60,604 bases of DNA from assembly GCA_001724265.1 (NCBI GenBank), contig MEDY01000028.1, positions 62,001 through 122,604 of the forward strand, read 5' to 3'. Under the pieces are notes generated by a model. That model ran no database searches. It was not told the origin of the DNA and worked only from the letters and a program-made list of their open reading frames with translations. The translations under genes were made by a program, and so were the position numbers. Shown here piece by piece: positions 1 through 60,604 of this stretch (positions within the stretch are counted from its first letter, which is position 1; each line of letters opens with the position of its first letter). This DNA comes from Rhizaria sp. SCN 62-66. Taxonomy: Eukaryota.

Positions 1-259
1 CGTGAACTGATTAAACCGAGATCATAAGTGTGTCTATATGATTTCAGTCACGAATAGAGAATGAAGCAGTCATGCAATCAGTTCGCTTAGATACAACAAA
101 TGTCAAATTTGCTTAATTAAACCAATGTATTTTCACGCTGAGTGATTAAACCAATATTTTAGGCGAACATTCAACCAAGGAATACACAGTATCACAGCAA
201 CAAGTCTGCCCACTCCAGAGCGTGACTTGTCCTTGTAAAGGGAGGCAATGAAGTTACGT

Positions 260-830
260 TATAGTATAGTGCGGCGCAGCGCGGTTTTGCCACTTAGGGG
301 TTTCGGCGGTAAAGCCCGGCTAAGTGCATAACCGGCTGCGTGTGGCGATACGACGGTTGCGGCGGGTGGTAGGTTGGCTGCAAAGGGCGACGGTAGGCTG
401 GCTGTCGAAAGGCGCTGCGAAGGACGATGAGAGTTCATGTTCGTGGAGTGGTATGAGGGCTGCGAGGGGCGTTAGTGGTTGGTAGCAGGAGGGCGGAAAC
501 CAGTGTAAACGCCGCCAGCGCGCACACCAGGCTGGCGGAAATTAGTGCCATCGGATGCCACCAGTGTGAGTCGGGCCAGAAAGGATGTGGCGCCGGCAGA
601 GCGGTCCGCGGCAGCCAGGACCGGGCGGATATGGCTGCACAGTGTGGCCAGTTCCAGGCGGGCGAATATGGCCAGGGCAGCCAGGCCCGCAACGAGGCGG
701 GTGATTAGGTCCATGTTCCAGCGGGGATGATGCGGCCCGGGCGGGTGATGCGGCCCGGGCGGGTGACGTGGCCCGGGCGGGTGATGCGGGCCGGCTGGAG
801 GGAGAGGGATGTACTAGATGGGATGTGATC
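260..830 (-). pseudogene. Probable decayed Pro/His/Cys-rich repeat gene fragment, possibly related to the CRGP-repeat gene at 4093-5448
   Basis: GC-rich island in AT-rich DNA. The minus strand gives HHPPGP repeats, then GPGCPGH...PGPGCRGPLCRR, then GVRAGG...RPP, in different frames with TAA stops. No intact ORF. Confidence 0.45.
728..792. repeat. 18-bp tandem repeat (TGATGCGGCCCGGGCGGG), about 3.5 copies
   Basis: Read directly from the sequence. Confidence 0.85.
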
Positions 831-1423
831 TTTAACTTAAATAACATCACGCGTTAAGAAAACAATAAAACCAATAACTGATTTGACACAATGGTAATAT
901 ATTTTGCAAAGAAATGAGTCATTTGACAAAAACTACGTGGTTATCTTTAATCAAACTCAACATGATCCACTTCAAGTTAGGCAAAGCCACGCAAAATAAT
1001 TTTCAAGTTGCATCTGCATGACAATCTTCAATTGAACGAAGAAAGCCCTGGCAAGAAAAGGTAATGAAGAAACGTCTCAAATTCATTTGTGGCTCATATC
1101 CGCCGTTCTGAGACTCGAATTTTGCGCGCGAAGTCTCCAATTCTGTTGATATATCTGGTGTTAAGTAGTGGATGGTTGCAAGCGCAACGATGTGAGCATC
1201 AACAAAGTATATTCTCAGAAAGAATAAACTGCATGTGTATATTAATATGATTGTACTCATGATCAGTATGTATGAGTTCAGCTCGTGATGACACTGAAAA
1301 CTTAATCAAATTAAGTTGCGAAACACGGGGTTAACGTTAAACTGAAGCGTTCGTCACGTCTTCATATGAAACAAAAATGAAACATAAGTGCGATATCACA
1401 GATAATCTTAGGCTGGACGTTAC

Positions 1424-3187
1424 TTATTCCTTGACTGGCTTGTCGTTCTTCCACTGCCCCTCCCAGGCGAACCCGCTAACCTTGTATTCGAAGCGGCCGC
1501 GGCCCTCTTTGACGTCATTGGCCCACTCACCAATATAGACGTTGCCCGACGGGTAGATCATGCGTCCGTGCCCGTGAAGCTTTCCCGCTAAGAAGTTGCC
1601 CTCATAGAAGGAGCCATCAGGCTCCTTCAGCTTACCATAGCCCTCGCGTTGCCCGTTGCGAACGGAACCACTGTACTCAGAACCGAAACTCGCCTTGTAG
1701 ACGCCCTCACCGTGCGGCACGTCGTTGTGCCAAGCGCCCGCCCATGCACCCACGCCGGGTAAAAGACCTACGCCCTGGCCGTTGCGCTTGTCATCGGCCC
1801 AGCTTCCGTCATAACTCTCGCCGTCAGCCCCTCGCATTGAGCCGTGGCCCTCGCGCCTGTTGCGAACCCACGCACCGCGATAAACGCCACCGTCACTGAA
1901 GTGCATCTCGCCCTCGCCGGAGCGGAGATGTTCCGCAAAGCCGCCGTGGTAGAAAGCGCCACTGGGCCAGCGGTATGTGCCCGTACCGTGGCGCAGACCG
2001 TTGCGGAACTCGCCCACGTAGGTTGCCATCAGTGTCGTGGGCTGTTTCGCTGGAGAGCGCGCCTGCGGCACTGCGGCAGTTGGGGGCGTGCGAGTGGAGT
2101 CATCGTCGTCGGAAGACTCATCGCCGAACAGACTCCCTGTGAATTCTGTTGGTGCAGCTTGTACGACGCTCGCGGTTGCAGCCGATGGCGCGCTCTCACT
2201 CGCAGGCACAGCTGTTTCTGACTCTGTGCTGGTGAGCGATAACGCTCTCATGGCGCCCGACAGGGCGTTACCGTCACTTCCCTCCGCAGTTGCCTGTTGT
2301 GTAGCAGGTGCATCATCAGCACCAGCACTGCCAACGCCGTCAGCACCAACGCCATCGCCACCTGCATCATCGTAGTCGGTGTCTACCTCGGCCTCAGCAT
2401 CACTCTCAGCCTTAGAATCGGTTGCACCGTTGTCTTCGTTGGATGTCATCTGCAACAACACCTTGTCGTCAACGGCGTCGCCAACTGTTGGCGTGTAGAG
2501 CACAAACTGTCTCCCGCGGCCGTGCGAGACTCCGCGGCGGAAGTTCCCGCGGTACAGTGTGTCGCCTTCCGCGGCCACGGACCAGCCTCGTCCGTGCCGC
2601 CGGTCGTCGCGGAAGTCGCCCTCGTATTGCAACATCAGCCCACTCTCGCGGTCGTACGTCCCAACTTGCTGCTTTTTCAGCTGCTTGTGTTGCTGCTTCT
2701 GACTACAAGGCAGTTTCTGCCAAGCTTCGAGAGTCATGGGCACGTACTCGCAGCCGTGACCATGACGGCGGCTCGCAACCCATTCCCCTCGGTAGACAAC
2801 CCCGCTAGCAGCGTCCGTGGACTCGCCAGTGCCTTCGCGTTGGCCCGCGCGAAATGCGCCGCGGTACGTAAACTTGGCCGTAATGAGCACACCAGTGCCG
2901 CTGGGCAGTCCCTTGCGCCACTCGCCTTCGTATGTTTGTCCATCTGCTGTTGTGAGACGACCCTGTCCGTGGCGCTTGTCGTTGCGCCAGGAGCCCGAGT
3001 AGGTGTCGCCGTTGGCTTCAGTCATGTTGCCTACACCGTGACGACGCTTCCGCACCATGTCGCCTTGATAGCAAGAGCCATCTGCCAACACGCTAAAGAC
3101 ATTACCGTCCTAATCGCTGCTGAAATCAGTGTCGGTCACTACCGCGGACGAGACATCGGACATATCCACGGTACCTGCTCCGGACAT
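1424..3187 (-). CDS. MORN-repeat protein (587 aa if TAG at 3110-3112 is read as sense)
   Basis: Many YxGxW/F...HGxG MORN repeats in two blocks separated by an acidic/Ala linker. ATG at 3187 is in frame (MSGAGTVDMSD...SSD*DGNVF). Ends in TAA. Confidence 0.85.
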
Positions 3188-4092
3188 GAAACAAATGAAA
3201 CAAAATGGGTACTTTTAATCGTTTTGATTTATGATTTGAAACTGGAAGACAAAGTCGTGCCTTATTAAGGCAGGTAATCTCCATCAAAAATGTGCCTCCT
3301 TCTTTCGCTAGCTGGGCGAGACGCAAAACGCGTTTGTGGTGGAGAGCATGCATACAACCAAAACAAAGAATATTCCAACATATCCGAAGACAGTAAGCAC
3401 AAAGTTTAAATCTTTACTGAAGTTAAGTGCAATTTATTGATATTCAAAAGTGATTGTTTCTAATCATCGCGATATCTTTAAATTATTGTGCTACACTCGA
3501 TGACTCAAGAGCTGAAATGCACACTTTTGGTGCCATATGCGTTCAGAGTGGTCCTCTATGAAATAAACTCTGGGATATTTCACATATCAGTATTTACTTA
3601 CTTTAAATACAATGTTTTGCCGCTCGAATAGTTCGTTTTATTGCATTAAGCTCCCCTATTTGTTCCTACATCTGTTCAAGTGATCTGATTTCAGCCGCTA
3701 TGAAAATTGATCGCCCAAAATGATGTTTACAAAACATAGAGCCATACTTACTCTATAGACTGTAATTCTCATGATATTGGGGTAAAAAAACTTAAAACAG
3801 CGAGTATAAACGCTGAAGCACATCAAACTTGATGTTGGCAGCAGAGACGCCGAGCTGACATGCAAGCTGCAACTTGAAAGGCAATTGCCAACTTAAAGCG
3901 AGCACAGGAGGGACGTGCGAACCAAGTAAAGAGCAGCTAAATCAAGTTAGTTCTTTCAAATTGTTTGTTCGATTTGTATTCAGATACGCATTGACTCAAA
4001 AAACTCGTGCTTTAATGCGCAGCTCTGAATTTTCCGTTTTTCAACTCATATCTTACAAGACTTTGCCCCCGTGTCCCACTCCTTTCAGATCC

Positions 4093-5448
4093 ATGAGGTT
4101 AACTCCTCTCTATGTGGTGCTGCTGGCTAGCGCCGCTCTGCTGGCAAAGGCATATACAAGCGACGGCTCAGGTTATCTGCTCTACTCACCGGGGCTGCGC
4201 ATTGAGCCCCAGCGCTGCTTGCTACAGAGCACCAATACGGGCGCCTTCCTTATCCCCTATCAGCAAGTCCAGGCCGACGGGACGCTGTTTGCTTACGACG
4301 CATCGACGCCGCTGGAGAGCATTCCTGAAGGCTGTGCCGCGTATTCTAGCGGTGGCAGCGGCAGTGGTAGCAGCGGCAGCGGTAGCGGCAACATGGGGGT
4401 GAACACTGGCGTCGTCAATCCGTACCCCAATGTTGTTCCTAGCGTCGTTCCAACTGTCATTCCCACTGTGAACCCCGTGGTCGTCGGACCCACCAATCCT
4501 AACGTTGTCGTCGTCAACCCCACGCCGACGCGTTACCGCCCTTGCCAGGACTATTGGTCTCCCGAGTGCCAGAGCGAATTGGACGCCCTTCGGCTGCAGT
4601 TCCCTGGGGTTATCCCAGATCTCGAGACAAGGTGCAGCAGCGGCACCGACCCGGCCGCGTGCACTCAGCTTGGAGTTCTCGCCGATAAGCTTACGCGCTC
4701 GGGTTGGGGCGCAGGCCGTCCGGGTTGGGGGAGCAATCTCCGCCCGCCCTGTCGCGGCCCCCACTGCCCGCGGCCAACTACCAACACGAGCTGTCGCGGC
4801 CCCCACTGCCCGCGTCCAACTAACAACACGAGCTGTCGCGGCCCGCACTGCCCGCGGCCAACTACCAATACGAGCTGTCGCGGCCCGCACTGCCCGCGGC
4901 CAACTACCAATACGAGCTGTCGCGGCCCGCACTGCCCGCGGCCAACCGACAACAACACGTCTTGCCGCGGCCCGCGTTGCCCGCGTCCTACTCCGGGGCC
5001 AACTGACCCGCGTCCGACACCCGGCCCCACAGGCTGCCGCGGTCCAAACTGCCCGCGTCCGACACCGGGGCCCGGTCCGACAACTGGCTGCCGTGGCCCC
5101 CGCTGCCCGCGCCCAACTCCAGGCCCGACAACTGGGTGCCGTGGTCCCCGCTGTCCCCCGCGCGAAGTCGGACCGATGGGCTGCCGCGGCGGCCGCTGCA
5201 CCGGCGGCGCCGGCGGCGTGCGCCCGCCTCCTCGGCCCAATACGCGTCCTCCTACCACTCGTCCTCCCACCACGCGGCAACCGCCGATGCGCTCTCCCGC
5301 GAGGCCGCCGACCACCCGCCCTGTGACGCGCCCGTCGCGGCCTATCACGCGGCCGATCCGGCCTGCGACAACGACGCGGCCGCCGCCGCGCCGCGCCACC
5401 ACGCGGTCAGTGTCACCAACCCCGCGCCGCACTGTGCGCGCGGCGTAA
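4093..5448 (+). CDS. Secreted Pro/Thr/Arg-rich protein with CRGPxCPRP repeats
   Basis: ATG 4093 is followed by a signal-peptide-like segment (MRLTPLYVVLLASAALLAKA), a Cys-containing N-terminal region, about 11 CRGPxC units and a basic RPxT tail. Ends in TAA. Confidence 0.8.
   Translation: MRLTPLYVVLLASAALLAKAYTSDGSGYLLYSPGLRIEPQRCLLQSTNTGAFLIPYQQVQADGTLFAYDASTPLESIPEGCAAYSSGGSGSGSSGSGSGNMGVNTGVVNPYPNVVPSVVPTVIPTVNPVVVGPTNPNVVVVNPTPTRYRPCQDYWSPECQSELDALRLQFPGVIPDLETRCSSGTDPAACTQLGVLADKLTRSGWGAGRPGWGSNLRPPCRGPHCPRPTTNTSCRGPHCPRPTNNTSCRGPHCPRPTTNTSCRGPHCPRPTTNTSCRGPHCPRPTDNNTSCRGPRCPRPTPGPTDPRPTPGPTGCRGPNCPRPTPGPGPTTGCRGPRCPRPTPGPTTGCRGPRCPPREVGPMGCRGGRCTGGAGGVRPPPRPNTRPPTTRPPTTRQPPMRSPARPPTTRPVTRPSRPITRPIRPATTTRPPPRRATTRSVSPTPRRTVRAA
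4747..5160 (+). repeat. Coding tandem repeat, 42-bp core unit (CRGPHCPRPTTNTS) diverging toward the 3' end
   Basis: Near-identical 42-bp units at about 4747-4950, then longer variant units. Confidence 0.9.
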
Positions 5449-5566
5449 GAGCTGAACGACATGTATAGAGTCTCGTCATTGTAATGTAAGTGCTATGTAA
5501 GCGATGAAGTTTAGACAATGTGTAGAATATTCATCAACAAATTCACTCGATTCATACAAATGTTGT

Positions 5567-8500
5567 TTATTCTTGGTTTTTATGGTCGTTAACATGCTGC
5601 GACAACAAAAAGTCGAAATCTATCTAAATATCACAGATTTAATCAATGCACGCATCATGCATTTTATTGCTCACTGGCGTACCTCTGCTTTCGCGGCCTC
5701 CGTCTCAACCAGAGCGACTTCAGCAACCTGACGCTCAAACACGGCGCGCACACGCTCACGCGGGGCCGTTGCGCGGCGCAGCTCGGCCGCGGCCAGGCGC
5801 GCCACGCACGGCTCGCAGAACTCATCGCGCATGCTGCGTCGCGCCGCGGCGCCCCGCAGAGCGGCGGCCAGCGGCGCGGCGGCGACCGCGCGCATGGCCG
5901 CGGCAAGCGCGACTGCGGAGGGTCGCGCCCACCAGTGGCCCGCGAAGGCGCCTTCGCCGACGCGCTCGAAGCCCGCGGCGGCGACGGGGCGGCCAGTAGC
6001 TGCGGTGAGAAATGCCGTGACGCCGCCCCACGCCGTGGCCAGCACCGGGAGCCCCGCGGCCATGGCTTCGGCGTGCGGACGGCCCCAGCCCTCGCCGCGC
6101 GACGGCTGCACGAGCGCGGTCGCGGCGCGGTATAGCGACGGCAGCGCGCGCTGCGAGAGCGGCGCAGACAGCACGGACACGCGCGGCAGCGCGAGGCCAG
6201 CGCGCGCAACTGCAGCGACCGTGGCTGTGTTGTTCTCGGCGACGGCATGGCTTGCACGAAGCGTGCGTGCGCGAGCGAGCGTGTCCATGAGGAGTGTTAC
6301 GGCATCGACAAACGCAGGCGTGGCCGCAATGTGCTCCGCAACGAACATGCCACCATCGTCATCGTCGTCGTCATCGCCATGGCCGTGGTTGTAGTAGTGG
6401 CCCGCGCCGGCGCGCCGCGCGGTGCGGGCGGCACTGCGCGGGGCGTGCGCAACGCGAGGCGGCGTGGTGCGCAGCAGCAGCGTCGGCGGCTCCGCAGCCA
6501 GCAGTGGCGCCACACCCGCGCACTCGGCAGCGCTAATAGCGGCGCCAGAGCCGAGGGCATCTGCAGCGCGCGCGAGAGCGTGGAGCGGCTCTGCAACAAA
6601 CGCAGCGGTGTAGGCGTCGAGCAGCACGTCCCAACCCTTGCGCCGCTCCCACTTGAACACGGACAGCAGTGTCACCGCACCACCGTCGTTTGTGTCGTGG
6701 TCAGGATTGTCGGGGCACGTGCGGGCGAGTGTGAGGAGTGCGGCGGCCAGCGCATCAGCAGCGCCCTCAGCCGCCGTGACATCGCGCGCGGCGACGACAG
6801 CGGCGGCTGCGGCCTCTGCTGGGGCCCGCCGGTCAGCGCGCACATTGTCGTCGTTAAGCGGACTCACAGGGGCTGTGCGCGCGTCAGGCTGCGTGTCCGC
6901 CGCTGTATCAGGGTTCAAATCGCTCGCGTTCCCAGCCCCTACAGCAGGAGGAGTGATGTCGCCCTCGGGTTCGCGGCGCGCGGGAACGGGGTATGTCGGC
7001 AACAGCGGCACTGTGTGGAGTTGACTGCGCCACTCCGCTTCACTGACGCGGTCCGTGGCCGCGGGCGAGGCGCCAAGCTCAGCTTCGCCCCGCAGCAACG
7101 CCGCGGCCGCGCAGTCGCTCGGCAACACGCCCACAGCAGTCCCAGCCTCCGTGACGTTTTCGCTGTCAGTGGCGGCGGCGGCGCAGTAGCGCTGGACTGC
7201 GCGAGCCCAGCGGCGGCGCTGGGCGTTCGCGGGCGCAAACGTCGCCGTGTCCACGCCCTATGGTACGACGCGGACCTTGCCTGGCGCGACGCCCGCGGCG
7301 AGAAAGACTGAACGCGACCAGTCCGATGGGACCCAGACCCAGTCGAAGCGCGCGAGTCGCGCGGGCCATCCGTGCGGGAGCCGGTCGGACTCGAACATGG
7401 TGCGCGCAATGAGCACTGCGGGCAGCGTGTACGGCGACTGCGACGCGGCGGGCAGCAGCGCCGGCGGGGTCACATCCGGCCAGTTCGACGTCGGCGCCGA
7501 TGTCAACGTGACAGCGGTTACGCCAGAGTCAGCGTCATCAGCGTCATCAGCGTGGGACGCTGCAAGCGCTGCTGCGGCGGCGTCGAGCGCGGCCGGTGTG
7601 AACGAGAGCGCCGCGCCAGTCGAATCAGCCTCAGCAGTGGTAGCATCACCACGGCGCGCCGCGTGGAGCTGCTCCTGTGCGAGTGCGACGCCGCGGCGCC
7701 AGTCGTCCACTGCGGCCTCGGCGGCGGCGCGCGCGTAGGCGCCCCACGGCGCGCCTAGGGGCGGACAAGGCTCGGTGCTGAACCGCGGCGGATGGAACGC
7801 GCCCGGCTCGACGTGGCACACCACGGCGGCCACGGGTACAGACGCCAGCGCGCGCCACTTGTCCTTAGTTGCCGCTGCGGCTGGTGGTGCTGCCGCAGCT
7901 GTGTCCGCAGAGGGCCGCGGAGGCGGAGGGAAGAGGGCGAGTGCGAGAGGACGCGTGGCGAGTGCGGAGAGACGCGACTGCAGAGCGGCGGGCAGACCGG
8001 CGTAGAAGTGCGCCGACACGGCGTCGCCGCTGTGCCGCGCGGTCACCGACACGGCCACGGGCGCGTCTGCGTCTGCGTCTGCGTCTGCTTCTGCGTCAAC
8101 CCTTGCACGGTTTGCGGGGTGATGCATGCCGTCGAGGTGGGTAATAAACGAGATAGCTTCGCTGCCGTAGCCGCCGCCACTAAATAGGGGCGCGTACCAT
8201 AGCACTGACACCGGACGCGGCGCCACAGCTATTTGCACCGGCGCGGGCTTGGGGTCAGCGACTTTGGACTTCGTGTTTGAACTCGCAACTTTATCTGGAT
8301 CTGAACGAACATCACTGTCTGTTGTCAGCGACCGCGATTGCACGGTGGGTTGCACGGCAGACGATGAGGCAGTTGTTCCACCAGATTTCAACGCTGTCGC
8401 ACCAGCGTTTGCGTCAGGGAGCTGAACTGTGGCGCGCAGCTCAACTGCTGAGTGTGCGACAGAGTTCCCTGACATTCTCGGCGAAGCCAGTGCGGGCGCC

Positions 8501-8760
8501 AGAGCGTCGGGTGCGGCCCAGAAGAGCGCAGCGACGGAAGCCAGAACAGCCACCACACCGACTGTGACAACAAGGAGGGAAAATGATGAGCGCGGGCGCG
8601 CGGGCTGGCGCGATGAGTCTGTGGGGGTGGCGGGCTACGAGGTTGATGAGGGGGAGGCGACTGCTGGGCCGTGTGATGTAGGGCCGGGACTGGTTGGGAC
8701 AGGGCTCAGACTCGCTAGATCGCCGGGTCTTTGACGACGAGTGCGTGCACAAGTGTCCAT
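5567..8760 (-). CDS. GT4-family (GT-B fold) glycosyltransferase with N-terminal membrane anchor, ~1035 aa, two in-frame TAGs (8635-8637, 7258-7260)
   Basis: Motifs WYAPLFSGGGYGSEA, RTMFESDRLP, VWVPSDW, VVP*GVD, LSVFKWERRKGWDVLL and PSRGEGWGRPHAEAMAAGLPV lie in one frame from ATG 8760. A probable last intron 5682-5597 (GTACGC...CAG) gives TAA at 5567; unspliced, it would end at TGA 5671. Confidence 0.85.
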
Positions 8761-8990
8761 TCTAGTTCGTAGGAGCGCGTATGTGGTGCACATGGGTGAG
8801 ACATGGCGAGTCTGGAGGATGGTTCAGGAGTATCGACCGACAGCGAGTTCACGGGGACAGTATAGATATCACGTATTTGATCGTTGAGAGACGAACTATT
8901 TTAAATCCAAATATCTTCACCGCTTTTTGAATATTGATACCAAATTATATGTCTCAAAACGCCCTTCTTTTGCGTTTCCGAGCTTTTCAG

Positions 8991-10463
8991 ATGTCTGCTA
9001 AAGGCTCGAAGCTGCAGCAGCATAAGCCTTCGGCTGCACCTGCCCGTGCGGGCCCGACGCATGCTTCTTCACGACAAGTGGCCACGTCCGCGTCTGCAGC
9101 GCCAGAAAAGAAGCCGACTTCCGTTAGTGCCGACTCGCGGTTCCAAATGTCGAGCAAGCTTTCGCGGTTTGCCGAGATGAGCGCGGATTATGCGGGCGCG
9201 GACTCTGATGACTCGGAGGACGCCGCCGCCGACGACCGCGTCGACGGCACCGATGGCGACGAGGACTTTGAAGGGTTTGAGGGCGACGAAGGCGACGCTT
9301 TCGACGACACCTTTGAGGGCGAGGACGAGGACGGGGTTGACGACACTGAGGACGACGACGAAGATGACACTGAGAACGACCAAGATGATGATGACGACGA
9401 CGACGACGACGACGACGACGAGGAGCTGCGTGTTGCTCCTAACAAGCGCCCCGTTTCTGCGAAGCCTGCAGCTGCGGCCCCAACCATTGCCAAGCCCGCG
9501 GCCGGGCCTAAGCCCGCCGCTACGCCCTCCAAAGCCTGTGTCGCGGACTCCGAAGTGGACTCTGACTCTGGTTCTGACTCCGAGGACGAGGATCTGGCGG
9601 CCCTGGCGCTGCCGTCGCGCGACGCGACGTCGTCCGCGCGCATGGTTGCCGCAGCCGCCGAGGCGCGCGCCGAGACCGAACGCGTGCGTGCTTCTGCCCG
9701 GGCAGAGGCCCGCGCCGAAAAGAAAGCCGCCAAGGCTGCGCGCGCAGAGGTCCGTGCGGCGCGCGCCGCTGCGGCGGAAGGTGCGGCCGCGCGCGCGGCG
9801 GGCGCGGTGCCTGCCGGTGTGATCGAGGGCGTCAGCGCGGCCGAGGCGCGCAAGCATGACAAGTTCCTTAAGCGTGCTGCGCAAAAGGGCATCGTCTACC
9901 TGTCGCGCATCCCACCCGCGATGCGCCCGCAGAAGCTGCGGCGCCTGCTGGAGCCGATGGGCACGCTTGGCCGTGTGTTCCTGCAGAAGGAGGACGCGCG
10001 CGCGACGGAGCGGCGTAAGCGGTTTGGCTCTGGCGGCGGCAAGCACTTCACTGATGGCTGGGTCGAGTTCATGGATAAGCGCAAGGCGAAGCGTGCGGCG
10101 CTGATGCTCAACGGACAGCTCATCTCCGACTCGCGACGCTCGCGGTTTGCGCACGACATGTGGTCGATGGAGTACCGGTCGGGGCTCAAGTGGGAGGACC
10201 TGACGGACGCGCAGCGCGCGCAGGCGACGCAGCGCGACGCAGCGATGCGCGATGAAGTCACTGCGGGCAAGCTCGAGGCCGCGCGGTACATGGAGCGCGT
10301 TGACGCCAACAAGCGCCACGCGCAAATCGACAAGTCGCGTGAGAGTCGCGGCAAGCGCGCCGCGCCCGGTGGGGAACGCGCGGACCGCGAGCAGGGCGAC
10401 AAGCGGCCCACGGTGGACTTCCGCCAGCGCAGGCTCGTCGCACAGGAGAAGGACCTTTCGTGA
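8991..10463 (+). CDS. ESF2: Pre-rRNA processing protein ESF2/ABT1 with long acidic N-terminus
   Basis: GIVYLSRIPPAMRPQKLRRLL...GRVFLQ...FTDGWVEF...WSMEY...KWEDL is the ESF2/ABT1 RRM signature. Ends in TGA. Confidence 0.9.
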   Translation: MSAKGSKLQQHKPSAAPARAGPTHASSRQVATSASAAPEKKPTSVSADSRFQMSSKLSRFAEMSADYAGADSDDSEDAAADDRVDGTDGDEDFEGFEGDEGDAFDDTFEGEDEDGVDDTEDDDEDDTENDQDDDDDDDDDDDDEELRVAPNKRPVSAKPAAAAPTIAKPAAGPKPAATPSKACVADSEVDSDSGSDSEDEDLAALALPSRDATSSARMVAAAAEARAETERVRASARAEARAEKKAAKAARAEVRAARAAAAEGAAARAAGAVPAGVIEGVSAAEARKHDKFLKRAAQKGIVYLSRIPPAMRPQKLRRLLEPMGTLGRVFLQKEDARATERRKRFGSGGGKHFTDGWVEFMDKRKAKRAALMLNGQLISDSRRSRFAHDMWSMEYRSGLKWEDLTDAQRAQATQRDAAMRDEVTAGKLEAARYMERVDANKRHAQIDKSRESRGKRAAPGGERADREQGDKRPTVDFRQRRLVAQEKDLS

Positions 10464-11118
10464 GCGTGCCACGTGTGCGTCAGAGCGAGACCAACTGAAG
10501 GCGCGCAGACTACTGGCGCGCAGACAAGGTAGATCGTTTCGATGATGTGCGTGCTGCGCGTGCTAAGAAGGCCAATTTGTACATAGTTGTTTGCACGCAG
10601 CGAATGAAATGTAGCATTCCATAATCTCGATTCAATTGATGGCCATGCGCGTATATATTATTATTAAACTTAACGAGTATACACGATACACATTCTTATA
10701 TTTTATTAGTTGATGTAGTGTTTAGGATCTGGCTAATTCATACTTGCTATGAAATGCGTCACATTCAGTGAGTATATTCTACAGAAGCTCGCTTAAATCG
10801 CGTAGTACACTTTAACGGTTTTGAATGCTCAAATTTTTTACTTGTTTGGACATTAGCTTACCAACATAGTTTATTTGTTTGCACATACGTCGTGCGGACG
10901 ATTGTCTTTCGTTTCTGTTTGTTCAAGTCACGTATAGTCCAGACTTCAAAATAACTCATCCCCTCATCATTCATTCCAATCATATTCATATTTCTCAACT
11001 TCGATCATAAAAAAAACCTCCTACATATACATATGCTCATATTAAATTAATGTCTTATATTGCCTTCAATCAAATATCTTCACACAAACCGCACCAACGT
11101 TGAGTAACTAGTAACGCT

Positions 11119-14100
11119 TCACTGAGAAGGCTTAAGGTACCTGTCCCTGAAGGCCTGTGTCTTGTACACGTCATACTCAGGCGCGTCGTCCACCTTAGCC
11201 GCATAAAAACCAGCTAATACTTGACGCGCCGATTCAGGTGCGGCGTCGAGAACCGCAAACACGCGCCGCTCGCGCCGCTCCGCCGCCAGACGTTTGCTTT
11301 CCTCCTCAGTGAGATACAAGTTCTTGCTGCAGCCTTGGGCTTGAGTGCAGGTGGCAACATGGACGTGCATTTTTGCCCGCGTTGATGCAGTTGTGTTTAG
11401 ACATACACCGCAGAAGTGATGGGACGGCAGACTCGTGTTTGCGCATTCCACGGCGGAGCATGCGTCCCAGTCGACTATAATGTGGCCGCAGCCAGGCAGA
11501 GGGCAGTAGTCGCGGTACGCAATCTGCAGCTTCTCAACAACGTCATAGTGTTTTTGCTCTATAGGATTGAGCATCACAAAGTCTGGATCGCCGAAACAAT
11601 GCGTCTTGACGCATGATGTGCACTTGAAGTACTTTGTGTGTGTGTTAACTACGCATGTGGGAATAGAACATACAGATGAAGAGGATTGTTTTGTTGAGAG
11701 TCAATTGTGTCAACGTAATTTAATTCTAAAATAGCTGACCTAAAAGAAAAAAGTGCATCGCGTTTAAGTACCTGCAGTATATAAAACAAACAAGTAAAGA
11801 TAGTTATACTGCGTTCAAGTTTAGATCTTTCACGTACCGTCGCGCAAGAGGTTGTCCTCATGTTGAACCTCGAAACATCCCGTCATAGGACATTTCATTA
11901 GCTTGCGGTGCGGATTAAACTTAATAAAGTTTTCTAGCGCAGCACCAACAAGGCTGTCGAAATCTTCCCTGCTCAGCGCGCCAACTGGTAGGTCGCACAA
12001 TAGAAGCGGTTGCGCGGTCGTTGCAGGACACAGCGCGCATTTTAGATCGCCTCTCCTAAGCGCTGGCAGGGCACCCTGCAGACACTCTGTACAGAGCAGA
12101 TGCTCGCACAAAACGGGAGCAAGACCCAGGTTTAACTTTGACACAGGCTCTAAACAACACGAGCATTGAGACTTGGCACCACTGCTCTGAAGTTTCTTCA
12201 GGCGCGTTTCGTCTGCCTCCTTGAAAAAGTGTCCTTTGTTTTTCAAAGCTTCTTCAAATGTCTCAACCTGCCGTTTAGAGCCAGAGACGTAGTATGATTT
12301 CTTCATATCTGACACTTCATGCTCAATCAGGGTGACGCCACTGCCTATGTGAGCAGTGTAGATGGCTTCAGCAGGCGTGAGAGCGGAAAGCTCGACAGGT
12401 TTATCAACAATTTGCATAGCGCCAAGCCCTTCCTCAAGTGTGGCAACGTTTTCGAGCAGCCGTTTGCTCGACAATGTACCACCGTAAACAAAAATCGCAC
12501 CAGACATGCGACAATAACGACCCCACGCAGACACGCTGTCGTTACCAACACCGTTGCGGTTGCTTACAAGCGCGGCAAGCCTCTTTGTTGCGGTCGGCCC
12601 TGCCATGCGCTGAACAATGTTTGCGCACCCACTTGCAACAGCACTAACTTTGCGAGCAACACACGTGACTTCCTTTTCGGAAAACTCGCGGAGCTCATCA
12701 ATTCGGTCAGTACTGGGCAGTCCCACTGTGATCATGACGCAATTTTTGCGTGAGTAGTCAACTCCGACAGCAGCTTTGTCTTCAGGTAGCCCAACTTCCG
12801 CAGTAAGACACCTTTGTACATCTTTTCCAAGTGCACTGCCAGCATCAACAGGCATTGTGATTGTCAAAAGCGTTATTTCTCCATGACACTGGAGATTATC
12901 GCCGTTGCCAAGCTCAGACGCCGTGGGCACAGCGGGACACGACGCCAAAGTCACATCGGCGTAGTAGCGCTTTGGCTTGGACTTGTAAAGAAACCCGGAG
13001 GATATGACCTTCATGTTGCGCCCTGTGACAATTGCCGGCAGCTTGAATGTGCCGCTTGCGGACCATGTAAAGCGCACACACTGCTCTACGCGCCGGCGCA
13101 CAGTTGTGTCAGGGCTGACGCGCGGATCGCCGTCAGTTGTTGCAAGCAAGTGTGATGTTTGCGTAAAACGAGTGGATAAGTTGCTACCGTTGCTCTTAAG
13201 ATACTGGACAACCGTATCAGCAGCCGCACTGCCCGTGCACACGAGTGTTACACACATTTTATCGGAATTTGCCTGTTTTGCTGTAAGAACAGACACAACA
13301 TGCTGACGCACACCAAGCAACACACGTTCACAAAGTCGGGTCTCTGGGTAGCACTCTGTGAGCGGCACGTTATTAATGCGCACCATAGCGGTCTTGCCAC
13401 CAGGTAACACATCTCGAACTTTTAGCCCCGCACCGCAAAGGACTGACGTGCCACCTCCAATATCAAACTGACGCATTTCCCCGAGCACGCGATTGTGAGC
13501 GTCCCACATGTAATCCTCTAGACAAGCCATCGCTGTCTGAAGCAGCTATGCGCTGCGTGCGCGAACTGTAACAAAGCCAGATCCAAGTTGTAGCATGCAG
13601 CCATTCATTTCCTCAAAGGCCCGGACACACCAAACATCCGGGAATGCTGCGTTTAGCTGACCCACTGTATACGTGCTGCATTCCTCTTCAACCATCTGCG
13701 GCACTCCATTCTCATACTCGCGGCACTTGTAAGCCACGGATTCGCTTTCACGGGTGATCCACTCGAGTTTGGCGTCGTACGGCGGCGTTAAAATAATATA
13801 CTGATTGTGTACAGCATGCGACGTCAGAAAAATTGACCAGTCACGTGCCTTGACAATTGTCTCTGCCTTTTGCGGACGCCAGTTTGTCAAGATTTTGCCG
13901 CTTGTGACATGGATGTACTGCGCTTGGAAGAGCGCTTGGCTATTCTGCGCCGCTGCATCTCGAACAATATTAGGCACAAGCTTGCGTAGGGCGTGCGTAT
14001 AATAGCCAGCTGCAACGCACTCACACACCAATGCAGGGGTGATGTCTTCGCGCAAAGGTTGCACGTCAAGAGCCCTCGGATCTTTGCAGACCCCGAGAAA

Positions 14101-16650
14101 AAAACCCTTAAAGTCTTTGCGCGCGCAATTAATCCATCCCTGCGCACGCGTAAAGTACTCGCGCGGCAGATTGGTCAATCTTAGGATCGAATTCTGACCT
14201 TTCCGGTCGTTTGCCGCCGTCACCGTCATCCAGTCTACAATAGCCCCAACGCAGATGGAGAGCGGTACACTTTTACTCATTCGCACTGTGCTGCTACTGG
14301 AGGTGCTCTTGCGTTCACCAACCGCTGTAGAATCATACGATGTTGCATCACGTCCGATGTAGTCATGAGTTGATAGATGCACAAGCTGCAGCGCTGCAGC
14401 AATGTACAGACCGACTGCATTTTTGTACCGATACATCGCTTCGCAAACGACACGAGTCAGCTCAATGGAGCACCCCCCAACAACGCTTAACTGTCCGTAT
14501 TCAGTCACTAAGTAGCTTTTTCCGTCATTAGTCACCGCCTTCAGGTCACACAAGTCTTTGAGCGCATGAGTTACGCTGTTCTCTGTTGGCTCTTCAAACC
14601 ACCTAAACTTGAGCGGGTTTTTTCGGAGCGAGATAAGTGCCATGAGCGTTGTTTGCAACGGCTGACAAAGGACTGCAGGGCGATTGAAAGCGGGGAACTG
14701 CCCAAAGTCGTTACGACTATACAGGCGGACGCACGTGCCGGTCCGCGTGCGACCAGCGCGACCGGCACGCTGCTTGGCAGATGCTTGTGAAATAGACTGG
14801 AGTGACACATGAGCAATATGCGTCTCCGGGTTGAACTCTGTCACGGAGCGCAGACCAGGATCAATGACCACAGTAACACCATCAATAGTCAGTGATGTCT
14901 CAGCCATTGTTGTTGCCAGATACACGGTGCAACCTGCCAGAGTGGTCGTAAAATGCCGCTCAGCAAGTTGCTTCTTCTTGTTCAGAGCGGCACTGTCCGC
15001 ATTCCGGATCTCATCCAGATTCGTAGCATCTATTAACTCACTTTCACTGTCTGTCAGCGTCACTACCTGATACTTTGCAGCAACAGCCATGCCACGTGTG
15101 TGTGCAGGCCGTTGCAGCAGTCGGCCTGCTGCTTTAACGTCGGCGTCTGTAGGAAGAAACACGAGAATATTGCCACGCAGTTGCCCGCATAGGTCGCCGC
15201 GGAAGCACTCGTCTACGGCGCGCACGGCTGCAGCCACAACACTGTTGGCACTCAGACGCTCCAAAGGAGGACGATACATAACATTGAGCCAATTGCGAGA
15301 AGTCTCAATATCAACGTGGCTAACTGAGAGTCCCGAGTTCTCAAAGTAGTCCGCGAATGCTTTGGCGTCAATTGTGCCTGACATAACGACCGTCTTGACA
15401 CCCGCCCGCGCAGCGTCAATGGCGAGCTCTAGCAGAATATCACTTTCAACAGTGCGCGTATGAGCCTCATCAATAACCATACAGCCTAGCTGTTGTCCGG
15501 GCACAAGGTCCATAACTTGCTCCCCGCACAAGCAGGCGACGAGCTCGCGGTAGGCGCTAATGACGTCACTCTCAGAAGCATATGCCACACGAGTATCAGA
15601 TTTAGCGTCAGCACACGCGCTTTTAAGACAGAGAACAACATCTGGGTGTTCCTTCCTGAGCTCTTTGATGACTTCACTAATGCTCTCAATAGCTTTCTTG
15701 TCGCCGGCGTCGGTGACGCAGTTGCGCAAGAGCCCGCGTACCTTGTAGCAGTCACCAGAAAAAATTACGCCTGTGTACGCAGCAAGACTCTTGGCCGCGA
15801 TGCGGTGTGGTTGCGAGCATAGCACAAGTTTTCCTTGCATGCTCTCCAGATCAGCGAGATATTGCGGCACAAGCGTGCTCTTGCCGCATCCAGGCGCACC
15901 CGTGATGAGTACGACATCATTACTCGCCACCGCGGCCTCGATATCATGCCGGACCCACCGCGCAGCGTAGTTACCGTTCAGCAGCGCGGCTTCACGCCAG
16001 ACAAAGCTAAAAAACTCGCGATATCGGTTAATGTTGAAGGCATTGTCAAGCGCCACTAGCTTGGACTGAATGCGCACCCGCGCGTTGTGTACGTACTGCG
16101 TAAGCGCGGCATTCTCAATGAGACTGTCTTCATCAGAGAGTTTCCCCAGCTGAACCCGCGTCACGCTGTCGACCACCACTTCAAAGTGGCCAACGCAGCG
16201 CTGTGCAAGTTCGCACGCCGTGGTCAGACTTAGCTCTGTTGAAGTGCGGTGATGCCGCGCGAGGGTGGTTGTTGGGGTGGGGCGGGCTGCAGCTGCAGTA
16301 CGCATCTGGTGCGACCGAAAAACAGACTCAGGGTTTTTGTTTGCAGCCACCTCGTGCCACGTCAATTTTGAGATGGGCTTTACAGCATGGGGCTTGCTTT
16401 TGCTTTCCTCAAAGCCCGGATCGTCGATATGGGTGTATGGACATACCATACCCGAGCGAGGAGCAATCGCGCACATTTTCCGCAAGCCCTGGTAGCTACA
16501 CAGGGGGGTCAAGATCACATGGCGATTGCTACACCCAGTATCATGACACAGTGCTCGCAGCACATAGTAACACAAAGGGACACCTGAATGGTAACGACAG
16601 TTATGATTAAAGCAATCGTCGCCGAACCTGCACGTTGACTCGTGTGACAT
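11119..16650 (-). CDS. CCCH zinc finger + DEAH-box helicase + RING-IBR-RING (RBR) E3 ligase fusion, ~1780 aa; exons 16650-11838 and 11648-11119; in-frame TAG at 13546-13548
   Basis: N-terminal C-x-C-x-C-x-H clusters; helicase motifs GAPGCGKST, QPHRIAA, DEAH, MSGT, QRAGRAGR; RING1 (CSCC...CEHLLCTEC...CALC); IBR-like CPMTGC...CTSC; RING2 CPLPGC...DWDACSAVEC...HFCGVC. The GTACGT...TAG intron keeps the frame. Ends in TGA. Confidence 0.8.
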
Positions 16651-17586
16651 TTTCGGGATTGCTTGCTGCTGAATCCATATCAAAAAGTGGGAGCGACGAT
16701 ATGAGAAAAACAGCTTTTGCAATGAATAATATGAGTTTAATGGATAAATAACACAATATATAGTCACCATTGTTTGCAGTTCATGAAACCGTCCAAGAGC
16801 GTGCGTATGTGAATAGGCCAACACACCGGAAACACACATGCCGACACAACCGGCCACATCACCCGATAACGGGAGTTCTATTGACATTGTCGACAAATCT
16901 AACACGATGATATAGCCTAACACTGCAATTTCATAGCGAATTATTGTCTCTGTACATAACGATCCACAAAAGGATTCTCTCTACAAGATGACGGCGAGAT
17001 GATGGGCTAACCTGTTTTTATCAGATTTTGCATTCAAATATGTACTGTACACAATCGGCCGATGTCATTTCACAATATTTAATCTTGGTTTTGCGGCGCA
17101 AAAAGATAGAACGATTAACAAATAACGTTCTCACTATGGTCAAGGCGTGGAACTATTTCTTGGACAAACTGGCAATCAGTCCACGTTATTGCTCTCAGTC
17201 ACTTTTCCTAACACTATGGGGTGTGGCTATCGGCATCTAGTTCATCATGTAGAACGCGATTTGGATTTGTCTCAAAAAGTACATTTATATATATATTTTC
17301 AGTCGACAAGCCTGCGTTCGTCATAAGGTGAAACATGAAAATATCATACAACAGAATTTACTCGCCTCAGTGCAACCACGCAAGACTATCAAGCAGCTGT
17401 GTTCTGCGATGGTCGTATCATATGTTGTATTTGTACAGCATTTCACCCAGTATGTTTCTAAGTAACCTGTGGTCCGCGTCATCCTTCTATCGAGTGTCAG
17501 AGGCGAGGGCTTGCGCGAGCAGAATTCCGCTCGGTCTCCTTAAGTTAAGTTCGAAGGTAAGGAAGCTTCGACGAGCAGCGGCGTGC

Positions 17587-18772
17587 TTACCTGATACGCT
17601 CAGCGACCCAGTCAAAAGCAACAACCATAATGCCACCGCCGGGCCCCAGACGCAGCAGACGCGGCGCGAGGCCCTTGTAGAGCGCGCGCAGCCCTTCTTC
17701 GCGGCCTACAGTCATCACAGACGGCCACGCCCAGCGGTACTTGGGCAGCTCCCCGGGCGCGGCGCGCGAGTTCTGGATGCGCGACTTAACGACGTCAAAC
17801 TGTGTACGCGCGGGCAAACATATATCAGCCACAATCGAGCATAGAAAGATGATGATACACAGATTGAGTCAGGCAATAATAATGAGAACGTGTGAGTGTG
17901 GGCTCAGCAAGGGTAGGAATGAGATGAAAAACAGTTGCATAAACAAAACGCACAGAGATTAGAAGCAGGTCAAATCACCCACATAACGAGGTGGCTGCAT
18001 AGTGATGTGACGTACGGGCGTGTTCATGAAGGATGCAATTCCACCGGCGGTACAGCCAGTGACGAGGTTGTGGAGCAACTTCTCGTTGCTGCTTGCACCG
18101 GGCTTAGTGGGGTACATGTTGCGCACAGTGCCAATGACACCAAAGTAGGTTCCGTTCCACACGCCGTTACGCCAAAGCTGGGACTCGAAGCCGCGGTAGA
18201 GACCGCGGAAGAAGCCCTCAGCGCGCACAGTCTTTGCGAAGCAGTCGAGCGTCGACGCGTACAGCGCACGGCCGTCGGACGCTTGCATGCGGACCTTGAC
18301 AACCTCGAACGGACAGTTCAGCACGACCTCGGACACACCCGCTAGAGTGCCCGCAGCAGTGGCACCCGCGCTGGACAGAGTGCCGTCGTTGGCGCGGAAC
18401 CACTTCTTGTAGAGCTCGTTGGAAGAGAACTTGATCGCGCGTTTCGGCGCCTCAGCCAGCACAGGCGCAGAGATACCCCGGTAAAAAGAGCCCCAGCCTT
18501 CGGTGGTCACAATTTGGCGACACGCCGCGGCCATTGTAAGGCGCGAAGTAGCCAGCTGCGCGCGCGTCTTGAGCACATCGGTCGGGTACATGGCCAGGAT
18601 CTCGGCCACGCCCGCGACGCCACCGGCAATGAACTGAGGTATACAATCATGAAAACGCGAATCAAAACAAAGTGAGACGCATATTTTACAAAGTGGTGTT
18701 TCATTTTCAAATGTTTGAGATCGATAATGTTGGACGTACATGCTTGTGGAAGGGAAGATCTCCGTGAGACAT
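17587..18772 (-). CDS. Mitochondrial carrier, 2-oxodicarboxylate carrier-like (ODC/SLC25A21); exons 18772-18740, 18633-18016, 17799-17587
   Basis: Three carrier repeats (PTDVLKTR, PFEVVKVR, PFDVVKSR), plus EAPKRAIKF, RNGVWNGTYFG and RLGPGGG. Two GTACGT...CAG introns keep the frame. Confidence 0.88.
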
Positions 18773-21700
18773 CGCAACCTGCCCTTTAAAATGACGTGGA
18801 AAAAAAGTAGGTTCAAAAGAGGGATGCATGAGTGATATGAAGAGTTTTATTGAAATAAAATAAACTAACAGTTTCAACTCAGTGGAAAAACAAGATCGAT
18901 TCCTTATTGACGATGAGTCTACAAAGTACAGAGGTGTTGAATCCTTCGTCCCCCTTCGCACCCATCTGCTCGCTCCAGCAACGGTCACCACAGTTTGGCC
19001 AAATCTTAATCAATCAGCATAAACGACTTCACAAGCGTATGTGCGCAATGAACAGAGACAAGGTAATAATATATAGTGACGATTACCTGATGTATTCCAG
19101 TAAAAACACGCGTAGAAAACACATACACACGCTACATCACGTCGCCCAAGTGGCGAGCCAAACGCGCGGCCCAGTTTTACAGCCACGTTCAAGTGCGCAC
19201 AAGGGACAACGAAAGAGTAAAGAGCAAGAAAATAATAGCCAGTGACACGCAAATAACGCTTGTGCAACTGAGACGATAGACACAACTGAACCCAAAAAGA
19301 CAGAAAGAAACCAAAGACTGTAGATCAGACGGATGGGTGCGGGACGGAGACAGCGACACCTACGTAGACGCGCAACTGCAACAGAGCAGCGCCACACTCG
19401 ACGCGTGCACGCATGCGGACCGGGCGGGCCACATCGCAACACGACGCTGCATGTGCGCATACCATGTGGTTTGTCTTAAGTAGGGGGCGCTGTGGCGTGG
19501 CAAAAAGGCCATGCGGTAGCGGTTTTGGTGAAGAGCGGAGATGGACGTAGTTATTGTTGTCGTGGTGGTGTTACTAATGTGGTAAAGGCGTATGAGGCGC
19601 GCACGAGGCCCTCCGGCGTGCTGCGTTAGATAAAATAGATATCGATAGATATGTGATGTGGACGGGACTTGGGGGCGGAAGAGTGGCGCAAGCGAGACCA
19701 GATCGAGACCAAACTTGTCACGCACAGTGCACGGGTTTGCAAGCGTCCGTGTTGCACGACCAAGAGACCGAGAAAACAAGACGGACACAGTGCATGCACA
19801 CACACATAAGCGCGACATCAGAGAAATTGCAATTCAGGAGCGCACAACACTCGTATGCAGCGCAACGGGTGCCACGCGCCAAACGCGCCGTGGTAGGTTG
19901 CCAACTTCTGCATGCAAATCGAGCTGTGACCACCGAGACTGCGACTGTGACCGAGATGTAGGTGGCAATGACGTGAGGTTTGTTGATCCGGACCGGCTCC
20001 TGCGCTACACACACACGCACACACACGCACACACACACGCACATCCTCTTGAGTGGCGAGGTCGGTGCGCTTACGCGCGCGCCAGAGCAGACAAAAGGTG
20101 AAAACACACCATTACCAAACTGGGCCGGGCGCAAGTGCGGGCGAGTGTGCGGGCAGAGAGTGAGTATAAGTGATCACAAAAGAGTGTGAGGGTGAAAACA
20201 CGGCTGGGGGGCAGGGTGGCGGTTGCAGCGTGATGCGGCACGGTGCGTCGCAGCGCGTGGGGTGCGGCCACCACTGCACGGAGACGCAAGCAACGCCGGT
20301 ACAGTGGGATACACGCACACACACGAAATGACGCGGCGGCGTTGGCACGCACGCACTGCAGACCAGGGAATCAGGGACGGGAGAGACGAAGATGGAGAAG
20401 AAGACGAAAGAGCGGGGAAATTGTGGGGCGCGCGAGAAGCGCGCGGCGCGCGGCGCTGGGGGCGAGACGGCGGGGTACGATTGCGAGCCACGGCACGGGC
20501 GCGCGCGATAAATTTGACATTGTTGTCGTTGTTTAGCGAGAAAAAGAAAAGTGACGAAAATGAAAATAAAATAATGAAACACAAAAAATGTTCATGTTTG
20601 AGGAATGGTACACACAGACATTGCACACAATCCTCAGCAATGCACAACATTCGCATGTACAACATTCGCATACAAAGGGATGAACGAAAGCTGTGAAGGG
20701 ACCGACGCATAACGGGCTACAAAAACAAACAATCAGAAAACAAATAAGGACAGCTCAACGCAGTCACGCGCTGGCAACGAGAAAAAGAAACAGAAAATAA
20801 GATAAACACCTTTGAGGCTGGCAAAGTTCAGCACAATTAAAAGAAGTTTCATGTTAAAAAATAAATGAACAAAAGATAGAAAAAAACATCGCCGAAAATG
20901 AGAGCTAGAGTCGTCGAGTGAGTACATGTGTGTTCGTTCGCCCCCTGCACAGCACCCGGCCACGCCCGCGCGCGCACACAGCGCACTCAGACACGCGGCC
21001 GCGACTGTGCGGGCGATTGGTTCCCGCGCGCTCACTTCACGGAGTATATGAGCGTGTGCGTCACACAGCGGGCGGGGCGCGCCGCGGGCTCGGGTCCAGT
21101 AAAAGCATACGGACACTCAAGAGCCAACAAGCGGGCCCCACTCGCTCTGCGAAGCGCGCGCGCGCACACACAAAACGGTGCGTATGCGTGATTGGCAAAG
21201 CAGCGCGGGTGAGAGCGGCGCCGGCGAACGCACCGATGCGAGCGCAAGTCGCTGCCGAGGCAAAAAACGACGTCGAAAGAACAAATCAAAATCGAAATTT
21301 TTCGAAAATGGGCGAACTCGTACGATTAGCAAGTGTGACGTCCGGCGCTTAAAGCGCGGGGCGCCGCTGCCATCCACAGCGCCACAGATGCAACCGACAG
21401 CGGTCACCCGCCACACAGAGAGAACAGCATGCGAGAGTGTCGGAGAAAAACCAAACGACTACACGCATGCGTGAACAGTCGATTGGTGAATGCGGGGCGG
21501 GAAGACGCGCAAAACGAAATTGAAATAATATCAAAATAAGATATAACATAATAATTTTTGTGATTGTTACATTGACAAAAAGATCTTCACACACACTGCA
21601 ACACACAACGACCGAGACCTAAACGCGGGCTCAGCCATCGCTGAAAGAGGGGGATAGAGGGGGAGAGAAATAATGATGGAGCAAGGCGACTTGCGAACGC

Positions 21701-22186
21701 GCAAGACATTGCGACTGGCACATGAGTAGAGTAATGTAAAGAGAAATTGGATCACGGGGTGATTAGGGGCGAAACAGCTGCTTATGCGGACTGTCCTGCA
21801 CTGTATGTTGCGTCTTCCGTCGGGGGGCTGTGCCGCCGCGGCGGGCCAGCGCGACGACAGCTGTGCCGCCGCGGCGGGGGAGCGCGACTACAGAGCTCGC
21901 AACAACCATCGCACGCGCGGAAAACGCGCGGCAAGGCCGTCATTGTCATGGTGGCGATTGAAAATAAAACGTTATTCATTCTTATGCGCATCATAAGTGC
22001 GTTTGAAAGGACGACGACTACGAACAAATTAGAAAAAAGTAACCATTGGTAACCGACAAACTATTTTTGTGATGACAGCAGCAAAATAAACATAATACTG
22101 TACGCAAGCCTCATAGTTTCACACACATAAGCATTTTTTCAGTCACTGACCGACGCGCTTACTGGCAGACTGACAGACTGGCTGGC

Positions 22187-25009
22187 TTACTTGCGAGCAG
22201 CGCCTGCGCCGCCACCGGGCGGCGGACGGCCACCGCGCACGCGCTTGCCACCGCCCTCGGCCGGGGCCGGAGCTGGTGCCGGAGCCGGTGTCGGTGTCTG
22301 CGTGCCTGCGCTTGCGCTGTTGCCTTCGGGCGACGCGCCTGTAGCAGCGGTTGGGGCTGCGGCGGCTGCGGCAGCGGCAGCGGCAGCGGCGGCGGCGGCA
22401 GCAAGCGATGCCGCAGAGACGCCGCGACCGCCCCGCACCACAGGAGCCTGCTCCTGCTGCTGCTGCTGTTGCTGATGTTGACCTGAGCGCTGACGGTTGC
22501 GCGGCTGAGCCTGCGCCTGCGCGTGAGCCTGAGTCGACCCGGGGCCCTGGCCCTTAGACGGTCCTGGGGTCGGGGTCTGCGTCAGGCTGCTGCCGCCGCT
22601 GCTGCCGCCGCTGTGGCCGCCGCGGTGACCGTGGCCGTGGCGGTCGCTCGGGCTCTGCTGCTGCTGCTGCTGGTGTTGATGTTGCTGTTGTTGCTGCGGA
22701 TGGGGACGCGGCTGCTGCTGCGTCTGCTGGTAAAGCTGGGGGAACTGTTGTGCGTACTGATCCTGGTCCCGCGGCTCCACTTGCATCGGCCGCAACGGCA
22801 GAGGCAGCTCACGGCGCTTTCTCCGCTGCTGTTGCTGCTGATGCTGTGGCGATGCAGCGCCGTGCGGTGACTGCTGGCGCGACTGCCGGTGGTGGGGGTG
22901 CTCGGCGCCGTGCTGACGCTGGCTGTGGCTGTGGTGCGACTGCAGCGCGGCAGACTGGCCCTGGCCCTGGCCCTGGTACGCCGGATGCAGCTGTTGGTGC
23001 TGCTGCGGGGATATAGTCCGCAGCAGCGGCGCGAGCGCGGCCGCGGCCTCCATGGGCCCCACGCCCTCGGGCACCATCGCGAGCAGACCCGCGAGCACGG
23101 CGGGCGCGGGCGCGGGGGCGAACCCGCGCGCGGCGAGTGCGGCCGCCACGGCGGTCACGCGCGCGGGCGAGGCCGCGGGCGCCGCGGGGGACTGCTGCTG
23201 CAGCTGCTGCTGCGCTCCCGCTCCCGCGCCGTTGCTGTTGCTGTTGTTGCCGTTGTTGTTGGCGCGCGGGAGCAGCGAAGGCACAGGCGCTTCGTCCTCG
23301 GTGGGAACCGAGACGGAGGACGCCGAGACCGAGGGCGTGGACGATGACGCGGAAGTGCCCGAGACTGAGTAGTCGGCCCAGGCTTTCATCGTCATCATCT
23401 GTGCGACTGTGCCCACCGCCGCGCCGCCGCTCGCAGCACCGCCGCTCGCAGCCCCCGCGTTGGCGTTAGGGCCAGCGCCAGAGCCAGCGCCAGAGCCAGA
23501 GCCAGTGGCAGCGCCAGTGGCGGCGCAAGTGGTGGCGGCGCCGGGCCCGATGCGGCCGGCCGAGGCCTTGTCGACCACCAGCCTCAGCGCGAGCGCCGCA
23601 GGTGAGGCCGCCGGCGCCGGTGCCCCCGCCTCAGCACTATGGGCTGCAGACGACGCGGGCAGTACCGCGGTGCCTCTAGCGCTGGCGGGGACCGAGGGCG
23701 CGGCGGCCGAGGGGCGCGCGGCGAGTGTGCGGGATAGACCGGGGGAGCGGCTGCGGCTGCGAGCGGAGCCGTGCTGCTTCTTGCTGCTGCTGCTGCTGCC
23801 GCTGCGACCGCTGCCGCGGAAACCGTAGGTGTGGCTGTTGTTGAGACTGCTCTGATGCGGCTGCGGGAGTGGATGTGAATGCGGGTGCGCCTGCGCCTGC
23901 GCCTGCGGTTGCGTGTGCGCGTGAGGCTGGGGTGGAGATTGCGGCTGAAGCTGGGTCTGAGCGTGCGTGTCGTTGCTGCGCGCTGCGTCTTGAGAGAGCG
24001 CTCTCGGGGCGGTTTCAGGCGCGTTCGCAACGGGATGCTGGTCCTGCGACTGCGTCTGCGGCTGAGGCTGAGCTGTTGACGGCGAAGGCTGGGCAATTGC
24101 AGCAGCATGCGCACTCTGCTGCTGCTGCTGCTGTTGTTGTTGCTGGTGATGGACGTGCAGACTGGGCGGCGGCAGCGCGCGCGTGACGTAGACGTACGAG
24201 CCATCCGCGAGCCGCATCAGCACCGGCGGCTCACTCGCCGCTGCCACGGCTGCAGCGCCACCACCCTCAGCAGCTCCGGCCGCAGCCGGAGCCGTCGCCG
24301 TCACAGCGCCAGCGCCCGAAGCAGCTGCGCCCACGGTCGCGCCAGCGCCGTCGCCGCTCTGCGCCGCCGGACTGGCAACTGCGAGCGCGGCCTCGGCCCC
24401 CGGCGGCAGCACCGTCGTCAGCGGCGGCGGCGGCGCGTGCGTCGCCGTCGCGTGGCCATGCGTCGGCAGGGACAGGGCCGCTGGCCCCGGCGGCGGCGCG
24501 GTCGGATACGCAGGGTAAGGGTGCGCCGCGAGGCCCCCAGTGAGCGCGTGACCGTGACCGTGACCGTGACCGTGGCTGTGACCGTGCGGTAGCTGGTGCG
24601 GGTGGAGCGCGGCGTGCGCCGCGTGGACCGCGTGCGCGTGCGCGTGCGGCGGGTAGTAGGGCGAGTAGCCCGCCGCGCCAGGACTGGACGCCGCCGTCCC
24701 CGGTCTCGGCCCGGGCCCGTGGGCAGGACCGTGGCTGTGGCTGGGACTGTGCGCAGCGGCATAGTACTGCGACGGTGCGTACATATGCGCGTGCGGGTGC
24801 GGAAGCGGCGGGTAGCCGTACGCCGCCATCGCGTGTGCCTGCGCCTGCGCTTGCGCCTGAGCCTGTGCCTGTGCGTGGGCTGCGTGCGCCGCGTGCGCGG
24901 CGTGCTGGAGCGAGAGGCCCGGCGGCGGCGCATAGTACGGGTACGGGGCGTACGGCGGGTAGCCCGCGGCGCCGGCGGGGGGCGGCCCAGTCGCATACGC
25001 GGCAGCAGC

Positions 25010-25040
<31 letters not shown>

Positions 25041-26033
25041 GCGGCAGACCCGGGCGGCGGCAGCGGCAGCGCCCCAGGCGGCACTTGCGCCGGCACGGTC
25101 CCGGCCGCAGGCGGCGCGCCGGCAGCGTCGGACGCAGACCCCGCGTGCGCGTCCACACCGGGGGGCGACTGCATCCCGTGCCCGTGTCCGTGCATGTGCG
25201 CGTGCGCGTGGGCGTGCGCAGGGTGTGCGTAGACAGGGCCGGCCGCGCCGCCCGTGCCGCCGCCGCCGCCGTGCGAGTGCAGCAGCGCGTGCGCCGCAGC
25301 GAGCGCCACGTCAGCGATGTTTGCAGGCACAGTTGTCGCTGCCGCTGTGGTGGTCGCCGTCAACGCCGGGGGAGGCGCCGAGAGCGACGCCGAAGCAGGC
25401 GCAGCAACGAGCGCGCCGCCGCTGGTGCTGCTGCTCCTGAGCCCGGGCGTAGACGCGGCCTCAGTCGGGACAGCGGCAGCCGCGAGCGCGGGCGCGGGCG
25501 CAGCAGCGGTTGCTGCATGCTGCGCCGCGGGGACTGACTGCGGGGCCGCCATCGTCGTCACATGGGGCCGCTGCGCAGACGCGGCGCTACTGCTGGGCTC
25601 GGCGGCGCGGGCCGCGTCCTTGCTGCCGGGGGGATGCTGGCTGGACGTGGCCACAGCGGGGGTCGCGGCCGCGGGCACTGTGATCGACGCGGCGGCGGGC
25701 AGAGACGCGGCGGGCGCGCTGACTGAGGCGGGCAGCAGAGGCGGCGCCGTGAGCAAGCTGCCCTGCGTCGCGCGCGGAGGCGGCGTCGCGGCAGGGCTGC
25801 GGCCGTGGGCAAAGAACGTCGCCTGCGCCTGCGACGGGGATTGCGCAGGGCCGGAGCCGTTGGGCGGGACCCAATGCCCACCGTGTTGTGTCACACTGTG
25901 CTGTGCTCCACTGTGCTGACCGCCGTGGGACGTGCGGTAGAAGAAGCCCGCGCTCCCGGGCCGGGGCTGGGACTGCGGCTGCGGCTGCGGCTGCGCCGCG
26001 GAGTAGTTCTGCGGATACTGCTGTTGCTGTTGC

Positions 26034-26112
<79 letters not shown>

Positions 26113-27902
26113 GCTGTTGTTGGTACTGCTGCTGCTGTTGCTGATGCTGCTGCTGTTGCTGCTGGTGCAGCTGGAGCTGGCGCCGCGAGCCGGTCGTGCG
26201 GGGACTCACCACGGTCGGGTTCGCCGCAGGCGCGGGGTAGTAGACCCCTCCGTGGATATGGCCATGCGCCTGTAACGGGGTCTGTGTTTGCGACTGCGTT
26301 TGTGCGCTGGTTTGGCTGTGCGCGTGCGACAGCGCGTGCGACTGCGGTGCGGCCCCAGAGTTGTTGCTGTTGGGCCCGGATGTGGAGGCGGCGGCGCGCG
26401 GACTGGGCTGGCTCGCCGCGGCGGAGACGCCGTCGCAGACCGACTGGGGGCGCGGCGCCAGCGCCGCAGCAGGAGTCGCAGTCGTCGTCGCAGACCCGGG
26501 CATGTGGCCGTGACCGTGGCTTTGCCCGTGGCTGTGGCCGAGAGAAAGCGCCGGCTCAGAGACAGGCAGCTGCTCGACCGGCGGCATGGCGACCCCGAAG
26601 GCAACGGGCGCAGTCACGGGTGTCGAGGCGCTGTCCGCGTTGACCGCCACACTCACCGAGCGCCGCGCACCCCCGGGCCCTGTCGCACTCGCGCTGGCGC
26701 TGGCGCTCGCGCTGACGCCGGCGACGTTGGCGGCGGCGGCGGCGGAGGTCTTGACGCCGCGGCGACTCTGGCCCTGGCCTTGCCCCTGCGCCGCTTGACC
26801 AGAGCCCGGCTGCTGCGCAGCGCCCTGGCCGTAGCCGAACGCGGGGCGCGAGCCCGCGGCGGCGATGGCGGCCGAGGTGGGCGTGTTGGGCGAGTAGCGC
26901 ACTTGCACGTAGCCGTTGCTTGACGCAGCCACGCCGCGCCCGCTGTGACCGTGGCTGTGGCCGTGGGCGTAGCCGGAGCCAGACCCGTGGCCGTAGCCGC
27001 CGAAGCCGCCGTGGCCGTATCCTTGGTTGGAGTAGCCGTGTCCGTGTCCGTGGCCGCCGCTGCCGCCGCCGTGAGGCTGTTGGCTGTGCGCCGGACTGTT
27101 GCTGTACCGAGGAGTCAGCTGCGGGTCGCCAGGCGTTGCGGGCGGAGACGCGTCTGCCGCAGACCGGACTGTCTGACCGCCACCGCTAGTGTGAGTGACT
27201 GGCAGTGCGAGCAGCATACCGGTCGGCCCGGCCTCGCTCGGCCCAGCCAGCGGAGGCGCAGTCTGACCCTGACAGGGCTGACCGCTGATTTGACCGGGTG
27301 CACCGCCAGTTTGACCGGGAATTTGACCGGGTTGCGCGTCGGAGGACTGCACGTACGACGCGGCAACCCCGCGGCGCGGCATGGCGCTGGCGGGGCCGCC
27401 CAGCTGCAGCTGCTGCAGTTGCTGCGGCAGCGGCGGAGACGCGGGCGAGAGCGTCGGAGACACGTCGCCCACAGTCCGCGGCGCGTGCGCGTGTGTTGCT
27501 TGGGGCTGCGCATGTGTTTGTGCATGTGCGTGCGTGTGAGGATGCGCGTGCGGGTGCCCCGGCTGACCGTGCGCGGGCGCCGCGGGGTAGTAGTACCAAA
27601 ACACTGGCTGCTGCTGCGCGCTCTGCATTTGCGGACCAGGCTGCTGCGGACTGTGTTGCTGCGGGCTATGCTGCTGCAGCGGCGGCGCATCGTCACTGGT
27701 CGCGGATGTGGTCGCGGTATCGGGCCCTGGCTGCGGCGGCGGCAGCGGCAGCGAAGACGTGGGCGCGAGATAGACCTGACCGTTGGGCGCAACAATGTAC
27801 GCGAAGCCGGGCAGCGGCGTCGGCAGCGGCACCGGCATGGGGTACTGCTGCGGCGGCCCATGCTGGCTGTAGTGGACGCCGTGGGGCGGGCCGTAAAACT
27901 GC

Positions 27903-27934
<32 letters not shown>

Positions 27935-30710
27935 GTGATGATGATGTATGTGATGATGCGACTGCATCGCGTGTGCGTGTGCATTCGCGCCCGAAGTCGC
28001 GGCCGAGACCGCGGTCGACGTGCGCGTGAGCAGCAGCGGAGTCGACGCGGCGCTGCTGCCGTCTACGGTCCCCACGCTCATCATCATCATGCCGTTGCCC
28101 ATCGCTGCGCCGCTGCCGCTGCCGAGAGGGGCGCGCGCGCGGCCGAACGTGGGTCCCGGCGTCGGCCGCAGTGGGACGGCGATCGCGACCCCGGACTCCT
28201 CCGCAGCGGCGGCCGCAGCGGCAGCGGCAGCGGCAGCGTCGCCGCTGGTCGCCGCCATGGCAGTCGCCGCATGCGCGTGCGCGTGTGATGATCCGCCCGC
28301 GGTGACGAGCGCGCCGGGGGACGGCACGACAGGCGTCAGTGAGAGGCCCGCCAGTGCGCCGCCGCGGCCGCGGGCGAGGTGCGCTGCGGCCGCTGCCGCG
28401 TAGGGCGAGGCGGCGGCGCTGGCGCTGTAGTCGGGCTGCGAGCGCGCCGTGGGCCGCGCCGTCGCCGTCGTCATCAACGGCCTGTACCCAACCGAGCCGC
28501 CCGCCGTGCTGGGCGTCGCCGCCGCGAGGGGGGCCGCGGGCACCGCGAACTGCGCCTGCATCTGCGTCTGCGGGGCGGTGGCGAGCAAAGGCGTGGGCGC
28601 GGCGCTCGAGTCCGACTCCGCGGGGCTCGCGCGCGCAGCGCCGAGCTGGAGCTCGACGGATGTAGTCGCTACGGCAGCGGCGGAGGCCGCGCGGGCCGCG
28701 GGGGCAGAGGTTGCGGCGGCGGAGGCTCCACCGGCCGCGGGAGCAGCGCCGCGGCGGCGCGCGCCCGTCTGGCCGGGCCAAGGCAGCGCGAGGCGGTTGA
28801 ACAGGTGCTGCTGCCAGACCGGCATCGCGTTCCCGTTCGCTGCGCTGCCGCTGCTGTGGCCAGGGCCGCCGGACTTGTGCGCGGACTCGCCCGCGCTCGC
28901 GGTTGCGGTTGCAGTGCCGCCAGAGAGGCCGCCTGCGTCGTGCGCGGAGTCCGCAGCGCCAGAGGTAAGTGCGGAGTGTTTCGTCGCGTCTGACTGTGAA
29001 GGAGCAGCAGTGGTGACCGAGGCCGCGAGCATGGCCGAGTGCGCCGAAGCCTTGTAGTTGTCGAACGGCAGGCGCTTGGCCCACCGCGCGACCAAGTACA
29101 CCGCTGCGTCGGGCGCCGTGCACAGCGCAGACAGCTTCGCACGCGCGAGCGTCTCAAGTGAGGCGCTGCTGTTCGAAGCGGACGATGGCGACGGTGCCAG
29201 TGGCGGCGGCACGAGGCTCCGCAGCGCAGCAGATGCTGTGGCAACGGCGGATGCCGTCGTCGGACAGAGCGCCGCGGCGGCGACGGAGGCGGCGGACAGC
29301 GCGGCGGCCGTGGCGCGCGCACAACGGCGCGCGAGCCAGGCTGGGAGACGGCCACCGTGGAGAGCTGCGACGCAGCGGCGCACAGCGGTGTCGCCCGCGT
29401 CAGAGTCGGCGAAGTGGACGAAGACGCCCGAGTGCAGCGATACACACGGCGGCGGCGGCGCCATCGCGGGCGCAGCCGCACCCGCACTCGCGCTCGAAGC
29501 AGGCGCGACGGTGGACAGAGAGCTGCCCGCACTAGCACACGCGCTCGCAGTCGCGGTTGCGGTGGCTGCGGGCTGCGCGACAGTGCGCGTGGGCGCGACG
29601 GGCGTGTTGGCCGCGGAGGAGGAGCCCGCGCCGTAGGCAGCGAGGAGCGCGGCGGCCTCGGTGCTCGCGCGCGGGAGACGGCGGAAGAACGCGCTGGGCG
29701 ACGGCGCGGCTGACTCGGCAATGGTGGCCATTACAGGCGCGGCAGCGGCGACGACGGCGGCGGCGGCCGGCGTCCCGGGGGGCTGCAGCGAGCCGAGAGG
29801 CGGGAATGCCGGGTCGTCTTCGGCGATTGTGATCACAGTGATCACGTCGTCACTCTCGCTCTCGGTCGCACTCTCAGTCGCGGTCGCCGTGTCACCGTCA
29901 GCCGCGGTCAGGGCGGTGTGTGCGGCTGCGGTGGCCGGAGCATGCGCGTGTTCGGAGAGGTAAAAGTTCTCGTCGATGTACGCGTCGTCGTTGAACGGGC
30001 ACACACGGGGTGGGAACGATCCAGTCACGACGGTCACGGGGCCGAATTGAGCGAAAAACGCCTTGAGCTCCGCGACCGTCAGAGCCGTCGCGCCCTCCTC
30101 GCCCCATTGCTGCTCTAGCTCGCTCTCCGCGTTGCCGTTAGCGCCAGTGCCAGCGCCAGCGTCAGTGTTGGTGTCGGCGCCGGAGCCAGTGCCGGGGAAA
30201 TGGCGCGCGAGCAGCGCGTCGGCGGCGGGATTCCGGTCCCCCACAGCGCGCGCGTCTGCCAGCGGCATCGGACTGAGCACGCGCAGCGGCACGCACGAAG
30301 CGGCAGTGCGCAGCGCCGCGGGCGGCAGCCAGGGCGCCACGGCGCACAACGGCAGTGCAGGGGACAGCGCCAGCAGCACGGCGCGCAGTGCGGCGGGGTC
30401 ACCCGCGGCGGCCGCAGAGGTTAGCGAGGGCGGGAATGGCGGCAGCACAGGCGCAGGCACCGCCGCTGAGAGCGTCGCCGCAGGGGCCGTGGAGGTCGCG
30501 GCCGTAGCGGCGGTGCTGGATGACGCGGCGGTGCGGCTGGCCATGGAGGAGTCGCCCGTCGCGGTCGTCACCGTCGACGCGAGCGCGTTGATGCGGCGCG
30601 TGGCGGCACGCGCGGACGCCGGCGGGGACGACGACGCTGCGTGTGAGCTGAGCGACGAATCGAGCAGCAGCTCGAGGCACGTCTCGGACCGGTGCGGCGA
30701 GCCTCCGTGA

Positions 30711-30751
<41 letters not shown>

Positions 30752-33700
30752 CGCAGAGGCGGGCTCGACGGCGGCCTGGGACGACGCGGCGGCGAGGTCA
30801 GTCGTCGCGGGGACACCAGCGACTTCTGCCGCGGCTGCGGCTGCGGTGGTCGCAGCGTCGGCGCGGAGGCCCAAGGCGGCGTGCGCGTCCATGAAGAGCG
30901 AGCGGCCGCTGGAGTAGCGTGCCGACGTGGCGCGATCCCCGGCCGCCGCAGCCGTTACACATTCAGCGCCCTGCGCCACGCTTGACTCAGCGGCCCCGGA
31001 CCCGGAAGCGACGCCGACACCGACACCGGCCACGGCGGCGTCGGCTGCGCCGCCAGAGGAGTCGGACGAGTCGACGCCGGCGCCCGACCGCTCGCCGGAG
31101 GGCGCGTGGATCGAGCTGAGCGACCAGCGCACGGAGGACTGCGATGGCCGCTGCGACTGCAAGTGTTCCCGTGAGTGCTCCTGCGAGTGTTCGCGCGATT
31201 CCCGCGAGTGCTCGTCGGACCGCACGCGGGAATGGCCCGGGGACGAGTCGGGCGATGCCTCGACGCCGATGCGCGGCGGACCCCCGCCAGTGGCGGCCCG
31301 CGGGCCAGCGCCAGCGCCCGCGTTTGTGGGGGCAGCGGCGACGCCGGGCGCTGCGGTCGACGCCGTGTTTGAAGCGGCAAGCGCACGATCGCGGTCACGG
31401 TCACGTGGCAGAAGCTCGCGGAGCGCGTCCAAATGCGCGCCATTGCTGGCGGCGTCGCTGTTGTCGGTCCCGGTGGTGATGGAGCTCGCAGTGACGGAGC
31501 TCATCGTCGTCGCCATCGACAGCGCACGCTCACGCTCTGGCAGCCGCGCGCCGCCGCCGCCGCCGCCGCCGCCGCTGGTGGTGGTGACCCCGCCGGGCAC
31601 GGTGCGCGTGGCCTTGCCAGCGGTGGAGACCATGACGGCATCGTCCACTCTCTCGCCGCGTACATGCGCTTTCTCCCCAGTCGCCGTCGTCGCTGTCATC
31701 TTCGCCAGCGCGCGCGTGGAACCAGACTCGACGTTCGCAGCATTCGCGCGTGCGAGAGCGAGGGGCACGACGGGGCGTTCGGCGACGGTCTTAATGAAGA
31801 GCACGTTGCGCTGCAGACTGGTGTCGGCCCATAGTACGCGGGCGGGGGCGGGACCGCCGAGGTCGGCCAAGTGCAGGCGGCGCTTCGCGGCCTCGGCGGA
31901 CTCGCGGTGACGGAAGCGCACGCTTGCCGTCACAGTGGCAGCGGCCCCATGCACACTTGCACAGGTGCCCGCGGTGGCGGCGGCGTTCGCGGCAGCGCTG
32001 TCTGCGCAGCCACCGGAGGCAGCGTCAGCAGTAGCAGGAGCGGTATGTTGTTGTTGGTGGTTGTCGGCGTCGCTCTCCGACGAGACAGCAGCGGCAGAAG
32101 CAGCGGCGGGGACAGAACCGGGGGCAACGGGCTACGCGCTTGCAGCGGCGACAGGCGCGGCGCTGGCGGGCGCGGGGCCCGGCGTGACCGAGACGAACAC
32201 GTCTTCCTCGACGATGGGTCCGAACGCGCTGGCGAGCGACGCGACAGCGTGCGCGCTCACATTCGCGGGAAGCCCCGTGATGAGCAGCGCCGTGTTCGGC
32301 TGCGCCCAGCCGACGCGGAGCCTGTGTCCGGCCCAAAGCGCGCCCGACAGCCGCGCCTTAGCCCTGGCGGCGGCGGTTGAGCTGGTGAACTCGACGAAGC
32401 CGTACCGCAGCGAGCGCTGGTTGCGGCGGTCGCGTTTGAGCTCGGTCTGCGCCACGGCGCCCGGTCCGCCGCAGAGCGCGTGCAGCATCTCCGGCGTCGC
32501 GAACGGCGGCAGGTCGCCTAGAAACAGCAGGCGCGGCGGGGCGCAGACCGCGGAGCCGGGGTCGGAGCCCGCGGCGGGACTCGAGCCGGCGGCGCAGCCG
32601 GTCGCGGAGGCGGTCGTCGACGGGCAGTCAGCGGCGGCGGCGGAGGCAGCGGCGGCCGAGTGGAGGAGACCGAGGTCCGTGCGCTTGCGGCCGCGGCCGC
32701 GCGCGCCGCGCATCAGCGCCGGTGACGGCGTCTGGCCCGTCGCTGCAACCGTCGCACAAATCGTCGAAACAGCAGTTGCAACGGCACCGGTGGACGTTGC
32801 GGCGGCAGCGAACCCAGGCTCGGGCTCATGCGATGTGGGCTCGGTCACAGGCGCGGCGTCGCTATTGCTGGTGACCGCGGTCACGGCTGCGGCGAGCGCA
32901 GCGGTGGCGAGAACAGCGGGCGACAGACCGGCATCAGCGGCGACTGCGTTCGCGCCACTGGGCGAGTCCGCGGCCTCGGCCAGCGTCTCCAGCGCGAGCG
33001 CGAGCGCCAGCGGCGGCGTGACCGGCGCGGACCCCGCGACCGGAACACCCACGGGCCGCGCCGCTCTGGTGGCCGCCGCAGCGCTGACCGGCGCGGCGAC
33101 CGACGGCGGGGCGCTGGCGGGCACGACGGGCACGGCGGGTGTGTGCTGCACCGAGTCGTCGGAGCCAGTGATCGGCGTGATGGCCGACACGTGCGCCGGC
33201 GTCACAGTCTCTCTCTCCGTCTCCGCGACCGTCTCCGGCACAGGCACAGGCACGGGCGCGCGCGCCGGTGTGGCGAGCAGGGGCGTGAGCAGAGACGCGG
33301 CCACGGCGGCGGCGGGCGCGGGCATCGGCGCGAGCGTCGATGGCGTCGCGGGCGCGGGCACGGCGCGCATCGGTTCGGCCCCGAACACGTCGGGAACGGA
33401 GATGTGCGACGGCGAACGCTTGTGCCGCCGCGCCAGCGCAGCCGCAGCGGCGGCCGCGGCGGCGGACGTGGGCGAGACCGCGTCGGGCGCGACCACGCCG
33501 TCGCCGGGGGCGCCGCTGGCGACTGTAGACAGCTCCGGCACGGCCAGCAAACTGCGGCGGCCGCTGAGCGGCTGGTAATCAGCATCGCTACCGTCGCCGC
33601 TGGCCGAGTCGCTGTCGCTGCAGCTGCAGGAGCGCGAGCCGTCGTCGGGACACGCAGCGCTCGATAAGTCGCCCGTCGCGGTCGAGTCGGTCGTCGCGCG

Positions 33701-36700
33701 CGTAGTGCCGCGGCGCCGCGTGAGCAGCTTCACCGACGCCGGCGCGGTCGCGCTTGTCGTTGAACCAATGCCAGCGCCAGCGCCAGCGGCGGCGGCGGCG
33801 GCCGCGATGGCCTCGGCGGCGGTCAGGGGCGCGGCGCCCGCGTCAGCGGTTGAGATGGCGGCCGAGCCCGAGGCCGAGGCGGATACCGCGGCGGCCGCGT
33901 CGGCGGCGGTGTGGCGGCGGCAGCGGTGGTGCTGTCGGCGGCGGCTGCGGCCTTCGCTGAGGTACGACGTGCCGCGTGAGCCGCTGCGCGATCTCGATCT
34001 CGCGCCGGCCTCACCGGGGCCGAACCCGACGCCCGCGCCACCGCCCGCGGTCGGCGACACCACGGCAGCGGCGTGGGCGGCGCGCGGACCGGCGATCGAA
34101 GTACCCGCCGTGCCAGTGCCGGTGCCGCTGCTAGGGCTAGCGAGGGAGACGGCGAGACCGGACTGCGCATGCGACTGCGAGTGGGGCAGCGAGCTCGTGT
34201 GCGAATGAACTTGTGAGTGAACTTGTGAGTGCACTTGCGAGTTCGCGAGTGAGGGGACGTGCGAGTGCGTGTGCAAGGACGACGACGGAGACGCAGCCGC
34301 GGGGCCAGACATGGCGCCCGAGCCGTCGACAATCAGCACGGGCGCAGGACCAGCCGCACGCACACGCTGCTCACGGTCGCTGCGCTCACGGTCAGTCGAC
34401 ACCGAGGACGAGTCGGAGCCCGTGGCGCGGAAATGGGCTGCGGACAACAGCGCGGGGGCCGCGGTGGGTCCCATGTAGGGCGACACGGGTCGTGACGCAG
34501 TGTGCAGCAACAGAGCGGAAACGCGGTCAAGCGCTTCGGCGCGCGCGGCGGAGGCTGCGGAGACAGAGTACACGGCGTGAGGCGCTGCGATCGTGTTCAC
34601 TGAGTCAGTCGAGGCAGTGTTAGCAGCATGCGAGGACGAGGACGCCGCCGAACGTGACGAAGACGAGGACGACGACAGAGCTGACGTTGCCAGCGAGGAT
34701 GATGATGACGAGGACGACGCCGACGCGGAGGATGGCGCCGCCGTCAGTGCGTTCGCGGCCAAGAACGCCGGCGGCGGCACTGACATTGACGTGGGCACTG
34801 GCGCGGGCGCGGTAGGCGCGGCAGGCGCAAGAGCGGAGGAAAGCGAGAGTGCGTCAGACGCACTGTTGCTGCGGCTGCCCCCTGGCGTCTGCAGCGCGGA
34901 CGCAAGCGCGTGTGTTGCCGACTGCGCAAAGGACGCTCTCGCGCTCACACTCTCAATGTGCGCGGCGCTCTGCGCGCCAACAGCGGCGGCCGGTGCGGCG
35001 GCGGCGGCTTGCACGGCGGCGGCGGCGGCGGCTTGTGAGGCAACATCAGCAGCGGCGGCGGCGCGTGGTGTCGGGGTGTAGCGCGCATCCAGCCCTCGCG
35101 GGGACGCGGGGGACGAGCTGGCGCACTCGTCGCCCTCTTCGACCACAAGTCCCTGCGGTGACACAGTCGTCGCGACCGTGTTGCCCCCTGCCGTGAGAAG
35201 GGGCGTCGTCGAGGTGGAGATGAAGGTGGTGAACGGTGCGGGCGCGGGCGCGAGAGCGGCTACGTCGTGTTCCTGCGCCCCCTCAGCCGCGGTGACGGAC
35301 TCCTGGGCGTCGGTCAAAGAGAGAGTGAGCGATTGTGCGTCCGCCGACGTCGCCGCTGACGCCACTGAGAACGCCGACACGGCCGAGGACCGGTGCGCAA
35401 GCGAGCGCCGCTGCCGCCCGCCGCCGCCGCTGCCTCCGGCCGCCGCGGTGGTGCCGTTGAGCGGGGCGGCGGTGAACGTGCGCGGGAGCGACGCGCCGCC
35501 CAGGGACACGCCGTGGACGGACTGCGGCGACACGGACGAGTGCACTGACGCGGACGGCGCGAGAGTCGTAGGCGCCAGCGGCCAGGACTCGCCGCTGGCG
35601 CCGACGACTTGGCTGCCGCCGCCGCGACTGCCGCTGCCGCCGCCGCGGCTGCCGCCGCCGCGCGCGCTGGCTCTGGAGCTGGCGGTGACGGCGACGACTG
35701 ACCCGGCCACCACCGCGGCGGCGGCGGCGGCGGACGACGACGAGTAGGATGCAGCGGCATGTGCGCACTGGCACACATGGGCACGCGTACCGTCACGCGC
35801 ACCCACCGACGGCCCGCTGCCCGCGGCTCTGGTGGTGCTGCTGCCGTCACAACTGCCCTCGTAGCCGCTGCGGGCGTCGTCGACGTCAAACCCCTCGGCC
35901 TCGTCTCCGTCCGCGTCCACGTCCGCGTCGGCGGCGTCGGCGTCGGCCGAGCTGACCGTGGTGGCGCCGTGTTGCGATGCGCGGTGCGGCGCGACCCCCG
36001 CGGCCGCGGCGGCCGCGGTGCCGGCGGAGGACAACGCGGCGGCCGCGGCCGCGGCGGCGGAGGAGGAGGACTCGGCGCCCGTGGCGGTGCGGCGCTTGAG
36101 ACGGCCCGCGGCCAGCGCGGCGGCTTCGGCGGCGAACGCGAGGCTCTTGTTGCGGCACTGGGGCCCGCAGACGAGCAGGGTCCCTGTCGGCAGCGTGCTC
36201 AGTTGTGGCCCGAGAGCGTGTGTCCCCGGTCCTGGTACGCGGGACCCGGCGGGCGCGGCGGCGACGGTCGCGACAACTGCGGTGACGGCGCCGCCTGGAC
36301 TTGCCCAGACGAGGCGGGGAAGCGCACTGCCGACGAGGCCGGGACCGGCGCTGCTGGCGCTGGCGCTGGCGCTAGGCGGGTCTGCGGACAGCGGCGTGAG
36401 CGCGACGTCTTTGCCGTAGCACAGCAACAGGGGCAGCGCGCCCGTGGTAAGCCCCGCGCCCACCGACGCGGCCTTGGCCAGCGGGACCTCGCCCGTGACG
36501 GGCGACGGCTCGAGCGCGGAGATCGAGATCGGGGACGCGAATGCCGCGGCTGCGGCGGCCGCGGTGGCTGCGGCGTCGGCGGGCGCGTCGGTCTCGCTGT
36601 CGCGGTCGCTGGCCACTCTGCCTCTCGAGTTGAGGTGACCGTGACCGTGGCCGTGACCGTGGGTCCCGACGGGACCTTGCTGGGGGGACACGGCCGTAGC

Positions 36701-37465
36701 GCCCGAGGAGGCAGCGGCGGCGGCGGCGGCAGCGGCAGTCACGGCAAATGCGGAGACTGCCGCGTTCGCCGAGGCGGCGGTGCGCAGTGAGCGCGGGAGC
36801 GTAGGCGCGGACTGGAACCCCGTCGCCGCGGCCGCTTGAGCAGCCGCCGACGCCTGCGAGACGACTGCGTTGGCGTCCAGAGAGGCGTCGACGCTGTTGT
36901 TGCGGCCGAACGAGACCGAATCCACGGTGCGCGCAGAGTGCAGCGTGGGCGGCGGCGTTGTGTCAACAGCAGCGGCGGCGGTGGCGACAGCGGCAGCGTT
37001 AGTGGCAGCGGCGGCGTTTGGCTGTGTTGCAGCGGCGTCTGGCTGCGGTTGAGGTATGAGTGGCACGGCGGCGTCCGAGGCGGCGTCGACTGAGGCGGCG
37101 TCGGAAGCGGCGGTGTGGGAAGAATATGCGGGGGCTGAACCCGTTGCGAGGCCAGGCGAGACACCGGCAGCACCGTGCGGCTGGAGCAGCTGCGTCTGTG
37201 CCTGCGAGTGTGTCAGCAAAGAAGATGTGTCACTCTGAGCAGCAGCAGTCGCCGCGGGCGCGGCAGCAGAAGCTGAGGATGAGGATGAGGCGGTGGCGTC
37301 AGGGGCAACGGGATCGGCCTGAGGGTGCGGCGGCAACGGCGGCTGAGACAGCGGCGGCTGCGGCGGCGAAGGGGACGAGCGGGACGGCGGCGGCACAGTG
37401 GCGGCGGCCGGCCCGGTCGGCGGTGCAGAGGCAGGGGACGCGGGGGCGACGGGGCTGCGGGGCAT
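22187..37465 (-). CDS. Giant (~5090 aa) low-complexity RNA-binding protein with three RRM-like domains; one in-frame TAG at 32132-32134
   Basis: ORFs 32132-37606 and 22187-31954 share a frame; the 59 codons between them have no stop after the single TAG. RRM1 LFLGDLP...YGFVEF...LRVGWA, RRM2 LLITGLP...ASVRF...RVLWA, split RRM3. Ala/Gln/His/Pro-rich. First in-frame ATG is 37465; an upstream exon is possible. Ends in TAA. Confidence 0.75.
26018..26172 (-). repeat. Coding (CAA/CAG)n microsatellite giving a long polyglutamine tract
   Basis: Pure (TTG)n run on the + strand at about 26034-26112, with mixed CTG/TTG flanks. Confidence 0.95.
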
Positions 37466-38528
37466 GCACCGGAGCAGAACGAGCGACGAAGGGCGCGGAG
37501 CTGCGGGAGACGAGTGGGACGCGGATGCGTGCGGGGGATTCCCCGGCGCAAAGCGGGGCGAAAGGTGACCCGGGGGCGGTGCGGCGTTACTCGGAGAGGA
37601 CGTCAATGGCGTGGGCAGGAGACAAGTGGCTGCGGCAGAACGACATTATGCTGATTTTTAAGGCCGTCCGAATCGTGTGGGCGGCTATTAGATGTAAAAA
37701 GTAGTAAAATAGACGAGATATCCAACGTTGATCGGGTTTTGTCGTCATAGCGAAGTGTGAGCCAGAAGAATTGGAGGAGAGGATGAGAATCGATCTGGCG
37801 ATGCGCAAGTGAATTATTCTCCACGTAGTATCTCACGACAGACTGGATTTTGAGCGAATCTATCAAAATATTAGAAAACCATTCCACGTCTTAAAGTTAT
37901 AACGAGAGTGACATTTGAATTTGTCGACCGTATGCATCGTTTTGAGCTCGCGACAAAGAGCCGAATTGGGAGCGCTGCGACCGAATTTGGACGACTCTGG
38001 TTCTGTGAGCGACGGCCCGAAAAGGTTGTTCAACGCAGATACAGCACATAGGAGGCTAGAATTCGAGTATATTTTGTGTATATCACGCCAATACGCAGTA
38101 TATAATTTCAGTGCTATGTAGATATTCGACAAAATCGGTCTCTGCCTCATCTAGAGGAAGACTTTCCGCAAAGCTCTCCTTGTGATGTCTTGGCCATCTA
38201 GACCCGCCGCGATACACACAGGAGGAGATAGATCAACAATGGACACATTTCCGAGCCATCACCAAGATAGAGCCATATAAGCAGCAACGCACCCCGACAT
38301 CGATCACGAGGCCGCCCCCACGTGTACAGCGCGAAGTTGCACGCCTCCTCAAACGAGTAGGTGACATGAGTACATTGCCCAGGCACAGCCCGTCGCAATT
38401 ATTGCAGAGGAGAACGTATAACAGTCAGAACACTGTCGTTATATCGGGACAAACAGCCACAGCGTAGAAAAATAGACACAATATTGTTCTCTAGACACCC
38501 ACGACATTTGCCAGGGGCATTGAAGCTG

Positions 38529-41500
38529 TCAACCAGAGCCTGTGCCACCATTACCAGTAGGTGTGCTGACAACTTCTGTGGCAGTTCTCTTGTCAGCAGT
38601 TTTGTTCACCAGGGGCAGCAGTGTGTCGTTGACCCAGCCACCCGCGGCACGCATGCTCTCGCTCGTCACTGCACGCACTGGCGTCATCGTCAACTGCTGC
38701 TGTTGTTGTTGTTGCTGCTGCTGATGCTGCCGCTGCTGCTGCTGATGCTGCCGCTGCTGCTGCTGCTGCTGTTGTTGTTGTTGCTGTTGCTGTGGCATGG
38801 CCTGCGAATGCTGCTGTGTAGGATTGAGCACGGTGTCAAGCCCACCAGTTGCGCTGGCGATACCAACCAGCCCCGCTGGCACAAACCCCAAGCACGCAAA
38901 AACACGCGCTGATAGCCACAGCCCAGGTCGTGCGTGCTGCACTGCGCCGTACAACGCAGCACGCGCCGCTGCACGCGCGCTCTCGCCAAGCTCATCTGCT
39001 TCAACAGTCACAGGCGCTGCGGGTCCAGCACTCGTAGTGTCACACCCACTGGATGTATTGCCCAGCGCATCGCCAGTGGCAGCCTCAGCGTCAACAGTCG
39101 TGTTGCCAGCGGGCACATTGCCAGCGGCAACTTCGTTGACCGTGGCAACAGCAGCAGTATCAGAATCAACAGCGATAACCGTAGCAGCCTTACTGGCGCG
39201 CTCAGCAGCAGCGTACCGGTCGAGATGCGCGGCAACAAAGGCTGGCAAACGCGCTTCCGCGTACCGCGCCACGTGGGCAGCCGCCAGCGCCATCACAGCA
39301 GAGTGTTCCGCCGCCGCGCGCACGCCGGCCGCTCCGGGCACAGCCGCAGTCTCGAGCGTCGCCGCGCCGTTGCCGCTGCTGCCGCTGCTGCTGCTGCCGC
39401 TGCCGTTACTGCTGCTGTTGTTCTTGTTGTCGTCCTTGTCCAGGACGAATTGTTCGATGATCAGAGTGGCGACGTCGGGCGTGAGCGTGACGATGGCCAC
39501 CGCGGCCGTGCGCGACACCGGCGTCACGACCACGGCGGGCAGCCACTGCGGCGCGGACAGCAGATGCGGCGGCACCTGCGCCTGCGGCTGCAGCTTCGAC
39601 TTGGACTTCGGCTGCTGCGACAGCGGCCGCAAGGGCACGGAAGGCGGCACCAGCGACGCGCACGCCTCAGGCAGCAGCGCCGCGACGACCTCCGCGGCCG
39701 TGACGGACACGGGCAGGCCGCCGATCGTGAGCCGCCCGGCTCCGCGCGCGCTCTCCCAGCCCGCCGCCACAGCGGCGGCCGCGGTCATGGCGGCGGCGGC
39801 GAGCGCGATGGCCTCCGCGTGTTGTGCCGGCGTTGCGCGGTGCGGCGCCGGGATGCGCGACTCGGCTGTGAGCGCGGACCGGCTCTCGAAGCCCCAGCAT
39901 TCGCGTTGACGCGGCGAAGCTGCGGTGAGCGCGGAACTTGACGACGAGGTTAGCGCCGCGCTTGACGACGCGGTCAGCGCGGTGTTCGACGACGCGGCGG
40001 TAAGCGCTGCGTTTGCGGCAGCATGCGCGGCTTTTGACGCGGTGATCGTGGCGTTTGCGGCGGCGATCGCAGCGCCCGACGCGTCCAACGGGGCCCGGTC
40101 AGTGGCCGCGGGGTGCGACGGGCAGAGCACGGGCAGCGACAGGACTTCCATGGGCGTGTGCAGCGCGAGCGGGCGGCCGCGAAGGGACTGGCCGTGCAGC
40201 CGTAGCGCGCGCGTGGCGGCATCGGCGGTGGGGAACACGGCCGCGCCGACTGCGCGCGAGTGTGCGAGCGTTACTAGCGCGCGCGCGTCCACCAGGCCGA
40301 ACAGCGCGGCCAAGTCGGCGGGCACAGTCGCCATGTGCGCGTGCGACAGGTGGACCGAGTAGAACGAGCCCAGCGCGGAGACGTGCTCGAGCGCGAGCGT
40401 TTGCGCGAGCTGAAGCGCCGCGACGGTGGCCGCACGCGACGACAGCACGGGCGCGCGCAGCGCAAGCACAGCGGCCTCAGCGCGCGCGTCGGGCTGCGGC
40501 GCCGATGCGCTTGCGTCCAAGTCCGGGTCCGGCGGGCGGAAAAACAGCCGCGAGACGCGGTACTCTTGCTGCCGGTCCCGGGCGCGGGCTGCATTCTCCT
40601 CTAATTGCGACGACGTTGCGGGGAGCTTGGAGGTGGACCCCCACTGCTGTTGCGCGGCAGAGTTTGCCTCCGCCAGAACCGCACGCATCGCCTCCCTGCG
40701 CGCGGCGGCAAGCCGGGTCATCTCGCACGTCGGCAGCGACCGCTCGCGCAGCGCCGGCGCGTGCTGGTGGTCGGCCGCGTCGCGCCGCCCGCGGGCCCGC
40801 GACACGGCCTGGTCCCAGAGCGCCTCCCAGGGGCGCTCCGCTGCGCGCGCGAGGGGGTCGTTGGCGGCGATCGCGCGCGATGCGTGGGCGGAGTTGCGGA
40901 TGCGCTTGCGACGAAGCTTCGCGGCGCGCACGGAACACGCGTCGTTGTCGCCGTCATCGTCGGAGTCACGGTCGTCTTCCCAGTCACTCCAGTCACTGTC
41001 ACGGTCACGGGTGCGGTCACGGTCAGCGTCACGAGAGCTGCTGCCCTTGCCGTAGTCACGGTCGCGGTCGCTGCGGTCGCGGTGACTGCGCTGAGGACTG
41101 CAACTGCGCGTGCGGCTGCGAGTGGGACTGCGACAGCGGACATTTCGGTTCCGGTGGCTGCTGTTTTCAAGCTTGGGCCTGGGGCTTCGCGAGCGTGAGC
41201 ACGAGCGAGAACGAGAGGAGCGCAATGGACTGCGGGAGGATGCACGGGCGCGCGTCGGACGGTTGATAGGACTGTGGCTGCGGGTTCGACTCCGACTCCG
41301 ACTTTGGCTGCCGCTGCGGCTGCGGTCACTGCAACTGCCGCTGCGGCTGCGACTGCCGCTCGGACTGCGGCTGTTGCTGTGGCTTCGGCTACGACTGCGA
41401 CCTCGCCTTTGCCCTCGCAGTCGTCTTGATGGCAGTGGCTTGTCATCGCAGCGGCTGCGGTCCCTCGCATTGCCTATGTCGCCATCGTTGTCGTTGAAAT

Positions 41501-41789
41501 GACGACGGGCGCGCTCGCAGTCACCGCCACTGGCAACAAACGCGCAGTAAGACGCGTCCAACTCAACGCCGTGGGCACCGGCAGGAGGACGCAGCCACGC
41601 CAGGCTGTCTCGGAGTTTGCTGCTGGCAGTGCCTATGGGAGCCCATCCATCAGCGGTGTTCCGAGTCACATCATCATTCAGGTGAGTCCTGGAGACTGCA
41701 GGAAATATCGTAGCGACTGAGGGTCCGGTGACATGTGCATGGATAGTGGAAGTACCTGCCACAAACGGGCCGCCGGATTTGAAATTCAT
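38529..41789 (-). CDS. RS/RD-rich protein with degenerate RRM-like segments and C-terminal polyQ (SR-related, function unassigned)
   Basis: Long ORF with RSRSRS and DRDRD tracts, AVFPTADAATRALRLHGQSLRGRPL and LTIGGLPVSVTAAEV. First ATG 41789. Ends in TGA. Confidence 0.65.
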   Translation of the reverse strand: MNFKSGGPFVAGTSTIHAHVTGPSVATIFPAVSRTHLNDDVTRNTADGWAPIGTASSKLRDSLAWLRPPAGAHGVELDASYCAFVASGGDCERARRHFNDNDGDIGNARDRSRCDDKPLPSRRLRGQRRGRSRSRSHSNSRSPSGSRSRSGSCSDRSRSGSQSRSRSRTRSHSPINRPTRARASSRSPLRSSRSRSCSRSRSPRPKLENSSHRNRNVRCRSPTRSRTRSCSPQRSHRDRSDRDRDYGKGSSSRDADRDRTRDRDSDWSDWEDDRDSDDDGDNDACSVRAAKLRRKRIRNSAHASRAIAANDPLARAAERPWEALWDQAVSRARGRRDAADHQHAPALRERSLPTCEMTRLAAARREAMRAVLAEANSAAQQQWGSTSKLPATSSQLEENAARARDRQQEYRVSRLFFRPPDPDLDASASAPQPDARAEAAVLALRAPVLSSRAATVAALQLAQTLALEHVSALGSFYSVHLSHAHMATVPADLAALFGLVDARALVTLAHSRAVGAAVFPTADAATRALRLHGQSLRGRPLALHTPMEVLSLPVLCPSHPAATDRAPLDASGAAIAAANATITASKAAHAAANAALTAASSNTALTASSSAALTSSSSSALTAASPRQRECWGFESRSALTAESRIPAPHRATPAQHAEAIALAAAAMTAAAAVAAGWESARGAGRLTIGGLPVSVTAAEVVAALLPEACASLVPPSVPLRPLSQQPKSKSKLQPQAQVPPHLLSAPQWLPAVVVTPVSRTAAVAIVTLTPDVATLIIEQFVLDKDDNKNNSSSNGSGSSSSGSSGNGAATLETAAVPGAAGVRAAAEHSAVMALAAAHVARYAEARLPAFVAAHLDRYAAAERASKAATVIAVDSDTAAVATVNEVAAGNVPAGNTTVDAEAATGDALGNTSSGCDTTSAGPAAPVTVEADELGESARAAARAALYGAVQHARPGLWLSARVFACLGFVPAGLVGIASATGGLDTVLNPTQQHSQAMPQQQQQQQQQQQQQRQHQQQQRQHQQQQQQQQQQLTMTPVRAVTSESMRAAGGWVNDTLLPLVNKTADKRTATEVVSTPTGNGGTGSG

Positions 41790-42211
41790 TGTGTGCCCTG
41801 TGGCCACTCTTAGAGGAGTGGTGAAACAAGGGCTTTCCGACTGCCGCTGAGTAAAATAAAGCGGTCCAAATGGTTAGATTAGGCCGTGACTGGAAACAGT
41901 ATAATAATAAAAATGGATGGAACACACACGTTTAAAGCATAAATCGCCCTCGAATCAAGCGTCAACGATGAAATTAGCGCGATAATAACAGAGTCACATT
42001 GTTACTAGATTTCGACTTGAAGGGCTGTCGTAGCTTCGGACTCGGTTCAGAGCCGGTCAGCAAAGAAGTTAGGCCGCGGAATTTCCAGAGAGAATGGCCG
42101 AAAGTGGGATTGGGTCGATATCATGGTGTGCTTTCATTCATTGGGGTCATAATTTGCAGATGTTCTTGATCAAGATCGGGAATATACGAAACCGGCTATA
42201 TTTCGTTATAA

Positions 42212-44086
<1,875 letters not shown>

Positions 44087-44613
44087 GCAATTGAAGCGGA
44101 TTTCTCTCTCGTTTCTGTTGCTCAAGAGCACATGCAGTGTCTCTTTGCTGACGTGGCTTGCGGTGTATTTATTGTGCTTCAGCTGTTGCTCTGTACATTT
44201 TATGTAACACAAGACGACGCGGAAACACTCCACTAACCCCACTGCGAACCGCGCGGCTTACATCTCAAATCAATTTATTCTAAAATGACACATCAAAAAC
44301 CATTTATAATGACTGTATGCCGACCGTCTTGTTACAAGCGGCGACGTTTGTGTGCGTGTGTACTGCCAAATGACAACACGTTCCATAAAGTGACCTAACT
44401 TTCCTTACTATTCTTAGCTACGCTGTTGTATCTTGCTTGAAATCCCTTGTGTATCAAATGATCGTCCTTGAAATGCACTTTGCCACTCTCAAAGGCTTTG
44501 CTTGTCAGTCGCTTCAAGTTGCAGTAGCTGTCCCAAACAAAGCGAGTTTTCAAACGTTGTGATCTTTATTGCCAATATTATCATTCCACAGCCAGGTATA
44601 TGTGTCGCATATC

Positions 44614-45030
44614 TTAGCTAGTGCGGAAGCGGCCGCCGCGCGCATGAGGGTTACCTGTCCCCGAGAATCCCCAGCCGCCCGACACACCACCGGGATTCAC
44701 AGTCGTCGTATGGCCCTCAGCGCCGTAGTTGAAGTTGTCCCGGTGCGCACGGTGGCCGCGGAGCGCCTCCTCGCGCAGCAGCCCATGCTCGCCGGCGTAC
44801 CCGGCGTGCGGGTCCATCGCGGCCGCGCGACCGGTGTCGCCCGGAAGGACACCGGCGGGCGTCTCGCCGATGTAGGGCAGACCGGGCGTGGCTTGCGGGG
44901 GACGGTGCGCGCGGCGCACGCGCCAGTCGGAGTTGGTCGCGGACGACGGGGAGATAAGCGCCAGGAGAAGAAGCAGCAGGGGCAGCAGCAGCGGGAGCAG
45001 GGGAGGAAGCGGGGTGCGGGACAGCGCCAT
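44614..45030 (-). CDS. Small secreted Gly/His/Arg-rich hypothetical protein (138 aa)
   Basis: GC-rich ORF bounded by AT-richer DNA, with a Leu-rich signal peptide (MALSRTPLPPLLPLLLPLLLLLLALISPSSA). Ends in TAA. Confidence 0.65.
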   Translation of the reverse strand: MALSRTPLPPLLPLLLPLLLLLLALISPSSATNSDWRVRRAHRPPQATPGLPYIGETPAGVLPGDTGRAAAMDPHAGYAGEHGLLREEALRGHRAHRDNFNYGAEGHTTTVNPGGVSGGWGFSGTGNPHARGGRFRTS

Positions 45031-45890
45031 CTTCGGGGCAGCTGAGAGAGAGCGAAGAGCTGAAGTGCGGCAGACGGAAGTGAATACAGATGCACGGTGA
45101 GCTTGGGAGACGAAATTAATAAGCAAAAGGATTAACCGTAGTGCGTTACGTATAGATCCTGCATTATTAATACCTGTTGTGTGATTGTTCAAGTTGCGGT
45201 GCGTTGTGGCGCGAGTGTCGGGGCAAGGAGCGGGATGCGTTTGGTGTTTATTTTTTTCGGTCTAGTGTGTGCGGGGTGCACACTTTTTCGCGCCCCCAAG
45301 TTTCCTGTCATTCCTTACATGTTGCACCATATGTCGTGCGTGCCTAGATGATATATCAATGTGAACGGGAAATTATCTTGACTCTGTTTATGTTCCTTCA
45401 ATTGTTCGACTATTTATGGCCTGGATTATCTTCGAATCGGTGTTCTATCTCGTCCAACATGCTTGCTCAACACACTCTTTAGAGCTTCTAAACTTTTGCC
45501 AGGGTCTCCGCGAAAAAAGCTGTTGAGAACAAACTCACCATCGCATGACTTTTTCGACTCCTACATCTTTTATCTCCTACCTGTCATTTTCCGACAAAGA
45601 CTTTTGTTCGCGCAGCACACCTGTCGCAAGCACATTTGCATCGCTTCCCGCCAACTTTCCGCCCCGTTCCACGACACGCTTTAGCTGCACTGACACCAGC
45701 TCAAAGTCCGCTGCTGCCTTACCGCCCCCAGGTCTATTGTTTCCGCACTACCAGCGAACCTAACATAACACAGCCTACGACTCCGTCTACTCAGCTTCGC
45801 TTGCTCTCCAAGTAAGCCGCGCCTAACGACTCTAAAACTTTCCACTTTACACAGACACACGTGCACAGCACAGAGCCTTTGACCTGCAGC

Positions 45891-46806
45891 ATGTCTATTG
45901 TCGTCACCGGTGTCCAGGTGCTGAACAACCCCACGAGCTTCACCAACTCCTTCCAGTTCGAGATCTTCTTCGACTGCCTCCACGCACTCCAGGAGCGTAC
46001 GTAACAACGCAACAGCAACAATCACACGAGCTCTTAAAAGCTCTGTATCTCAACCCCACTGATAGAATTTCACACCAATTTGCCTTAGCATTTTCCTGCA
46101 GTCCTGATATTTCTGTATGCAAACGTTCAGCCTGATTTGTGCTAATCTATTTCTGCTTCTGTCTTGTAATGTTTGTCTTTGTCTCGATTTGCGTCACGAC
46201 ACAGCGCTTGAGTGGCAACTCATCTACGCCGCGGACCCCGCTGACGAGTCCAAGGACCAGGAGCTCGAGTGCGTCCTCGTCGGCCCCGTCACCCTGGGCA
46301 CAAACAAGTTCGTTTTCGAGGCCCCTGCGCCCGACGCGTCCGCCATCTCCGGCTCCGACCTTCTTGGCATGACCATCGTCTTCCTTAAGGGGCTCTACCG
46401 CGACGAAGAGTTCGTGCGCGTCGGCTACTACGTCAACGCCGGCTTCCCCGACGGCGCGCTGCCGGTCGACGAGGAGGGCCGTCCTGTGCTGCCCACGGTC
46501 ATCGACCCCGCCGCTCTGACTCGCACAATCGTCAACGAGCCCCGCGTGACGCGCCGTCTGATCCGCTGGGACGCGTCTGCCGAGGAGGCGCTCGCCGCTG
46601 AGGCCGCGGCTGCGGCGGCCGCTGCCGGCGCCGGCGCGGGCGAGGCGGGCGCCGCGGGCGGCGTTGCGATGGATGACGACGTGCTCGACCTCAGCCAGTT
46701 ACCGGAGGTCGGTGAGGGCGACGGCGACGACGACGAGGAGGAAGAGGAGGGCGAGGAGGAGACCGGTGACATGGAGATCGACGTCCCCGCCGAGGTCCAA
46801 TACTAA
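45891..46806 (+). CDS. ASF1: Histone chaperone ASF1; exons 45891-45996 and 46205-46806
   Basis: VQVLNNP...FQFEIFFDC, LEWQLIY, DQELECVLVGPV, EFVRVGYYV, PRVTR and an acidic tail. GTACGT...CAG intron. Ends in TAA. Confidence 0.95.
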
Positions 46807-47221
46807 GCACCAAGCGCTGCACACACGTCACAACCTGTCTTGGTTCTTTTGGACGAACATTTTTATTTTTTTTCCTCATTGTATGTTGATAGTGGTTGCT
46901 TATTTTTCTATGTATTTGTTGCACCTACGTATGCTTGATATTAATATGGCGGCTGAGTGTCGATGCCCACTGTGCTGTTTGTTCTTGCAATACAATCCTG
47001 ATTTTTGCTCACCAGTAATTGTGAGAGGTCCGACCAAGATACGACAGACCGAAACCAATGCACTGACTGTGTGCACCAATTTGATCGTCAAGTTGGACTT
47101 AGCCCAAATAAAACGAATTAACAAACATGGACAATTTTACATTTAATATTTGCCTTGCACATATCATCATTAACACGATCTTGTCTCAACTGAAGTTATC
47201 CCCATCTTACAGTGCAACAGA

Positions 47222-48850
47222 ATGAGTTCGCTCTTCCCCGCGCCCGTGGCGTCACCTGAGGCCGCAGTCGCGCAGTGGGCATCGCACCGCTTCAGCATGC
47301 CTCGTAAGCAGCTAACATGCGCGTCGCTGCTGCCGCGTCTGACCAGCTCGCTCTGGTTCGCACGTGTGACGGAGCTGGTGCAGAGTGTGCAAAGCGCTCT
47401 GGCCAATCGCCCGCGGCCGCCGCCCGCCGCCTCGCCCGCCGTCGCGCTCTTCTGCGCGCGGCTTTGCGAGGCCGCGGCCTGGGTGGACGAGATTCCGCCG
47501 CTGACACAGGCGCAACGCTTTGGCAACCCCGCGTTCCGGACCTGGCACGCACGGTTGGCCGAGCGCGCGACCCACTGGATGACCGAGCTCGTCGACGCGT
47601 CGGACCGTTTCCCCCCTGGCTGGGCCGCGGCTGATAACCTCACCGGCGCTGCTGCCGACGCGGCCGCACAGGAGCACGACGAGCTCGTGACCGACGCCGC
47701 GCAGGTTGCAAGCGCGACCGCCGCCGCTGACGCCGCCGCAGCCGCCGCGCAGGGCCCGAACCCCGCAGTCTCGCCCCACGGCGTCGCCGGCAGCGTCAGC
47801 GCGCTCGGCGTGGCCGCGACGCCCGCGCCCTGGGCCGCCGCCGCCGCGGCCGCTCGCGCGCCCCCCGCGGCTGCGTCTCCTTCTGCGGCCGCCGCCCTTG
47901 TGTTCTCCCCCGGCCGGCGCGCGACCGCGGCCGCCGAGCTTGCCGGTCTGTTCCTCGCGTCTTTCGGCAACCCCGGTCGGCTCGACTACGGCACGGGCCA
48001 CGAGATGTCATTTGCCGCGCTGCTCGCCGCGCTCTGCGCCCTGGGCGTGTACACCGAAGACGACCTGGGTTGTCTCGGCGCGCGCGTCTTTTCGGAGTAT
48101 TTAGTGGTCGTGCGGCGTGTCCAGCGCACGTACTGGCTCGAGCCTGCCGGCAGTAAGGGCGCGTGGGGACTTGACGACTACCAGTTCCTGCCGTTTTTGT
48201 GGGGTGCTGCACAGCTCGCGCGCTGCCCCGAGCTCCCCACGCCCGCAGCGGCCGCTGCGAAGGCGCACGCGATGGCCGGAAATCAATCCGCAGCTGCGGC
48301 GTCGTCGCACTCTGGAAGTCAGGCTGCGACGACGGCTGCGGTGGCCGCGGTCCCCGCCAGCCAGGCCGCGCACGCCTCGTTCCCCACCGAGACCGACGGC
48401 GGCTGCGCTAACGCTGCTGCTGACGTCAGCAAGACCAGCCAGAGCGACCGTGAGCAGCAGCGGCAGCAGGAGGAGGAGCCGTCGCTGCTGCTGGACGCCG
48501 TGGCGTTCGTGTGCCGCGTCAAGACGGGCCCGTTGGCTGTGCATTCGCCGTACGTGGCGTCGCTGTTCGAAGTGCCGTCCTGGGAGCGTCTCGCGGCTGG
48601 GTTGTGTCGTATGTACGGAGGGGAGGTGCTCGCCAAGCTCCAGGTCATGCAGCATACGCTCTTCACATCGTTACTCTCCGCCGAACCGCCCGCGGACTGC
48701 GAGCCCTCTCAGCAGCGACAACCAGGCGCTGTGAGCGAGCAGCTGGACCCGAGGGCGGCGCACGTGGCGGCCGTGGTTGCGGCGGCGAACAAGGCGCGCA
48801 AGTCGGCGGCGGTGTTTGACCTGCCTGCCGCCATGTTCTCGTTCGATTGA
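47222..48850 (+). CDS. PTPA: PP2A activator (PTPA/RRD) with Ala-rich insertions
   Basis: RFGNPAFRTW, SFGNPGRLDYGTGHE, YWLEPAGSKGAWGLDDYQFLPF, KTGP...HSP, EVLAKLQVMQH. Ends in TGA. Confidence 0.92.
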   Translation: MSSLFPAPVASPEAAVAQWASHRFSMPRKQLTCASLLPRLTSSLWFARVTELVQSVQSALANRPRPPPAASPAVALFCARLCEAAAWVDEIPPLTQAQRFGNPAFRTWHARLAERATHWMTELVDASDRFPPGWAAADNLTGAAADAAAQEHDELVTDAAQVASATAAADAAAAAAQGPNPAVSPHGVAGSVSALGVAATPAPWAAAAAAARAPPAAASPSAAAALVFSPGRRATAAAELAGLFLASFGNPGRLDYGTGHEMSFAALLAALCALGVYTEDDLGCLGARVFSEYLVVVRRVQRTYWLEPAGSKGAWGLDDYQFLPFLWGAAQLARCPELPTPAAAAAKAHAMAGNQSAAAASSHSGSQAATTAAVAAVPASQAAHASFPTETDGGCANAAADVSKTSQSDREQQRQQEEEPSLLLDAVAFVCRVKTGPLAVHSPYVASLFEVPSWERLAAGLCRMYGGEVLAKLQVMQHTLFTSLLSAEPPADCEPSQQRQPGAVSEQLDPRAAHVAAVVAAANKARKSAAVFDLPAAMFSFD

Positions 48851-49500
48851 TCATGTACGCGCTTTTGCAGAGTGACGTGCTGTGTGACAAATGTACAAGC
48901 TACGATCTGAGCAGGGCCAGAGCTTTTATTGAATACATAGGATATTGATGCATCACTGTGATCTGATTGGAAGACGCTGGAGTAAATAAAAGATTGTTTT
49001 CTATTTGTTGGAGCGTATTCGTATACACATGCAGATACAACGCAATAATTACGTGCGATGCGTATCTGCGAGTACGAAGAACACGTGTTGTTGGGTTCAT
49101 TAGTAATAGGGTTGTTTGCTTGTTTTGGGTTTTCTCTAAATAGATCAGGGCAATAAATTACAACACTTCGTGCCTTTTCCACCTCCAGTCAGTCAATCAC
49201 CGTCCTCTTAAGATTTCGCGTCCATTCCAGTCTCCATTTCATAGCTCTGTGCCGTTGCATCACAGCATCCTTTCACCGCATCAGCGCAAGCTTACACTCA
49301 GCAGCGTTGCTATACAACGCAGCTACACATACGCATGAGTGACGCGACTGAGAGAAGACGAGATCTTACGAAGCGAAGACGACGCCGGCCGCACCACGCG
49401 CTGTGCGAGCGTGCGTTTGCGATGACGTGCCGAGTTAGACTGGGACGGCTTAGACGAGGACCTTGACGCGGCGGTCTTCGACGCGGCGGTCTCCGGCGGT

Positions 49501-50407
49501 TTAGACGAGGGCCTTGACACGGCGGTCGGTGATGGGGAGGTCGCGGAAACGGTAGAGCTTGCGCTGGGTCTTCTCGAAGCCGCGCTCCTTGAGGCGGTCG
49601 ATGACCTCAACCTTGCGGATGAAAGGCGAGTAGAGCGGGAACAACACCTCAACCTTGATGCCGTCGACGACGTTAATGACGGAGAACGAAGCGTCGATGT
49701 AGTCGGCGCGGCGCTTGGAGATGACCACGCCCTTGACGACCTGGAGCTTCTCTTCGCGCAGTGAGAGAAGCTGTGTGACGGCAATGCGGTCGCCGACATC
49801 AAAGCGCGGGATCTCGCGCGGAAGCTTCTTCAGCGTGGCGACCTCGTCGGCGCGGATGGCCGAGATGAGGGCCTTAGCGGTGGGGCGGCGCTCGGAGACG
49901 GGCAGCTTGCTCACGACGGGGGTGTCGAAAGGTTTGCGGGTGCGCGCAAACTGCTCCGCGGAGAAGGAGGAACCTTCCATGCTACAGAGAACAATGAGGG
50001 AAACGTAGGCAAAATGAAAGCAGGGACAAGTGTGAGTGGCGGCAGCGTGCGCGAGCGGGCGGGAGCTGAGCGTGCGTGTAAAACGTTAGAGGAAGGTTAG
50101 GAGGCGACGAGGAGTAACACGTACCGCTGGGCGCGGCGCTCGAGAGAGGCCTTAGAAGGGGTCTTCACAGTGCGGAAGGTAGGCTGGTGGTACGGGGAGC
50201 TGTGGAACATGCGTCCCATACTCGCCTGCAGAGGGGTGGCCTGTGTGGGGAAACAATCAAGACGATGGCAGCGCAGGGTGCAAATGAGTGTCGGGCCAGA
50301 GCTGAATAGGACGGGATAGCGTGTGCAGACGGAGCTGAATATATAATTAAACGTACCTGAGTGGCGCACACCTTCGTAGCCGAAAGGATATTTCCAACCT
50401 TCAACAT
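49501..50407 (-). CDS. MRPL19: Mitochondrial ribosomal protein bL19m; exons 50407-50357, 50240-50125, 49981-49501
   Basis: IPRFDVGD...GVVISKR...SFSV...VEVLFPLYSP...RKLYRFRD is the L19 signature. Presequence-like N-terminus. Two in-frame GTACGT introns. Ends in TAA. Confidence 0.88.
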
Positions 50408-50797
50408 TTTGGGCTTATTCCAGGCAACCGAAGTTGGACTGAAATGGCTTCTGCTGAGACCGCAGCGCCCAGCGGTCGACACAAATCAAGCCGCCCACGG
50501 TCTTCGCCGAGTTGAGAGGTACCGAAAACGCGTCAAAACAGGGCTATATTTGCGTGTATAGTATTTATTTACTTTGTGTTTATTTTGATTGATTAGATAT
50601 CTCTCATATTAAATTTATACGCCCGTCAACGGTCGTTGCACCCTTCGGAATGTATCCGCGCCGATGCGGTGCGAGTCCTGCCACAAGCAGTCTTCTCACC
50701 GCACTCCTCCTGTCTCCCCTGCATCCCGTTTCCAGCTACTCTTCTTATTCCCACCAGCGCACACGCCAGACCCGTCTCTTGCCTGCGCTTTGCTCAC

Positions 50798-52701
50798 ATG
50801 ATGTCTGCCGACCACGTTTCGGGCTCTGCCTCCGACGATGAGGACGAGGTGGTGCAGCGACTCCCCGTCTTCCTCTCGCAGGAGCTCGCCCACAACCTCT
50901 ACCTGCTCCAGTACCCGCTCCGCGCCAAGGACCGTCCCTACACTGATGTCGGTACGCTCCTTTCTGACACTGTTACCACATCCTTGTTTCATCTGCTGTT
51001 TGTTTTCAGGCCCATGTCACCTCTCAAAGCCAAACCCGTCGTTACACCCTCTCACACATCTTCTTTCTGTCTTGGCTCTTCCATGCTTCTCCATCACTTC
51101 GTGTTGGTGTTGCTCTATCCAGGCGAGCTGACGGCCGCGCGCGTGAAGCCTCGTCAACGGCGCGTGGAGCTGGACTACGAGTTCGACGCCGAGGCCGCGC
51201 ACATCGATCCCGACGCCGACTACGACATGCCCAAGCTCACGCTCGCGTCGCAGACTGTGCCGCCCAAGTCTAACTATGCCGTTGCGCTTGTACGCGGCGG
51301 ACGCGTTGTGCTCACCCCGCTGCACGCTATTTGCCGCATGACGCCCTCGTTCGAGCACGTTGAGAAGGCCCTCGATGAGGAGCGCGCTGACGCTGAGCGC
51401 AAGAAGGTACGCATGACAACCAACAGAAACAAAGCAAGATCGAATATAATAACACATTACTATTGGGATAGTTGTATGAGATACTATATGATGCCGAACT
51501 TCTCCCCGTTTGCATTCTCGCACTGCTGTGAACTCGATCTCGTTTCAAGAACGCCTGCATCCCACACCACATCACACTCATCTCAATCCATTTTCGATCG
51601 CATCATGTTGTTGTTTTTGTTGTTGTCACTGTTTAGAACAAGGGCGCCGAGGCCGGCGGCGAAGATGAGGCCTCCGAGCTGGCACCCGTGCTGGTTAAGT
51701 TCCGCCGCCAGCAGGGCGTCGGCGGCGAGCGCGGCCTCTCACGCCGCATGACGTACCAGTACCTCAAGCTGCTGCAGGCGCAGGAAGGCTGGGTCGATCT
51801 CAAGGTCCACGATGAAGACGCGCCGTCGACGCGCCACCAGCACGACAAGCTCGTGTTGCTCCCGCGCAACGACGTGCCGTTCGCCATGCGCGCGCGCGAG
51901 TTCGCCGAGTACATCGCGCCGTCGACCGATATGTTCGGCGGCGCAGGGTTTATGGGCGCCGGCAACTCTGCCGCCGCCGCCGCGGACTCGGCGGCGTCGT
52001 CCGCGGCCGCTTCTTTCCGCTCGCAGGGCTCCTTTGGCGCCGGCGGAGTCGGCGGGCTGCCCGCGCCGGCGTCCTCGCTGGGCCTCGCTGGCGGCGGTAT
52101 GCTTCCCGTGACGGGCTCCGGCATGCCGACCTTCGGCGGGCCGGGCGCGGGCGAGATCAGCGACGAGGCGCTCGCCGCTCGCGCACTGCAGCTGCTGCTT
52201 GCGGCCCGCGTCGCGTCGACCCGGCAGATCGTCGCCGCGCTCGGCGTCAAGACCGTGGAGATGCTGGAAATGCTTGTAGTGCGCATGACGCGCTTTGCGT
52301 ATATCGTGCAGGGCAACTGGGTGGTCAAGTCCGAGTCACTGTACGACCTCAAGCGCGTGCCGGCCGAGTACCGCCGGCTGCTCACACGTAACATGGCCAT
52401 CTCGGCGTTCGGCGCGCGCGGCAAGCTCACGCGTGATGAGCTCTACGAGGCGACGTCGGCGGAACCCGAGGTGATGAACCAGGTGCTGGCCGAGCTGGGC
52501 GTGCGCGGCGGCGAGCGCGGACTGATGTACGACGACGGCAAGGCCGACACGGATCTGCTGGACCAGGGCGAGGTCGTGTTCAAGATGGCGCGTGATAATG
52601 ATTTCCTGCATCATTTCCCCGACTTGGCGTCCGCGCAGGTTAAGGTCCTCGAGGCGCTCGAGACGCAGACGCGCGCGCTTCTTGTGCCATACAAGCAGTG
52701 A
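50798..52701 (+). CDS. POLR3E: RNA polymerase III subunit RPC5 (C37/Sin-like); exons 50798-50951, 51123-51406, 51637-52701
   Basis: DEVVQRLPVFLSQ...LYLLQYPLR, RVKP...VEL, NYAVA...LTPLH...MTPSF, IVQGNWVVKS. Two GTACGC introns. Ends in TGA. Confidence 0.88.
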
Positions 52702-53458
52702 ATACCAACTCTGTTATACGCACGTAGCTGCGAAGCACGAGCTTATAAGCAACACATCAACTAAGCACACGGATTGCTCACTTGTATCGAGGATGTGCGC
52801 TTTCGGGCCCCAGAGTGGCCAGAATTTATACAATTGCGTATTTCCGATTAAGTGCACAAATGCCTTCAATGGTGATGGTTTCAAGCGAAAAGCAATTGGG
52901 CATAATTTGACGTTATTTGCATTGTGCACGCAACAGCACATCAGCTTACTGTTTTGTAACCAGCAACATTGTCTCCACACGTCTGCAGCGCATTCGCATG
53001 ATGCACCGTCGGAAGTGCGTTTTAACTTATCGATATTAATATTCATAAACATGCAATTTTAGCACTGATATCTTGAGTAGTTGTCAAGTATCTTTAGTAA
53101 CTCGTTTTAACGCACTTGTACAAATCTACTGCGACGCCACTAGGCGGCATACTTTAGAAACGCGGCGGGCAAATATTGAAGCCGCCTTCCGTGACATCAA
53201 CATCACTACAATATTGTAGGATTTGAAACATGCCACGTGAAAACCGTTGACGTGGTGTAAATATAGCTTCCAGGAGCATATCGAAATCTCGTTGCTATGT
53301 CGCAGTAAGTCCGCTGACAAAGCTGCGGGATTGCTCTGCAAGTGACCGTGAGCACTTACCATGGTACGAGCGACCGACAAGCGACACGACGGTCACCACA
53401 CCTCCAAACCTGGCGAGCCAATCGATTCGCTTTCGTAGCAAAAAGCAAGTCTAACGCG

Positions 53459-55441
53459 ATGAGCCAGAACGTTCTTAGCCAGAACGTGGTTTCGGCCACG
53501 GAGAACAAGTCCGCCGAGGACAAGTACGTCACTTTATCACAGCTAAATATGCCCCGCAATACTTTGCCCGTCCGGAGGTCTCGATCTTCCCCTTCACCTC
53601 TTCGTTTCCCGCCTCTTGCTGGCACTTGCACCCGGACGGTTGACTTTATATCCATAATGATCAGTATGTTCAGCACGTTATTCGTGCCCTGCGCCAGGAA
53701 ATGCCGACGCTGCGTCGTTTTTGTTGCCCTAAACACGTCCTTCGCAGTTCCCGGCGATGTGGTTTCAGCAGACCCTCCTCGACGTCGGGCGACGTTCCAG
53801 TGCTTCCCCGGCTTTGTTTCTTCCAACAACAGTCTGAAAATGCACGAGTCCCAGTATTTCCACGGCTTGTTTCACATGACCCAAGTCGCGTTTCTTGGGT
53901 CTACGTCGGTTTTGCATGCGCATTGCTCTTTTACGACGACGAATCCCCGCTTTTGCGCCGCATCAAGCCGGATTCTCTCCGCACCTCCGTTTCACTCACA
54001 TCATTAGCTCACCTAACGCATTTTCCTTGCTATTTCTATTTACACAACCGTGTTCTACAGGAAGAACACCCTTACCGTCACTGACAACCGCACGGGCAAG
54101 CAGTACAACCTGCCGATCTATGCCAACACCGTCGACGGCAACGACGTGTTCAAGATCAAGGCCCCCACGGGCGCCGGTCTCCGCATGTTCGACCCCGGAT
54201 ACATGAACACGTGCTCTACCCGCTCTAAGGTCTGCTTCATTGACGGCGCAAAGGGTATCCTGCGCTACCGTGGCTACCCCATCGAGCAGCTCGCCGAGAA
54301 GTCTACCTTCCTTGAGGTCGCGTTCCTCCTCATCCACGGCGAGCTGCCGACCCCGCAGCAGTCTGCCTACTTCAACACCCGCGTGATGCGCCACACGTAC
54401 ATCCATGAGGAGCTGAAGAAGATGATGCGCTCGTTCCGCTACGACGCGCACCCCATGGGCATGGTCATGTCCACGGTCGCCGCCATGGGCACCTTCCACC
54501 CCGAGGCCAACCCGTCGCTCGCTGGCCAGGACTGCTATAAGGACATCACTCTCCGCAACAAGCAGGTCCACCGCGCGCTGGGCACCATGTCTACCATCTC
54601 GGCCTACGCCTACCGCCACCGCATCGGCCGCCCCCCGGTTGACCCGTCCAACTCGCTCGACTACGCCGAGAACTTCCTCTACATGCTCGACCGTCTCAAC
54701 CACAAGAACTTCAAGCCTCACCCGCGTCTCGCGCGCGCGCTTGACGTGCTCTTCATCCTGCACGCCGACCACGAGCAGAACGCGTCTACGGCCGCCATGC
54801 GCCACCTCACCTCGACCGGCGTCGACGTCTACTCCTGCCTCGCCGGCTCCGTCGCCGCGCTCTACGGCCCCCGCCACGGCGGCGCCAACGAGGCCGTGGT
54901 GCGCATGCTCGAGGAGATCGGCGACATCTCCAACATTCCCGCCTTCATCGAGGGCGTCAAGAACAAGACGCGCCGTCTCATGGGCTTCGGCCACCGCGTG
55001 TACAAGAACTACGACCCCCGTGCGCGCATCATCCGCACCATCGCCGAGGAGGTTTTCTCCATCCTCGGCAAGGAGCCGTTGATCGAGGTCGCCGTCGAGC
55101 TCGAGCGCATCGCGCTGTCGGACAAGTACTTCGTTGACCGCAAGCTCTACCCCAACGTCGACTTCTACTCCGGCCTCATCTACAAGGCGATGGGTTTCCC
55201 CACAGATTACTTCCCTGTGCTCTTCACCATCCCGCGCACGGCGGGCTGGCTCGCGCACTGGTACGAGTTCAACGACGACAAGGACAACCGCATCGTGCGC
55301 CCCTTCCAGATCTACGAGGGCTACGGCGCGCGCGACTACGTCCCCGAGGACGCCCGCGCGAGCGGGCCTACTGTCAAGGACGGCATCTTCTCCAACTCGT
55401 CCGCCGAGTCCAAGCGCCGCTCCGCCGGCTCCGACGTCTAA
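53459..55441 (+). CDS. Citrate synthase of the bacterial-like/peroxisomal type; exons 53459-53523 and 54061-55441
   Basis: DPGYMNT, IDG...GILRYRGYPIEQLA, HADHEQNAST, HGGANE, MGFGHRVYKNYDPRA, YPNVDFYSG. 537-nt GTACGT...CAG intron. Ends in TAA. Confidence 0.95.
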
Positions 55442-56082
55442 GCGCTCCGTGCGGACACGGAACCAGTGGACCATGCGTGCGTGCGTTTGTTGACACGTAT
55501 TTAACGACGATGCGATGAGAGCTATACTCTTTCTACGCGAGACGAGTCAGCACTTGCTGCTGCTGCATTTGTGCCCTCCTATGTAAGGACAGTGCTTTGT
55601 CGTATCGTCTTTCTTCTTTTTTCTCTTGTCCGTTTGTCTGTTTGCGCTAGTGACAAAGGAAACCTGCGCTGGTTTGCTCGTTTGTGGTGTCTTATATCTG
55701 AACGCAAGCTAGCTAGCAGCACACTAATGTAACATAACCGTTGTTTGTTGTTTGCTTCCAATCTGAGCACTTACCGTAACATCGCAAAAGCAACAGCCAC
55801 CTCAACATTAATATCTCAATAACAAACTATAATATGAACACCTGTCTCGTATTCAAATCATTTTCTGTCAATCGTCGCGTACGTGTTTGTTGGGGGGAGC
55901 TTGGCTGTGCAGAATACAAGTGCATTTCAAAACAGTATGACATATACCATATCCCGCCTTCATGTTCTAATGATTGTTTGTATGACAATATTATGAATAC
56001 TTTTGACTACTGTCTTGGCCATCGTTGTCGTTTAGAAATAAATGAATGAGTTAACACCACACAAACTACGCATCTCGACAAC

Positions 56083-56700
56083 TCACTTGTGCGCGTCAAT
56101 CTCCATGATCTCCTTCTCTGCATTGACCATTTCCTTGGCCAGCGCGGCGGACCTGAACTCTGCGGCGTCCTCCCCGGGCGCCGCTGAGGCCACAAGTACC
56201 GTACCCGCGGTCACGCTGCGCACGGTCTCGACGCGCGTCCCCGCGGCTGCGGCTGCCGCGGCGGCGGCGGGGGTCACGGGCGCACCCGTCTCGGCGTTGA
56301 GCGTCGCCACGGCCGGCTGCGGCGCAGCGCGGGCCTGGTCCAGTGCTAGTAGCAACGCGCGCGAGTGTGATAAAGCGGCTTGCTGGCAGGCACGGATTGT
56401 GCCGCCGACGTGGACACACGTGAGGGTGCACGGCCGGCCCTTGATCTTGCGCGTGGCCTTGAGCACGGACCACAGCAGACGGTAGTGGTCCCGCGATGCG
56501 CGCGCGATGACGAGCCCCGTGAGCGCGTTGTAGTATTTGACTGAGAGCGAAGAGGCGAGGCAGCCGGCGCCGTAGTCGCCCCACTGCGACTCGAGCGTCT
56601 GCGCAAGCGCGCGGTAGATGACGGCCGAGCCGAAGGACTGGTCGACCTGGCCGTCGTCAAACGACAGCACGCACAGCAGGTAGCGGTTCTTCACGCGCAT
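56083..56700 (-). CDS. POP5: RNase P/MRP subunit POP5 with Ala-rich C-terminal extension
   Basis: MRVKNRYL...WGDYG...SLSVKYYN...HVGGTIRACQ. Ends in TGA; the extreme 3' end could be spliced. Confidence 0.9.
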   Translation of the reverse strand: MRVKNRYLLCVLSFDDGQVDQSFGSAVIYRALAQTLESQWGDYGAGCLASSLSVKYYNALTGLVIARASRDHYRLLWSVLKATRKIKGRPCTLTCVHVGGTIRACQQAALSHSRALLLALDQARAAPQPAVATLNAETGAPVTPAAAAAAAAAGTRVETVRSVTAGTVLVASAAPGEDAAEFRSAALAKEMVNAEKEIMEIDAHK

Positions 56701-57357
56701 TGCGGGGCAATGTCAGATGTCAGGGACAGACTGCGCGGACTGGCTGCGGCGCGTACACTGCAGACTGCGGACTGCGAACGGGGACTGTGCGGTGGAGCGC
56801 GGCGAAGCTCGGGTCAGCTCAGCGCGGCGCGAGCGAGGTGCTGGAAGCTAAAGCTGCGTAAGCTAGATAGGCGATGGTCGGAGCCGCGCCGCTCAAGCAG
56901 ATCGTGAGGCGCGCGGGTGTTTGGTGCGGACTTGATGTGCTCGGCTGAGAGAGACGAGACGGGAGCCGAGTGTCTGCGTATGAAAGGTAACGAGAAAAGA
57001 AGATAGAATCCGATGTGAGGTGATTTCATTTTATGTCAAAATGAGACGATGCAATACTATAGATAACCCTTATTTTACACATCTGGGGGACGTTTTTATG
57101 TGGCTTGCAGCTCGATCCACGATGCCTCAGGTCAAGCCAGTCATCGTTTGTGGTCGCCGACGAGTCAGAGAACTTATCTTCGCTCTAAACACGTCCATAA
57201 TTGATCGATGTGTTTCCCACGCCCTGCCCATCTATATCCGAACTCCATGCATTTGGGTCTGTGTTATTTTCCTCTCACCGTCTTAACTTGTGCTCTTCCT
57301 GGCTTGTCTTCAAATCTTGCCATCATCCTCTCCTCTCCTCTCTCCCGCAGCTACAAC

Positions 57358-58794
57358 ATGTGTACGTCACTTTCTCAGGATGCAACTCAATTTCTAAGAT
57401 AAATCCGTGCATGAGCAGCACTCACCAATATCCTTGCTTTCTGAATGTTTTATATTGACTGTATAGCGAATATCCACGGCGTGCACTCCGGCAAGAAGGA
57501 CGACGACAAGAAGAGGAAGGACGTCGAGGAGTTCAACGTCGGTGGCGCTCAGTCCTCCACCGCCGTTCAGCGCCCGATCCGCACAGACGACTCGCTTACC
57601 GGCGACCTTGTCTCCCACGCCCGCGCTGCAGGTACGCGCCATAGCACTCACTTGGACGCAGCTCTAATATGCAACGTGAGCCGTTCTGTGTAGATTACTC
57701 GAATATGCGATAATCGTTGGATTTTTTTGCACATGTATTGTCGGTTGCGTTGAACTAATCTTCACCCGCGTATCTGTATCTGCTGGTTTGATTATATCTC
57801 ACATCCCTCACTCACCACGATCGTCACCCTAAATGTACTGATGTCTGTTTGTTACTGTCGCACCACGCTGTCATCACACTTAGGCCAGAATGCTGGCGAC
57901 GCCCCCGCTGAGATTGTTCTCTACCGCAACGGTTTTATTGTTGGCGGTGGCGCTTTCCGCGACCTCGCCAACCCCCAGAACCAGGGTACGTAGCACGACT
58001 AACATGAACAATTACTAATTCATGTGTGTATTCTGGCGATAGTTGTGCATTGATGTCATATCCATTACCTGTTGGTTGAAACATATCATATACTAATTTT
58101 TCTATCGTTGTGCTTTTGTTCTACGTTGCTACATGCTATATCTTAGCCATTCTGGCCCAGATCAAGAAGGGCGACGTGCCCCGCGAGATTGAGGCCGACC
58201 TTGCGGCCGCGGGCGCTGGCTCCGAAGGCGAGGTCGGCGTTGCCCTCGTCAACCGCACCACGGAGGACTATGTGGCGCCCAAGCCCAAGTTTGACTTCAA
58301 GACCTCGCAGGGCCAGTCGCTTGGCGGCGCGCCCGCTGGCCCCACGACGTCGTTCGCGTCTGCGCCGGCGCAGGAGCTCAAGCTCAAGGATGGCGAGCCC
58401 ACGGGCGTGGTGATGCTCGTGCTGCACCCGCGCGAGCGCGTGAAGCTGACTGTGAACGAGTCCACCACGGTGCGCCAGATTTACCAGCACATGAAAGCGC
58501 TGTCAAAGGTCGACCAGTTCCAGATGCTCGTACGTCCATAAGTTACTCGAGATGTATCAACTGGATTGTTGAAATTGATGCTATTTTCATGATTTCGTTT
58601 CATTAAGCACTCTTATTTACGTGATAATGTGTTATTATCAGTTGTTCATATCTCATCAAATTATGAACATCTTGTCTCCGTGTTCTGTCAATCTCGTACC
58701 GTAGGCTGGCTTCCCCCCCACTGCGCTGACGAACCCCGACGCCACCGTCAAGGAAGCCCGTCTCCTTAACTCTTCCGTCCAGCAGCAACTCTGA
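57358..58794 (+). CDS. SEP + UBX domain p97/Cdc48 cofactor (p47/Shp1-like, no UBA seen); exons 57358-57361, 57467-57631, 57884-57985, 58147-58529, 58705-58794
   Basis: FNVGG, LYRNGF...FR...N, KGDVPRE (SEP), GQSLGG (SHP box), GFPP...TVKEARL (UBX). Four GTACG introns give one continuous frame. Ends in TGA. Confidence 0.88.
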
Positions 58795-59199
58795 GCGCCC
58801 CTACAGACACTGACTCTGCCTAATATCGACATGCGCAAATGAACTTGTAATGCGGAACGTAAGACCGTAAGAATCAAGAACGTACAGTGCAGCTGCTATC
58901 CCAGCACCTTGCTCATCAATCTGGCTGATTTCGTACAATTGTTCTTAGCTTTCTGACGGTATCTGATCATGACCACATACATATGTACATCACAAAGCAA
59001 CTTAGTCCTTCAGACAATACAAAGTATAACTGTTTACTTCGCTTGAACAAGCATGTGTATTCGCTTTGTAGTAGTCACGAAACGAATGTGGGGCTAAATA
59101 TCATTGGAAAATCAAGATACACATTTAAAATAAAATTTGTTTGTCGAATGCATCCATATCAGTCAATGTGCAGATGGCTATGACTAGTCTGATTCACGT

Positions 59200-60031
59200 T
59201 TACTCAGACAGCTTAGCAACCGTGCGCTGCAGCAGCTCTGAGAACATCAGGTTCACTGCAGAGGTGAACGCAATAACAAAAACACAAAAGTATACGCGTG
59301 AGCAGCGGAGTAAAATAACATTTAGACTCAAACAGATTCGAGATGAGCTACTTAAGCGAATAAAAGTTGATGACGTACCGTCATGCCCCGACTTTGCCGA
59401 GGTCTCGTAGTAGCCAATGCTATGTGCGGCGGCCCAGCGGCGGCCCTCTTCCTCAGAGACCTGTCGCTGTGGCCCCGCGGCGTCGTCGTCAGCCTTGTTG
59501 GCGGCGACGACAGTGATGAGCGGGCGCGCGCCGTGCTTTTCGGCCTCGCGCAGCCACTTTTCGAGGTTTTCGAACGACGCGCGCGCCGTGACATCGTAGA
59601 CGAGCAGCATAGCCTGAGTGTGCTCGTAGAACTCGGTGCGCACATCAGCGAAGTCGGGGTCGCCGGAGAGGTCCCAGAAGTTGACGCGGACCTCAAGCGA
59701 GTCGTTTGTGCTGTTCCCGCCACTGCGAGTAGGAGGCAAGTCTAGCACCACAGGTCGCACGCCGAAGTCGACACCAATCGTCGAGATGTAGCGGGAGATA
59801 AACTTTTGCTCACAGTACCGCTTGATCAGGCATGATTTGCCCACGCCAGTGTCGCCTATAGTGTGTGCAGAGGCGATATGAGGTTTCAATGTGTGTTGTG
59901 AGTGAAGCGGGGAATATGGGTGACAAAACAAGGTCGTGTGCAGTCGGACTTCCGTCAGTGAATGAGTGGTTCTACGTACCTGCGCTAAGCAACTTGACTC
60001 GGATATATTTCCTTTCCGGTAGTGCCATCAT
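59200..60031 (-). CDS. RJL-family Ras-like GTPase (DNAJC27-related, no J domain); exons 60031-59980, 59855-59379, 59255-59200
   Basis: GDTGVGKSCLIKRYCE.KF...YISTIGVDFGV, WDLSGDP (lacks the catalytic Gln), NKAD, ETSAK; no C-terminal Cys. Ends in TAA. Confidence 0.85.
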
Positions 60032-60445
60032 TTGATATACCACCTCAAAAGCGTTGCCCAAGATGATTGATCGAGCCGTTATCGCGAGTTGAAGTTCGAT
60101 GCTGGCAGTTCGCAAAAAGTCGCGGCATTTGCTGGGCGGACGGCAAAGCACAGAGCCGCGCCAGATGGCTAACTTCAGAGCTGCACTCTACGATGAAAGT
60201 AACGTCAATAGGGGTCTGTTTATCACGATGACATTTTAGACATGTCTACCTATACTGTCTTTTAGTGACACCTTTTGTGCAAATGCTCATATATTAGCGC
60301 TAGACGTTTCTGTGAGCGGTCATTTTCGTGTTCACTGTACTTCGACGTTCCTTCACGTTTCGTCTTGCAACGTATATCAATTCATATCTGAGCGATTCCA
60401 CTCACATTTTCGATTACCACTTTCACTAAAACAACTTCCATATAG

Positions 60446-60604
60446 ATGTCTGGCGCCACTGTCAAGGATATCCCCGCTCAGAAGTTCGTCGCGACCCTCG
60501 CGGCCCACCTCAAGAAGTCTGGCAAGTACGAGCTCCCTGCCATGCACGACCTCATCAAGACCGGCTGCCACAAGGAGCTCCCTCCCCAGGACGCTGACTG
60601 GTAC
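60446..60604 (+). CDS. RPS19: 40S ribosomal protein eS19, 5' part (runs off the window)
   Basis: TVKDIPAQKFV...AAHLKKSGK...DLIKTGCHKELPPQDADWY. Confidence 0.93.
   Translation, partial: MSGATVKDIPAQKFVATLAAHLKKSGKYELPAMHDLIKTGCHKELPPQDADWY

What the first reader, a model, noticed from the sequence alone, without database searches (positions are those of the whole stretch)
3110..32134. Variant nuclear genetic code: UAG appears to be a rare sense codon while UAA/UGA remain stops
Seen: five in-frame TAGs (3110, 7258, 8635, 13546, 32132) interrupt four genes. Each time the frame continues with no shift and the same composition, and joining restores a domain, a domain architecture or the only sensible ATG. 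The 18 complete gene models contain no internal TAA/TGA, and all end in TAA or TGA, never TAG. Contexts differ (GAT-TAG-GAC, CCA-TAG-GGC, TCG-TAG-CCC, GCA-TAG-CTG, GCG-TAG-CCC), so there is no shared readthrough motif. TAG is absent from the strongly codon-biased genes (HSP60, citrate synthase). Known: UAA and UAG nearly always change meaning together; uncoupled nuclear codes are rare (UAG=Gln in Iotanema, UAG=Leu in a rhizarian, a few ciliates). Inference: UAG-only reassignment, best fit Gln or Glu, in an aerobic protist, possibly an unreported case. I could not identify the organism.
Basis: partly seen in the sequence, partly recalled or inferred. Interest (0 to 1): 0.95.

Follow-up and report, generated by a model that had tools for sequence, protein, structure and literature searches.

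The report
Amber codon read as sense, uncultured protist
In this stretch of nuclear DNA from an unidentified wastewater eukaryote, the stop codon TAG sits inside intact, conserved genes and never ends a gene, so the organism most likely reads TAG as an amino acid, a rare kind of genetic-code change.

Summary
All five TAGs are at the stated coordinates, in frame, on the minus strand. In 16 gene models (13,278 codons) I count 5 in-frame TAG, 0 TAA and 0 TGA. Terminators are 8 TAA, 8 TGA and 0 TAG.

- **Decisive sites (2):** at 7258 (GT4 glycosyltransferase) 25 of 25 homologues, and at 13546 (helicase-RBR) 3 of 3, run collinear with exactly one residue opposite the TAG.
- **Strong site (1):** 32132 splits an RRM domain between open frames of 1,824 and 3,314 codons.
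- **Weaker sites (2):** 3110 and 8635 rest on start-codon logic.
- **Not assembly errors:** four TAGs recur unchanged in contigs from other studies.
- **Not intronic:** the TAG flanks are unlike the window's AT-rich GTACGY introns.

UAG-specific sense decoding is the best explanation (about 0.6).

Caveats:
- A nonsense-mutation model already predicts 55-61% TAG.
- The amino acid is unresolved.
- No tRNA, eRF1 or RNA evidence is available.
- The organism is unidentified.

UAG-only codes are already known in several lineages, so this would be a new member of a known kind.

The parts
1424..3187 (-). MORN-repeat protein gene, 587 codons, ends in TAA
   Evidence: Pfam MORN E 1.2e-67. Translation; terminal codon.
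3110..3112 (-). In-frame TAG, codon 26 of the MORN gene (weaker site)
   Evidence: The first MORN repeat (YQGDMVRKRRHGVG) begins before the next in-frame ATG (M44), so the start must lie upstream of the TAG. Composition turns from AT-rich to coding-like at the ATG at 3187. The TAG is identical in contigs of runs X3 and X4.
5671..8793 (-). GT4-type glycosyltransferase gene, 1040 codons, with N-terminal tail and membrane anchor; ORF ends in TGA
   Evidence: Pfam Glycos_transf_1 E 8.6e-10, Glyco_trans_1_4 E 2.3e-9, Glyco_transf_4 E 1.6e-4. 37 homologues found. A possible GTACGC donor at 5682 would move the end to a TAA nine codons on.
7258..7260 (-). In-frame TAG, codon 512, in the conserved V-V-P-x-G-V-D motif between the two GT-B halves (decisive site)
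   Evidence: 25 of 25 aligned homologues are collinear with one residue opposite the TAG: E 10, G 9, P 2, S 2, A 1, Q 1. The catalytic C-terminal domain lies downstream. Identical in an X3 contig.
8635..8637 (-). In-frame TAG, codon 53 of the glycosyltransferase gene (weaker site)
   Evidence: The membrane anchor (FSLLVVTVGVVAVLASVAALFWAA) lies after the TAG and before the next in-frame ATG (M107). The green-algal homologue P0158 has the same tail + anchor + catalytic layout. The codon-usage score of the 52 upstream codons is poor, -0.17. Identical in X3 and X4 contigs.
11119..16650 (-). CCCH zinc-finger / DEAH-like helicase / RING-IBR gene: exon 1 about 11838-16650, intron about 11650-11837, exon 2 11119-11649; ends in TGA
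   Evidence: Pfam Helicase_C and AAA_22. Orthologue P0167 is 59% identical over 1454 columns. Exon 2 matches the C-terminus of P0167.
13546..13548 (-). In-frame TAG, codon 1169 of ORF 11830-17052 (decisive site)
   Evidence: P0167, P0291 and P0293 all run collinear across it, with T, N and G opposite the TAG. Identity to P0167 is 59% in the 268 residues before and 60% in the 231 after. Identical in X4 and X5 contigs. X3's contig spans the site and no difference is listed there.
22187..37606 (-). Giant Ala/Ser/Pro-rich RRM protein gene, 5139 codons, 70-76% GC, ends in TAA
   Evidence: RRM_1 E 7e-13 in the upstream part.
32132..32134 (-). In-frame TAG between open frames of 1,824 and 3,314 codons, inside the loop insert of a second RRM (strong site)
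   Evidence: It was outside the stretch laid, so it is not independently confirmed.
31811..32302 (-). Second RRM, split by a GC-rich insert of about 85 residues that holds the TAG
   Evidence: The whole segment scores RRM_1 at 22.2 bits (cut-off 20.7), E 1.3e-4, in 2 stretches. The half upstream of the TAG matches profile positions 1-31 and the half downstream 41-66, each 13.8 bits alone. The insert is 72% GC.
50952..51636 (+). Comparators: the two RPC5 introns (about 50952-51123 and 51407-51636)
   Evidence: Both start GTACGC, are 172 and 230 nt long and 48% and 41% GC. The second ends in TAG.

Best explanation
The organism's cytosolic ribosomes translate UAG as an amino acid, while UAA and UGA remain the only terminators. 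This is a UAG-specific stop-to-sense change of the nuclear genetic code.

Shown:
- TAG occupies positions where homologues have exactly one ordinary residue.
- Essential domains lie downstream of the TAGs.
- The sequence after a TAG is as conserved as the sequence before it.
- No gene in the window ends in TAG.

Inferred:
- Decoding is by a dedicated tRNA with anticodon CUA, the only anticodon that pairs with UAG and not UAA (argument taken from PMC5304391).
- eRF1 probably recognises UAG poorly.
- UAG is a rare codon here, about 0.4 per 1000, and is avoided in highly expressed, codon-biased genes. That pattern fits a young or weakly used reassignment.

The amino acid is not determined. Gln is a weak favourite: the only named eukaryotic homologue has Q at one site, and TAG is one transition from CAG.
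For: 1. Site 7258: 25 of 25 glycosyltransferase homologues align without a gap through V-V-P-[TAG]-G-V-D, with one residue opposite the TAG. The TAG separates the two halves of a GT-B enzyme, and the catalytic half (EGWGRP...) lies downstream.
2. Site 13546: orthologue P0167 (59% identical, 1506 aa, uninterrupted) and the more distant P0291 and P0293 are collinear across the TAG. Identity to P0167 is 59% just before and 60% just after it, and 55% over all 548 aligned residues downstream. The downstream part has therefore evolved as protein.
3. Site 32132: open frames of 1,824 and 3,314 codons at about 75% GC abut in the same frame with only this TAG between them. An RRM scores above Pfam's cut-off only when both sides are read together.
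4. In 16 gene models (13,278 codons) there are 5 in-frame TAG, 0 TAA and 0 TGA. Terminators are 8 TAA, 8 TGA and 0 TAG. Every terminal stop is followed by 1-6 more stops within 80 codons, and no internal TAG is.
5. Not assembly error: TAGs 3110, 7258, 8635 and 13546 are unchanged in contigs of runs from other studies. X3 covers all four, X4 three and X5 one. The same contigs differ from the window elsewhere.
6. Not introns: the four introns that homology defines start GTACGC or GTACGT. The three whose bounds I measured (two in RPC5, one in the helicase gene) are 172-230 nt and 34-48% GC. The TAG flanks are 44-78% GC. Their only GTAYGY donor within 250 nt upstream, at 3355, gives no frame-preserving splice.
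7. No readthrough signal: the contexts differ. The 100 nt downstream fold no better than shuffles, with z from -1.69 to +0.09.
Against: - The sample is small: 5 sites, of which 2 are decisive, and 16 terminators.
- With this codon usage, 55-61% of all single-base nonsense changes produce TAG, so '5 of 5 TAG' has P of about 0.05-0.07 under a plain nonsense-mutation model.
- Zero of 16 TAG terminators is only moderately unlikely. It would be about 0.02 if TAG ended a fifth of genes, a share I assume from general knowledge and did not measure.
- No tRNA gene is in the window. eRF1 is not in it and no whole genome is held.
- No RNA evidence: the listed pieces of the poly(A) RNA run X6 do not cover any TAG.
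- The residues opposite the two alignable TAGs are variable and do not agree on one amino acid.
- Orthologue P0167 has no in-frame TAG in 1506 codons, by construction of its gene call, so sharing of the trait by relatives is not shown.
- One low-depth (3.5x), 211-nt contig of run X5 carries GAA>TAA at 2728 inside the MORN gene. If real, it is an in-frame TAA.
- Sites 3110 and 8635 could lie in 5' leaders if a non-AUG start is used.
- Site 32132 was not checked in other runs.
Confidence: 0.6

Rival explanations
1. UAG is still formally a stop but is bypassed at the RNA or ribosome level without a dedicated tRNA. This could be efficient near-cognate readthrough, for instance through an eRF1 that recognises UAG poorly. 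It could also be mRNA editing that turns UAG into a sense codon. A-to-I editing of UAG to UGG is known from the sexual stage of some filamentous fungi; I recall this and did not read it here.
For: The same sequence facts as for reassignment apply: TAG at sense positions in intact genes. UAG is rare, 5 in 13,278 codons, as expected if decoding is inefficient. The residues opposite the TAGs show no consistent amino acid. Three of the 5 internal TAGs are followed by C, against 1 of 16 terminators. From general knowledge, C at +4 is the leakiest context in eukaryotes.
Against: No gene ends in TAG, 0 of 16, which readthrough or editing of selected sites does not predict. There is no shared context and no downstream structure. 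Truncated products would be useless: a 25- or 52-residue peptide, or half of a GT-B enzyme, so bypass would have to be nearly complete. In practice that amounts to a reassignment. The HSP60 tree places the organism with no fungus.
Confidence: 0.15
2. The TAGs are ordinary nonsense mutations: young pseudogenes or null alleles in a genome that uses the standard code.
For: TAG is the expected majority product of nonsense mutation here, at 55-61%. The strain differences seen are mostly non-synonymous, 8 of 12 in coding sequence, and include a possible GAA>TAA in one low-depth contig.
Against: It needs 4 of 16 genes (5 hits) to be broken, each only by TAG, with no frameshift and no second stop in frames of 587 to 5,139 codons. 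The region after TAG 13546 is as conserved against a 59%-identical orthologue as the region before it. The same TAGs appear in every contig that covers them, in runs dated 2017-2025 from other studies, so they are not heterozygous or sporadic. It does not explain 0 of 16 TAG terminators. Most of the listed SNPs come from contigs of depth below 8, some below 5, and may be errors.
Confidence: 0.1
3. Gene-model artefact: the TAGs lie in introns, in 5' leaders or between adjacent genes, and the open frames across them are chance products of GC-rich DNA.
For: The organism does have introns, and 2 of the 3 intron 3' ends I read end in TAG: RPC5 intron 2 and the helicase intron. RPC5 intron 1 ends in CAG and is in frame and stop-free. 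For 3110 and 8635 only start-codon logic places the TAG inside the coding sequence, and the 52 codons before 8635 score poorly. The insert holding 32132 is unalignable and has a length divisible by 3.
Against: At 7258 and 13546 the homologues have exactly one residue opposite the TAG and no gap. The TAG flanks lack the GTACGY donor and the 34-48% GC of the measured introns. A chance open frame of 3,314 codons at 75% GC is excluded; by my estimate from base composition about 1.4% of random codons would be stops. Separate genes abutting in frame with no spacer and no ATG for about 150 codons is implausible.
Confidence: 0.05

Closest known systems
UAG=Gln with UAA/UGA as stops: Iotanema spirale, Protocruzia tuzeti, the phyllopharyngeans Hartmannula sinica and Trochilia petrani (NCBI table 15 logic)
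   Same: Only UAG is a sense codon and UAA and UGA terminate (passages of PMC5304391 and PMC11687900). Gln is compatible with one site here: Q in the green-algal homologue at 7258.
   Different: Those are an anaerobic fornicate and ciliates. This organism has mitochondrial TCA-cycle genes, exons of up to 76% GC, a contig over 60 kb and GTACGY introns. UAG is very rare here, 0.4 per 1000 codons. The amino acid is not established.
Rhizarian exLh (Sainouroidea), UAG=Leu (Panek et al. 2017, PMC5304391)
   Same: A non-ciliate protist known only from contaminating or environmental sequence. UAG is the only in-frame stop, terminators are UAA or UGA, and UAG is depleted in highly expressed genes (passages read).
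   Different: exLh has 384 in-frame UAG in 71 genes, at conserved Leu positions. Here there are 5 in 16 genes, and no homologue has Leu opposite a TAG. No relationship is shown: the HSP60 clade of this organism holds only unnamed environmental sequences.
Scotinosphaera (green alga), UAG=Ser with UAA kept as stop
   Same: A UAG-only change in a non-ciliate. Ser occurs in 2 of 25 homologues at site 7258, and four of the five TAGs follow Ser-rich stretches.
   Different: I know this case only from one sentence in PMC11687900; the primary source was not read. HSP60 is only about 60-62% identical to green-algal sequences, so the organism is not a close relative.
Context-dependent or all-stop codes (Condylostoma, Blastocrithidia nonstop, Amoebophrya)
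   Same: Stop codons are read as sense inside genes.
   Different: In those codes UAA and/or UGA are also sense (abstracts listed). Here there are 0 in-frame TAA or TGA in 13,278 codons.

Membership tests
UAG-only stop-to-sense nuclear code | In-frame UAG at positions where homologues have a sense codon, without gap or frame change | tested here: met
   7258: 25 of 25 homologues collinear. 13546: 3 of 3 homologues collinear. The other three sites are not alignable.
UAG-only stop-to-sense nuclear code | UAG not used as a terminator; UAA and UGA terminate and never occur in frame | tested here: met
   16 gene models: terminal TAA 8, TGA 8, TAG 0; in-frame TAA 0 and TGA 0 in 13,278 codons. The sample is small and comes from one 60-kb window.
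UAG-only stop-to-sense nuclear code | One consistent amino acid at UAG positions in conserved columns | tested here: inconclusive
   Both alignable columns are variable: E 10, G 9, P 2, S 2, A 1, Q 1 and T, N, G.
UAG-only stop-to-sense nuclear code | Cognate tRNA with anticodon CUA | not testable with these tools
   ARAGORN finds 0 tRNA genes in the window and no whole genome is held.
UAG-only stop-to-sense nuclear code | eRF1 N-domain changes that weaken UAG recognition | not testable with these tools
   eRF1 is not encoded in the window and no genome is held.
UAG-only stop-to-sense nuclear code | UAG retained in mature mRNA and translated | not tested
   The only read-laying run included poly(A) RNA run X6. 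Its listed pieces (for example 7348-7568, 12849-13194, 13852-14054) miss all the TAGs. No proteomics is available.
Programmed stop-codon readthrough | Shared codon context or a downstream stimulatory RNA structure, with the same stop codon used as a normal terminator elsewhere | tested here: not met
   The contexts differ: TAG-GAC, TAG-GGC, TAG-CCC, TAG-CTG, TAG-CCC. Fold z-scores range from -1.69 to +0.09. There are 0 of 16 TAG terminators.
Pseudogene | Frameshifts, mixed stop types and relaxed constraint downstream of the lesion | tested here: not met
   There is no frameshift and no TAA or TGA in frames of 587-5,139 codons. Identity to the orthologue is 59% before and 60% after TAG 13546.
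Intron of this organism | GTACGY donor, 170-230 nt, AT-rich (34-48% GC), YAG acceptor | tested here: not met
   No frame-compatible donor lies upstream of any of the five TAGs. The flanks are 44-78% GC and the RRM insert is 72% GC. Homologues are collinear at two sites.

The most novel reading that the evidence does not exclude
An undescribed, uncultured lineage of aerobic, GC-rich, intron-poor eukaryotes from wastewater reactors, with no named relative in the collections searched, carries an independent and evolutionarily young UAG-only reassignment. UAG would be just re-entering genes at about 0.4 per 1000 codons, possibly for an amino acid not yet assigned to UAG in any nuclear code. That would be a snapshot of the early 'codon capture' stage that theory predicts and that is rarely seen.
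Probability: 0.12. Interest if true: 0.85.

Novelty: new member of a known kind. Interest (0 to 1): 0.62.

Why it matters
UAA and UAG almost always change meaning together. The passages I read (PMC5304391, PMC11687900) list only a handful of nuclear codes in which UAG alone became a sense codon. Most are in ciliates. The non-ciliate cases named there are a rhizarian, a fornicate and a green alga.

A further independent case would add a data point on how the UAA/UAG coupling is broken, because this organism is very different: GC-rich, aerobic and intron-poor. UAG is so rare here that it may show an early stage of reassignment.

There is also a practical consequence. Public gene calls already split these genes at the TAG. 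P0166 is the helicase's N-terminal 1119 residues and P0290 its C-terminal 559. Standard-code annotation of this organism's contigs in wastewater metagenomes will therefore truncate its longer genes.

Tried and rejected
- **Whole genome:** none is held, so no Codetta-like inference, tRNA search or eRF1 search was possible.
- **Earlier findings of this scan:** nothing relevant.
- **Related loci:**
  - The helicase alignment found nothing in metagenome contigs and only 33 distant bacterial HrpA loci in genome contigs.
  - The HSP60 scan returned 6 loci. L034 is the same organism and the same region. L035 is a 93% relative of 2 kb holding HSP60 only, ending in TAA. The other 4 are 46-55% identical. 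No new genes of the organism were obtained.
- **Organism identity (not resolved):**
  - HSP60 is 60-62% identical to named eukaryotes of many groups.
  - In a FastTree of 121 sequences its clade holds only unnamed environmental proteins plus one unlabelled EukProt transcript.
  - Cluster look-ups gave no names.
  - The protein atlas gave only generic citrate-synthase clusters.
  - Rfam found nothing.
- **RNA evidence:** run X6 (poly(A) metatranscriptome) was laid, but its listed pieces miss every TAG.
- **Strain SNPs as a test of selection:** 12 coding differences, 8 non-synonymous, mostly from low-depth contigs. This is uninformative.
- **Intron explanations for 3110:** donors at GTACCG (3174), GTAGTG and GTATGC (3355) give stops, a 33-nt intron or a wrong frame. 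These were worked out by hand.
- **Readthrough structures:** none found.
- **Literature:** five searches found no report of a UAG reassignment in a wastewater or GC-rich non-ciliate protist. This covers only open-access PMC and bioRxiv. Supplements were not consulted.

Full report
**What the window is.** The 60.6-kb window is intron-poor eukaryotic nuclear DNA with strongly varying GC, 48-76%.
- It encodes mitochondrial HSP60, citrate synthase, a mitochondrial carrier, mitoribosomal L19, RNA polymerase III subunit RPC5, RNase P/MRP Pop5, ASF1, PTPA, a Ras-like GTPase and a SEP/UBX protein.
- It also encodes a MORN-repeat protein, a GT4 glycosyltransferase, a zinc-finger/helicase/RING-IBR protein and a 5,139-codon Ala-rich RRM protein.
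- No whole genome is held.
- The sequence occurs in bioreactor, wastewater, microbial-fuel-cell and activated-sludge runs of six studies.

I could not name the organism. Its HSP60 is 100% and 93-95% identical to metagenome sequences, 73-75% to three unnamed environmental proteins, and only about 60-62% to named eukaryotes of several supergroups. In a tree of 121 HSP60 sequences its clade is entirely unnamed.

**The observation.** TAG on the minus strand is present at all five stated coordinates. Reading TAG through merges the standard-code ORFs into 1424-3187, 5671-8793, 11830-17052 and 22187-37606.
- I built 16 gene models with recognisable ends, allowing for introns. They contain 13,278 codons, with 5 in-frame TAG, 0 TAA and 0 TGA. 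They end in TAA 8 times, TGA 8 times and TAG never.
- Each of the 16 terminal stops is followed by 1-6 further in-frame stops within 80 codons, mostly with a collapse of a codon-usage score trained only on TAG-free genes. None of the five TAGs is followed by a stop within 80 codons.
- A Fisher test (internal or terminal against TAG or not) gives 4.9e-5 for five sites, 1.0e-3 for the three strongest and 6.5e-3 for the two decisive ones.

**Strength of each site.**
- *7258* is in the motif V-V-P-[TAG]-G-V-D at the junction of the two halves of a GT-B glycosyltransferase. All 25 homologues I aligned, of the 37 found, pass through it without a gap and with one residue opposite the TAG: E 10, G 9, P 2, S 2, A 1, Q 1. 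The catalytic C-terminal domain is downstream.
- *13546* lies in the helicase-RBR gene. The uninterrupted orthologue P0167 (1506 aa, 59% identical) has T opposite the TAG. The more distant P0291 and P0293 have N and G. Identity to P0167 is 59% in residues 901-1168 and 60% in 1170-1400. Overall it is 64% before the TAG, which includes the helicase core, and 55% after. The downstream 560 codons have therefore been kept as protein.
- *32132* separates stop-free stretches of 1,824 and 3,314 codons, in the same frame, at about 75% GC. The two sides carry the two halves of an RRM. Profile positions 1-31 lie upstream and 41-66 downstream, at 13.8 bits each and 22.2 bits together, against a cut-off of 20.7.
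- *3110 and 8635* are weaker. In the MORN gene the first repeat starts before the next in-frame ATG, and the sequence turns from AT-rich to coding-like at the ATG 25 codons upstream of the TAG. In the glycosyltransferase the membrane anchor lies between the TAG and the next ATG, and the green-algal homologue P0158 has the same tail-anchor-catalytic layout. However, the 52 codons upstream of 8635 score poorly. A non-AUG start cannot be excluded at either site.

**Artefacts.** Contigs of runs from other studies reproduce the TAGs with no difference listed at them.
- X3 covers 3110, 7258, 8635 and 13546.
- X4 covers 3110, 8635 and 13546.
- X5 covers 13546.

The same contigs differ from the window at other positions, so these are not assembly errors or sporadic alleles. 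32132 lay outside the stretch I laid and is not independently confirmed.

**Introns.** The organism has introns, and they matter for reading the evidence.
- RPC5 is split by two introns, the helicase gene has one near its 3' end, and the SEP/UBX gene has several.
- The four I could define by homology start GTACGC (three) or GTACGT (one). The three whose bounds I measured are 172-230 nt and 34-48% GC.
- Of the three 3' ends I read, two end in TAG and one in CAG. One intron is even in frame and stop-free.

A TAG inside a long open frame is therefore not evidence by itself. The five TAGs differ from these introns. Their flanks are 44-78% GC. The only GTAYGY donor within 250 nt upstream, at 3355, gives no frame-preserving splice. 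At two sites the homologues leave no room for an intron.

**What weakens the case.**
- With this GC-rich codon usage, 55-61% of all possible single-base nonsense changes give TAG, so five of five TAGs has P of about 0.05-0.07 under a simple nonsense-mutation model. By contrast TAG is the rarest stop triplet out of frame: 75, against 449 TGA and 105 TAA.
- The argument against pseudogenes therefore rests on other points. It would need 4 of 16 genes to be hit with no frameshift or second stop. Downstream conservation is undiminished. The TAGs are fixed across samples. TAG terminators are absent.
- Strain differences are few and mostly non-synonymous, 8 of 12, and come from low-depth contigs. One 211-nt contig of X5 at depth 3.5 shows GAA>TAA in the MORN gene. 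I treat it as a possible error, but it should be checked.
- There is no tRNA in the window, no eRF1, and no RNA read over any site.
- Relatives could not be examined beyond three proteins, because related-locus scans brought no new genes.

**Mechanism.** The best reading is that UAG is translated as an amino acid and that UAA and UGA are the terminators.
- Programmed readthrough is unlikely. There is no shared context, and the 100 nt downstream fold no better than shuffles, with z from -1.69 to +0.09. No gene ends in TAG.
- Terminators are followed by a purine in 13 of 16 cases, while the internal TAGs are followed by C in 3 of 5. This is suggestive but not significant.
- Whether decoding uses a dedicated tRNA(CUA), as argued for other UAG-only codes in PMC5304391 (passages), or near-cognate reading or mRNA editing, cannot be told from this window.
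- The amino acid is open. The two alignable columns are variable. Gln is a weak favourite, with Q in the one named eukaryotic homologue at 7258 and CAG one transition away. Glu and Gly are commonest in the mostly bacterial homologues.

**Comparison with known cases.** From passages of PMC5304391 and PMC11687900, UAG-only nuclear codes are reported for:
- the rhizarian exLh (Leu; 384 in-frame UAG in 71 genes; terminators 56 UAA and 15 UGA);
- Iotanema spirale (Gln);
- Scotinosphaera (Ser);
- Protocruzia tuzeti (Gln);
- several phyllopharyngean ciliates (Leu or Gln).

An oligohymenophorean ciliate has UAA=Lys and UAG=Glu.

The present case works like these. It differs in the organism: aerobic, GC-rich, with long contigs and GTACGY introns. 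It also differs in how rare UAG is. Five literature searches found no report that fits it. These cover open-access papers and preprints only, and supplements were not seen.

**Verdict.** This is most likely a further, probably unreported, member of the small class of UAG-only nuclear code variants. The evidence from one window is suggestive rather than conclusive, and the amino acid and the organism remain unknown.

Noticed in passing
50952-51123, 51407-51636, 57632, 11650-11837: All four introns that homology defines start with GTACGC or GTACGT. The three I measured (two in RPC5, one in the helicase gene) are AT-rich (34-48% GC) and 172-230 nt, set in GC-rich exons. This unusually uniform donor could help to bin the organism's contigs and perhaps to identify the lineage.
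   Followed up: partly
11119-11900: The TGA that closes ORF 11830-17052 lies just inside an intron. The helicase-RBR gene continues in a second exon (11119-11649) that matches the C-terminus of orthologue P0167 and ends in TGA.
   Followed up: yes
2728: A 211-nt, 3.5x contig of run X5 reads GAA>TAA (E154>stop) inside the MORN gene. It may be a sequencing or assembly error, or a real in-frame TAA in another strain.
   Followed up: no
5671-8793: The glycosyltransferase's homologues are mostly from bacterial metagenome bins (Actinomycetota such as Miltoncostaea and Baekduia), with one green alga (Scenedesmus). The gene carries large Ala-rich inserts and a eukaryote-style tail and membrane anchor. 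Horizontal origin is possible.
   Followed up: no
3859-5510: This GC-rich stretch has a 42-bp x 5.7 tandem repeat (4749-4992) and overlapping long ORFs on both strands. None has a Pfam hit or a clear coding score. The minus frame reads repeated VGRGQ(R/C)GPRQ units. Runs X3 and X4 share a 3-nt deletion at 4367.
   Followed up: partly
8062-8097 (bin 7688-8211): Depth in X4 and X6 jumps to about 4,000x and 1,000x, with many loose ends, at a GAC/GCN repeat coding (D-A)n. Unrelated low-complexity contigs pile up there, so this is not a copy-number signal.
   Followed up: no
22187-37606: A single 5,139-codon open frame at 70-76% GC has only RRM matches in Pfam. The 3,314 codons after the TAG have no family at all.
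   Followed up: partly
18847-22186: About 3.3 kb has no convincing gene and a strong A-over-T skew on the + strand, up to 0.34.
   Followed up: no
public protein collections: Standard-code gene calls in public collections already split the helicase gene at the TAG: P0166 is the N-terminal 1119 aa and P0290 the C-terminal 559 aa.
   Followed up: yes
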